Source: Nemertoderma westbladi
Taxonomy: Eukaryota; Animalia; Xenacoelomorpha
DNA: 64,000 nucleotides
NCBI GenBank assembly: GCA_032718475.1
Contig: JAUCBJ010001848.1
Location: 30,884 to 94,883, forward strand
Direction: 5' to 3'
Below are positions 1 to 64,000 of the stretch, one piece after another; within the stretch, counting starts at the first letter, position 1, and every line of letters starts with the position of its first letter. Below the pieces are notes generated by a model that saw only the letters and a list, made by a program, of their open reading frames with translations, was not told the origin of the DNA and did no database searches. The position numbers were made by a program, and so were the translations under genes.

Positions 1-1411
1 CCGTAGCTCTCCATCCCTCTAGCTCCCTTAACTTCCTTGGCGGTTGGTCGCCTTCGGCGCCCGCTGGTATGGGCATCGCTTGCAACCCCGACATCGACTG
101 TTTCGGCGATCCCACCGTCCATCCCAATTCTCGCCCTAGAGAATCCCCCGAACTCCCTGACGAAGTCCAATGAAGTTCGTCTAAGCCTGCCTGTTCCTCG
201 AAGCCGTAACTCTGCGTCCTGGCCTCCTCTTCCCTCTCCTCTGCTTCTATCCTCTCCCGTCTAGCGACTTCTTCCAGTCGCTTTGCTTCTCGTCTATCCG
301 TTTCTAGCTGCTCCCATCTCTGATACGGCGTATCTGTCTCCCCGTCTACCAGATGTCGGCTGTTGTAGTACACCGACTCGCCCTTCAGCCCCGGGTGGTC
401 TACCAGACCGTCAAAGGCCATTTTAAAGGCTCTCCTGTAGCTTAGGGGTGATCCCGATAACAGAAATGCCGCTGGTTCCCTCTCGATAACCACGGTCATA
501 AATAAGTTAAGCAAACTTATCATCATCCAATCTTCCTGCAGGATATATCGCTTCTGATATACCTTTATCGCTCCTCTGCGGAATTGATATACCTCTTGCT
601 TTCCCGGTCTCGCTCCCCACTTTAGCGAGTTCGCTAGTTCTGCTCCGTATTCTTCCCTGAACCTCCCCCAGTCCATCGGTTTGTGGCACACGAGCCCCAA
701 TAGTTGGCCCATTGCCACCGCCCCGCATTGGCCTGTGTTTTCGACTACCCCCAACCCATCCGGTGCCGTCATAGCCATGAAGACCTTCTGCATATCCAGG
801 AGGTTGGTGGCGTCTGGACTGATGATTCTCTCCGCGTCCTCGCGAATCGCCGATCCTACTTTCGTCGTCGACTTCTCTCTTACCAAGACTTGTACCGCTT
901 TCGGCAACCGGTTTAGTTTCGGCTCGTCCTTCTTCCCATACGTTCCTAGATCGAATAAGAAGATGTCCCCATTTGGCGCGGCCAAATGTAGGAGTACGGT
1001 CCTGGCCGACCCCGCCGATCCTCGTCTCGAACCCTCCTCGTCTTCCACGGTTCCCTCGTCGTCTAGGATCATATATCCTCCCCTGTTGACGGACTCTATG
1101 AATCTCTTCCAGTCCTTCCTCGGTGATTCCCTCGGGTACTTCGGAATCCCGAACTTCGCCTCGTCCCCTTTCACCACGTAGTGGAAGTGTTGGAAGATTG
1201 CGTTGTCCAGCGACGGCGTCCCGTATGTCCCGACCAGCCGCTGTTCGTGCATCTCCCGGAAGTGATCCTGCAGCGCTCGTGCCGCGTGACCCCTTTCCAA
1301 CCTCTCGTAGTATCCTCTCATCTTCTCTTCCGGGTCTCTCTCGGTGAAATCCACCAGTATCTCCTTTCCTCCTGACTCCGCCTTTCTCTTTCTGATCAAT
1401 TTGCTCGCCAT
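1..1411 (-). CDS. BEL1 accessory ORF: DnaQ/DEDDy-like (WRN/EXD-type) 3'-5' exonuclease, open to the window edge (>=470 codons)
   Basis: Manual translation from ATG 1411 (MASKLIRKRK...) has no stop before base 1; motifs YMILDDEG (ExoI), LPKAVQVLVREKSTTKVGSAIREDA (ExoII), NLLDMQ, QKRYILQED (ExoIII-like); colinear with ORF 24318-24866. Confidence 0.8.
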   Translation of the reverse strand, partial: MASKLIRKRKAESGGKEILVDFTERDPEEKMRGYYERLERGHAARALQDHFREMHEQRLVGTYGTPSLDNAIFQHFHYVVKGDEAKFGIPKYPRESPRKDWKRFIESVNRGGYMILDDEGTVEDEEGSRRGSAGSARTVLLHLAAPNGDIFLFDLGTYGKKDEPKLNRLPKAVQVLVREKSTTKVGSAIREDAERIISPDATNLLDMQKVFMAMTAPDGLGVVENTGQCGAVAMGQLLGLVCHKPMDWGRFREEYGAELANSLKWGARPGKQEVYQFRRGAIKVYQKRYILQEDWMMISLLNLFMTVVIEREPAAFLLSGSPLSYRRAFKMAFDGLVDHPGLKGESVYYNSRHLVDGETDTPYQRWEQLETDRREAKRLEEVARRERIEAEEREEEARTQSYGFEEQAGLDELHWTSSGSSGDSLGRELGWTVGSPKQSMSGLQAMPIPAGAEGDQPPRKLRELEGWRAT

Positions 1412-1892
1412 TCCGAACACTCACTCGCTCACCTGTAAGGTGGTGCCTTACCAAGGCGCAATACAGATGAGTGATGTATCTAAGATGTTCTGTACGGTCC
1501 GATAATGGCCTATTCCTTACTTAACTGCGCCTTTTAGCCTAAATTATTACTAATTAATTCTGAAGCTAGTAAATACACCCTAATTTCAATTTCTGTCAGT
1601 TACTTTTATTATGTTCCAGAATAACTTTCCTAGTGTTGCCATAATTTGTAACTTTCAGCCCTATCTTATTTATTTTAGTTTAGTTTTAATTCTACTGTCC
1701 TACTACTTACTATTGCCTATGGATTGTTCTATTCTCTAATCCACATTCTGGCCTACTCTGTGGGCCTGTGCAGCACAGCAGTATTCGTCGCGTGGCCACA
1801 CGATTTACCCAGCTGTACTCATATGCCCCCCTCTCGCTACTAGCTGCTAACTAATATCTATATCTTATATATACCCTTCTACCTCTTACTCT

Positions 1893-2420
1893 CTCTCTAA
1901 CTAACGGTACTACGTACCCTCTAACTCTCTAACTAACGGTACTACATACCCTCTAACTCTCTAACTAACGGTACTACGTACCCTCTAACTCTCTAACTAA
2001 TGGTACTACGTACCCTCTAACTCTCTAACTAACGGTACTACGTACCCTCTAACTCTCCAACTAACGGTACTACGTACCCTCTAACTCTCTACTTAACGGT
2101 ACTACGTACCCTCTGACTCTCTACTTAACGGTACTACGTACCCTCTAACTCTCTAACTAGCGGTACTACGTACCCTCTAACTCTCCAACTAGCGGTACTA
2201 TGTACCCTCTAACTCTCTACTTAACGGTACTACGTACCCTCTAACTCTCTAACTAGCGGTACTACGTACCCTCTAACTCCCTAACTAACGGTACTATGTA
2301 CCCTCTTACTAACTAATTAACTAACTGACGGTACTACGTACCTTCTAACTCTCTCCTAACTAGCGGTACTACGTACCTCCTAACTAACTAACTAACTAAC
2401 TGATGGTACTACGTACCTTC
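1893..2420. repeat. 32-bp tandem array (~16 units) containing a GGTAC-TAC-GTACC hairpin
   Basis: Unit CTCTAACTCTCTAACTAACGGTACTACGTACC; GGTAC recurs every 32 nt from 1906 to 2290, then at 2330, 2365 and 2405. Confidence 0.97.
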
Positions 2421-2571
2421 TTACTGACTAACTTCTGCCTACTAACTGCGTACCTACTATGTACTATTATTTTATTTTTATTTTTATTTTTTTGTGTGGG
2501 AAGGGCGTCTCGCCCTCAATCCCACCCCCCTCAGTCCAAATCTTGGACGACTAAACTCTACTCTAACTCCA

Positions 2572-5500
2572 CTAAGGTGCCCCTTCTAACAGACAGCATT
2601 TCCCTACAGCTCTCCTGTAGGTTTTTCTGTCCTTCGCACCTATCTTACCACCTATCCGCACTTCTACCGATCGGACTCTTCCGTCCTCGTCGGAGTAAGT
2701 GCCTACAACTCTCGCCAACCGCCACTGGTTGTTGATGATAGTATCATCCGTAACGATTACGAGATCTCCCTCTCTTAACTCCCTATTTGGTTTCCTCCAC
2801 TTACTCCTTTTATGGAGTGTGGGTAGGTATTCCTCTACCCACCTCCTCCAATATTATTGCTTTAGCGACTTTCCAACTTTGGCGGGAGTGTATGTCATCT
2901 GGGTCTACACCCCGCATATCGATGGTCGCTGGCCTTTCCATCAGAAAATGGCTAGGCGTCAGCACGTCTAGTGACTCAGGGTCATCATTCTCTGGGTATA
3001 GCGGTCTGCTATTAATGATCCCCTCGCACTTCGCAAGCACTGTCCGTAAGACGTCCTCAGTGACCATGTGGGTGTTCATTAGCTTCGTCATTAGACGCTT
3101 TGAACTACCCACCAGTCTCTCGACGCATCCTAGTGTATGTGGCGCATACGGCGTCCTTCTCTCCCACTTTACTTGTCGTAGTCTCATGGCCGCCCTGACT
3201 TCCTCCCCTTCCAAGATGTCCAAGGCCTCTGCCATCTCATTCTCTGCGCCCACAAAGTTGGTGCCGTTGTCGCTGTATATCACTGCGATCGTCCCACCTT
3301 TGCGGTCTCTAAACCTTTCTAAGGCATTAATGAATGCTGATGCGGTTGCATCTTGGGCAAGTTCTATCCCTACCACCCGCGTGTTGTTACATACGAAGAT
3401 GATACCGTAGCGTTTCTCCGTGTGCCGCATCACCTTGATCTTTATCGGCCCGAACATGTCCACACCGCAATGCGTAAATGGCGGGTCGTGCTGTCTTACT
3501 CTACTCGCCGGTAGTGGCGCCATCTCTTGTATGGCTCGCTCCTTCTTCGCTCGTCAGCAGGTCTGGCACTGCCCCACCACCGCTTTTACCTTCTTCCTCA
3601 ACTGTTTGACCCAAAAGGTCCTCCTTATCTCGGTGAGGGTTCGGTTGGTGCCCCCGTGCAATATCGACTTATGGGAGTCCCAGATAATCTGGTGAACTAT
3701 TGGCGATCCTGTTGGAATGATGATGGGTTTCGGTGGTATGATTATGCTGTTGTTGTATCCCACCCTAGAATTCATTACTAGAATCCCGTCGTCATTAAGT
3801 TGTGGCGACAGCGTGATCAGCTCGCTGTCCCATCGGAGGTGCTGTTGGTTACCGACGCGTTCTACCTCGTCGCCATAGTTCTTCTGTTGTTCATAGCGGA
3901 TGACTGCCTTGGCCGCTCCTTCCAGATCTATGGATGTCCTGATCTTCTTGTCTTTGCCAACTCCCGCGAGGAAATTCCCGAAGGCTCTCCAGTACGCCAC
4001 TAGTTTCTTGGTCTTATACCAACTAGAACTGTAGCTGAGGAGTTTATCCGTCGGGTTACCGCACAGTTCTTCTGATTTTGGTTGCACGTCCCTAATCTCC
4101 CTCACCATCTGGGAGTATATCTCTTCTCTCTCTGAATCTCCCTCTTCTCCCTCCGACACTACTTCTGAGCCCGGGTCCACCTTTCTCATCGGCGGCCAGG
4201 CCTCCGTTATTCGCTCAGAAATTGTGGCCCATGTTGCCACAATACTTCCTTCTTCAAGAAAGTGTGGCGTACCACGCCCCTCGACAACAAGTCCGCTGGG
4301 TTCTCGTCCGTTGGGCAGTAGTGCCACCTTTCCAGTTCTGTGGTCGCCCTTATTTCGTCCACTCTATTTGCGATGAATATTGGGTATCTCGTCCTTTCGT
4401 TAGGTATCCAACCAAGTACTACCATGGAGTCCGTCCAGTAGTGTGTCTCCACTATGTTGGGAATAGTATCCACTAGGTAGGCTGTGGCTCTAACTCCTAG
4501 TCTCGCAGCTGTCAATTCTAACTTGGGAACTGATGCAGGAACTGGTGGCGTTGACTTTGCTTTGCTAAAGGCTAGTCTGGGCTTATGAGCCCCCTCTCGT
4601 TGTACTAAGTAGAGTGCCGCTCCGTACGCCTCCAACGACGCATCGGAGAACATGTGTAGGTCCAGATTTGTCATGTTCCCATCCGGGAAATACACTCGTG
4701 GCATGTTGTATGTTCCCATCTTCTCCAAGTCTCCTGTCCACTTACTCCACTGTTTCTTGATTTCCTCTGGTACCTCTACGTCCCACTCATCCTTCAATTT
4801 GTATACTCTCTTGAGTATCTGTTTCCCCGTGACTAATAATGGGGATGCTAGGCCTAGGGGATCGTATATCCTTGCTATATACGATACATAGCCCCTCTTC
4901 GTGTGGATGTCTGCGCCCTCCTGGCTCAGCTGATACTTCAGTTCGTCTGTCTCTCTGTTCCACACGATTCCCAATGCCTTCTGTTGAGATTCTGTTCTCT
5001 TATTCGCCATGTCCTGCCCTTTGGCTGTTGTGGGATTATCCATGGTCGATTCTGGTCTCTTGTCCTCTATCGCCTTGATAAATTCTTCTGAACTGGATTG
5101 GAATTTGGTCAGGTTAAAGCCGGATCCTTTTAGGATGTCGCGAACCTCGCGCCCTGTGTCCAGTATCTCCTTAACCGTATTTCCAGACTCCATTCCGTCG
5201 TCTACGTAGAAGCCGCATCGAATCATATCGACGGCCCTAGTGCTGTATCTATCTTCCTTCCCCTTCACTGTGTCTCTGACTGCCGTAGTCGTCGTAAATG
5301 AAGACGACTTGGCCCCCATGTTTTGTACTACCATCTTATATGCCGGTATTATCGACGGTTCTTCCTCGCCGTTATACCATAAGAAGCCCTGACTGTCGCT
5401 ATCTTCCTCCATTACATGGACTTGGTTGAACATGCCTTCTATGTCACACGTGAAGGCGTGTTTCCCGTTTCTAAATCTAAGTAGCACCTCTATGCCCGAG

Positions 5501-8500
5501 TTGTATATGTTTGGGCCTTCTAACAGGTAGTCGTTTAAGCATTTTCCGTTGGTCTTTGCCGATGCGTCAACTACCATCCGCAGTTTACCTTTCTTTGGGT
5601 CTAAAGCCACGTGGAGTGGCAGGTAATATGTCCTGTCTGTGTTCGGTTCATCGACCGGTAACTCCACGGCCCATCCTTTCTCGACGTACTTCTTGATCGT
5701 TCTGTGGATGTACTCATTCTTCTCGGGGCTCCGTTTTAGTGTTTGTTTCAGCTTGCGGAGTCTCGTGAGTACCATCCCTCTATTATCGGGCAGTGGTATC
5801 TTCGGTAGTTTCCATACCATTCCTATAGTATACCGCCCCTCATCGCATGTCATCGATTCCTCCACGCTTTGTAAAGCCTGCTTGCCTTCTACCGAGGTCC
5901 CGACCCCTGTCTCTTTCAGTCCCTCGAAATCTTGTCTGAGCAATCTTTTAAGCTGCTCCTCTGCTCCCTCATCACCCATTTCCTGCATTGTTCCCGCGAA
6001 CATGCATCCTGATGTCTCCGACATCCTAAATGGTATCTTGCTCTTGATTGGGCCACTCAGCGTCCACCCGAATGGTGTTAATATCGCCACTGGGTCACAC
6101 TGCTTGTCTTCGCCGAAGACCGTTTGCATTCTTTCGTGGGCCGTTGGGCAGTCCATTCCTACTATGATGGATACCTTCCTAACGTCCACATCTGGGATTG
6201 AGAAGTCAATGTCGTCCAGGAATTTATATTGCTCGACCTCAATGTTGGTTGGCCGCCTGGCATTGATATTAATTGACTCTATCACTTGGATGGGGTCGAT
6301 GGTTGCCCCATAGTCGCATCCCGGTGCCACCGCTGCAATTGCGCACCGTCCTGTTCTCATCTCCAGGATCTCATCTTTGCTAGAGATGGTTGTTACCGCC
6401 ATTCTGCTTGGCCTCGTTCTCAATCCTATCTCTTCGGCCACCCATTCCTCGACTAATGTGAAGGCAGCTCCACTATCAACCAGCATTAGTGTTGTTACTG
6501 ATCGATTGCCTTCTCCAATCACTCGCACGGGTACTACTCCAAGTAACACCGTTCCGCTCTTCTTCGCCCCTACTGTGCTCGTTGCCATCGTCTGGCCTCT
6601 CCTCTGACCAAACTTGACCGGCTTCTCCTTGCATTCCCTTGCTCTATGTCCACTCATCACACATCGCGAGCAGATTTTATTGCTCAACGCATAATCTATC
6701 TGATCTTGCCTAGGTAGCGCCTGCCAGTACCTGCAGTTCATGGTTTGATGAAGCGCATTTGCGTGTAGCTGGCATTTGCTCTTTGGGTCGTAGCCCTCCT
6801 TATACAGCGCATTGCGTATCGCAGCTGCGTTTGTACCAAAGTCCCTACTATTCTTATTGTTTGGATTCGGCCTACTGGACGTACTGGGGTTATATTTATT
6901 CGTGTTGTTGTTGTTCCCCTGTCCGTTCCATGGTGTTGTCTTATCTTCGGCTAGCTGTGGACTTGCAGTCCCCTGCGTCGCTGCATATGGCAATGATTGC
7001 CTGAGCCTCGGTAATGTGCTTGATGTATTGTGCTCTGGTTTCGGTCTATGGTAATCCGTCTTCGGTCCCTTTCCCAGGCTATCTTCGCTATAGACTGGGT
7101 CAGTTATTAGTTCAGCCTCGTAGTTTAAGAAGCTTGACATTTCTTCTAAACCCGGTTCCGCACCCTTCTTGTCTCGAGTGGAGAAGGCGATCTTCCTCCA
7201 CTTGTTGCGCAGCCAGTTCGGTAGTGCCTGCGCTATCGTGGTGATGTTGTTGGACGCGTTGAGCTCATATGGCGCGTCTAGTGTCTTCAGCACGATTAGC
7301 GCCTTTTCGACTCTGTTAGCGAACGTCTTAATGCTAACGGGATTATCCTGTAGGCCACCCGATGTTATGCCTCTCAGTGTCTGTCTGATGATCTTGGCCG
7401 GGTGCCCGTATTCCCTGTCCAGTGCCCGCCATGCTGTCGTGAAGCCGCCCTCTATTCCTTGATATTGCCTCACGATGTCGTATGCTGGGCCTCCCGTGTA
7501 TACTTGCAGATACTTTAGGCACTCCGCCTGCGTCAAGTTTTTTGTTAGTATTTCGTTACTATACATGCGCCGAAACTGTAGATATTCTTCCGGCCTACTC
7601 CCATCGAATTTGAATGGTTCCACGGGTGGTAACTCGATCCTCGTTTTCAACGCATCGATCAACATGGCCATCCCCATCGCCTGCGCTTCCAATGGATTCG
7701 ATGGATGCTGTATAGTTTCTCCTGTCTGGTGCGGTTCGTCCGTCCTATTTCTTGATTTTCTTTGACTTGGGTATGTCATCGGGGGTAGCGGCCCCCTCCA
7801 TATCTCTGTGTCACACGACCTATTTTCATCCAAGGGTCTCGTTGTTCTTGCTCCTATCGGGGTATATTGTTGATATTGTGATGGGGGAATGTCACCCTGT
7901 CCCCCCCCCCCCCACCGGTATGTTTGGTACTGGGGTTGATGTTAATATGTTGGGGCCCATACACCTATCCACAATAATTCCCCCCTCCCCTGGGTATATG
8001 TTATGTCCCTGCATGCTGTAGTCATACTGCTGTACTGGTACCGATATAGGCCTATCAGCTTCTGGCCTACTCGCCGGTATGTATTCCGCGACTTCCGGGT
8101 TTAATCCCGTTGTCCGCGCTATCCTATCGCCTACATTGCCTCTCCCAGTATGGCCTATGGTATGTGCAGTAAGGCCTACAGTATGTCCTACAGTCTGCAT
8201 GTGTCGCTCGGGATCGAAGTTTATTCTTCTCGAATAATCCTCCCCGTGGCTGCCGTATTCTCGATCGGTAGGTACATTCCGTCGGAAAGTTTCTCTTCGA
8301 CCCCCCTCTCTACTGTTCTCGTCTTCGTACCGGTACATCGCGTACCCCTCCATCGGCGCGTAATGCACCTCATCAGGTCGCATCTCTCCGGGGCGACGGC
8401 AATCTCCCGGAGTCCGACCCCACTGACTCTCCGTTCTCATCTCGACTACCGACGGCTCGCTATCCGTCCTCGCTCTTCTATCGTTCGCGGCGATACTTCT

Positions 8501-11130
8501 ACTACTGTCTTCTCTTCTTCTCCTTTCAGTGGAGTGTTCCCGCTCGTGAGATCTCTCGTCGACCTCCCGGTTAAACCCCACTGTTCTTCTTCCCTCTTCT
8601 GATCGGGCTCGACGCTTCGTCCGCCCTCTCACGACGTCAACCTGTCTCTCTCTGCTCGGTCGCACACCGTTTGGGATACTCGCAATCCCCCTATTACTCT
8701 CCGTCGCCGGGTGTTGCGGTTTACCTATTTCGGCCCGCGCATTATCCGCTGACGGCTGTGGAGCACTCTCTGCCCCCCCCCCCCTTTCGCCGCTAACTCG
8801 CTGTTGTGGGGTTCTTGTAGCACCCCCCCACTCGCCACATCTAACTTCACTATCTCTCATCCCGCTACCACATCCCTCTCTCGTCGACACATCAACCCTA
8901 CCGCGGTTGGGTCTATTCACCCCCGCCTCTCCCTCTGCTAGTGCGTGGCCTACCAGGCCCTCTATCCCCTGCCTACCAACTACGTGGCCTACCAGGCCCT
9001 CGCTGGGTCTACCCAACCCAGCCACTCCCTGCCTATCAACTACGTGGCCTACCATGCCCTCACTGGGTCTACCCAACCCAGGCGCTCCCTGCCTACCAAC
9101 TACGTGGCCTACCAGGCCCTCTCTGGGTTGGCTCAATCCCGCCACTTCCGGCCTACCAATTGTACGGCCTACCAGGCCCCCGCCTGCCTGGCCATACACG
9201 CCCGACGTGTTCACGTTAATAGCACCCATATTGGAAACGGAATTAATTTGTTCGTTTGAAACAAAATCATTTGAATTATTTTGTAAATTCGGGCTTGGAT
9301 CATTATTTAAATTATTTGAATTATTTTGCACGTTCAAATTGAAATTATTATTTGTATTTAAATTTAAATTACTGCTACTAGGTAAAATATTATTTGCTGC
9401 AATAAAAGGATTAGGGTTGTCCAATACGGTACTATTAATATTAATGACGTCTACTATAGAATTATTATTACCCCCCCCCCCCCCCCCCCCCCCCCGCCCG
9501 TACGGTCACACCAGTCTTGGGTCTGTCGGTCCCTGTAAGTGGGGTATTAATAAATGTATCCACGGCCCCTGGCTCCTCGAAAATACTCGAGCTAGCCCCA
9601 CTCTCAGACGCCCCTATTCGCGCCAGTTCCCGTTCGCGCGTGTGTATAGCTTTGTACCCTGTAAGCTCACCTTGACGTTTCTCTAGTTCTTTTCGCTCAC
9701 ACTCCTTCCTTGCCATTCTCTCTTTACACTCCCGTACGTCCCGCTCGGCCAATTCCAACTCTCTTCTAGCCCCCTCCCTTCATCTCGCCTCACGCTCTCT
9801 GCGTTCGTTTTCCTCTCTCTCCTCGCGTTCCTTGCACTCGTTTTCCTCTTTCGCCTCATGTTCCCTACGTTCCGCCTCACGCTCTGTGCGCTCATTTTTC
9901 TCTCTCGCCTCGCGCTCCTTTCACTCGTTTTCCTCTTTCGCCTCACATTCCCTACGTTCCGCCTCACGCTCTTTGCGCTCAATTTTCTCTCTCGCTACAC
10001 GTTCCCTGCGTTCCGCCTCACGCTCTTCTTGTTCCTTCCTCCCTACTTCCTCACACTCCCTAAGGCTTCTCGCGGCCCTTTCGGCCCTCTCTCCGGTTTC
10101 CTTAATCAACGCCATTTCCCTCTCTAGCAGCACTCTCCCCTCCTCTAACCGTCTACCTACTTCCCTTTGACCTTGCTCTATTAAATCGAGACGGTACGTG
10201 GCATTTATCTCTCTCACCCGTCTTCCTTTCGCAGAGGATGTAGCAGACTTATCGGTTGTAACGGATTCCCTCCGCCTCCCCGTCCTACTAACTTTTCCCC
10301 GCCTCCCGGAACTTCCTCTGACCGACGAGGCCGAATCCTCGGGGTTAACCTCGGATTCTTCGTCCTCAGGTCTCTCCCAACCCACTAATTTTACTCCCCG
10401 GGCATCGACTAAGTATGGCCCTACGTACACTACGCTAGGTTCCATACCCCTATACCGCATACAGTCAGACATACAGTCCCTCGGCAACCCCTCTCGCTCT
10501 CTCCTTGGCCAGTTCTCTTTGCCCGAAGCACATTAGGTAATAAAAGTGTCTATTCGACTCACCTAGTCATTTCCTCAGTCTCATCTCGTCTATCTTCGCC
10601 CCCTCTTTGGCCTCCTTTAACAGTTTCTGGGTCGCGTTGTAGGCCCGTCGAAGTCGATCAGAAACCCCGACGTCCTCGTCGCCGACCTCTCTTCTGTCTC
10701 TCCGGGTCCGACATCGTACCGTCGGCCCCACCGTCGCCGTTTCGGTGGGCCGCTCGTCGCCCTCGGCCTGTGGCTGGCCGGTGACATCGGTACTGACATC
10801 TCCTCCATCTCTCCGGGTCCGGCGTCGTACCGTCAGCCCCACCGTCGCCGTTTCGGTGGGCCGCTCGTCGCCCTCAGCCTGTGGCTGGCCGGCGACATCA
10901 GTACTTCGACCCACGTCCCGTGTCGACTCATCTCCTTCTCCCTCCTTTCCGCTCTCTCCTTCTCTCGGCTCGACCTCGGGTTCCAGGCGGCCCCCCTCAT
11001 CCTGAACTGCCGGATGACACGTTACCGATGGGTCCGGCGTTGTGGGCCTGTACCGCCTGGTTGCGGCCTCGCGGATCATTAATTCTTCGTCCGGGGTCCG
11101 CGTCGGCGTTGTCTCTCCCGACTGACTCAT
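2572..11130 (-). pseudogene. BEL1 gag-pol polyprotein, broken by frameshifts and stops (ORFs 10567-11130, 9921-10487, 9468-9758, 7892-9424, 4207-7833, 3554-4327, 2810-3523)
   Basis: Gag (FDGS, CQLH..HQTMNC, CSRC..GHRAREC), PR, RT, RH and IN domains; breaks at poly-C runs (~7901-7913, ~9471-9496), near 4207 and near 2850, plus a TGA after CQTC at 3554. Confidence 0.88.
8935..9180 (-). repeat. 60-bp coding tandem repeat (20-aa GLVGHVVGRQGxxGLGRPSE) in the gag N-terminal extension
   Basis: About 3.5 copies visible in both the DNA and the 7892-9424 translation. Confidence 0.9.
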
Positions 11131-11190
11131 CTCGCTTGGTTCGATTGGTGGAGTTTAGCTAGCTAGGGCGGCAACTCTGAATTTAATTAC

Positions 11191-11740
11191 TGTGACGGGA
11201 TCCAGGAAGGATCCCGGTTTATCCGGTTGTTTAGTTCACGCGTCCCCGCCGTGTGTGAAAGGTAAAAAGAGTTCGTGTCGTTCGTCGTATATAATAATCG
11301 GCTGTACGGGTATATAGATATAGGTATAGATATAGATAATGTTGTCGTACATGGAAGGCGGGATACGGTAATTAAAGTCCCGGTCCTTCCCTAGCTAAAC
11401 TAACTAACCTAACTAGCACCAATACACCATACTAAGATAACTGAACTGAAATGATTACTGCCAACTGGCTATATTGCACGGGTTGGCCTTGTTAGTCTAC
11501 CTAATCGATGCCTTCCCCCCCCCCTGATTGGTTGATACCCTTGTTGGCGCCCTTTGGAGTGTTCCCGTTCACTCCACCTGTTCTCTCTTGGTTAGGGGTT
11601 TGGCCCCTGACCCTCATTGTGTGTTTCTCCTTCCCATTTTGTTGGGGTGGCACGAGTGATTGATTACCCAATCTCGTGGCCCCCAATATTGCTTATCGGC
11701 TTAACTTTATGGGGTGTTAGCGGGATTGAATAAGCTAACA
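11191..11740 (-). repeat. BEL1 5' LTR (~550 bp, TGTTAGC...GTCACA)
   Basis: TG...CA termini; start TGTTAGCTTATTCAAT and end GGATCCCGTCACA match the BEL3 LTR (TGTAAGCGGATTCAAT...GGATCCCATCACA); TATA-like AATATAG followed by TCAGTT initiator. Confidence 0.8.
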
Positions 11741-11769
11741 TACCACAACACCATGAATTACAGCGCGCT

Positions 11770-12918
11770 ATGATACTGGACGCACATGTACAACTCAAAC
11801 ACGTGGGTAGACACCACTGTCTATCACACTTACGCTCGAGGTTTGTACTGATTAGACCTAGTAAGGCACTGAGTTCGGTAACACGAAACTGTATGATTTG
11901 TAAGAAAGTGCACGTGAGGATAGGACACCAGGAAATGAGTGAACTACCACTAGCTAGATTACAGGCGTTTAGACCCCCTTTCACTGAGACGGGGATAGAC
12001 TGTTTTGGACCCATAATCGCGAAACGCGGAAGGGTACAGGTAAAACGTTGGGGATTGATCTTCACTTGCATGGCCAGCAGAGCTGTCCATATTGAGCGTG
12101 TGACAGATTTAACCACCAATGCCTTTATCCTAGCCTTACGGCGATTTATCGCTAGACGTGGATTGGTCAAATCCATTTACTGCGACCAAGGGACAAACTT
12201 TGTGGGTGCACGGAACGAGATAACCAGAGCTTTGAGAAAGTTGGACCAAAACCAGATTTCCGAGGAACTACGTTCTCACCATATTGTTTGGAATTTTAAT
12301 ACTCCAGACAGTCCGTGGAGAGGCGGCGTTTGGGAAAGGCTGATTGGCTCAATAAAAACAGCTATGGCTAAAGTGATACCGACGCAACACATTATGACAG
12401 ACGACCAACTGACGACGTTACTAATAGAAATCGAAGCGATCTTAAACACTAGACCGATCGCTTTGATCCCAGACAATAATGATGCACAGTTTGCCTTGAC
12501 ACCAGCGCACCTGCTTATGCAGGCGCCGACGACATTGTTGCCCATTTCGGTACCCGTTGATAGTGACGGATACTGCAACAAGGCTTGGAAAATCACTCAA
12601 CTACTTGCAAATAAATTCTGGGAAATATGGCAGAAATATTATTTGCCCTCTATTTCGACCAGAACCTCTTGGTATCTAAATACACGATGTTTGAGACGTG
12701 GTGACCATGTTTTATTGGCTGAAGCTAATCTGAAAAGACGGTTTTGGCTGACTGGAGTCATTTTGACCACACACCCTACATCCGGTGTAGTAAGGACCGT
12801 TACTGTTAGGACTATCGACGGGCGTACCGTAGATAGGCCTGTACAACGTCTCGTACTCCTAGAGGAAACTAGAAACGAGACAGGAGACTACAAATCTCCA
12901 CCCAATATTAGTAAATAG
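11770..12918 (+). CDS. BEL/Pao integrase (3' part of an interrupted pol)
   Basis: H..H...C..C zinc finger, GIDCFGP, AVHIE, CDQGTNFVGA, GGVWERLI, C-terminal FW..W...YLP...GVVRTV. Confidence 0.95.
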   Translation: MILDAHVQLKHVGRHHCLSHLRSRFVLIRPSKALSSVTRNCMICKKVHVRIGHQEMSELPLARLQAFRPPFTETGIDCFGPIIAKRGRVQVKRWGLIFTCMASRAVHIERVTDLTTNAFILALRRFIARRGLVKSIYCDQGTNFVGARNEITRALRKLDQNQISEELRSHHIVWNFNTPDSPWRGGVWERLIGSIKTAMAKVIPTQHIMTDDQLTTLLIEIEAILNTRPIALIPDNNDAQFALTPAHLLMQAPTTLLPISVPVDSDGYCNKAWKITQLLANKFWEIWQKYYLPSISTRTSWYLNTRCLRRGDHVLLAEANLKRRFWLTGVILTTHPTSGVVRTVTVRTIDGRTVDRPVQRLVLLEETRNETGDYKSPPNISK

Positions 12919-13659
12919 ATGTGGGACCTTTGATGGCCGCCACATAGCTTTACCGTATTTTAGTAATTTTGTATTTTGTATTACTGTATGTGCATTTGTA
13001 ATCCTCTTCACTGTAGATAGAGACAGCGGTGGAATTCCATTGTCTTTATATGTGAACATGGAGGGTAGTACCCTTATGTATCACATAGGAGCGGGATTGT
13101 GTGTACAGTAGGAATGGAATTCCACTTGGAACCCACAAGTGAGACAATTTTTCAAAAATTATTAGACAAATCCATTTATTTGGATTTAAATTTAAGAAAA
13201 ACGATTCTCCAGTGAATGCAAATTCTAGAATACAGCTAGATAAAAATTAAAATTTGGGGAGGACAAGAGCGGATGGAAGGCTTGCGAGCCTACCGATAAA
13301 TTTTTTGGAAAAAGAAAACCGGCCTTGTTCTACGTAGTCGTGTCTACTATTATTTAGACCAATTAATTCTCGACTGCACTATTTTCTTTTGGGAATGTAG
13401 TGGGGAAATTAAAAGGTGAGTATTTTAGACTCGCGGCGAGTTTACCCGGAATTCGTTTTTTATCGGCACATTTTTTTTTTTTTGGATTAGGAGCCAGTGC
13501 GAAATCACGCGAACCCGAAATCATTAGGCAAATGGGTTGGGGTTTAGAGCAGAGTTGAGCCAAAAGCCGACAAACTCTAAGTCACCTCACATCTAACCTC
13601 TATTTTGTGCTTCATCTAGTAGAAACGTAACGATATGTAACCATATATATTCGTATACG

Positions 13660-15723
13660 ATGGCGGAGAAGATGTATAAGGAGTTACGTCAAGGGTTTAC
13701 GCAAGAACAAGAGCACCAGGCGCCATTTAACCGTTATGGAGCTAAAAACTTTAGTGTGTTTGGAGTGGAGAGTATGGCTAGGAGTACAGCCAAGCTCGCT
13801 AAATCCAAGGCAGACCCGAATGTTACGCAACAGCAGTTGGACGCATATAACAAAAGAACGGAGGAATTACGCACGGAGTTCAATGCGTTATATCCCTACG
13901 ATGCGTTATGCGACGCTAGCGACATTTGCGAGGATCCAGACACGGAGATATGCCGATTGTATCATACGCTGCAATATTTGACGGTAAATGAACCTTTACC
14001 TGCAGCCAGAGACGAATTCGAAGGTATGCATCTTTATAGACGCGCCCGAGGAGCGGATCCAGAGAGCAAGGACGCGTTCTCCATATACAAACTGTTTTAT
14101 AAATGTGGAGCCTGTATGCGCGATCAAGACAACGCGATTCCTATGCGGTTGAACTCGGAGAACCCCGAGCCGATATTAGCGCGATGTTCACACCACCAAA
14201 GTCTACGTTACCAAGAAGGCGGATATCCTTTGACAAATCCGTATCATTCGTTTGAAATGAGTGGACCGAACGCGGGTGAGATCGTTATTTACGAACCCAA
14301 ATTAGTCGAACCAGACGTCTACAGCATGGTAGTGGACGAGTCTAATAAGTCGACACAAGAGAAACGGGAAGCTTTGAGCCTCTACAAGGCGTACAAGGCG
14401 TACGAGAAAGGCGAGATCGAGGAGTTCGGCGGAAGGCTCGTGGGCCTACCATTCTATTGGATATCCCACGATCAAACCGAACCCAAGGAGATGACACCCG
14501 AGCTCTTCGATAGTATCACCTTTGCTCAGCGTTTGTCGCAGAGACTACAGATACCTCATGTCGAGATGACGCGAGAACCTCAGCCCCATTCTACTGGAGC
14601 GATAGTACCGGTTGCGAGACCAACTAGTTTTCCTATTAGTATACCGACCCGGAAGGAGACAACTTACGAGATCCCTATAGTTGAACACCCGGAGATCATT
14701 TCGAACCTGGATTTCCTCCCATCGGTTACCTTTGGTGATGTGTTAGAGTCAGCCGAGTTGCGGAAAGTAATAGTTCAAAAAATCGTACGCAACGTGCCTC
14801 CACATATTACGGACTTTAAGGAAGTGGATGGCGCGGGGACGGATATCGCACCTTGTATCTTGCGAGGATATCTGATGAGAACGATTCGATTATGGATCGG
14901 AGTTGGAACGTTTGAGACCGACACCGATATCGCGACCAATTGGACCGGTAAACCTATTAGTTTCGATGATGAAAAGTCGATTGGGAGAATTTGGAACCCT
15001 ACCGACGATTTACTCGACGATTGGGATGTGACTAGCCGATCTCTAAAGGAGAATGGTTATATTTTTTACGATAATGAAGGAGGAAGCCATCAGCAAAGCC
15101 TCACTTCGAAGACTATACAGATTAGAGCACCAGATGGCGTGTTACATGTTTTCATCCGACAGAGGAGTGATAGGAAGATGCCTAAGCCGGAAGGAACGAC
15201 GCAAAGAAACGCGATGATAAAACGGATAGTTAAATCCATGGACCTGGCTTGTAGCATAGAAGCTAGGATGTTACCAAAGGCCGTGCGAGACGTTGTGTTT
15301 GACAAGAGCATCGTCAAGATCGGATCCGGTGTACGGGATGACCGTATTAGCGACTTTGCAGGGATGCCCACGGAAGAGGACCGATTGCCTACGCCATACG
15401 TGGATACTAGACCATTGTTGCTTTGGGCTATCGAGCAAGGATACTTTAGGGAGTATAACACGCTAAAAACTGGGACGGGTTATATCTCATATCTAATGTT
15501 CAGTTGGGATTACAAGGAGAGTAAGAGGAGCAAATACACGGACGTATACGGAGAGGGAGATACCCCCTGCGTAAACGAGTTCGAGTCACAGTTGAAGTGG
15601 CGAGGTTGCGTGTATTGGGCGATTACTTCACCTCCGCGAATAATCTTGCAATACTATTTAGCGATAGAATCTTCGGTTAACGTTTGTTTCATCGCGGATG
15701 TAGTATCCAGAACCCTAAAGTGA
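13660..15723 (+). CDS. BEL2 accessory protein, N-terminal part with DEDDy-like 3'-5' exonuclease
   Basis: GYIFYDNEG (ExoI DxE), LPKAVRDVVFDKSIVKIGSGVRDD (WRN-like ExoII), YVDT, QYYLAIE (ExoIII-like). Confidence 0.78.
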   Translation: MAEKMYKELRQGFTQEQEHQAPFNRYGAKNFSVFGVESMARSTAKLAKSKADPNVTQQQLDAYNKRTEELRTEFNALYPYDALCDASDICEDPDTEICRLYHTLQYLTVNEPLPAARDEFEGMHLYRRARGADPESKDAFSIYKLFYKCGACMRDQDNAIPMRLNSENPEPILARCSHHQSLRYQEGGYPLTNPYHSFEMSGPNAGEIVIYEPKLVEPDVYSMVVDESNKSTQEKREALSLYKAYKAYEKGEIEEFGGRLVGLPFYWISHDQTEPKEMTPELFDSITFAQRLSQRLQIPHVEMTREPQPHSTGAIVPVARPTSFPISIPTRKETTYEIPIVEHPEIISNLDFLPSVTFGDVLESAELRKVIVQKIVRNVPPHITDFKEVDGAGTDIAPCILRGYLMRTIRLWIGVGTFETDTDIATNWTGKPISFDDEKSIGRIWNPTDDLLDDWDVTSRSLKENGYIFYDNEGGSHQQSLTSKTIQIRAPDGVLHVFIRQRSDRKMPKPEGTTQRNAMIKRIVKSMDLACSIEARMLPKAVRDVVFDKSIVKIGSGVRDDRISDFAGMPTEEDRLPTPYVDTRPLLLWAIEQGYFREYNTLKTGTGYISYLMFSWDYKESKRSKYTDVYGEGDTPCVNEFESQLKWRGCVYWAITSPPRIILQYYLAIESSVNVCFIADVVSRTLK

Positions 15724-17391
15724 CACCCGTTATGTCTCGGCGAAGGACATACCTTTTACGATGGAGGAAGGACGCATACTGATGTATTCCGACGATTTCT
15801 CCAACCCTTTTATAACACCGATGCGCACTGCGAAGTTTTCACGCGAGCGGGACTTAGCGTTTTCAGGGACGTCTATCTCACTCACGCGGGAAGTCTAGTC
15901 GACAGACCGTCGATGTTAACGTTAGTACCCTACGACGGGGAACGCCACGCGGAATTCGAACGCCCGGAAGGATCCTGGAAGGCTCGCGAGCCTACCGCCC
16001 ATCACGACGATGTGGATCCGACCGAGTTGGCGCTAATAGACGAACCGTTGCGGCAACTCATAGAGATAGAGGAGAACCTTCCGAGGAAGACGCGAACTGA
16101 GATACGCGAGTTGGAGAAAAGCGATGCCATGGTTTGTGTACAACCTACGGAGACGAACATACCGACTGACCCGGATGATGAGAATTATCACGTGGACGGT
16201 AGCGCTCGCCCCATCGGAGATCTCATCTATGAGCGAGTTTGGTACCCTGCCAACACTATTTGTGGCAGATGCGGGGCAACTGGCCATCACGCAAAGAAAT
16301 CACGCAATCATCACGCAAAGAAGCACATATCTCTACCGGATTTAGTATGCAACTGGTGCAGGGATCAACGTTCGCACACTTTCTACACTTGCTGGCGTTT
16401 CGTGGCGCAGTGCACTTATTGTAATATTAAGGGCCATAGGGCATCCGAATGTCAACTTAGAGACGTCCCCTATGAGCACATGTCAGTTAAAATCGTTCGA
16501 CAGTTATTCGACCATTGGGAGGATCTAGCAGACGAGCATGTATCGACGCAGCGACGCCGTTTCCCTATGAGAGCACATTTGGGATTTTGGGCCGTAAACC
16601 CTCTCATAATGTCAAAGGAAGGATATGTATCGGCTATGCCTCAGTATGATGAATTGTTGGAGGTGTTGGATATATTGCCATTGGACAGCGGATTCAAAGT
16701 TGTGCGGGACTATTTCTTACAGGTGCACCCCGACAACAAGAATACTTGGAACTTTCAAACTGTGGTGAACAAGATTACCGCCGGAGAATTCGATAAACTG
16801 CGAGTTGAACAGCGGAATTGAGGAGCCCGGCATTCGATAGCTTAGGTATACCGGAGCGCATTTTATCACAAACGCGTAACCTCGTGTATTCTGGACGAGA
16901 CCGACGTTTTGCGTGAGACTGGCTTCAAGGCCACGTCGTTAGCAGAGAAGACGCGTCACCCACAGGATGATCAGCAATTTCGTATACTCAAAGCCCAGAA
17001 GGCCGGACAAGAAATAAAGAAGATAGTAAATGTCGCTGAGAGGACGACATCGAAGTCGCAAATCCGGATGACTCGGGGCACGGTTTCCCTTGCTAGAGAA
17101 CCACACGGATGGACGGGATACGCTTTGCCGGAACCCATTAGGATTCAAACGACGTCAGAGAGCGAGGTGTCAGCGGACGGAACAGTCCCACCCTTTCGAC
17201 TTCCTCCTAGCGTTGTGGAGACTCGATCCGATGTTAAGCCAACAGTTGGAATCGGACGAGGATTTAGAGGATTGAACGCACGATGGATGTGCGAAACTCC
17301 CATCGTCCCCTTTCCTAGTGTTTTTGAACCACCGACAACTCGACGCCGAAGTCCGAGCCCAGTTCGACATCGACCACCACCATCGCAATAG
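15724..17391 (+). pseudogene. In-frame continuation of the BEL2 accessory ORF with CCHC zinc knuckles
   Basis: ORFs 15913 and 16909 are in frame with 13660 and separated only by TGA 15721, TGA 16819 and TAG 16843; CGRCGATGH, CNWCRDQRSHTFYTC, CTYCNIKGHRASEC. Confidence 0.75.
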
Positions 17392-18058
17392 AGGACGTGG
17401 ACGAGCCCACTCAGCAAAGGAATAGGAAAGCGAGAAGAAGGAAGGCTTGCGAGCCTACCGATATTTGGATATTTATATTCGGATATTATATTTGGACACT
17501 ATATTTGGGTATTTATATCAGACATTATGTATGAATGTTGGATTTGGAGGAGCGAGATGGAAAGGAAGGCTTGCGAGCCTACCGTTAGCAATTAGTGCTC
17601 AGGAGAAGATATCCAGACCAGCAGGACGAACTTTCATATCGTCAAAGGGACACTTTAAGACTTATTTAAAGGATTTTAGCGCTTTATGTTTATTTTATAT
17701 TTGAACTGATTTAATTTGGTGGAAGTTTATTATGTATATTTACAATATAAAGATTTATTGAAAGAAGTTACAATTATTTGTTCGATTTGTTTTGATTTAT
17801 TTGTTCTGATTTGTTTGATTTGTTTATCTTGATAACCGAAAGCATTTTGTATTTTAGGCACTAAAGTTAATTGGTAAATTTGTATTTGTATGTACGATCG
17901 ATTGTATTTACGCCGTATCTGCAATATTAAGTATGCAATAATTAGATAGTGATTATTTTATTTTTTAGGCCCCACCAGTAGATTTAGAATTAGTTTGTAA
18001 ATATTTTGTATTTCGATTGGTGAAAACAGTCTTACTTACTGTTTTCATGGAGCGGTGA

Positions 18059-18935
18059 TGAATTATTTCACTATTAGATAGCATTTGTAGTTTAACTTTA
18101 ACGTAAAAACTTTCGAAAATCCGACGCATTTTGAGTAAGTTACAGTAATGTAATATGCCTATTCATATTTGTATACATAAAACCCCTAGTTACTCTCGTG
18201 GTGTAGTGGTCAGATTGTTAAGGCGTTGGTTACATTACAGATAGGTTACGAGTTCGAATCCCGGTCGGGAAATTTGTATTTTGGGGCCATTTATTTTCAT
18301 TTGGTACAGATTGGTAAGCCAATGAGGTGCGTACAACGTATCGAACGATGAGTTGGGCCAATCATAGGGCATGGAATATCTTATTGCTCCAATGTGAGGC
18401 CATCGAATACTCTCGAAGGTTCTAGTGAATTCTATGTCCTAGATTTAGTATATAAAGGGCTGGTTTGCCTTCGGTTATCACTTGTAAAATAACACTTATC
18501 ATTGTACTTGCTTAGCTTACTCTTGTAAACTTGCTGCACTAGTTGCACTAATCATTTCGTTATACTTTGTTAGTTTCTTGTTGAAACTATTGTAATTCTG
18601 TTTGATAAATCTTTTGCTAAACTGTAAATACACTGCAAACTCCTGAACATGTTTTCTTTTGGTCCAACCTTGGGACAGCCAAACATCGGGAAGATGGCAG
18701 CCTAGACCGTTAGGCCGTCAGCAACGCAGGGGAAAGATGTCCACAACACGCTAGCGCCCACATTGGATTTGACCGCGCACCCCCTTCGCCCTTCGAAATA
18801 CTCCACTTGCCATGCAGCGCCCACTTTATGAGGAAGGTAAGACTTTGTTCGACGCCCTTGCCCGCCGTAAGACCTATAGATCAGGGTAAGCGTGACGCCG
18901 TCCTGGATGCCGCAAAATTTAGGATCAAATAATTA
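18059..18935 (+). repeat. Putative BEL2 3' LTR
   Basis: Follows PPT-like CATGGAGCGGTGA; imperfect terminal inverted repeat TGAATTATTT...AAATAATTA; TATATAAA at 18449; partner LTR not in window, so the right end is uncertain (alternative CA end near 18748). Confidence 0.55.
18193..18271 (+). ncRNA. tRNA-derived Pol III promoter unit inside the putative BEL2 LTR
   Basis: A box TGGTGTAGTGG (18199), B box GAGTTCGAATCC (18250), acceptor-like TCTCG/CGGGA; anticodon arm not canonical. Confidence 0.6.
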
Positions 18936-19214
18936 TATTTAGGCAGTTCTAGGCCCCCTTTGTCAGTCCTGCGAACCCCTGGGTTAACCTGCATTTCTCA
19001 CAGGTGCGAACTATTGCCATTCGTCAGTACGCGAGTACATAGGTACGGACAGCATATGTTCCATAATTTAGTGATTCGTAGTACTGACTGTTTGGTACCG
19101 GTTCGCTTTGTAGAACATACATTAGTACCCCCCCCTGCCTGGAGTTAGTTATTTGATCAGGCAAGGAGTATTTCTGCTACCGGCACACCGCTTGGCCTAG
19201 GGAGGTTTTATTAA

Positions 19215-20747
19215 CCCTATTAGTACCGGGCTATAAAATGTTGTACAAATACCGGAAGGGGGTCATATTGACCCCCCCCCCCTCTAAAATCTACAAATAT
19301 TTACGAAAACGTCTGATTTTTTGTTTGTACGTAGGTATCACTTGTCTGGATCCGACAGAAAAAAAAATTTTCGAAAAAATGTACTGGGGTGGTTATATTG
19401 CAGCACCAAAATTACAAGTAGTGCACAATTTTCACCAAATTTGAAAGTTACATTTTCGGCTAATTATTTTTCTATACAGGTGTTCTGGGGTGCAAAATAC
19501 ATTGGAAAATATTAAAAAATGATATGATTACTATAAATGGCTGTTTAGTCCTCTCTGCGTAGGAAAAAAATGAAAAAAACAAGTAACCAGCACTTTTCAG
19601 TTAGAACACAAAATTTGTAATTCACTTATACGATGCTATAAATTCATATTTTCAGGTTTTCGAGGGCGCTGATTCTAATGGAATACATTTCTAATATGCC
19701 AGATCATTGCTACTTGTATTTTTCGGCGTAATTTGGCAAATTTTGGTGCTAGCACCAAATTTCGTACCCATCACCAAAAAGTACAAGTTTGCGATGTCCA
19801 GTGCTGTTTTTATTGATTCCATCGGATTCAGGACCCTCATAAATCCGTACAACGCAAGAAACAAGGTGATACTATCTACTTATCAATTTGCATATTTTCC
19901 AAAATTTGGTGCTGGCACAGCAATTTTCACCCACCGGCGAAAAATACAAGTTTGAGAACTCTTATGAAATTTTTACTGATTCCATTGAATTCATAACCAT
20001 CACAAACCCGTATAACGCAAGAAACAAGGTGACACAATCAAAATTTTGGTGCTAGCACCACATTTTGCACCCACATCGGAAAAATACAAGTTTGAGATGT
20101 CTAGATCGATAATTATATTTTCCATTGAATTCAGAACAGCCATAAACCTCTAAAACGCAAGAAATAAATTGTCACAAGCAATTTTATCTATTGAATGGAT
20201 TTTCAAAATTTCGTGCTAGCACCAAAATTTGCACACAGCACCGAAAAATACAAGTTTGATACGCTTGGTGCAACTCGTATATATTTCATTGAATCGAGAA
20301 ACCCAAAAAACCCCAATTGCGTAAAAAACAAGTTTCAAACGATCAATTTACAAAATTGACTTATTTCAAAATTTGGTGCTGGCATCAAAATTTGGCACCC
20401 ACCGAAAAAAACAAGTTTGAAATTTCTAAATAAATTTATATGAATTCCATCAAATTTCTAACACCAAAAAACCGGTGTAAATCAAAAATAGAGATGTTAC
20501 AATTCATATTTAATGAAATGTAATTTTCAAAAAACGTCTCAAAAAAAGTGCCAAAAGTAGGGTTAAAAAATGGTGCTATAACTCGAAAAGTACCCAATAT
20601 TTTTGAAAACGGTTTTCACTACTAGGAAGACAATAGATTTTTAGGAAAAGTCATAAAATTTCAGATTCCTAACTGCGTTTGTTTCAGAATTATAATAAAA
20701 AAACCACGAGGGGGGTCATATTGACCCCCCCCCCGGGTTTAATAGGG
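19215..20747. mobile_element. Non-autonomous piggyBac-like DNA transposon
   Basis: TTAA target duplication on both sides, CCCTATTA...TAATAGGG TIR, subterminal GGTCATATTGACC; partial copies at 38252-38665 and 45430-46190. Confidence 0.9.
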
Positions 20748-23700
20748 TTAATATCCTACCGCGCCTTGCCACGTACTGATAGGTATTGCTGCTATCTACC
20801 GCGGCAACAAAGTTCTAGAATTAAATTTGTATACCAGATCAGCTAACGTACGGTAGTGATTAACCCCTATTTCTTATCTTACAACCAGAATCTGGTATTA
20901 GTGCCGATCACGGGTGTAGTTACTAACACCGTGGTTGCCCATTGAGTTGTGGATAGGAAGGAGAGAGCTTTGACGTCATTTGTGAGTATAAAGTTCTACA
21001 AAACGCGACTAGTTCATTTTAGTAGCTAGCGCACGGTATCATTTCGGTCAGAAAATCACTAAAACCTAGTGAAAAGATATGAACCAAAATTGTTTTATTT
21101 GTAACACACCCACACACACACGCCCTAAAACATATTTACCCTTAGAGTTCTACTAGTTATAGCGTACTATATATTACTTTAGGCAGAATTTATCTGTATT
21201 TGTAAATTAGGATCTGATATTTAGTTACGGCAAGAAGGAGTATTTCATTTTCGTTATTAAACTGTTGTTTTCTGCTCAGCAGTATTGTTACATTAGGCAC
21301 GACCTTGTTTAGGCTGATTCAGACAGGGAGATCAGTATTGTAACGCTAGGGCTGTAACCCACCTAGCTCGTATATAAACCATATAAATCACACCGCGGCA
21401 AGTTACGGTATTTAGGACTGTCAGCGATAGTTAGGATTCGCTGCGCGGGGATTGTTTTCCCGTGAGTTTGGTCTGTTACTGTAACTGTACATCTGCCTCA
21501 CCGGTTAGAGGACAGGTATCCTTTTGTCTAGTTCGTAGGCATTAGACCCGCTCACGTACATAGAATAGACACTAGGCTCTGTTCCTCGCCAGTAGTAGTT
21601 TGTGTATTGTATCTGTTTGTTTAGATATCCTGGACTGGGATTTGTTGTCAGATACTGTACGAGCCCGTATACATTACTAGATCTTACGGTAAGATACATC
21701 GTTACTAGGATCCGGTAAGCGGTATACTACTGGACCTTACAGAGTCACTACACAGAAGCTGAATGCTCTCAGTGGTGTGCTACTTGTTGGACACTAATAC
21801 AGATAATTCTACTTTACTAAGTTACTTATCACTACATTATTACTTACAATTACAATGGGTTGAGATTACAATCTCTAAATGAACAATAAACAAGTTACAT
21901 GTACAATTTTTAGGGTAATTTTACAAGAAATCTACAAACCAGCCAAACAAGGAGTTAGAATATCTGGTTCTTTCAAACTGACAGGAAACTACGGTAGTTG
22001 AAAACAATAAGTAGTAGTAAGTAAATTGCTTTGTCCAGATAAGGAAATACCACCGTCTGACGACTTATAGTCTTAGCTCTATAAGTACTACGTTATATAC
22101 CCCGGAGTGTCCCTACCTAGAGGTTAATTACCGAAGCCAACCAGAGCTAACGTGCCTATTAACCACGTTACAACACAAATATACTGCCTACACACTAAAT
22201 TACTTTCGGAAAGCACTGTACTCTAAACCCTAGATTAGGTACAAGTACTTATACAACAAATAACCAGTAATATACTTGAACAGCCAAAATAACCTGCTGT
22301 GGAGTGACTGGAGCACAAAATCACCAGTCTTTACCTACGCCAAGCAGCCCTGATGTAGTACCGGGGTTAATTTAACTATAACGGTATGTATAACAAGCAC
22401 AATTACTGTAGGAATAAACTTGGGGAATTGGAGGTTGCGAATACTCGCATAGACTCTGAATAATAAATATTACGCTACCCGTGCAGACTATTCAAATAAA
22501 ACACAGACCAAATGCTGGCAGACTACTGTCAAGCCTAAACAAACTACAGTATATGCAGACTCCGAAATGGTTAGTTAGTAGGCGTTCTAACCAAGTAGTA
22601 TGACTTATTCTTTCGGGGGGGATTTACCTTACAACACTGAATGCCCCCACCTTCCTAACTAGCACTTTATCGGACAGAAACTCTACACACACTGCAATCG
22701 CCTCAGACCTAACAACAGTTAGACAACAATCTGGCCTACAAATTATTTATACAATCTGAGCAGGCTTACACGCCTTCTGCTCAATATTACACTTACAGAT
22801 AAATAAAACTGACAGAAATAAATAAGCTCTAAAAGAAATAAGGGGTCTACAGTCCCTACTTTCTTAAACAGCCTACTAATATACAATATATCACAATCGA
22901 AATAATACTGGTACCTGTAAGTACCGGTTCGGGTGGTTGGGCAGTTAGGCCTACAGTTTACCGTCCGACCGGTACATTCCACTTTATTGCCTACGGTGCA
23001 ATAAAGAACCGAACAAATCTATTAATGTTTGCGCTTTTAGACCTTTAGCAGTTTAACCTGCCAATTTTAGTTGTCCTCTTGTTTATAAATCGACTTTAGC
23101 CTATATCAATTACCTAGTGTACTGAAGTTACATCAGCCGAAGCCAGTCCGTGCGCGACCTATCACCCACGGTTTTGGGAGACTGGATTCGGATTCCTTGA
23201 GAGTTATTGCAGTGTAGACCTACTGTATTATTCGATTGATCGTTACTATATAATCTCTGACAATATATTTACTTTCGGGGAAATATTAACAGTTCCTTTA
23301 GGACGTGGCGTTTTAAGTATAAAAACAGAGTTATGACTTAAACTAATCACAACTAGATGGCCACAGAGTTTCGTAAATAGCACATTTTTTAGGAGATGCT
23401 TTATTAACCTTCACACTACTTCACACGACTTCACACTACTTCACACTACTTCGCACTGATCTGCCGACCGTCACTGAATTTGATCATATATAAGGAGGAT
23501 CGCAACTGACACACATAGGGACCATGAAATATCATTTAATTCACACAAAAACCACTATAATTTAAGTAGCAGTTGCTACCGGTAAACCTGTTCCTCTTAC
23601 CTTCAGTAATCAAGAAGATTGGGGGTTTTATGATTATTTATCGGTATTCTCCAAATATAACAGCAATATCCATTAATATAACGACAATTAATAACAAAAG

Positions 23701-24317
23701 TAAAATAATGCGGTGAACAGTCAGTATGTGTTACAATAGTAAATAATGCAATGTTCAGTTAGTATGTCGAGTTGAGACAAGTAATAGTCCAGGTGAGTTA
23801 AGTTAATAGATTTACGTTCTTATAATCAAGGCCATCTGATGTTTCCTAGGCCAAAGTCTGAAACTTCTACACAGAAGCACAGAAGATTCCGAGCCGGTTC
23901 TGATGCTAAGAAAAAAAGTAAACAAAGACCGTAATGCATTGCGCGAGTTTCCATAGGCCTCTGTCAGACATAAAGGGAAAATTGCTCTGATTGGCTGAAT
24001 GAGGCAGAACAAAGAAAACTCCACGTCCAGAAAGAATCAGCTGACAGATTTCGTCATCTGGGCTCTAATTCCTTCCCGTCGCGTAGTTGGATAAATTTAG
24101 GGCTATTTTAGAGTATTCTGCGCATTGCGGAAAAATGACTTGTTATGTCCGCAAAAGCTTTTACAACAAGATAGGAGGTAGGCCATCACTGATTTAAACT
24201 AATTAAGACCATACTTAGCTATCTCTTGCCCTACTGAGCCTTTCTAAGGCACCACCAGTCTGGTGAGAGAGGAGAATCGTGATGGTGGAGAAACTATGAA
24301 GGAGTTTATCGTATTCC

Positions 24318-24866
24318 ATGGAGAGGGGCGGATATATGGTCTCGGATGACGTGGAGACAGTTGAGGATGATGGTGGGACAAGAAAGGGGTCAGGAGGGTC
24401 GATTAGAAATATATTGCTGCATTTAGTGGTGGTGAACAGAGATATTTTTCTGTTTGACCTAGCGACCTATGGTAAGAAGATCGGGCCAAAGTTGAACCGC
24501 CTACCAGATGCGATGCAGAAGCTGGTAAGGTCAAAGACTATGATGGAGATTGGATCAGCGATACGCGGCAACGCGGAGAGGATTATTGGACCAGGCACCC
24601 CGTATCTTCTGGACATCCAGGTAGTCTACATGGCTATGACGAAACCTGATGGATTAGGATTAGTGGATAACACGGGACAATACCGAGCCTTGGCAATGGG
24701 TCAGTTGATGGGACTCACGTGCCACAAGCTGATGGAGTGGAACAAGTTCCGAGAGGAATACGGTGCAGGACTTGCTGATTTACTCAAGTGGGGGGCGAGA
24801 CGGGGAGAGACAAGTCATATCACGTACAAAAGGGGGGGGGGGGGGGGGTTAAGACACATCGTGTAG
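24318..24866 (+). pseudogene. Decayed homolog of the BEL1 accessory exonuclease
   Basis: GGYMVSDD, DIFLFDLATYGKK..PKLNRLP, IGSAIR, MAMTKPDGLG and FREEYGA..LKWGAR all match BEL1. Confidence 0.85.
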
Positions 24867-25426
24867 ACGAATATATAATATATGTACTATAGTCAAGTAC
24901 AGCCTTTTTCTAACTAGCTAGTGGAACTGGGGACTAATTGACTATAACAGGAGGACGAGACTTTAGACGGATCACACTTCTTGAGTGCGACGGCATAAAC
25001 GAGAATGTGAGGCCCGACTGAAGTGAGTGGGGATAAAACGGGTTGAGCAAGGGGACCATGGGGAGAAGGTGCTAGAGTTAAGGGAGAAGAGTAAGGGGTG
25101 CGAGGTCCGAGTGTGGGGAGCGAGCATGGAGGGGAATGAGTCCTAAGGGACTGGCGAGAGAGGAAGGGACAACAAAGTCCGAGAGGTTAAATTGTGTGAG
25201 GAGTGAGGACGATTGTCTAAAACAGAGACGCCAGATGCCTTGGCACAGCTTAGCTCGCAGATGAACCAAGGAAGGGTAGTGATAACAGACCCATTGGGGC
25301 CGGACTGGAAATTGACTCCGAGAATAAAATTCCACCCCACACCCAATATTAGATTGGATTCCAGCGGAATTAAAGCGCACTTAAGGTTGATGCTATTTTC
25401 TCACTGGGAAGATAGCATGGGGGGAG

Positions 25427-26049
25427 TGTAAGCGGATTCAATTCCCTGCACTACCCACCGAAAATGGGCTAAGTGGGATTTTACCAATTATAGTTGGCGA
25501 GGTGACATTACCAATAATAATGTCACCTCATAACCGACTCGGGCGATACGCATCGCCAGCCACAGGGAAAGTTGAGTGGTCAAACCATCTCAGAGGGACA
25601 AAGGGGCTAGGAAGGCTAGCACATGGGGACAGTGGCAACAGGGAGTGGCGAGGTGACAATTAATCAAGTTAAGCCAATGATGGGTGGGGAAAACACATTG
25701 GAAGTGATTAGAGCGCATCTATTGGACAGGCCACTCAGTAGAGTAGAGGTGATTAATATGTGTTAATAATATAACCGTTGCACTTATTGATTCTGATTCA
25801 GTTGGTTTCTATACAGTTGTGAGACCGGAACAGTTTTTAACCGTCGTCATTACCGTGCTATTATATTCTGACTGTGCTATTATTATGTTCTTCGATTACA
25901 GCAACTGACAGTAAAAACTCAGTTATTTAAACGGCCTTTGGCTTATTACATATATCCAGACTACAGCTTTAGCAGCCTACGGACGCAGCGATGCGTATAA
26001 CACACACCGGTCAGGATTCATACTGCCAACTCCGTTGGATCCCATCACA
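25427..26049 (+). repeat. BEL3 3' LTR (623 bp)
   Basis: PPT immediately 5'; TGTAAG...ATCACA termini; AATATAA followed by TCAGTT, as in the BEL1 LTR. Confidence 0.78.
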
Positions 26050-26331
26050 ATTGTTACTATAGCAATACCGGTACCATATCGTATTACATCTGATAATATT
26101 TCTGTGATATAAATGTTTAATGTATTTTATTGAGATACCGGAAGTATCCCAGATAATCGGTTTGACCTTTGCAATGTGTACGGTGAAGGGATTGATCTAT
26201 ATTAGATAGTAGGTAAGGCATTGCTAGAGGGGTTTATAGATTAATTGTCGTTTGTTTGATTAAAGTTTGGAGTTAATATTTAATTGTGATTTCCCTGTTT
26301 TAATATTGGCGCAGTGTGATTTACATAAAAC

Positions 26332-26985
26332 ATGAAATTATCAATAACATCCGATTTCGCATGTTGGGAAACAGCATTGAGGGCGGAGATCAACTTGTTA
26401 GTGTTGCAAGGGAAAATCGAGGAGGAAAAAAAGAACGAAGCTTTGCTAATGAAGATACAGATTTCCGTAGAAGACAACATTTTAAAGAAAATGCATATAG
26501 ACGGCCGAACCACAGCAAATTCTTTACTAACAAAACTCAAAGAGGTATGGACACAGTTGGTGGTACCAACCGACGGAGTAAATTCATTAGAGTTTGACAT
26601 AGTGTCAAGGGACGATGTAACCAAATTTGATGACAATTTGAGACTACTCCGCTATAAACGAACGATTTCCGACGATTTAGCTATTAGTATATTCATAAAA
26701 AACATAAAAAATGAAACGTCAAGAAAGATCGTTCTGGTCCAGCAATTCACGTCATGGGATGCGTTGGTGCGTTTCATTATGGACACGGGTATCTCTCTAA
26801 CCAATTATAACCAACATACTTCGCATCTACCAGTATCAGGAGCCGTAAAAACAGGATGCTACAATTGCGGTGTAGCCGGCCACTTTGCTAGACAATGCTT
26901 CAAGCGGTGCAATCGTTGCACCAATCACAATCACTTGCCTAAAGACTGTTTAAAAGGAAAATCAAAAAACGACGCTTCCCAGTAG
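26332..26985 (+). CDS. gag: Gag with CCHC knuckles
   Basis: CYNCGVAGHFARQC and CNRCTNHNHLPKDC. Confidence 0.93.
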   Translation: MKLSITSDFACWETALRAEINLLVLQGKIEEEKKNEALLMKIQISVEDNILKKMHIDGRTTANSLLTKLKEVWTQLVVPTDGVNSLEFDIVSRDDVTKFDDNLRLLRYKRTISDDLAISIFIKNIKNETSRKIVLVQQFTSWDALVRFIMDTGISLTNYNQHTSHLPVSGAVKTGCYNCGVAGHFARQCFKRCNRCTNHNHLPKDCLKGKSKNDASQ

Positions 26986-27006
26986 TGGGGGGTGCAACTA
27001 CTGGGA
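26964..27006 (+). promoter_or_regulatory. -1 programmed ribosomal frameshift signal
   Basis: A_AAA_AAC in the gag frame (26964-26970), 6-nt spacer, 10-bp stem TCCCAGTAGT/ACTACTGGGA; a -1 shift enters the pol frame. Confidence 0.88.
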
Positions 27007-29750
27007 TCATCAACGAACCGATAGCACCATTCATTTACGCAGAAATCGATTTGAATGGTGGAAACCCACGCATAGCTATGTTAGACACCGGATCGGAATT
27101 AAACTTAATGTCAATAAACATGGCTAATGACTTGTCAGTTCCGATTATACCGCATGGTATATATTTTCGTACAGCATCTGGTGATGTTGTTAAATCGAGA
27201 GGTTTTGTTCAGGTTTGGGTGAAGTGGGGAGATATTCGTCAAACATTTGATTTTCATGTACTGGGAGATCCTCCATTTGATTTAATACTTGGCATTAGGG
27301 CCATACGGACCTTCCCCTCAATATTATCTTATCCCATTGTGGCGATGACTGCGACTACGACTACCGATACAGCTCTTTCAAAGGAATACTTTTTTAAACT
27401 TTTCCGTTGGCCATCATCATGGTCATCCGATAATACAAAACGTCTCCACGACTTGATCTGGGAATTTCAGGATATATTTAGTCGATCGAAATTCGATGTT
27501 GGAAGAATGAAATCATTCACCCATCACATAGAAACGTCTGGTCCTCCTATTTTCAGAAGACAATACAAAAACGCATACACAGAACGAGAAAATGTACACA
27601 AGATAATCACGGAGATGCATGAAAATAACATTATCTCTCCTGCTTCTTCGCCATGGAATTCGCCATATTTGTTGGTAGATAAACCTGACCACTCAAAACG
27701 ATTTTGTGTTGATTTTAGACCTCTAAACAAAGTCACTCAGGACAATAAATTCCCCATGCCAGTAATAGATGAACTTTTAGATAGACTTCAAGGAAAGAAA
27801 ATTTTTTCGATGTTAGACATGACGGCCGGTTATTGGCAAGTACCCTTATCTGAGGAAAGTAAACCGAAGACGGCTTTCCAAGCGGATCATAGACAGTGGC
27901 AATTCAATGTGTTAGCAATGGGATTGAAAAATGCGGCCCCAGAATTCCAACGAGACATGCAAACTGTATTAAGAGGTCTCAACACGTTTCCTTACCAGGA
28001 CGACATCATCAACGCTACTGAGACTGAAGAAGAACATCTAGAGAGCCTACAGAAAATTTTCGTACGATTACGAAATGAAGGAATTAAATTAAAACCATCA
28101 AAATGCGCATTTGGTCTAACTGAGATATCGTATTTGGGTTTTATAATTCAAGATGGACAAGTCAAACCTGATCCTGATAAAATAAAGTGTATACAAGAAT
28201 TTCCTACGCCAACCAATGGAAAGGAATTACAGTCATTTCTTGGACTCATTAACTTTTATTCAAGGTTCGCTAAGAGATTAGCTACATACGCGGCTCCCTT
28301 ATATGAGTTGACAACAAAATCAAAAAATAAATTCAAATGGTTACCCGAACATTCCGAAGTCTTTGATAAAGTAAAAAATTTATTCTCTGAAGCAGTATCA
28401 TTATACATTCCCGATTTATCACAAGCTTTCATAGTCAGAACCGACGCAAGCGATAGGGCTGTTGGAGCTGTGTTGAGTCAAATAATTAATTCTGAAGAAG
28501 TCCCAGTGCATTTCGCAAGTCGAACCCTACGCGGATCGGAACTTAACTGGTCAACTACTGATAAAGAATTTTTTAGTTTACATTGGGCAATCAGAAAATT
28601 TGAAATGTACTTAAAGGGAAATGAAGTAACAGTTTACACTGACCACAAACCATTAATTGGACTGATAGACAAGAGAGCTGGAAACAATCAACGACAAAGA
28701 CGATGGCTAGATTATATACAGGACTTTAAATTAAATATTAACTATATACGTGGAGTTGAAAACGTTGTGGCAGACACTTTGTCTCGCTTGCCATTAGACT
28801 CAACGTTCCCAAATGTAAAGGCCGCTCCATTCGTACCAAACGCCGTTTGTGCTCTCAAGGCGTTATCTGACAAAGATTCCGAGATAGTAGCAAGGCAATA
28901 CCATGATGCGGGACATTACTCTATAAACAAAACTCGTGCGGCAATTTTAAATGACGGCCTATGGTTCCCAAAAATGAGATCCACACTACGATCAATTCAA
29001 GATGATTGTATAGAGTGTCGCACAAAGAAGTCGTACACAAAAAATCCCCCAAAAGGAGAACTACCAAACCTAAAAACTTGTGCTATTGGGGAGATTGTCT
29101 CTATTGACATTGTTGGACCCTTACCAACAACAAGATTAGGATTTCGTTACATCTTGTCGATGATAGATATGGCGTCACGTTACCTGGAAGCGGTACCAAT
29201 GAAAATGGTTACAGCGCAAATAACTGCAGACGCTTTTCAGAAAGGATGGGTATTTAGACATGGTCCTCCACGACGAATCCACACCGACAACGGTTCCCAA
29301 TTTCGTTCTGCGTTGTTTAATAATATTCTGGAAACTGCCTTTTGCAATTATGAAATTGATCATACATATTCATCGCCGTACTATCCTCAAGGCAATGGAG
29401 TTATTGAAAGAATACACCGTACTTTAAAAGATCGCATTCGATGCATGTCTGGGGATTGGCAATCGAACTTATCGGAAGCTGTTTATAATATAAATCGCCA
29501 TGTTCACGATGGTATTGAGTGTTCGCCGTTTTTCGCACTCTATGGGTATAATGTCCCACCAGCCACTTACCCAGCAATGCTTAAAGAAAACCCATCCATC
29601 ATGCAATCGTTAGCTCCTCCTATCCCACCACCACAAAGATCAACGTTTGGCCCCAAATTTCACCCACCTCAACGAGTTGTAGCAAAATTATCTCCGCAGG
29701 TTGTTCGCCTAGATCAATATGGAACTGTGAATATAAGAAAATGTACTTAG
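26985..29750 (+). CDS. pol: Pol (PR-RT-RNase H-IN), Gypsy order
   Basis: LDTGS, RFCVDFR, YQDD, TDAS, TDHKPL, IDIVGP, TDNGSQF, GNGVIER. Confidence 0.97.
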   Translation: MGGATTGIINEPIAPFIYAEIDLNGGNPRIAMLDTGSELNLMSINMANDLSVPIIPHGIYFRTASGDVVKSRGFVQVWVKWGDIRQTFDFHVLGDPPFDLILGIRAIRTFPSILSYPIVAMTATTTTDTALSKEYFFKLFRWPSSWSSDNTKRLHDLIWEFQDIFSRSKFDVGRMKSFTHHIETSGPPIFRRQYKNAYTERENVHKIITEMHENNIISPASSPWNSPYLLVDKPDHSKRFCVDFRPLNKVTQDNKFPMPVIDELLDRLQGKKIFSMLDMTAGYWQVPLSEESKPKTAFQADHRQWQFNVLAMGLKNAAPEFQRDMQTVLRGLNTFPYQDDIINATETEEEHLESLQKIFVRLRNEGIKLKPSKCAFGLTEISYLGFIIQDGQVKPDPDKIKCIQEFPTPTNGKELQSFLGLINFYSRFAKRLATYAAPLYELTTKSKNKFKWLPEHSEVFDKVKNLFSEAVSLYIPDLSQAFIVRTDASDRAVGAVLSQIINSEEVPVHFASRTLRGSELNWSTTDKEFFSLHWAIRKFEMYLKGNEVTVYTDHKPLIGLIDKRAGNNQRQRRWLDYIQDFKLNINYIRGVENVVADTLSRLPLDSTFPNVKAAPFVPNAVCALKALSDKDSEIVARQYHDAGHYSINKTRAAILNDGLWFPKMRSTLRSIQDDCIECRTKKSYTKNPPKGELPNLKTCAIGEIVSIDIVGPLPTTRLGFRYILSMIDMASRYLEAVPMKMVTAQITADAFQKGWVFRHGPPRRIHTDNGSQFRSALFNNILETAFCNYEIDHTYSSPYYPQGNGVIERIHRTLKDRIRCMSGDWQSNLSEAVYNINRHVHDGIECSPFFALYGYNVPPATYPAMLKENPSIMQSLAPPIPPPQRSTFGPKFHPPQRVVAKLSPQVVRLDQYGTVNIRKCT

Positions 29751-30109
29751 TTCAATATTATTGACTCCATTTAGCGCGATTCTAATTTAGATTCATATTT
29801 TTGATGTTGTTGAATTTTGTAAGGGGGATATGTGATATAAATGTTTAATGTATTTTATTGAGATACCGGAAGTATCCCAGATAATCGGTTTGACCTTTGC
29901 TATGTGTACGGTGAAGGGATTGATCTATATTAGATAGTAGGTAAGGCATTGCTAGAGGGGTTTATAGATTAATTGTCGTTTGTTTGATTAAAGTTTGGAG
30001 TTAATATTTAATTGTGATTTCCCTGTTTTAATAATTTCATATTATAGAAACAATGAATATAATAATGAATAAACGCATTTTTATTTAAAATTTAATTGAC
30101 TTACTTTAA

Positions 30110-30555
30110 AGGCCCATTTCCGCACTGCTTTTTTATGTGAGGTAATCTGAGCTTTTTTTTGAGCTGTTTCTCTAGCTTGTTTTGCAGATAGGGGGTGGGG
30201 GGGTGGGGAGTGGACGCAATTAATATTCATCCCTCTCCAGGGGAAATTCGACACAAATAACATTTGATTACTCTCAAAAATAAAACTGTAACCTGTTCTA
30301 TTGTGTTTAGTTTATTATTTTGGTTAACGTTAACGTTTTTGTTAACGTGCTACTGTAACCTGTGTTAAAATATTAATGTTCTGGAATTATATAATTATGA
30401 TATTTGACCCAGTGTTTTTTTGAGCTTTATTCTATATTTTAGGTTTTATTATTCCAAAATTATCAGATTCGTCTTGAAGCGATGAATTTCTAGAAATTGT
30501 TTTTACTAAAAATGATCGAAATTAAGCTCAAAAGAAGCAGCGCGGAAACGGGCCT
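30110..30555. mobile_element. Harbinger/Tourist-like MITE
   Basis: TIR AGGCCCATTTCCGC/GCGGAAACGGGCCT; internal sequence shared with 48342-49115. Confidence 0.65.
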
Positions 30556-30903
30556 TATAGAATAACTTCAAACCAAAATCATTAAAAATAACACAATATA
30601 TAATGATAATCAATAAAACAATTATACCGAGTATTATTTTGAATATATTTAGAACACATTAATATACAAAAATGATAATCTCTACTTGGCCTAGGCCTAC
30701 TACCAATGCTAAAACACACTAAAATTCAATACAATAAATATGGGCAATTCCAGTGTCGGACGATCGCAGACAATGAATGAATGAATTGAAGTAGAAGCTT
30801 AAGTAACCAATAATTACAAATTATATTTACTTATTTATCAAGCACGTAAATATATTCATATATATTTGATAAATTCACAAATGGAGACGGAACTGTGGTT
30901 TCG

Positions 30904-31852
30904 TCGCGTTACGGCTAATTTTTTGGGAGATTAGCCGTAACGCGACTTTCAAAGTCGCGGTACGGCTACTCTAAAAGTCGCGTTACGGCTAATTGTCGCG
31001 TTACGGCTAATCTATTGTCTTTCTTGGTTTTACATAGGAAATCATTATCAATATTATTCTATGGTGTTTACGTACAGATGAGGTCCGAAAAATGTAATGT
31101 AATAATGTTTTACAGCATGGGAGTTTCGGAGGGGGGAGGGGGGGGGGGATTTTACCATCTTTCATACTGTATGTTCTTCGACAACCTCACATTCAATATA
31201 ATATTGTATTCCATGGTATTCTTAGTCACAATTCCCCGTTGAAAGTCCAGTTGCATTGGGAGAGGGTGGTGATCTCGACTGTCCATGTTGGTGTGTAGAG
31301 AATCACCCCTTCGCGGCCGAACCATTTCTTCCCAACCCACCACTGAACCACCCCTTCGTGACCGAACCATTACAACCCACCCCACCACCGCACCAAATGC
31401 CATACGCGGGCGCGATGACTGGCTATTTCAAGAGCTTTAGTTTTAGATACTTTTGATTTGATTATTATAATGATAAAGTCAAAGCGCAATATTTCGGCAA
31501 AATACTGATATACTTTCGACCAATATACTTATGGTACTGTGTACTGTGGTACTCAATACAACAAAAATAATACAATAATTAATAAATTAAGTTTTTTTAG
31601 TTAACCCCTCCCCCCACCCTGGAAACTCCCATGCTGTAAAACATTATTACATTACATTTTTCGAACCTTTATCATCTGTACATAAACACCATATAATAAT
31701 ATTGATAAGGATGCCCTATGTAAAAACCAAGACAATACGTAGATTAGCCGTAACCCGACAATTAGCCGTTACGCGACTTTTTGAGTAGCTATACCGCGAC
31801 TTTCAAAGTCGCGTTAGGGCTCTCTGAAAATTAGCCGTAACGCGACTTTCCG
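30904..31852. mobile_element. MITE with ~240-bp inverted arms and repeated GTCGCGTTACGGCTAA motif
   Basis: 30904-31140 is the reverse complement of ~31610-31846. Confidence 0.75.
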
Positions 31853-32260
31853 TAATGCAAATTAATATATATATGCAAATTAATGTATATATGCAAATTA
31901 ATGTATATGCGAAGTAATGTATATGCGAAGTAATGCAGTGGTCGTAGCGTCATTGGATCAGTTTCATGGCAGTCCTCATGTCCTCCTATTAAAGAACAGT
32001 TTGTGAAAGTGTGATTGTGAACACAAATGATAAATTGAGAAATTATAAATGAGTAAGATTTAAATATTGACAAATTGATCTCAAACCGCAATTAAATATT
32101 ACAAACGGATATCGAAGAAGCAAAATGGTACTGGTAGATACTGCTAATAAATGAAATATACTTATCATGCCCTATATTTTTTCTCATTTGCCGTTTATTT
32201 ATGTAGGCCTACAGTAACTGTAACACGGTCCAATGTACAACCTAATGTAGTACCGGTGTC

Positions 32261-35098
32261 CTAGGCGAATCTGCAGTTTTCCCCGCAGTTGTGAAAGTGT
32301 TTGCTACACCTTAAATATCTATAACGTTCATTGAGTATTTGGTTTCTGTGGAGATTAATTCGGTGTCTGAAGTCCATGGTCTGACCAATATAAGTTTCGG
32401 GACAGTTCTGACAATACATGACGTATACAACATTGGTGCTTCTGCAGGAAAGTTCGTGCTTAATTTTAAAAGTTTCCCCATTCTGCATAGTCAGGCTATC
32501 TCCCTCGACTAAAATGTCGCAAATGTCACAAAGTGAGTGTTTGCACTTAGTAATGCCAGGTGTAATCACTTTCTTTTGGCGGCCCAAAATGCTTTTTAGT
32601 GAAGGAGGTTGTCTAAACGCACAGATTAGTCTTTTATTTTTCAAATTGTTCCCGATTCTCCCATTCCCCACAGATAGTAAGTTGTAGGCCGGTTTTATAA
32701 TGTTATGAAACGGAATAATAACATTTGGATTATATGTAGTAATGAAAGGGACAATGTCATGGCTGTTCTTTTTCTTTTTGAATCGAAGTTCAGTTGAGGA
32801 CGTTTTTCGAATCTCTACAATCGCGCGATTAATCAGATCAACTGGGTAGTGTCTTTTTCTCAGGTCTTCTTTTAGCTCTGAAAATCGGGTTTCTCTTATC
32901 ACCTTGCCGTCAACAATCATTCCAATTCGTCTGGCTAGACAGTATGGAATGTTCCGTAGAGTATTCTTATTGTGGGATGATCTATAATCAACATAGTTTC
33001 TAGCATCAGTTGGTTTGTGATATACTGTATATCGAGTGTTAATAAACCGTTTGTATTCATTACTAAAACATCTAGAAACGGTAACTTATCTGAGCTGTAT
33101 TCGATTGTGAATTTCAGACAGGGAGTAATTGAGTTCAGGATATCTTTGAGTTCTTCGATTGTTATAATGCCATCTAGCGGCCATATAGTGAAGCAATCAT
33201 CCAGGAAACGGCCCCAGTTATCTCGAAAATATTCCGCTGTCTGAGATCCGTATTTATTCATTATGATTTTCTCAATTTTATCTTCTAATTCGGCAAGTGT
33301 TAGGTTAGCATAGGGGACTGCACATTTGGTACCCATGGCGGTGCCCTTCTTCTGACGGTGATACGATTTAGCACCTGTTACAGTTGAAGTAAAAGTAAAA
33401 AAATTGTTTTTCAGAACAATTTCTAGGCCATCGATAATAAATTCTTTGGTAAAGCGGTCTGGAAGTAACTCTCGTTTTCTGTCCACCCAATTTGACACTG
33501 CTTCGAGACCGACAGAATGTTCAATTGAAGTGTAGAGTGACGTCACATCAAAACTAACCATCATATCGTTTTTTCCAATTCTTTCAGGTAGTTTTTCGAT
33601 AAAGTGATGGGTATCCTTAATGTAATTGTGAGTTTCTCTAACTATGGGTTGTAAAATGTGTTCAAGTAGTTCCGATAATCGTGAGGTGGGGGAATTAACA
33701 TTGGCTATGATGGGCCTTGAGCTCAAGTCCTCTGGTATAGGCATTTCTAGATAACCACCAACACTAGTCTGTATATTGTTGCATATCACTTTGGATTTGT
33801 GAACTTTGGGAGGCACATAAATATAACTGGATGTCGGTTTGTGATATTTGAGATATTCATATTCGGCTTTAGTGACGTTGGATTTATGGTTCTCAGCAAA
33901 TTTTCCTATCTTTGAACTAGTTATGCGATCGTAGTTTTTGTGCATTTTTTTCATAAGCTTTTTCATCATTGAGATGCTTTTGAACAAGTTTATCATAATC
34001 TTTTGTGTCCAGCAGAACTATCGCACCACCTTTATCGGCCTGACATATCTTAATATCAGAATTGTTTTTTAATGATTCTAAGGCAGTTTGTTCATCCTTT
34101 GAAATGTTACTAATTTTCTTTGTGGGTTTACTTGGTTTAGTTTCTTTTATTATGTCGTAAAACCGATCCAATGACTTACTGAGTCCCCGACTTATATATC
34201 CTGGTTTTGTCTTCGTCACCAAGGGTTTAACATTGTCATTTGGGCTATTCTCTATATTGGGGCTATAATTGGCACGTTTGGTGAGATTTTTGGCGAAATT
34301 GTCAATGTCAATTTTTGATTCAATTAAGTTGGCTTTTGGAGTTGGTGTAAATTTCAACCCCAATTTAAGAAGAGATTTTTCAGCAGATTTAAAGTATAGC
34401 TGGACAAGTTTAGAATATCAACTCTATTATTGTCATTCGATTCTAGTCATTGATTGCTTGTAGCTGGTTTTGCGCGTGTAGGGCCCGAATTAGAGTCCGT
34501 TCTGGAATTAGGTGGTGCAGGCCAACGAAATCCATTTCCTGATGTTGTTGGTCTTCCCCCGTTAGATTGTTGACGAAACAATGTCGTCCGACTTACTGAT
34601 CGGGTGTTTGTTCTACTGTTATAGTTATACTCACGGCGTGGCTGGCGTCCTCGCTCTTGGTACTGTCGTCTTTGATTAGAGACATTTCGACCATATGGTT
34701 GGGGTGGTTGGCGTCCTCGCTCTTGATGCTGTTTTCTAGTATAAGTGACATCTCGACCGTATGGTTGGGGTGGCTGGCGTCCTCGCTCTTGTTGCTGTTG
34801 TCTTTGATTAGAGACATCTCGACCTTTACTGATGTTATCACTATGCGGTTGGCGTACTCGTTCCAGGGGTTGATATCTTTGCTTTGAAATATCTCGAGAT
34901 CCGCCCTTAGGTTTGTTGCTTGACACTTCTTGGTTAGTAGGTATTTCAAGGACGTCATCATCAAGTGATGCAAATTGATTTGAAACTTCAATGCTATTTT
35001 GTTGGTTCTTTGTAGGTTGGCTACGATTGGGTTGATGATTGTTATTGTTAAGTTTCCGGTTGCGGATAAAAATGAATTCTGGATTCTGGATCTGAATT
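32261..35098 (-). pseudogene. Penelope ORF split into 34447-35098, 33917-34363, 32935-33996 and 32261-32920
   Basis: Consecutive PLE domains in changing frames. Confidence 0.88.
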
Positions 35099-35600
35099 CT
35101 ATGCAGAATGGGGAAACTTTTAAAATTAAGCACGAACTTTCCTGCAGAAGCACCAATGTTGTATACGTCATGTATTGTCAGAACTGTCCCGAAACTTATA
35201 TTGGTCAGACCATGGACTTCAGACACCGAATTAATCTCCACAGAAACCAAATACTCAATGAACGTTATAGACATTTAAGGTGTAGCAAACACTTTCACAA
35301 CTGCGGGGAAAACCAATTTAAAGTGGTCCCATTCTTCTGTTGTCGACATGAAAACTTATTAGAAGGCTACGAACAACATTTCATTGATAAATACCAACCT
35401 TCTTTGAACAGCCAACAATAGAACTAAGAACCAATTGTTGTAAAGTGGGCCCAGATTCTGTCGATCTCATAAACTATATAAACCTTATTGAGTTTCCAAT
35501 AATGTTACTTTATTATTTTTGAAAACCAGACGTTCTGAAGATTTTGAAATGCATTAACGTTTTTAATATCTGGTTTACTTATTTATTTGTTTTTAATTAC
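32277..35600 (-). mobile_element. Penelope-like retroelement (RT + GIY-YIG) with inverted pLTR, frameshifted
   Basis: ADKGGAIV, SFDVTSLYT, GTAMGT, FLDDCF, NVVYVMYC..C..TYIGQT; 35099-35312 is an inverted copy of 32277-32490. Confidence 0.93.
35523..35576 (+). ncRNA. Minimal type I hammerhead ribozyme motif in the Penelope pLTR
   Basis: CGTT-CTGAAGA-TTTT-GAAA-TGCA-TT-AACG with distal AAACCAGA/TCTGGTTT pairing; stem II essentially absent. Confidence 0.62.
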
Positions 35601-35899
35601 TTTTAAAAATTTAATGTTTAATGATCATAATTATATTGCCATGTAAATTTTGAATTTTTTAACTATTTAAACCGGAATATAGCCTATTCTAACTCATTTA
35701 AACCTTTTAAACCTATATAGCTACTATATAGCTATAGCTATATAGACATACTGTAGCTATAGCTACAGTATAGCATATATCTGGCTGGGTGTCTATTCGC
35801 TGATTCTAAAATATTCCAAACTCTCATTTATTGTTTTGGTTCCATTCAACTCGCCTCTGTAACCTGCTCCTTTATTAACCTGCCTGGTTTTGGAGGCAG

Positions 35900-36030
35900 A
35901 CTGGACCTACTGACCTAACAGCCTATTGGTACGGACCTAACGCTACGAGGACCTAATGCTACCGGACCTAATGCCACGGACCTAAAGCTTTCAGCATCAG
36001 GACCTAAAGCGCCAGGACCTAACGCACCAT
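35900..36030. repeat. ~16-bp GGACCTAA tandem repeat
   Basis: GGACCTAA recurs about 7 times. Confidence 0.8.
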
Positions 36031-36466
36031 AACCCCGTACAGCACATAACTTAAATTAGACTTAGACTTAACTTAGATTTATTGGTTTATTTATCTGGTT
36101 AGGGTTAGTTAGTCAGGCCCAAACCCTAATTAAAACTTTCATGTAACCCTAATCCTAAGTCATGAGGCTATAATCTAAGAAAATTTGCGGAATTTTCGAT
36201 CGCCATTAATATGGTAAATTTCGTAATTACGTCGTTTTTTTAGTTTAATTTGTAATTGCAATAGGCCTAGTGCAGTAATGGATTTCTTTCTACTTATCAG
36301 TATTAATTCTTTCATTTGAATACCTGTATTTGTAATTAACTTTCTAGTTAACTTATTCAACTGTTTTGGTACTTTAATTAAAATACTGTATGGTCAATTT
36401 CTTAATTTCTTACTATTCTTACTATCAATAATCAAAAATCAGGGGCTAATAAAATGGCAGCTGTCT

Positions 36467-36625
36467 TTGAAATTAATTCTCCATATCTCAAGAACCTGTG
36501 GCCTAGTGGTTGTAGTTTCGGCTTCCGCCTCGAGGTCCCAGGTTCGAATCCGACACCACGCTGATGAGACCCAGTAAGGTCGAAACGCGTACGTGGTTTG
36601 GAGAGATATGAGATATTAATTTCAA
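36467..36625 (+). ncRNA. tRNA-derived head fused to a type I hammerhead ribozyme, enclosed by ~23-bp inverted repeats
   Basis: A box TGGCCTAGTGG (36499), B box GGTTCGAATCC (36541); ACCACG-CTGATGA-GACC-cagtaa-GGTC-GAAA-CGCG-TA-CGTGGT (36555-36597). Confidence 0.85.
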
Positions 36626-37275
36626 GAAAAATTACGCGATTCCTAAATTTGTACACTACCCGGTTAAAAAAGTACGCATGTGATGGGATTAGTCCTACAA
36701 TTGCGCCAATAAAAGATAAGTTATTTTCGGTAAAATAAACTTATCATTCGAGGTTAAGACCCCTAGATCCCTTCCTATAATAAATGTATAATAACAAACA
36801 CCTCGAAAAATACAGCTTGCCAACACATTCTTACTATCAATTTCTTAATTATTACGTTTTTTTATTCATTTTAATAGTAATACAGTAATATACAGTACTG
36901 TACCTAGTGAATTTATACCAACTTATCAGTATTAATTGTTCATTTGAATTTTGGATTATAATAGATAATTTCTTATTGTTGTGTATTAATTTCTCACAGA
37001 GACGGGTGTATTTGAGTTTTTTGTTGACAGTAATCATGGAATGCTATATAATCTCTATATAGCATTCCATGCAGGAATACAGTAATTAGCAACAATCTGA
37101 CAGTCGAGTATAGTAGTTTTCCTAGTCCAAAAAATATATGGTAGAATAGTATTTATATAGGGCATAAAAGTATTAGAAAAAAATATAGGGCAAAAAAAGT
37201 AAAAATATTGGGCAAAAAAATTGAAAATATAGCGCAAAAAAGTAAAAACATAGGGCAAAAAAAGTTATAAACATA

Positions 37276-38071
37276 GGATAGATCTTTTTACAGAACACAC
37301 GCGAACACACACAAACACACACGAACACACTCCATAAACTGCCGAACATAATCGAACACAATCGAAAATAGAAAGAGCACAAAAAAATAAGACCGGGTAC
37401 CAACTATCAGATAAAATTAGCCACGCGTTGCTTTTCTATAAAAAAAAATTGAATTATCGCGAAATTAAATATTCATTTCTTATCAGTTCAGGCCTAGCCT
37501 AAGCTGATAACTAACAATTTAACATAGTAGTAGGCCTAAGTTAAGTGTGGTTAGCACCGGGACAGAGATCCCTACCGGTACCTGCCAGGGTAGGTACGCG
37601 TATGCTGTATGTTGTACCGAAGTGTTGTACCGTACATCATGCTGTCATGTACACAGTACGTACGGTAACGGGCCTAACTTCCAAATTCTTTTCCTCAGTA
37701 ATCAGTTCCAGACCAAGCTATTCCAGTACACAGGCAAACAGGCCTATTAGCTAACCCGCTATTACTATATATTTGATAGACCCGGAAGGCTTCCCTAAAT
37801 AGTTTGTTATACAGTACAGCAGTACACAACAAATGATAGGCCTACCTGATAAGAAATGAATATTTAATTTCGCGACAATTTTATTCAATAATTTCGGGAA
37901 TTTTCTTATAGAAAAGGAACGCTTGGCTAATTTTATCTAAAAGTTGATAACCGGTGTTATTTTTTTCTGCTCTTTCTATTTTCGACTATGTACGACTGCG
38001 TTCGGCAGTTTTTGGAGTGTGTTCGGGTGTGTTCTTGTGTGTTCGCTTGTGTTCTGTAAAAAGAACTATCC
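37276..38071. mobile_element. Mutator/MULE-like MITE
   Basis: ~210-bp TIRs beginning GGATAG; 9-bp TSD ATAAACATA/AAAAACATA; inserted in a ~21-bp A-rich tandem repeat. Confidence 0.78.
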
Positions 38072-38251
38072 AAAAACATAGGGGAAAAAAATATATGCCC
38101 TAATAAATCACATCAAATACAGAAACAGACAGCAAAAAGTAATTCCGATATATATTCATTGCAACATTAACGGACAATTAAAAACAATTAATTAAAAGGG
38201 AAAGCCGTATCATTTAGATAAGTGTACAAACGATAAGATGTTTAATATAAA

Positions 38252-38665
38252 CCCTATTACATATAATACTGTAGTACCGGGCTATACAATGTTGTACAAA
38301 TATACCGGGGGGTGGGGGTCATATTGACCCTACCCTCTAATATATGAAATTTCAACGAAAACGTCTGATTTTTTTTTGTAAGTAAATGTCAATAGTTTGA
38401 ATTCAATCAAAAAAAATTTTGAAAAAATGTACTGGGGTGGTTATTTTGCAGCACAAAAATTTCAAGTAGTGAACAATTTTCAAAAAAATTGAAAGTTACA
38501 ATTTTCGGCTAATCGTTTTTCAATACAGCTTTTGAGGGGCGAAAACTTAATTGGAAACTATTTAAAAATGATCTGATTACTATAAATAGCTGTTTTAGTC
38601 CTCTTTCGTAGGCAACAAATAAAAAAAATAAGTAACCAGCACTTTTAGTTTGAACACAATAATTA
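38252..38665. mobile_element. Left-end fragment of the piggyBac-like family seen at 19215
   Basis: Diverged match to 19215-19615. Confidence 0.8.
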
Positions 38666-39152
38666 TTTATTCTTAATTTGTTACCTTTTCGCTCGAATTT
38701 AGACCAAAATCGGGAAAAAAGTTTCACTTTTTATCCCTAGGGAATAAAAGTAAACCCATAGGATTGCATTGATTTTACTTTTCTTCCCGGCGAAGAAAGT
38801 AAAATAAAATATTTTTGGTGGAATTTTTTAAATTTTATTAGATGTGTTGAAAGAACAGCGACGTAGAAATGGTTTGCACGTAATTTGAGTAAAATCCATG
38901 CAAGCACTCAAAAGTTATGGCAAATTTAGTGTCTGCGCGGCGTTCTCCAAAACGGAACTCAATATCCAATGGTTTATGTTTTTAAGCGGCTCTCTAGTTA
39001 CGTAATAAATATTCGAGAACACTAAATTATTTAACATTGAGTAAGGCAGCATCAGGAGTTGAAGAGTACAATAATTAGAATTGCAGTAACTATGGAAGCA
39101 ATATAGTATAATACTAGGGCCTATAGTTCAATTTATTTTGTACCACTATTAG

Positions 39153-42100
39153 TAGTCAGGTCGCATAGCAAGTTAACGAACGTGGACGTTCTAGACAAAC
39201 TTCCCATAATTGGCATAGGTGTAGGTAATTACAGTACATTACCTTCAATTTTTTAAAGGGAACCAACTTTGCAACATTATTTATCGTTCCCATATTACCA
39301 TGACAACCGGAGATCATTTACAAAAGTCCACTTTCCAATAAAGCTACAGTCTTCTAACCTTGACCTACCCCCCATATATAGCATCAGAGATTAAATTGAC
39401 GTCATTTGTAAAATCCGGTTGCCATGGCAACTGTTTCAAAAACGAGTTTCAAACGATGATTTTCAGTAAATATCCGAAAAATTTAAAACCATTGATTAAT
39501 AATTGTTCCCAATTTGGAAAAATCATCTAACATTATAAATATATTATCCCTGAGACCCTCTTGATTTCTAGTAGTGGACCAATTTAAATGGACCTGAGGT
39601 AGTCCTGTAACCATGGTCACAAGTCACTAAATATTTCCTGCCAAATTTAATATAATTCCAAACTATCTAAAAAATTCAATTTTGGATCTAGCATGACCTA
39701 CTATAACTACTGTTATAGTAGGTCATGGATCTAGTGTCTTACATGTTGCCATGAGTCCAGACAATTACTTTTCGACCAATCAAGTGTGCATCTGTTGCCA
39801 TGGTAACTGATAACATTTGGAATGTGGACAAAATATTGAAAAAAACATGTTTAGTTTACTTAAACTTTGATCATATGCACATATCTTAGTTCCTCATTAC
39901 ACAGTAGAGCTCCATGACACAGTCAATACAGTTACCATAGCAACGGGTATGTTTCATTGTTTATGCACTTCCGCTTTCATATTTTTTCATATTTAGAAGG
40001 TAATAATTTTCTTGATTTGAAAAATATATATCTGGGGTCTATCATAGCTATTTTTTAAATGTAAATAAGTACTCATAACCATAGCAACGGGAGATTTCCC
40101 TCTTTTACACTAATTGCTAGGTTGAATTTCTCAAAATTTTGTGAAATATAAACACTGAAGTATATAGAAAAATAGTATGGACAAAAATTTAAAAATTAAT
40201 TTATGTTTACTTACTATACTTGCATAGCAACATAGGTTTTCCATAGCAACCGTAAAGTTTTTCAAGGTATTCTAAGCAAAAACAAGTTTCCTGCATCAGT
40301 ATAAGACTTTCCATAGCAACGGCGGGTTTTGCCTAGCAACGGTAAGTTTTACATAGCAACGACGAATTTACCATAGCAACCTGGAACATATTTTAGCAAC
40401 GGAGCGTTTTTGACAGAAAAAAAAAAATTTTTAATTTTGTCAAATATTTGTTCTAGAACTAAAAAAGGCCCTTTTCATATGAAAAAAGTTAGACAAAAAG
40501 TGGGTACCCATAACATAGTAAAATAACCCACAAAATAACAATATTATAGCTATCATAATATTGTGTCCATCTATTTTATTGTATTAAAATCCTATAACAC
40601 ACATAAAATACATACGGTAATTCAAATAATAAAACTTTGGTACCGGTACACAAGTTATGTTGGCCGTTTGCTATTACTGTTATTACTAAATTGTGCTGCG
40701 CTGTGTGTATTCTATTCTGGAACATTAATGTTAGCTGTCCAGGTAACACATGTGATATTACTGTAGGTGCCTATATTATTTGATTATTTATTTAGAATAA
40801 TCATTAATCGCCGTTTTCATGGTAACCAAGTGAGTGTAGAATAATAATTATATTTATTGAAACTATTGTTTGACAATTACAAATGATTGTTGAGAACAAT
40901 CATTGCTTAAACATCAGGATATTGTCCGAAAAAACAAATGCTTCTATGTAAGAAAATCAACAATTTCAACCCGTTGCTATGGTAACATGGATCCATAATG
41001 GTGAAAAATTGAGAGCCAATGCACAATATAGTTATTTATGTTTTAACACTTGTCCCGGGGTTGTTATGTGCATTTATTCTTTATTAATTAAATAGATTAG
41101 TAACTAATCGCCGTTTCCATGGTTACCACGTGTAAAATAAGAATATATTTATTTGAAACTAATGTTTGACAATAATAAGCAATGTTTAAACAGCAGTATT
41201 TCGACCAAAAAAAATTAGGTGGTTGCCATGGAAACGTGAATATCTCTTGAACGAGTAGGATGACCCTTATTTTTTATTTCATAAATCAACATTTACTTAC
41301 TCATGTCTACGTCAAAAGCAAAAAATCTGGGTGGTCTCAGGGGTAGCACACTAATGTGGTTCCGTCTCTATATAGCATTCCAGGATACAGCCGACAATTA
41401 GCGAATTAATTGTTTTTTTGAGTTAGCCTGCTTTTACTTTGTTGAATTTCAGTCCAAACGTTTTCAACCCCGGGAATATTTATTTTTAATTCAGATCAGT
41501 GTGCATATATGCCTGACTCTCTCAGTCTCAACAATGTAAAATTGAATTTACTGATAGTAGTCCTTCCTTACCGCTACCGGTAGTGCATTTGCCTATTTCA
41601 GTACTTATGTCTTTTGATTTATACTGTACAGCAGTACAGTGTACAGGTGTACGGGTTCCTCAACCAGCCAACTTAAATTGTTATAATTGAAATATGTCTC
41701 TATATAGCATTCCATGGTTGCATGCAAGTATATAAATAAGTAAACATAAATTAATTTTGAAATTTTTATCCATAATATGTTTCTATATACTTCAGTGTTC
41801 ATATTTCACAAAATTTTGAGAAATTCAACCTAGCAATTAGTGTATAAGTGGAAAATCTCCCATTGCTATGGTCATGAGTAATTAATTACATTTAAGAAAT
41901 AGCCCCCAGACCCCAGATAGACCCCAGTTATACATTTTTCAAATCCAGAAAATTATTACATTCTAAATATGAAAAAATTAGAAAGCGGAAGAGCATAAAT
42001 AATGAAACATACCCGTTGCTATGGGAACTATATTGACTGTTCTTGTGGTCATAGACCTCTACTGTGTAATGAGGAACTAAGATATGTGGAGTGCATATGA

Positions 42101-42836
42101 TCAATGTTGAAGTATACTGAACATGTATTTTTTCAATATTTTGTCAACATTCCAAATGTTATCGGTTACCATGGCAACAGAGACAACCTTGAATGGTCGG
42201 AAAGTAATTGTCTGGACTTGGCAACATGTATATTACGATAACTATCTCAAAGCTTGTAAAAAATTGTAAAAACTTGTAAAAAATTTGGTACATGTCAGTT
42301 AAGACACTAGATCCAAAATTGATTTTTTTTAGATAGTTCGGAACTATATTAAATTTGGCAGAATATATTTAGCGACTTCTGACCATGGTTACAGGACTAC
42401 CACATGTCCATTTAAATTGGTCCACTACTAGAAATCAAGAGGGTCTCAGGGATAATATATTTATAATGTTAGATGATTTTTCCAAATGAGGACAACGGTT
42501 GTATAATTTTCGGATATTTACTGAAAATCAGCGTTTTAAACTCGTTTTCGAAAGAGTTGCCATGGCAACCGGGTTTTACAAATGACGTCAATTTAATCTC
42601 TGATGCTGATATATGGGGGGTAGGTCAAGGTTAGAAGACTGTAGCTTTATTGGAAAGTGGACTTTTGTAAATGACCTCCTGTTTTCATGGTAATATGGGA
42701 CCGATAAATCATGTTGCAAAGTTGGTTCCCCTTAAATAATGAAAGGTATGGTAATTACCTACACCTATGCCAATTATGGGAAATTTGTCCAGAACGTCCA
42801 CATCAGCCTTATTTTTGAGGTTAAGCGACCTGACTA
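39153..42836. mobile_element. Non-autonomous foldback DNA transposon with ~1.05-kb TIRs (TAG termini, Academ-like)
   Basis: TAGTCAGGTCGC...GCGACCTGACTA; 39153-~40205 is the reverse complement of ~41750-42836; no clean TSD seen. Confidence 0.8.
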
Positions 42837-45429
42837 TATATCTCTGTACGTTTTGTAAACAAGCGGTTTACTCCCGCAACTGAAAGATATGAGTATGAGA
42901 ACCCTCCGGGAGAAATACCGGCTCGGTCGTCGCCCGGGTCAACAAGGACCGCGTCCCTCAGTGGTACACCAGGCTGGGGTCGATAAATTGGCTACTGGAA
43001 CAGAAGACAGAGAAGAAAGAAGAACCAACCTGTTGAAATGTAAAAAGACACTAAAGATTGCTACAATGAACGCACGCACGCTGAAAGCACATACCAAACA
43101 GGGTGACATGGTCGCTCTGACAATGGGGAATATAACATCGACATCATCCTGCATCCAAGAACATCGGATTTGTCATGAAGACACTGCCATGAAGTACAAT
43201 GACATTGGAAATGGATGGACGTTAGTAACAAGCTCAGCCGTAAGAAACTTGGCCAATGCATCAATTGGTGGAGTAGGAATTCTGCTAAGCCTAATTGCAC
43301 TTAAGACCCTAAACAACATCGAATCTATAAATTCCAGGGTTATGATAGCAACATTTGATGGAATTCCCAAGGAAACAGTTATATGTTGCTACAGTCCAAC
43401 CAATGCATCAGAGCCAGAACAAGCAGTCAATTTTTTATGAAGAACTGACTGGACTTATAAGGGACATTCCGAAACACAATGTTAAAGTCATTGCTGGTGA
43501 CCTGAATGCGCAAATTGGCCCATAAGACATCAAGGGTTACAACTATAACACCAGTTCTAACAGAAATGGGTACTTACTTTTAGACCTAATGGAAGAATGT
43601 GAATTGATACCAACAAACAACACATTCGAAAAGAGTAAGGGGAAGCTACGGACCTTTCAATACCCTAATGGAACCAAAGCACAACTGGATTACATCCTTA
43701 TAAACAAAAAGTGGAGAAACAGCATGATCAACTGCGAGGCATACAGCTCGTTCAACCTAATTGGTTCGGACCACAGAATTGTGACTGCAGAGATCAGACT
43801 CAGTTTGAGAGCCAGCAAACCCAGGACAAGCAAGCAAATCAAATATGACTGGGAGAAACTCAGAACTGACAATGCTGTAAAGGATGCTTATACAGTAGAA
43901 GTTCAAAACCGCTTTGAAGCACTTCAGTCAATGGATGAAGACCAATCCACCAATTCAATATACCAGAATATAATAACAGCCCACAACAAGGAATCAGCTA
44001 AGAAGCTGGCAAAACTCTGAGGTTACTTGTAAGAGAGAAGATCTTAAGATAGCCTACAAAGTTAAAACCGAACAACCAACAACCGAAAACATTAACAAGG
44101 TTAGAAAGCTAAGGACGATCTTAAATTGGCCTACAACATCAGCCAGGAAAAGTACATACAGGATACAATTGAAGCAATTACAACTGCTCACATACAGCAT
44201 CAATCAAGACTTACCTGGCAAACTGTAAATGAGGTATCTGGTCGGAAAAGTTGTGCAAAGGGGCGACTCAAAGCCGATAGTCCTGAAGAACGTGTTGGAA
44301 AGTGGAAAAATCACTTCAGCAACTTGCTTGGGCATCCACCAAACATCGAGGTCAGCCCTACAAGGAAAATATATTACAAGACACTACCTATAGAAACAGG
44401 GGACTTCACACCTGCCGAACTCCAAAGAAGCATTAAAAGCATGTCCAATAATAAAGCGAGTGGATTAGATGAAATCCCAGCGGAGGTATAGAAAACCGGA
44501 GTGCTAAACAGACCATTATCCAATGTTTGCAACCGGATGTTAAAAGGGGAAAAGCCACCACCAATTTGGACTAAAGGTCAACTAAAGCCTCTCCCCAGAA
44601 AGGAGACCTCGGCTTACCAACAAACTATCGTCGGATATGTCTGTTTGTGGTAGCTGCCAAAATATACAATAAAATGATTCTATATAGGATTAGGCCTCAC
44701 ATGAGAAGCTACTGCTACTGCGTAAGAGCCAAAACGGATTTCGAACAAGTAGATCAACAATAGCTCAGATACTTGCACTACGGAGACTGATTGAAGGAAT
44801 TAAGTCAAACAATCTCCCCGCAGTCATGACTTTTGTGGACTTCAAGAAGGCATTCGACTCCATCCATAGAGGTAAAATGCTTGAAATCCTAAGAGCTTAT
44901 GGAATACCAGAAGTAATTGTTGCTGGCATTGGATTGTTATATTGTGACAAAGAAGCGCAGTTACTCTCACCAGATGGTGAAACTTTTCTCAATCCTGGCT
45001 GGCGTACTGCAAGGTGACACATTAGCACCATTACTATTTGTAATTGTGCTGGATTACGCAATGAGAACGGCCACAAAGGGTGAAGATCTGGGATTCACAC
45101 TTCAATAACGCAGAAGTAGTAGATATCCGGCAACTAGTCACAGACACCGACTTTGCGGATGACATCGCCCTGCTCTCTAATACGCTAGCAGATGCACAGC
45201 TTCTACTAAATAAAGTGGAGAGGGCTGCTAAGGAGGTTGGATTGCATATAAATGCTACCAAGACCGAATTCATGACCTTTAATGCTGATGGAAACTTGAC
45301 AACAATTGATAATAATCAACTAAGGAAGGTCGATGACTTCTAGTACCTTGGATCATGGATAGAGAGTAGCAAAAAGGACATAGAAGTTTGGAAAGCAAAG
45401 GTGGCAGTGAAAGAGAAAAGGTACCTTAA

Positions 45430-46190
45430 CCCTATTAAACCCGGGGGGGGGGGGGGGGGGTCAATATGACCCCCCGTGGTTTTTTTATTATAATTCTGAA
45501 ATTTTATGACTTTTCCTAAAAATATATTGTCTTTCAAGTAGTGAAAACCGTTTTCAAAAATATTGGGTACTTTTCGAGTTATAGCACCATTTTTTAACCC
45601 TACTTTTGGCACTTTTTTTGACACGTTTTTTGAAAATTACATTTAATTAAATATGAATTGTAACATCTCTATTTTTGATTTACACCGGTTTTTTGGTGTT
45701 AGAAATTTGATGGAATTCATATAAATTGATTTAGAAATTTCAAACTTGTTTTTTTCGGTGGGTGCCAAATTTTGGTGCCAGCACCAAATTTTGAAATAAG
45801 TCAATTTTGTAAATTGATCGTTTGAAACTTGTTTTTTACGCAATTTGGATTTTTTGGGTTTCTGGATTCGATGAAATATATACGAGTTGCACCAAGCGTA
45901 TCAAACTTGTATTTTTCGGTGCTGTGTGCAAATTTTGGTGCTAGCACGAAATTTTGAAAATCCATTCAATAGATAGAATTGCTTGTGACAATATATTTCT
46001 TGCGTTTTAGAGGTTTATGGCTGTTCTGAATTCAATGGAAAATATAATTATCGAACTAGACATCTTAAACTTATATTTTTCGGATGTGGGTGCAAAATGT
46101 GGTGCTAGCACCAAATTTTGAAAAGCATCAAATATATCAATTGATTGTGTCACCTTGTTTCTTGCGTTATACGGGTTTATGAGGGTTTAA
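45430..46190. mobile_element. Inverted right-half copy of the piggyBac-like element
   Basis: Reverse complement of ~19995-20747, starting at a TTAA. Confidence 0.9.
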
Positions 46191-46319
46191 TATTAATAGT
46201 AGTAGGGATTGCTTACAAAATATCTTGAAAGTGAGTTTGCTAAATTGGAATGGGGAGGGGGTTGTGTTGTGATGTTGAGGCTTGAGGGACAAAATGTGTA
46301 ATAGGAATGTGCATTAGCA

Positions 46320-46850
46320 AACTAATGAACAACTATGCTGGCTTTTTTTCTAGTCTGGGACTTCGAGCAGCACGTGATCAACTAGGCTGGGTTTTATCTA
46401 GTTTGAGACTTCGAGGAGCAGGCGAACAACTAAGGTAGCTAGTTATCTAGTGGACACTTCGAGCAGTACGTGAACAACTAAGGGAGCTAGCTATCTAGTC
46501 TGGGACTTCGAGCAGCACGTGAACAACAAAAGTATCTAGTTATCTAGCACGTGCACAACTATGCTATGTTTTTATCGAGTTTAGGACTTCGAGCAGCACT
46601 TGAATAACAAAGCTAGCTAGTTATCTAGTTTGATACTTCGAGCAGCACATGAACAACTAAGGTAATTATGGTTATCTAGTTTGGGACTTCGAGCTGCACG
46701 TGCACAACTATGCCGTGTTTTTAAATTGTTTAGCACTTCGAGCAGCACGTGAACAAAAAAGTTAGCTAGTTATCTATTCTGGGATTTTGAGCAGCACGTG
46801 AAGAGCAAAGGTAGCTAGTTATCAAGTCTGGGACTTCGAGCAGCACGTGA
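46320..46850. repeat. ~49-bp minisatellite (~11 units)
   Basis: Unit approximately GGGACTTCGAGCAGCACGTGAACAACTAAGGTAGCTAGTTATCTAGTCT. Confidence 0.92.
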
Positions 46851-48341
46851 AAAATTTGTTAATTTGACATTTTTTTACTTGTACTTTTCGTCCTGGGGGT
46901 TAAAAATAGCACCAAAAATGATGGTTGCATTACCAGAAAATCTTTTTAAGAAGTTTTATCGTGTTTAACGACCTCGAAAACCCTTATTCTATCAAAATTA
47001 TAATTTTTGAGCCAAGATCTAAAAAATTTCTAAAATGACCGACAAGACTTGACAGACAAACAGACAAACTGACAGACAGACAGACCGATTGACATGCAAA
47101 CATATTGACAAACTCGAAGATAGTTTTCTATTGGAATAATAAGGCTTACAAATTAATTTCTAAGAGTAAATCTACATACAGTAGAACAACATAATATCTA
47201 TCGGGAATGAGCTATATATTTCAAAACTTCTGACTACCCTCAATCAAAGCTGATTATTTCCAAAACTAAGCTAGCTGTTAACATACCGATAACAGATTTG
47301 GATTCCTCATTAAAAATTGCATATATCACATTGAAAATAAAAAAAATTGAAAATTTGACTTGAACATTTATTTTTTCTTTAAGTGCGATTTTCTCAAAAC
47401 GACATTTTCACCTTAAGGTACCTTTTCGCTTTCACAGCCACAAGGCTTGGGTAGCTCTATCAAAAATGGATACCATCTGGAAATCAGATCTCTCCAGGCA
47501 CCTGAAGACAAAGTTCTTTCGAGCCACAGTGGAAAGTGTATTTTTATACGGGGGTGAGACCTGGACACTGACTAAATCACTTGAACAACAAATTGATGGT
47601 TGCTACACAAGACTACTAAGGGCAGCCCTAAATATCAGCTGGAGACAAAACATGACAAACGCCGAGTATTATGGTACAATACCACCTGTATCAACCTCCC
47701 TCCGTGAACGCAGATTAAGATTCAGTGGGCACTGCTCTGGTGAAGTAAAGACGAGGTCATACCAGATCTACTTCTCTGGCAACCAACTCATGGAAAGCTT
47801 AGTCGTGGACGACCGGCCATAACATAGATCAACTTGAAAGGGATACTGAACTTGGGAGAAACGAAATTGCGACAACTATGGAGAATCGGGAATCCTGGAA
47901 GGATCTCATTTCCACTGTCCGAGTTTGCTCGACCTAGTAGTACTACGTTTTATTAAAGAATTAAGCAACAAAAAAGTACCAATTTAATAATAAAATTACG
48001 TATTAGATGGGAAATAGACGTAGATTATTAACCTCGCTGGCGCTCGGTAAAAAAAATTCCTCGAGAATAGTGAAAAAAGTTCTACTTTTTTTCCCATGTA
48101 ATAAATTAGTATTATTACATGGGAAAATAAGTAGAACTTTTTTCAAAGAACATTTTTGAAGTCACCGCTTCAATTAGGTAGGCAGTTAGGCTAGTACAAC
48201 AGCTAGCAGCAGAGTATCGAAAAATTATTGTGAAAAATATACCAATATTGTTTTGTAAAAATCAATAAAATTTCATCTCATGGTCATCTAAATGATTAAA
48301 CAGAATTCAAGGTAGCAGTTAAATTCATGATCGCTGGTTTA

Positions 48342-49115
48342 AGGCACGTTTCCGCGGTACTTTTTTCATGTGCGGTATTCTGAGATATTTTTAGCTTTTA
48401 TTGAGCTTTTTTTTAAGCTTCTTTGTAGTTTTCTTCATGCTTCCTTGTAAGCTTTTTTCAAGCTTGTTTTGCCTTTTCTAACGTTTTTTAGTTAATATGT
48501 AGATATAATATGAATGTTCTAGAATTAGATCATTGGTTTCATTTTTAGTTGTTGTTTTCAAGTGAGATGGTTAGTAGCTATCCTACTTATTGAAAGTAAT
48601 TTAATCCCAAAAATATAATTATGCGCACTAAGAAGTGTCTCAAATTATTAACATCACTGTGTTGAGCTATTCTCTAGCTGCTTTAGGAGCAAGTAAGTGG
48701 TGTATCATTGGCTACCGCTGTACATCGAAATCCGAGACGTAAATGAATATTTACAAAAGTCACTATCATTCTCGTCAAGTCTGTATCCATATTTTCCTTA
48801 TTTCCAGTACCAGTTTGTGTTTAAAATTCGAGATTAAATTTAATTTCTAGAACATTCATGTCATTCCAACACTAAATTATACCTACAATTGTAATATTTT
48901 CAAAATTCCACCTGGCTGTTTTTCATTCTATTTTCAAACTTTTTTTTGAGCTTTTTTCCAAGCATTTTTATAAGATTTTTTTGGAGCTTTATTCTATAGT
49001 TTAGGTTTTAACATTCCGAAATTCTCAGATTCATCTTGAAGCACTGAATTTCTAGAAATTGTTTTATCTAAAAAAAGCTTGAAGTAAATCTAAAAAAAAG
49101 CGTGGAAACGGGCCT
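48342..49115. mobile_element. Harbinger/Tourist-like MITE
   Basis: TIR AGGCACGTTTCC/GGAAACGGGCCT; TSD TTA on both sides. Confidence 0.72.
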
Positions 49116-50402
49116 TTAGAGATAATAAAACTTACAGTTAATTAATTATTGATTAATCATTAACTATAATATTGTTATGGTTAATTTTTTTAAACGAAAT
49201 TATTGGTGGACCTCAGACACCAATTAGCTAGATCCATTTTTGGCGAAATCTAGATAATCTTACAATGTCCTCCGCACCTACCCAACTCCAACTGCCTCAC
49301 CATCTTCCACCTCTCCTTCTTCCACCTCTTCTTCTTCACCCACATCATCTAAAACACAATCACAATCATGATCAATACAATCATAGTATAAGAAGTGTGC
49401 TCCCCAGTATAAGTCTCCTCCCATAGCGCAACAATGAGACCCCTTCACCACTTCCCTCACATCAAATTCTCATTTTACCAATCAGAAGCCAGTACTTTCA
49501 GAGCAATAGGCTTATTCCATGTAAAGTGCGGGACATTCGTACGACTTTTTGTGCATTCTTTATTATTGTACATCAAGAAAATGATCTAAAATAATATATT
49601 GCTTGTGTTTCTTAGAAAAACCAATTATCGGTTCAGTAAAAAAAAAGTATTAGTAATAGTAGAAAACCCGCAGCAGTTTATGTCTCAGAATTATTGCTTC
49701 AAAAAATTTTAAAGTGCGGGACGCGTACGAAAGTGAAATTCTCAACTGTCAACTTCATTGCTAAAGTTCAGCGAATTGAGTAAAATTAGTGGGAAATCTT
49801 CTATTCCGTGATGTTCCTAGATAAATAGGGAAAATATATTAGCCTTTAATAAGATGGTAGGTAACTTCAATGAAACAGGGGAGAAGTTTAAGTTCAGCAA
49901 AGACATGTAAAGTGTGGGACATTTCAATGTAAGGTGCGGGATACTTACGATTTTATCATTTATGGGTATAATTAGATATAATGGATATAATTAATATTGC
50001 GATACGTAACTACAATTTTGTTGAATTGGTGATTTTTTTAATATATTTTTTTAATATTTTGCTCACTCAGGCTGACTGGTACAATATTACGCTTACAAGT
50101 GGATATAGACTTCCACGACATGTGTAGTAGCCCTAAATTTGATTTTATGGATCAGTAATAATAACAATAATAATTATAATTCATTTAGTGTTGGTTTTGT
50201 GTAGGCCTCTGGTAATAGTCATTAGTGTTGGAGTAGGCCTGGGTAAACTAATGCAGAATGAAATTGAATAATGGGAAACGTAATTAGGCAAAGGTAATAA
50301 TCTATATTGTAGGCCTAGATTCTATACAGTATCCAGTTGGCCTTTGTTTACGAGTTGCCTAAACGCATCATCAGAATGCCTAAGCACACCCCTTTTAACA
50401 GT

Positions 50403-50560
50403 AGCCGAAATGCAACTATGAGTTACCGAAATGCAACTATGAGTTGCCGAAATGCATCACTCAGTTGCCGAAACGCAACCTTGTTACCATGTTGCCGAAA
50501 CGCGACTATGAGTTGCCGAAACGTGTCTCTAACGCTACTATCAGTTGCCGAAACGCGACA
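50403..50560. repeat. ~21-bp tandem repeat (GTTGCCGAAACGCAACTATGA-like)
   Basis: About 7 copies. Confidence 0.85.
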
Positions 50561-51262
50561 ACACCTATTGGTCCAATAAATAATTTAGCACACACCATTG
50601 GTCCAGCTAATCAGTTATGTTAATTGTAAGCACATCATTGGTCAAACAACTTTAATACATATAGGAGGTACATTTGAAATTATAAAAAACACGAAATACA
50701 ATTTTTACTGAGTGAGATTTGAAGTCGTCACCTAATATATGCACAACTTACGCGTTAACCTACTGGGCTATTGGACCAGTCGATGTAAGTGTGTCAACAT
50801 ATGTTAGATATTGCAAATATACAGTTTTTAAATAAATCATAGAAACAAGGCAAATATATCGAAAATTTTGAATTTTTTACTTATGTACAAAATGCTATCT
50901 ATGTGAAATAATTCCACAGTAACAATAAAGTATCAACGCATTGTTGGCGTCCTTATGAATTATTAACTTTATTTAGCCGTAATTTAATCGCTGTTTTGCT
51001 ACCTGTACGGTGCGCGATTATATAACCTGGAGAAAACTCCAGATTCTAGATGACATTTTAGCTATGTTTGCAACCCTAACTAGAGAGGCCTAACTTATGT
51101 AAAATACTGCTCAAATACAGTAAATGAAATAAAAATCACTCTTACATTATGTTACATTTTTCTCCCATGATCATTCGCAGTCGTTTATAATAATATAATT
51201 AATCCATTGGAATAGTGAGGAACTGCTTAGTAATTTTCAGAACATTTTCTGAATAAACTTAC

Positions 51263-51463
51263 CTAATTCGGTACAAAGACTTCCACCTCCTCTATGTTGA
51301 TGATATTTACTCCATGAAAGATAATGGGATATCTTCCACTCAATCCTTGACATGGTACACTGATGACAAGATCCGAGGATGATATTGTGTCACATAGCTG
51401 ATCAATGTTACTACCAAGCGCACGTAAATAAGCGTCATCATTGACATTATTTATAACCAATAC
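51263..51463 (-). CDS. Host exon: C-terminal half of an F-type lectin (FTP) domain, ending in TAG
   Basis: Acceptor TATAG, phase 0; ...PCQGLSGRYPIIF...IEEVEVF; GTAAGT donor follows the stop. Confidence 0.82.
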   Translation of the reverse strand, partial: VLVINNVNDDAYLRALGSNIDQLCDTISSSDLVISVPCQGLSGRYPIIFHGVNIINIEEVEVFVPN

Positions 51464-52189
51464 CTATAATTAATTAATTAATATTAATTTTGGTTAACAA
51501 ATTAATGCGGGTTAATTATCAACCTTTATTTAAATATAATTAAATATTTACAAATAAAACAGGAATTTAATATATGGTGTTATTCCCCATTAATGAGCGG
51601 GTTAAATATCATTTATAATATAGTGGGCTACCTAAAAAATATCACTTTTTGCCCACGGGAAAATATCAGTGATATTCCCGCGTTGCTATGCAACTGCCTA
51701 TTATCCCCGGCCTAGCTCTATTAGCAAATCAGATTGTCAGAACCTACCGGTACCACAACACATTTTTGTATCATTATCCATTGTCCGAAATTGAAAGTAC
51801 GAGACAAGTACGTTACCCAGCCTGTAGCCAGAGCCAGGCAGTATTGGGCTGACCAAGCTGCTTGGCATGTTATAGGCTTAGTACCGGTACGGATTCCAGG
51901 ACCGGTACATGTGTGTGGTTTTGTTTTTTCATCACTTAATTGCTGTCCGACTGCCTGAGGGATAAAGCTGCGAAGCTCTGAAGCTGTGGACTGGTAGCGA
52001 ATAGCGATACAAGTCTGTACAGCAGGCTAGGTAGACCGTACTGTACATATTTCGTGCTCTGTTCTGTCTTTATGTTTAATACGTAAGTTGGACGCGCAGT
52101 ATGGAAATGAATATTGATATTTTATTTGAATAATAATAATAAAGCTGGCTTTAAATAAAACTTGTTGGTAATAAAATTTCGTCGCGGGG

Positions 52190-53085
52190 GCAGACTAGCA
52201 AAGACAGATTGTTTCACTTACGGTGGCGAAAGTGTAGAGATATGTAACCAATACAAGTATCTTGGAGTAATATTACAACCAACTTTATGCTTCACAAAGC
52301 CCTAGATGTCAAGAAACGCAAAGCATTTGGTGTAATTGGATGCCTGCAACATCTACCCATGATATCTGTAAAGACTGGAATAGCAATATTTAACATGAAA
52401 ATAAAACCATAGCAGTTACTTATGCATTTCTAGAGATAGGCGTATTCTTCACCCTACGGAACCTGATCGAACTTGACAAAATCAAAACGGCATTTCTAAA
52501 GAGGCTATTATCACTCCACAAGAACTCATCCGCAACAATGGTGCACAAAATGGTCGGATGCGAAACATTCGCCAAAGAACTTTATAAGGAACACGCAAAT
52601 ATGTTCTCATCCGAAACATGGGAGCTATAATGCAACACCGAAGGGAGAGAGAAGAAAACTTCACCGCACAATGCTACTCTGACAGTCCTGGTTTCACCTC
52701 CCATACGTGGCGTCTTGCCGGCCAACGGAACCGACACATAATAGCAAGAACGACGGTGCATGGATTCCACCACAAGATATGTACAAACCAAACTATATTC
52801 CACCAACTGTCTCCTGAATGCTGCTGCAAATACTGCCACAAAAGCTCACAAGATCGATACCATGCAATCAAATGCAAACCATGTCCATCGTTGTCCTCAT
52901 TGGGCCACTAACCACAAAAGTACCATAAATACAAATACAGTACATAAACCATAACTCACATTGTTCTCTAGCATATTATTATCATTCATATGTATATATT
53001 TCTAGTTTGGACCGGTTTTAATTAAATTTTATTGAGAAATAAAAGTTTTATTACCCCGAAGAGGGGTGTAGTTTAAAAAAAAAAT
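52190..53085 (+). pseudogene. 3' fragment of a non-LTR retrotransposon
   Basis: VEICNQYKYLGVIL motif, Cys/His-rich C-terminus, AATAAA and A-rich tail. Confidence 0.65.
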
Positions 53086-53199
53086 AAAAATAAAACTTGT
53101 TTTTTTAACTACAGTAAACTATTGATTATGGTAATGTAACACGGAAACAGTCTTTATATATAGGCCTAACGGATATTTATGCGAAACCGGAATGCAAAT

Positions 53200-53305
53200 T
53201 TCCCTGGCCACATTCCCGGACTCGAACCCACGTCATCTGGAGTCGGAGACCCGAATTCAAGGCTCCGCTATAATTAAACGGTTAAACCACTACACAATTA
53301 ATTCC
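53200..53305 (-). mobile_element. tRNA-derived SINE-like head
   Basis: A box TGTGTAGTGG and B box GGTTCGAGTCC on the - strand. Confidence 0.5.
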
Positions 53306-53528
53306 CTTGATATTAATATGTTTACTATAAATGGTCCCGCATGCACCAGTATGAACTTATACTGTATTTAGTTATGCATTATTTAATCATTCTGAATGCA
53401 CAAATACAATTTAATGATTTAATATATATTGATATATATTTAATCCCCCCAAAATACCAAGCCCCATTTACTTCACTTGCCCCCAAACAAAACCCTTTTA
53501 GAATTGTTAATAATGTGGAATAACACAT

Positions 53529-53658
53529 TTATTGCCCGATTATCAAGTTATTTTCCCTAATATTTTACCCTCGGGCAGGAAACCCTCGGGCTACGCCCTC
53601 GGGTTATTCCTGCCCTCGGTAAAATATACGGGAAAATAACTTGATAACCGTGCAATAA
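53529..53658. repeat. ~130-bp imperfect palindrome centred on GGGCTACGCCC
   Basis: Arms TTATTGC.CG.TTATCAAGTTATTTTCCC... pair over ~60 bp. Confidence 0.9.
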
Positions 53659-54015
53659 GTATTGATATTTCACTATTTTGATATTTGGATAGTTTTTGGC
53701 AATACAAAATTTATAGCCAACATTTTGGAAATGATCAAAAATTTTTGCGATACTGATTGAAATACAATAACAGTACACGTTCATGGGACCTTCGCACACA
53801 TGTAAGTCTAGACAATGACGACCACGACAACAACAATTACAATGATGATGACGAGTTTTTCTAACATATCCTTATGATAATGCTCACCTGGACTTACGTG
53901 GCTTGTCCCCAATTAAAAATCATTGGGTATCTTACTGTAATACTCATTAATCAGAGGGTTAGTTTTAGGCCCTATTATAATCTCACAAAAGGTACATTCA
54001 CATTCAAATATTTAC

Positions 54016-54272
54016 CTTCGCGCCAATTATTCTGTGCTCCTGTCCTCTTCTGTTGTAAATCATAATGCCATGAATCGTTCTTTCAATGTCAAGATCCACC
54101 CACCACCAGTTGGGAGGAGCCGAATCCGAATGGAATCCACAATCTGGTGGATTCCAAACCTCGCCATTCTTTTTGCCATTAGCAGCTAAATTCGCTGTAC
54201 AACCATATACTGATGAATCACTACCAGTAGTGATGTGGTACATTTTGTTCGCAATATCCAGTTTTCTTCCAC
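54016..54272 (-). CDS. Host exon: N-terminal half of an F-type lectin (FTP) domain
   Basis: AATAG acceptor, GTAAAT donor, phase 1 to 0; SSVY..ANLAANG..C.FHS....NWWWVDL...I..I.IYNR. Confidence 0.88.
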
Positions 54273-54719
54273 CTATTCTCAATCAAATTAATAATACCAA
54301 ATATTTGAAAACTAATCACCTACTTCTATCATATTTAAATTATAATATTTCACCTTGGTGATACAACTACCTATAAATATTTTAACTTGATAATATATAT
54401 GTGGCTGTTTCAGGTCTTGTGGTAAATAGTACCTTCTCCTGAACAACTGTCGTTAGGACAATTGCGACCAGGAAAATTTCGACATGGACAATTGCGACCC
54501 GATCATAAATAAATAGTTATACAACATTATATCCCATTATCTATATCATTATCATCTATATCATATCTATACCATTATATCCCACAACATTATATAAAAA
54601 AAAATTAAAGTACTTCTGTACTGATTAGATAAAATAATAGTAACGCAGCAAGTATATATATACTGCTATACTGCCTGACTGCGGAAACTTATTACAAAAA
54701 CTGCAATACACAATACTGT

Positions 54720-56199
54720 AATTTGCCAAACTTGCCAAAACCTGTTTCTAATGTTTATTTCAAAGCTAATTGAAAAAGCTGTAGCAAACTCCCTAATTGA
54801 ACACATGTGAGTTAATAAGTTTAATGATCCTTTTCAGAGCGTTACAGATCGATGCACAGCACGGAAACTGCGCTTTTACGAGTCAATAATGATGTATTAA
54901 AGAATATCGACGATGGCTCAGCAGTTATTCTGATACTGTTAGATCTCAGTGCTGACTCCGACACAGTCGAGCACTCTATTCTTTTAGACATATTGGATAA
55001 TGATATTGGAGTAACAGGTCGAGTTTTATATTGGTTTCGATCTTATCTCACCGAAAGGCAGCAATCAGTCCGGATTGGTAAATCGTACTCTAAAATGACA
55101 CTTTGGGCTACCCCAGGGATCGGTACTTGGACCTCTACTTTTCACCATATATATGCGCTCACTCAGAAATTTTATCAAGAACCATGGGCTCTGCTATCAT
55201 TTATATGCTGATGATACACAGCTGTATATCGCCTTCAAACCGTCAAACACTTCCAGTGCTGTTACAGTCACTACTGAATGTCTACAGGATATAAAACAAT
55301 GGATGTCCACCCACCTGTTGAAGATGAATAACGATAAAACTGAGGTACTGTACTTCTACTCCAGTCCAGGTTTTCAGCAGTTGTGCCGAGGCCAACACAT
55401 ATCAATATAGGTGACAAGCAGGTCAATCTGACTCATTCAGCAGTGCAATTTTTGATACTTACATGAACTCTGAAAAACATATATCATCGACAGTTCGTAG
55501 TGCCTTTTTTCAACTACGTAATATCTCAAAACTTAAACGATGCTTCGACAAAAAGACTCTAGAAGTTTTAATCCATGCACTGATCTCTAGCAAACTAGAT
55601 TACAACAACGCGTTATATTATGGTCTCCCTTGGAATGTAGTAAGCAGGAACAGGCAAAAGGGACCACATTAATTTAGACCACACCGGTGTTGAAAGAGCT
55701 ACATTGGCTACCTATTCTACTCCGGATCGACTTCAAGATTGCGCTAATGACCTATAAATGTATTCAAAACATCGGCCCATCTTATCTTTGTGACCTAGTC
55801 CAGCCTTATCATCCACAATGTGAACTACATTCCGCTGAACTGAACCTTCTTAGCGTTCCTAAATTCAATCTTGCAAGCTATGGTAAAGTGATTACGCGGT
55901 AGCTGCACCAACAATTTGGAACTCGCTTCCCATCAACATTCGCCCGATCTCCCTCGATAGAAATATTTAAGAAACTAATAAAGACTCATTTATTCAAAAT
56001 GGAATTCCAATGATAATAGTTAAATTTTTTTAACATGAATTATAATCTCACGTTTCTCAAGTGAACTCATGTCTTCAGTTCTGTTTTTAATTATGTTTTT
56101 AACTGTTTTAATTCAGTTCATACAGTGATTGGTTTTTATTAATTTTATGTGTAATGTGCGCCTTTGACCACTACGTAAAGGGCGCGATATAAATTTATA

Positions 56200-56230
<31 letters not shown>
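54720..56230 (+). pseudogene. 5'-truncated L2-clade LINE (RT), frameshifted
   Basis: [28 protein letters not shown]; 3' stem-loop GCGCCTTT...AAAGGGCGC and (TTA)n tail. Confidence 0.9.
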
Positions 56231-56231
<1 letters not shown>

Positions 56232-57660
56232 TTCAAATATATTATATCAATAGCTAGTAAAAAAATATTGCATGAACAATGTTAACAATATACATAGGTG
56301 CCAAAACAATTAATTTTAATTCTAAGCGTTCCAGAATATCTAATTACAAATAATGTAGAGCCAACCGCATCCTTTTGTTCAAATGTAGCCACTGTAATTA
56401 AATCTAGCTATAGTAATGAAATGTAGCTACTGTAATTATTATACAATAATAAGTAAAATTAATAAAAAAAGCATTCCAGAATATAACATTGCGAATAATG
56501 TAGTCAGTATTTTAATATGTAGCTGAGGTAATTTAAATTTAGCTAGCTACCCGTACAATTTCGATCCTGCAAATTGAATAAAATCATGGGTCGCAATTGT
56601 ATGGGGGCAGCAATTGTCCGGGTCGCAATTGTCCGGACACCGTTTTATCCTGGTCAAAACAGTTTGTGGTCTGTTTATATCTGTGTATCTACATTTGAAA
56701 CGTTAATAATTAATCTTGGTAATAATAAAAAAATTTTTCAAAAATATATAAACTACAGCTATGGGTCACTCTCCACATAAGATTTGCCTCCATGTATTAA
56801 CCCTATTTCGACCAGGCTTTTTAAAATTTATGTTTTATGTTATTGAACGGGGGGGGGGGGGGGGGGTTAAATATAATGCGCCTATACACGATGTTCTAGG
56901 CGCTTTGGTACAAAGAAAGTACGAACATCAATATACGTAGAATACACCATATACAGACTAATGTAACATTATTGCATAAAAACTGAATATGTAAAATATT
57001 TAACGCGAGTGAAATGTTTTAGCACAGTAGGGTGGATAATTGTAACACTTTTTATAATTATTATAGAATTTGATAAAGTGTGCATAAGTTGATAAGTTTT
57101 ACCAAACATACGATGTAGAACTTATCAAGGTTGCATGAACCTGAAATTTGCTGTTTTTTTTTAAAGCTGGGCAACTTTTTTGCATTTGGTTCTTTTTAAA
57201 TTATTTATAATTTACTCCTAATATTTTTTTGACTTTTTTCGATTTTATACCATTATTCCCAGGATCTAGAAACGCATTACAAACAAAAAGCTTTTGTGGT
57301 TAAATATTGATCTTTCCAAAAAAGTCATCATTTATATTCATGTCAAAAGGGATTATCCTTCATTAAAATGTAAATAAAAACATTTCAGGTCAGTTCCGGA
57401 AAGAAGTATCTTTTTTTGATAGCAACTTTATGGATGTTAATAGCATGCAAATACGTGAAATCAATTTTCACATACACGAAAATTTATATATCTTTCCAGT
57501 TATGGAAGATTAAGATGAAAAACAGATGAAAAAGATAAAAAGTTATAATGATTATCTCGTTTTTCTTAAAATACATTTTTCGTACTTAACTGATTCCCTA
57601 TTGCGAATGGCCGCTTCAATTGAATACCTATTTGCCATAATATATTATCCTGTAACTTAC

Positions 57661-57783
57661 CACAATCAATTCCATCACCAAAATAATTAGCAAAACACCG
57701 ACATGTAAAACTCCCAACAGTGTTTGCGCACACAGCCAACATATGACAGTTGTTTCCGCTTTTATAAAGACATTCATCGAAAT
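57661..57783 (-). CDS. Host exon: calcium-binding EGF-like domain
   Basis: 123-nt phase 1-1 exon (TTACAG acceptor, GTAAGT donor) encoding [41 protein letters not shown]. Confidence 0.92.
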
Positions 57784-58619
57784 CTGTAATTTAATAATTA
57801 TTTATTATTTTTATTTTAATAAAATTATTATTTTAATAATTTGTAATTTAAAGTAATTTATTTATATTAAGATTGAAAAGAATCAATGGTATAGGCCTAT
57901 TCTGGTATATGGTATGTGATCCAATTACTTTTTAGTATGTTAAAGATACCAATAATGCCAGTGTTAGGTACTGACAAAAATCTAGTTTTAGAATGTATTT
58001 ATGTCCCACCCGCAAGTTCAACAAGCTATGAAGGCAACACTGCTTCAATATTTGATTGTATTGAAAATAGTATTCGCACGGTTTATCATAGATTTGCAAG
58101 TACTTTTATTGTGGGATTTCAATGCTCGCACGGGCTCTTAGTCCGGCAGCCACAATGGTATACCGACAATTTTTGGACGGATTCAATTTTTTTGATGTTT
58201 TGAGTTCTATAGGTCCCACTTAATGAGGAAATGGCGATTATAAAATTTTTGACTTTGGGCATTTTGAAATAACGACCTAGTTGCTAAGGACCACGTAATT
58301 CTCATTTAAAGCATAGCAACTGCAAACAACATGTCATAATGGATTGAAATCTTCTACAAAGTCAATATAGTTTATCTTATGTCTCTGTGTCATGAGAAAG
58401 TGTCAGTATGTAATAATGAACACAGGACGTATATTCTATCAGCTCGGAAGTCTGAGTGTATGATCTATATAATATCTGCCCGACCGGTATGGTATGTATG
58501 TATATCTATATGTATAATGGACTTAGGTCCTTACACCTTTGTACGGTAATAATAGTCATAAGTATATTCACATCATCCCCCTTTCCCCCGCGATCTGAGT
58601 TCGCTGGAGTCATGATCGG

Positions 58620-61600
58620 TTATGGAACGGGGTACGTAGTAGTACTACCAAAACGTACAATAGGTTGATGTCGGCGTGTACTGCGACGTGGTTCTGGTAG
58701 TGTGTCAGCTATGGTCATCTTTAGCGTTGGTGTTTTGGCTATAGGGTTGGATGGGTTTGCGGTTGGTGGGTTAGTGATGTTAGGGTTGCGGTCGGGGTCA
58801 TGGTAGAGTCTGAGAAAACGGCGGTTTCTCCACGACGTGCGACCTGAGGGTAATTTTACTCGGTAGTCGCGTCGTTCCCCAACAGCTACGACGGTTCCAA
58901 CGTGATTCCATCGTTTCGTTTTTGGATCTTGGATACGTACAGTAGATCCAATTCGTATTTTTGGGTGGTCATGTGCGTCATGGTTGTAGAGCTCCTCGGT
59001 TTTGTGACGAAGTTCTCCTGCCCTGTGGTCGGCTGCGTCCGACTCATCGCGCCATTGTTGGGCGTAATGGGTGTGGTGGGCAGGAACGCGTGATCGTAGT
59101 AGACGACCGAAGACGATTTCGTTAGGTGAGCGGCCGTCTGCGCGTGGGGTGTTACGGAGTTCTAGTAAACCTTCCTGGAACTCAGTTGAGCCAGTGTCAC
59201 AGTGTGGTACTTTTTGGAGTAGGCGTTTTATGATTTTCACCGTTATCTCCGCATGGCCGTTGCTTGATGGGAAGTGTGGAGTACTGGGACACCACTCCAC
59301 TCCCCAGCGTTTAAGGAACTGTTTGAAGGAAGCCGCAGAAAATTGTGGGCCGCCATCAGACTTGAATTTTGTTGGGACACCCAGGTCGACGAACCATTTT
59401 CGGGTGACGAAGGCAACCTGTTGTGATGATGGGTCGTGTCGAAACTCGTGTACGACTGGGTATCCAGACAATCTGTCTGAGTAAACCAGGAAGTGTTTGC
59501 CTCCAATTTGGAATAGATCGGAGGAGACGAACTGAAATGGCCGCGTCGGCATTTTGTCAGCCATCAGTGTCTCTTTGGGGAGGCTTGGTAATAGTTCCTG
59601 ACAAGAATGGCATTGCGAAACGGTGCGTTCGATGTCTCGTGTAATGCCAGGCCAGTAGACAGTTTGTCTTGCGCGTTGTTTGGTTCGTGTCATCCCCTGG
59701 TGGGATGCATGCAATCTGTCTAAAGTATCCTGTTGATAGATTTTAGGAATAACTATTCTGTCCCCATATAATACAATGTCGTTGTATATCGAAAGGTTAT
59801 TGCGTATGGACTTGAACAGTTTAATGTATGGTGATGCGTTATGTAGACCACTAAAGTCAGTTTTGATCTCCTGGATCAATTCTTGGTACTCGGTGTCATC
59901 TAACGCTGCATCACGCAAATCCTGAATGATTGGGTCGCTTTCCATCACGTTTTCCGTGTTCCCGGAAATGGTTAATGCATTGATTGTGAAAGTGATGTCA
60001 TCGGGTTCGTCTGGGTCATCGACTGGTGAGCGGCTAAGGCAGTCTGCTATTCGGTGCTGTTTGCCTTTTTGCCATTCAACCCGGAACTGGTATTGAGATT
60101 GAAGTTCAGCCTTCATCCGTTGGATTTTGGCGTTTTCGATTTGGTTTATGGTGTAATTATTGAACATGGTGAGCAAAGGCCGGTGGTCGGTTACTACCGT
60201 AAATGTTGGTAGGCCCGCAAGGTACAGTCTGCACCTCTTTATACCATAGTAAATAGCTATGCACTCCAACTCAATAGTAGCATAGCGGCTTTCCGTATCA
60301 GTTATAAATCTACTGCCACAGGCAATAAGTTTCCATTGGTTGTCTTGGCGTTGCAGTAGATCATATCCAAAACCGTTGAGACGGCTGGCATCTGTTTCGA
60401 GCCGCGTTTCGGCGTTGATATCAAACGTGGCGAGGACTGGGGGTTGAACAAGTGCCTGTTTAACTTTGTTGAAGGCCTCCTCGTGGTTAGCCGTCCACAT
60501 AAAAACGTTTCGTGTTCGTAGTAGATCTCGAAGTGGTGTAGCGAAGGTACTGATCTCACTAGAAAAACATCCAAGTTGATTTACCAGACCCATGAAACTT
60601 CGTAAATCAGTTATGTTTTGTGGATTATGAAAGTTGGTGATGGCCTTCACTTTGTTGGGGTCGGCCTCCGTCCCATCCTTTGAGATGATATAACCCGCGA
60701 ATTTCACTCGCGTCTGAGCAAAATTAAACTTGGCCGGGTTGAGTGTAATTCCAGCCTGTCGACATCGGTCGAGAATTGTTCGGACGCGATCGATGTGTTC
60801 ATCGATGTTGGTGTCTTCAACGAGGATGTCATCCACAATCTTGTGGATTTGGGGTATACCATCGAGGGCCAGATCGCCGCGGTAGTTGTAACTATCTCCT
60901 GCAGAAATAAAACCCATGGGTGCTCTGCAGAAACGGTAACGTCCCCATGGCGTTATAAACGTTGTATAGTCTCGAGATTGTTCGTCGAGTTCGACCTGCC
61001 AATAACCCGATTTGGCATCCAGGGTCGAGAAAAGGCATGTGCCTGGTGTACGGCCAGATACAACATCGCCTGGTGAACGGGCGTTGTGTATGGTGCGCTT
61101 TACTTGACTGTTGAGTTTTGTTAAATCAACGGTTATACGAATTTCACCAGGTTGGTTGGGTTTTTGGCAAACCACAATTGGGTGGCACCATTCAACAGCA
61201 CGGTCGCCTGTTCGTTCTATTATGCCTTTTTGAAGCATATCCTCAATTTCTTTTTTAGTTTTCTCCCGAAACGGATGGGGTATTGGACGGTGCGCGTAGA
61301 GGCAGAATGGTTTCGCATCATCCACCAACTCGATCGTCATCGGTGGACCTACCATGGTCCGCAGTTGACCTCTGGTCCCAAAAACATCAGAGTATTCATC
61401 GAGAAGTTTCTGTTTTTCGATCTCGATCGATTGGTTATCATTGGATATGGTGTTGATTGCCGAAGTGGCATGTTGGGTGTCGACGGGTTCGTGTTGGGTG
61501 TCGACAGGTTCATGTTGGGTGTTGACGGGTTCATGTTGGGTACCAATGGGTGCATGTTCAGTGTCAACGGGTGTACATTGGGTGTCGACCGGTGCACGTT

Positions 61601-61709
61601 GGGTGTTGACGGGTGTACATTGGGTGTCGATGGGTGTGTGTTGTATCCCGTCAATGAACTTGGTAATTAGGTGTAGTGGTTTCGGGAATTCGGGGTGGAC
61701 AATACCCAA
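58620..61709 (-). CDS. pol: Pol (RT-RNase H-IN)
   Basis: LDAKSGYWQ, IVDD, TDAS, TDHRPL, SDGGPQF, SNGHAE. Confidence 0.95.
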   Translation of the reverse strand: MGIVHPEFPKPLHLITKFIDGIQHTPIDTQCTPVNTQRAPVDTQCTPVDTEHAPIGTQHEPVNTQHEPVDTQHEPVDTQHATSAINTISNDNQSIEIEKQKLLDEYSDVFGTRGQLRTMVGPPMTIELVDDAKPFCLYAHRPIPHPFREKTKKEIEDMLQKGIIERTGDRAVEWCHPIVVCQKPNQPGEIRITVDLTKLNSQVKRTIHNARSPGDVVSGRTPGTCLFSTLDAKSGYWQVELDEQSRDYTTFITPWGRYRFCRAPMGFISAGDSYNYRGDLALDGIPQIHKIVDDILVEDTNIDEHIDRVRTILDRCRQAGITLNPAKFNFAQTRVKFAGYIISKDGTEADPNKVKAITNFHNPQNITDLRSFMGLVNQLGCFSSEISTFATPLRDLLRTRNVFMWTANHEEAFNKVKQALVQPPVLATFDINAETRLETDASRLNGFGYDLLQRQDNQWKLIACGSRFITDTESRYATIELECIAIYYGIKRCRLYLAGLPTFTVVTDHRPLLTMFNNYTINQIENAKIQRMKAELQSQYQFRVEWQKGKQHRIADCLSRSPVDDPDEPDDITFTINALTISGNTENVMESDPIIQDLRDAALDDTEYQELIQEIKTDFSGLHNASPYIKLFKSIRNNLSIYNDIVLYGDRIVIPKIYQQDTLDRLHASHQGMTRTKQRARQTVYWPGITRDIERTVSQCHSCQELLPSLPKETLMADKMPTRPFQFVSSDLFQIGGKHFLVYSDRLSGYPVVHEFRHDPSSQQVAFVTRKWFVDLGVPTKFKSDGGPQFSAASFKQFLKRWGVEWCPSTPHFPSSNGHAEITVKIIKRLLQKVPHCDTGSTEFQEGLLELRNTPRADGRSPNEIVFGRLLRSRVPAHHTHYAQQWRDESDAADHRAGELRHKTEELYNHDAHDHPKIRIGSTVRIQDPKTKRWNHVGTVVAVGERRDYRVKLPSGRTSWRNRRFLRLYHDPDRNPNITNPPTANPSNPIAKTPTLKMTIADTLPEPRRSTRRHQPIVRFGSTTTYPVP
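61471..61640 (-). repeat. 21-bp coding repeat (TQHEPVD-like heptapeptide, ~8 copies) between PR and RT
   Basis: Visible in the DNA and in the translation. Confidence 0.9.
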
Positions 61710-61788
61710 ACCTTTACATGCCGATAATGAAAGGTATACTGCTCCCTTGGATATGTCTGGGCATATGTATACCCAGTCCCTGTGTGTT

Positions 61789-63252
61789 CTACCACTGATA
61801 GTGAGCGCCCTCTAGAGGGTAGTCTGGGTCTGTTAAATCCGCTGCTATAACCTGCGCGCCCATATCGGCAATGCATGATTTATTCCCAATGTAGTCTCCT
61901 TTGTAGAAAAGATCTATTGGGACGAGGGGTCTGTAGTGAGCAGCTGTATATCCGTGTATGTCGGCGATTAGAATAGCGCCGGTGGACTGTGGAGGTTTCG
62001 AATATGTTTTACCAAGACATTTCGACGCAAAATGTCCCTGTTTTCCGCAGTGGTTGCATTTTTTATCGGCCGCCTTGCATGGTTGGTCTGTGGTGTGGGG
62101 CCAATTTCCACCGCAATTAATACATTTACCCTGAGATTTACAACGTTTGACAGCGTCACGGGCACTGGAAGAAGGTGTTTGTGAACGTTGTTGGGATTTA
62201 CTGTCCTTATCGCGTTTGTAGCGAGTTTTTGATTTTTGCGGATAACGTCCCTGTTGTTGGGTTGGTTGTGAAGTGGTGGAATGTTGAACCGCGTTTACTC
62301 GATGTTTCAGACGCTGGCCTTCCCTAGCAGCCATCTCCCGGTTACGGCAGAAATCCACAGTAGCGGCTCGGGAAAATAATGGTCGTTTACCGAAGAGTTC
62401 TTCCCGAGTTTCGTCATCCCGTATACCGCAGACAATAAGGGTTGTTAACCAATCGTCTTTGGACATTGACTCTATTTGTGCGTCGTCTGCCATCTCACAG
62501 AGTTTAATGTAAAAGTCGTCAAATTCCTGGCCATCGACTTGTTTCTGCCGTACGAGTTCGTAGCGATCGACGGCAATGTTTTGATCCGCGCGTAGATAAG
62601 TGCGGATCTCGCCCAAGACTTCATGCATTTCCAAGGATGTATCTTGGTCGATTTCGAGTGTGTACTGTATCCGGTTTAGAAAATCCGGACTGCAGTATGA
62701 GAACAGTGTAGCAATCTTGTCAACCCTGGGTTTCTCGTCGAGTTTGGTGACCCTTGAGTAATTTAACCACGCAGATTCCCAGCGTTTAAACGATTTAAAC
62801 CGGATCCCCACGTCCAGGATTTGAGGGGGTCGCACAGTTAGTCTAGCGGTGTTTCCACTATCGGCGGTACCGGTACCGGTATCACGATCATGTAATCGAG
62901 GCGGTGTTGAAATGGTTTGCTGGTCCCGGGTTGCCGACTGTTGTTCCATGAATCGCATAAAACGTTCTTCTCGGCGTTCCTCGTCCTCGCGTCTTTGTGC
63001 ATCGAGTTGTGCGAGTAACCGGCCCAGGTCGTAGGTAGAACCCTGGGTGGAACCCGATGTAGTTGCATCGTCTGTGTCCGTATCTCCGGACAGAGACAGC
63101 GATTTAATTAACCGTTTGCGTAGTACGACCGTGGCAGTTTTCGAATCATACTCCACGTCTGCGTTGTTGCAGTGTTCAATTAAAGTTGCCCTGGCGAGGC
63201 TGTTGATTATCTCCTCGGACAGATTGTAGGTATCCTCCGGGGAGATAGACAT
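61789..63252 (-). CDS. gag: Gag with CCHC knuckles plus N-terminal protease (ADMGA), frameshifted from pol
   Basis: CINCGGNWPH...C, CNHCGKQGHFASKC, CIADMGAQ. Confidence 0.88.
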   Translation of the reverse strand: MSISPEDTYNLSEEIINSLARATLIEHCNNADVEYDSKTATVVLRKRLIKSLSLSGDTDTDDATTSGSTQGSTYDLGRLLAQLDAQRREDEERREERFMRFMEQQSATRDQQTISTPPRLHDRDTGTGTADSGNTARLTVRPPQILDVGIRFKSFKRWESAWLNYSRVTKLDEKPRVDKIATLFSYCSPDFLNRIQYTLEIDQDTSLEMHEVLGEIRTYLRADQNIAVDRYELVRQKQVDGQEFDDFYIKLCEMADDAQIESMSKDDWLTTLIVCGIRDDETREELFGKRPLFSRAATVDFCRNREMAAREGQRLKHRVNAVQHSTTSQPTQQQGRYPQKSKTRYKRDKDSKSQQRSQTPSSSARDAVKRCKSQGKCINCGGNWPHTTDQPCKAADKKCNHCGKQGHFASKCLGKTYSKPPQSTGAILIADIHGYTAAHYRPLVPIDLFYKGDYIGNKSCIADMGAQVIAADLTDPDYPLEGAHYQW

Positions 63253-64000
63253 GTTGCCCAATGTTGACCTTGAATGTATGTGGCAACACAGCCAATAATC
63301 AAAGTATAAACGCAAATACAGCAATTAGCAGATTAGTATATCCAGTACGGCAGTACGGTTCAGTAGTACAGCAGTACAGGCAGACAGGTATTCCAGTATT
63401 CGCCGCGGTGTAGCCGTTGTTGTATGGGGTTTTTTATATTAAAAGCCCCGTTTTTTATGTTGCAGTGTTATCAGTTATTGTAAGTTACGTAGGTCATTAG
63501 CAAAGCCCATGTAGGGTGGTCAAAGCTAATAGACACAACTGCGCCATCTTATGTCTCTGTGTCATGAGAAAGTGTCAGTATGTAATAATGAACACAGGAC
63601 GTATATTCTATCAGCTCGGAAGTCTGAGTGTATGATCTATATAATATCTGCCCGACCGGTATGGTATGTATGTATATCTATATGTATAATGGACTTAGGT
63701 CCTTACACCTTTGTACGGTAATAATAGTCATAAGTATATTCACATCAGTTTATTTACGAAATAATGTCAATCTTTTTTGTCTGATTTTTAGATCCTGTTG
63801 CTATGGAGACGGCATTCAAGTTTAGTGTTGCGATTTCAAACACCTTTAATTATACAATTAGTTACAAAATATGCACCTAAGTTAGTTAAAATATGTTTAT
63901 TTTATTAGCATGGCCTTTCTGTAACTTTAGACAAGGTTAAGAATCTAAATTGGGCTGATATTTATGTCCTAACCTGACATGTGGGAGTGTTAACATAATT

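Follow-up and report, generated by a model that had tools for sequence, protein, structure and literature searches.

Two divergent BEL/Pao families in the window (the whole 64,000-nt stretch that was analysed) carry an accessory gene behind the integrase. The gene is predicted to encode a 3′-5′ exonuclease, and the element's own RNA is the likely target of its 3′ trimming; we put the probability of this reading at about 0.4. The genes lie in sense orientation 3′ of the integrase, share a homologous core and are kept in frame by strong purifying selection. DEDDy cargo in BEL/Pao is a variant of cargo already known from rotifer LTR elements. New here are BEL1, which has an LTR-complementary leader and no tRNA primer site, and the BEL2 cassette with its five hairpins.

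Structure of the elements

The following features of BEL1 were annotated.

11191..11740, minus strand: 5′ LTR, 550 bp with TG...CA termini, homologous to 25427-26049
11152..11190, minus strand: leader, directly past the 5′ LTR, with no TGG-type primer site
2572..11154, minus strand: gag-pol in several pieces, from domain matches and frames, with a broken integrase (11154-10567, 10532-9921, 9505-7892, 7941-4207, 4363-3554, 3553-2810 and a tail to about 2572)
1893..2433, minus strand: 32-bp tandem array in the spacer between integrase and accessory ORF
1420..1480, minus strand: splice-acceptor-like string about 22 nt upstream of the accessory ATG, inferred from sequence
1..1411, minus strand: accessory ORF of 470+ aa, DEDDy domain predicted at about aa 95-310

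The pol of BEL1 was of the Pao type in the order PR-RT-RH-IN, with Pfam matches to Peptidase_A17 (E 1e-39), DUF1759 (E 1e-10) and Integrase_H2C2 (E 4e-11), the first two exceeding the curated cut-off. By its pol domains and TG...CA LTR, BEL1 is a BEL/Pao (Belpaoviridae) LTR retrotransposon, and its size exceeded 11.7 kb, as the sequence-only reading had claimed. The 5′ LTR and 25427-26049 aligned over their full length (global score 19, shuffles −117 ± 19), the latter being the best of 634 non-self windows. No element has both LTRs inside the 64,000 nt, and the LTRs and polypurine tract were established through BEL1 and BEL3 together. The accessory ORF starts with an ATG at 1411, about 1.16 kb from the integrase stop (~2572), and stays open for 470 codons up to the window end. 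Within the 32-bp array, 16 units contain a 13-nt hairpin motif. We also considered that the spacer might be an LTR and the ORF external to the element. This was rejected, as the spacer was unlike the BEL1 LTR (scores −119 and −147) and in BEL3 the LTR stands downstream of the ORF.

For BEL2, the annotation was as follows.

11741..12918, plus strand: integrase, its 5′ end truncated by the BEL1 junction, DUF5641 E 1e-18
13416..13620, plus strand: donor- and acceptor-like strings bounding a possible intron in the accessory ORF leader, likewise inferred
13660..17391, plus strand: accessory ORF in a single frame that is interrupted by stops at 15721, 16819 and 16843
13275..17583, plus strand: five copies of a 20-nt hairpin across the cassette, starting at 13275, 14431, 15977, 17440 and 17564
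17596..18649, plus strand: tentative candidate 3′ LTR with a 9/10 terminal inverted repeat

Because BEL1 adjoins the BEL2 integrase at 11740, no gag, protease or RT of BEL2 lies within the window. The integrase was 42% identical to that of BEL1 and fell among BEL integrases in the tree, which makes it BEL-type. The accessory ORF begins 0.74 kb past it, its frame consisting of three open parts (13660-15723, 15724-16821 and 16846-17391). The protein opens with an N-terminal part of ~450 aa that has no assigned domain, and the predicted DEDDy domain then occupies about aa 455-687. Three CCHC-type knuckles follow at 16261, 16348 and 16411, the first of them degenerate, and in other BEL2 copies the nuclease frame continues past the 15721 stop into these knuckles.

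The chance expectation for a repeated 20-nt hairpin of this kind was 0. All five copies share one fold, with a constant internal mismatch and one G-U-compatible variant, and two of them lie inside the accessory ORF in differing codon phases; their stability was unremarkable (z −0.75 to −2.9). The candidate 3′ LTR, whose inverted repeat is one of 10 such pairs across the scanned range, contains three CCAAT boxes, a TATA box and a tRNA-like stretch at ~18195-18270; ARAGORN and Rfam scans of the region returned no tRNA and no RNA family. Summed contig depth rose in the bin 17921-18560, inside the candidate LTR.

The third element, BEL3, is represented by its 3′ part.

24252..24866, plus strand: relic of a BEL1-type exonuclease ORF, internally deleted at the 5′ end and lacking ExoIII
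25419-25426, plus strand: polypurine tract
25427-26049, plus strand: 3′ LTR

The relic ORF (24315-24839) was 63% identical to BEL1 across 175 aa and lies upstream of the polypurine tract and of the LTR that matches the BEL1 5′ LTR by homology. It had been counted as a third copy of the gene, but no pol is close to it within the window and it has decayed, since the ExoIII segment is missing, V replaces the ExoI Glu and N replaces the ExoII Asp.

Homology and selection of the accessory ORFs

All three accessory ORFs were located where the sequence-only reading had placed them, in sense to their neighbours and, in BEL1 and BEL2, 0.7-1.2 kb 3′ of the integrase, so that the proposed env-slot position was borne out. 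The proteins lack a signal peptide and transmembrane anchor and have charged N-termini (the BEL1 C-terminus lies outside the window), with a highest 19-residue hydropathy of 1.35 and 1.48 and no segment above 1.5. To judge from these features, the accessory gene of BEL1 and BEL2 is a non-envelope gene. The motifs listed earlier were all present in the order described. Their sharing between BEL1 and BEL2 was beyond chance for the ExoI-ExoII core, at an identity of only 27% (local score 88 against a mean of 33 and a maximum of 55 in 2000 shuffles), but not for the DFxExD...RGY and C-terminal LKW/YxxxE parts taken alone, which 286, 425 and 288 of 1000 shuffles matched equally well.

Selection on the ORF, previously deduced from its retention, was confirmed by comparing copies, the ratio being well below 1 between BEL1 and the relic (pN/pS 0.27, CI 0.20-0.35). 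Among BEL2 copies, 25 of the 26 variant sites were synonymous against 0.29 expected, including all six beyond the stop, and the codon of E670 showed a synonymous change. Both families are abundant, with 50,417 contigs placed in run X1, and the copies are highly diverged.

Evidence for a DEDDy domain

The accessory domain probably belongs to the DEDDy exonucleases of the WRN/RNase D type, and we consider the predicted DEDDy fold highly probable. In the ESM Atlas, 24 of the 30 matches listed were PF01612-bearing clusters for BEL1 (0.94, 169 shared features, PF01612 on 34% of members) and, separately, for BEL2 (0.93, 176 shared features, PF01612 on 38% of members); the closest group by language-model features was WRN-exonuclease/EXD2/mut-7 (PF01612). 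Comparison with bacterial DEDDy alignments by hhalign gave a score of 26.1 (E 0.0024), against 11.1 ± 1.7 (maximum 16.8) for column shuffles and a maximum of 20.2 for block shuffles. A further profile comparison gave E 4e-4 over 95 columns with ExoI-ExoII in register, the HHalign probabilities being 12-35% and the coverage limited to ExoI-ExoII. With a mixed profile the BEL1 ORF came first of 266 window ORFs at a non-significant HMMER E of 0.28, and a profile built from 35 bacterial proteins of the NrnC-like kind detected none of the three accessory ORFs.

The invariant D, E, K and D columns correspond to D117/E119/K184/D192 in BEL1 and D471/E473/K553/D561 in BEL2, which places the ExoI D-x-E after a beta strand (D117/E119, D471/E473) and the ExoII Asp eight residues past the conserved Lys (K184-D192, K553-D561). 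Instead of the canonical ExoIII Y-x3-D, both carry Y-x3-E (Y289/E293 in BEL1, with an Asp one residue beyond E293, and Y666/E670 in BEL2). The shared DEDE variant was seen by motif in both families, but in the MAFFT alignment only the BEL1 pair Y289/E293 coincided with the invariant Tyr and Asp columns, and the BEL2 ExoIII segment fell elsewhere. We class the domain as a DEDDy variant and not a canonical member, because the fourth acid is Glu and the BEL2 ExoIII is placed by motif alone.

Curated families and homolog searches returned no counterpart. The accessory domain had no Pfam match at E up to 1, did not reach the PF01612 cut-off and matched no NCBIfam or PHROGs family. The BEL1 ORF had no sequence homolog among 1.84 billion representative proteins, length-limited homolog searches with the accessory proteins found nothing, PDB sequence searches gave designed TIM barrels and noise only, no homolog occurred in plasmid sequences or in viral and metagenome contigs, and exact look-ups found 0 of 4 proteins. 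The DEDDy assignment made at the outset is supported by the Atlas matches and profile register but not by the AlphaFold2 models, which were poor (pLDDT 35.7 and 34.3) and did not show the fold. Fold searches on these models (pLDDT ~34-36) gave no Z ≥5 and no E <1 and were uninformative about the fold; among the 50 matches listed, EXD2 had the longest alignment (107 residues, rmsd 4.5, Z 2.8, rank 18).

Comparison with known systems

The rotifer Juno and Vesta lineages are Ty3/gypsy-like. The novelty implied by the sequence-only reading was too high, as DEDDy ORF3s have been published for the bdelloid rotifer LTR retrotransposons Juno and Vesta and for Athena/Terminon elements (PMC5408684, here and below as far as the text was available). 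Rotifer ORF3 and the BEL ORFs have in common an RNase D-like DEDDy domain, predicted in the BEL ORFs, the env position, the lack of a transmembrane segment and an altered acidic motif, written DEED there and D-E-D-E here, and 3′ processing of element RNA has been proposed for rotifer ORF3 (PMC5408684). Unlike the rotifer extra ORFs, for which no significant departure from neutrality was reported, the BEL ORFs are under strong purifying selection; their carriers are BEL/Pao, and the available part of the rotifer DEDDy account shows no BEL case (PMC5408684). Compared by description, BEL2 goes beyond the rotifer arrangement in having CCHC knuckles as well as cis hairpins.

As in BEL2, a DEDDy exonuclease is followed by CCHC fingers in the RNase D of Trypanosoma brucei (TbRND), a small-RNA 3′ trimmer whose zinc fingers hold the RNA substrate, but TbRND is cellular, has four fingers and carries the canonical Asp as its fourth acid (PMC7797062, available part). 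The likeness is architectural, because there was no significant sequence or structure match (TbRND stood at rank 16 with E 2.4 in Foldseek with the poor model). Cer19-ORF2 of C. elegans, an extra zinc-knuckle ORF in a DUF1759-gag element, is another comparable case, but no exonuclease is mentioned in the available parts of the paper and two supplement files (PMC7084138). The WRN/EXD2/mut-7 group shares the D-x-E, K-x7-D and Tyr-x3-acid spacing; the BEL domains depart from this group by long insertions, the ExoIII Glu, being retrotransposon-encoded and falling below every curated threshold.

Priming site and leader of BEL1

A TGG... tRNA primer site beside the 5′ LTR is typical, though not defining, of BEL/Pao, and in self-priming of the Tf1 kind the primer is made by RNase H cleavage. 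No such site was present next to the 5′ LTR in the one BEL1 copy, and 10/10 paired-LTR BEL controls had one. Nucleotides 1-9 and 23-39 of the leader are complementary to LTR nucleotides 365-373 and 340-352. This pairing was spotted post hoc in a single copy, and equally strong LTR pairing occurred in 6 of 500 shuffles and, among the other BEL1 40-mers, in 63 of 556. The transcription start is uncertain, because the paired segment of the LTR has TATA-like boxes on its downstream side. After the BEL2 candidate LTR comes a string that contains TGG and has no such LTR complement. Known self-priming elements without a TGG site also have an LTR complementary to the region after the 5′ LTR but, unlike BEL1, use the first bases of the transcript, and the available part of this literature describes no accessory exonuclease and no BEL element (PMC5006619).

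Proposed function and alternatives

In the reading preferred here, the accessory protein would be made from a spliced subgenomic mRNA, would bind element RNA (in BEL2 via the CCHC knuckles, with the repeated hairpin as a possible site) and would remove single-stranded 3′ tails as far as the duplex. Given the DEDDy fold, these steps taken jointly have about an even chance. Of the three roles proposed at the outset, primer or RNA trimming is the one backed indirectly, by the primer-site and leader results for BEL1. No joint was among those listed for run X5, which is guessed to be RNA. A more specific version for BEL1, in which LTR-derived RNA would pair with the leader beside the 5′ LTR, in exact register with the LTR end, and be trimmed by the DEDDy nuclease to the 3′-OH that starts reverse transcription, would describe a BEL lineage without host tRNA priming; we regard it as improbable. 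If true, primer-making would give DEDDy genes carried by retroelements their first function and would add a new way of starting reverse transcription. Strongly selected DEDDy cargo in abundant BEL/Pao families suggests a need that recurs among LTR elements, and the candidate cis partners (missing tRNA site, self-complementary leader, hairpins and CCHC fusion) offer specific candidate substrates.

The alternative that survives best, although unlikely, is counter-defence, in which an active DEDDy nuclease would degrade or mis-trim host piRNA/siRNA precursors or element dsRNA. Mature piRNAs are 2′-O-methylated and bound by protein, which speaks against it, and the cis hairpins and missing primer site would be left unexplained. 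In its favour, the WRN/EXD/mut-7 type, closest by features, includes small-RNA pathway enzymes (PMC5408684, available part), arenavirus ExoN has been described as an immune suppressor (10.1101/2021.02.01.429129), the separate ORF with acceptor-like sites might be expressed apart from gag-pol, and the families are abundant in run X1. If small RNAs were attacked, an animal retrotransposon would carry an enzymatic anti-silencing gene, which is rare.

A nuclease of weak or no activity might instead serve as an adaptor that binds element RNA via the hairpins for its export, localisation or packaging, which we consider quite unlikely. The ExoIII Asp-to-Glu change in both families, the five BEL2 hairpins with their constant mismatch and G-U-compatible variant, and the CCHC knuckles are consistent with it, as are EXD1 and Maelstrom, DEDD derivatives that are described as binding RNA without being active (PMC5408684, available part), and the zinc-knuckle ORF of Cer19 (PMC7084138, available part). 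However, the ExoI Asp and Glu, the ExoII Asp and Tyr-x3-acid are kept in two divergent families despite the low core identity, so catalysis fits better than binding alone, and the hairpins are not unusually stable.

It is very doubtful that the gene, as real selected cargo, encodes no DEDDy protein and resembles the motifs only superficially. The missing family matches and homologs, the unusable structure models and the non-significant alignment of the C-terminal half point that way, but two independent Atlas searches and the shuffle-controlled profile comparison converge on a single family and on where four invariant residues fall. Proofreading or end-trimming of the cDNA of an unusually long element, the least likely of three roles proposed earlier and a slim prospect overall, would suit the length of BEL1 and the action of WRN- and polymerase-type DEDDy domains on DNA (PMC5408684, available part), but the accessory ORF is separate with no RT fusion, the copies are highly diverged, and no such domain is described for the much longer LTR elements Ogre and Burro in the available part of PMC6431247.

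Other BEL loci

Long post-integrase ORFs resembling env-slot genes were seen at 6 of 80 other BEL loci. Five carry a DUF1759 gag domain, and the sixth has no family match and lies on a contig that ends just after it; all six were read as gag in permuted assemblies.

Arrangement of the BEL/Pao elements

The first 26 kb of the window contained two head-to-head BEL/Pao elements and one relic, with the following features:

From 11740, minus strand: BEL1, gag-pol in several pieces, then spacer, then accessory ORF
From ATG at 1411, minus strand: BEL1 accessory ORF, 470 codons without a stop, up to the window end
From the junction at 11740, plus strand: BEL2, integrase DUF5641 (E 1e-18), 0.74-kb spacer, accessory frame
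13660-17391, plus strand: BEL2 accessory ORF, a single reading frame with stops at 15721, 16819, and 16843
24315-24839, plus strand: BEL3 relic, 63% identity to the BEL1 ORF

In BEL1, Peptidase_A17 (E 1e-39) and DUF1759 both exceeded the cut-offs. Its integrase, which ended near 2572, was interrupted by a stop as well as by changes of frame. No pol was found near the BEL3 relic. The BEL1 5′ LTR (11740-11191, TG...CA) was alignable end to end with 25427-26049, scoring 19 against -117 ± 19 for 300 shuffles, and was the top non-self match among 634 windows. This segment follows a polypurine tract located 560 bp beyond the relic. Since the BEL1 LTR matches it, the order in the BEL1-type family is exonuclease, tract, and 3′ LTR, and the env-slot position claimed by the sequence-only reading was borne out for this family at BEL3. 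The BEL1 and BEL2 spacers had no likeness to the BEL1-type LTR. The accessory proteins have no transmembrane segment and so are not env.

The BEL2 3′ LTR was tentatively placed at 17596-18649, its terminal repeat being one among 10 equal pairs in the range scanned. A tRNA-like stretch within it (18195-18270), with A- and B-box-like strings followed by a T run, received no call from ARAGORN or Rfam; it could represent the head of a SINE or a primer-like RNA encoded by the element itself. The following 18650-19220, a stretch repeated in the sequencing runs, contains a TGG-bearing string resembling a BEL primer site in degenerate form. The stretch may belong to a truncated second copy, as its leader.

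Identity of the accessory protein

Searches of Pfam, NCBIfam, PHROGs, and homologs with the accessory domain gave no match. Among the ordered motifs previously described as common to BEL1 and BEL2, the ExoI-ExoII core exceeded chance (27% over 135 aa; score 88, reached by 0/2000 shuffles), while the flanking motifs taken alone did not. In the ESM Atlas, whose score calibration does not extend to protein parts, 24 of 30 matches were PF01612-bearing clusters for BEL1 and BEL2 separately, and the best BEL2 match was named Werner syndrome-like exonuclease.

Against 60 bacterial PF01612 proteins, hhalign gave a score of 26.1 (E 0.0024, probability 12%), with control maxima of 16.8 for 100 column shuffles and 20.2 for 100 block shuffles, and 14.2 for the reversed control; a second run with a 29-protein subset gave E 4e-4 and a probability of 35%. 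Seven columns are invariant in this subset (D, E, K, D, Q, Y, D). In the unguided alignment, BEL1 D117, E119, K184, D192, Y289, and E293 and BEL2 D471, E473, K553, and D561 fell on invariant columns, and the Gln column had no match in either protein. For the proposed Glu in ExoIII, BEL1 E293 occupied an invariant column, while the BEL2 alignment disagreed with the motif reading of Y666/E670. Fold searches with low-confidence AlphaFold2 models ranked RNase AS first (E 1.1) and gave EXD2 a Z of 2.8 over 107 residues, both below significance. Judged from its sequence, the domain is very probably a DEDDy exonuclease, and a protein outside this class is improbable.

The BEL2 protein also has about 450 N-terminal residues (window 13660-15000) with a Cys/His cluster (C149-x2-C, C176-x-H-H), for which no family match was obtained. 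An apparently similar His-Pro...Gly-Glu...Tyr string follows the ExoIII helix in BEL1 (397-370, minus) and BEL2 (15724-15760), the BEL2 copy sitting just beyond a stop.

Selection, abundance, and origin

Both comparisons agreed with the earlier claim of selection on the accessory ORF. Between BEL1 and the BEL3 relic, third positions held 91 of 161 differences, with a pN/pS of 0.27 (0.20-0.35) and saturated synonymous sites. Among BEL2 copies, 27 variant sites were listed over 15550-15950, one being the stop at 15721, which was absent from 99-100% of the depth in every run. Of the other 26, 25 were synonymous (0.29 expected), including all six beyond this stop and the one in the E670 codon. Sites are linked in subfamilies, so the nominal P of 5e-13, which treats them as independent, is too strong. 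Other copies likewise lacked the stop at 16843. Because these two stops are not shared, the BEL2 nuclease runs into a CCHC-knuckle region in other copies, an order matching the layout of Trypanosoma brucei RNase D (PMC7797062).

Logan contigs from three DNA runs of two samples (50,417, 23,548, and 25,795 per run) covered 1-19200 in each of its 30 bins. Both accessory ORFs are therefore repeated, although depth does not equal copy number. One contig of run X1, either recombinant or artefactual, links BEL2 sequence at 15828 to a loose end like the BEL1 accessory ORF near 170-200. A quick tree of 72 integrase rows placed BEL1 and BEL2 as sisters (support 87) on long branches, so a single origin is neither shown nor rejected.

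Proposed function

DEDDy ORF3 proteins occur in the rotifer Juno, Vesta, and Athena elements, for which 3′ processing was proposed (PMC5408684; restated in PMC6431247). The cargo ORFs in the window's BEL elements are real and their product is a predicted exonuclease; DEDDy cargo was already known from rotifers. The available text of a BEL survey (PMC3118150) mentions env alone as an extra gene and has no word starting with "nuclease." No BEL element with an exonuclease appeared in the open-access literature listings searched for this pairing.

Several cis features, absent from the sequence-only reading, accompany the ORFs. The BEL2 cassette carries a 20-nt hairpin five times (0 expected by chance), whose stem changes preserve sense-strand pairing at modest stability, and the 32-bp array within the BEL1 integrase-to-ORF spacer carries a different small hairpin in 16 copies. 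Acceptor-like strings lie upstream of both accessory ATGs. No TGG primer site follows the BEL1 5′ LTR. Nucleotides 1-9 and 23-39 of the BEL1 leader, directly after this LTR, are complementary, in the same order, to LTR nucleotides 365-373 and 340-352. Such 9-mer complementarity occurred at only 22 of 11,109 BEL1 positions, and the controls did not go beyond 7; the pairing comes from one copy, and its duplex energy was equalled by 6/500 shuffles and 63/556 other 40-mers. The pairing fits the register requirement of self-priming (PMC5006619).

We favor, at a probability of roughly 0.4, that the putative nuclease would act on the element's own RNA by trimming it, both activity and substrate being predicted. 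The boldest form, primer making, is rather improbable; here, an RNA ending at LTR nucleotide 373 would be extended directly into the LTR end. A role of the nuclease in counter-defence is unlikely, and an adaptor that only binds is somewhat less likely again. Proofreading of cDNA is the least probable use.

Comparison with other BEL loci

Among 80 BEL integrase loci from metagenomes, 25 extended more than 1.5 kb downstream. In a window-profile search of 1765 ORFs, none did better than E 0.11, the profile being too weak to rule out distant exonucleases. In 10 paired-LTR loci, the 3′ LTR began at most about 150 bp past the integrase and a TGG primer site followed the 5′ LTR; these loci are not independent, since they share an accession prefix and represent few families. 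Six metagenome contigs (L152, L153, L159, L187, L195, and L202) had a long ORF separated from the upstream integrase by a short spacer. Pfam identified five of these six ORFs as gag, and the contigs are probably circular or collapsed assemblies mimicking an env-slot ORF.

Other elements in the window

The segment 19221-20751 is a non-coding, piggyBac-like MITE that has TTAA at its ends and short inverted repeats at its termini; pieces of it recur at 38272-38672 and 45426-46187. Two Gypsy-type elements (26103-30033 and 58374-63747), in which no third ORF was seen, are young insertions, as their LTR pairs (203 and 202 bp) are near-identical. The element at 32276-35313 looks Penelope-like: it has ORFs that by eye resemble RT and GIY-YIG, flanked by perfect 215-nt inverted repeats.
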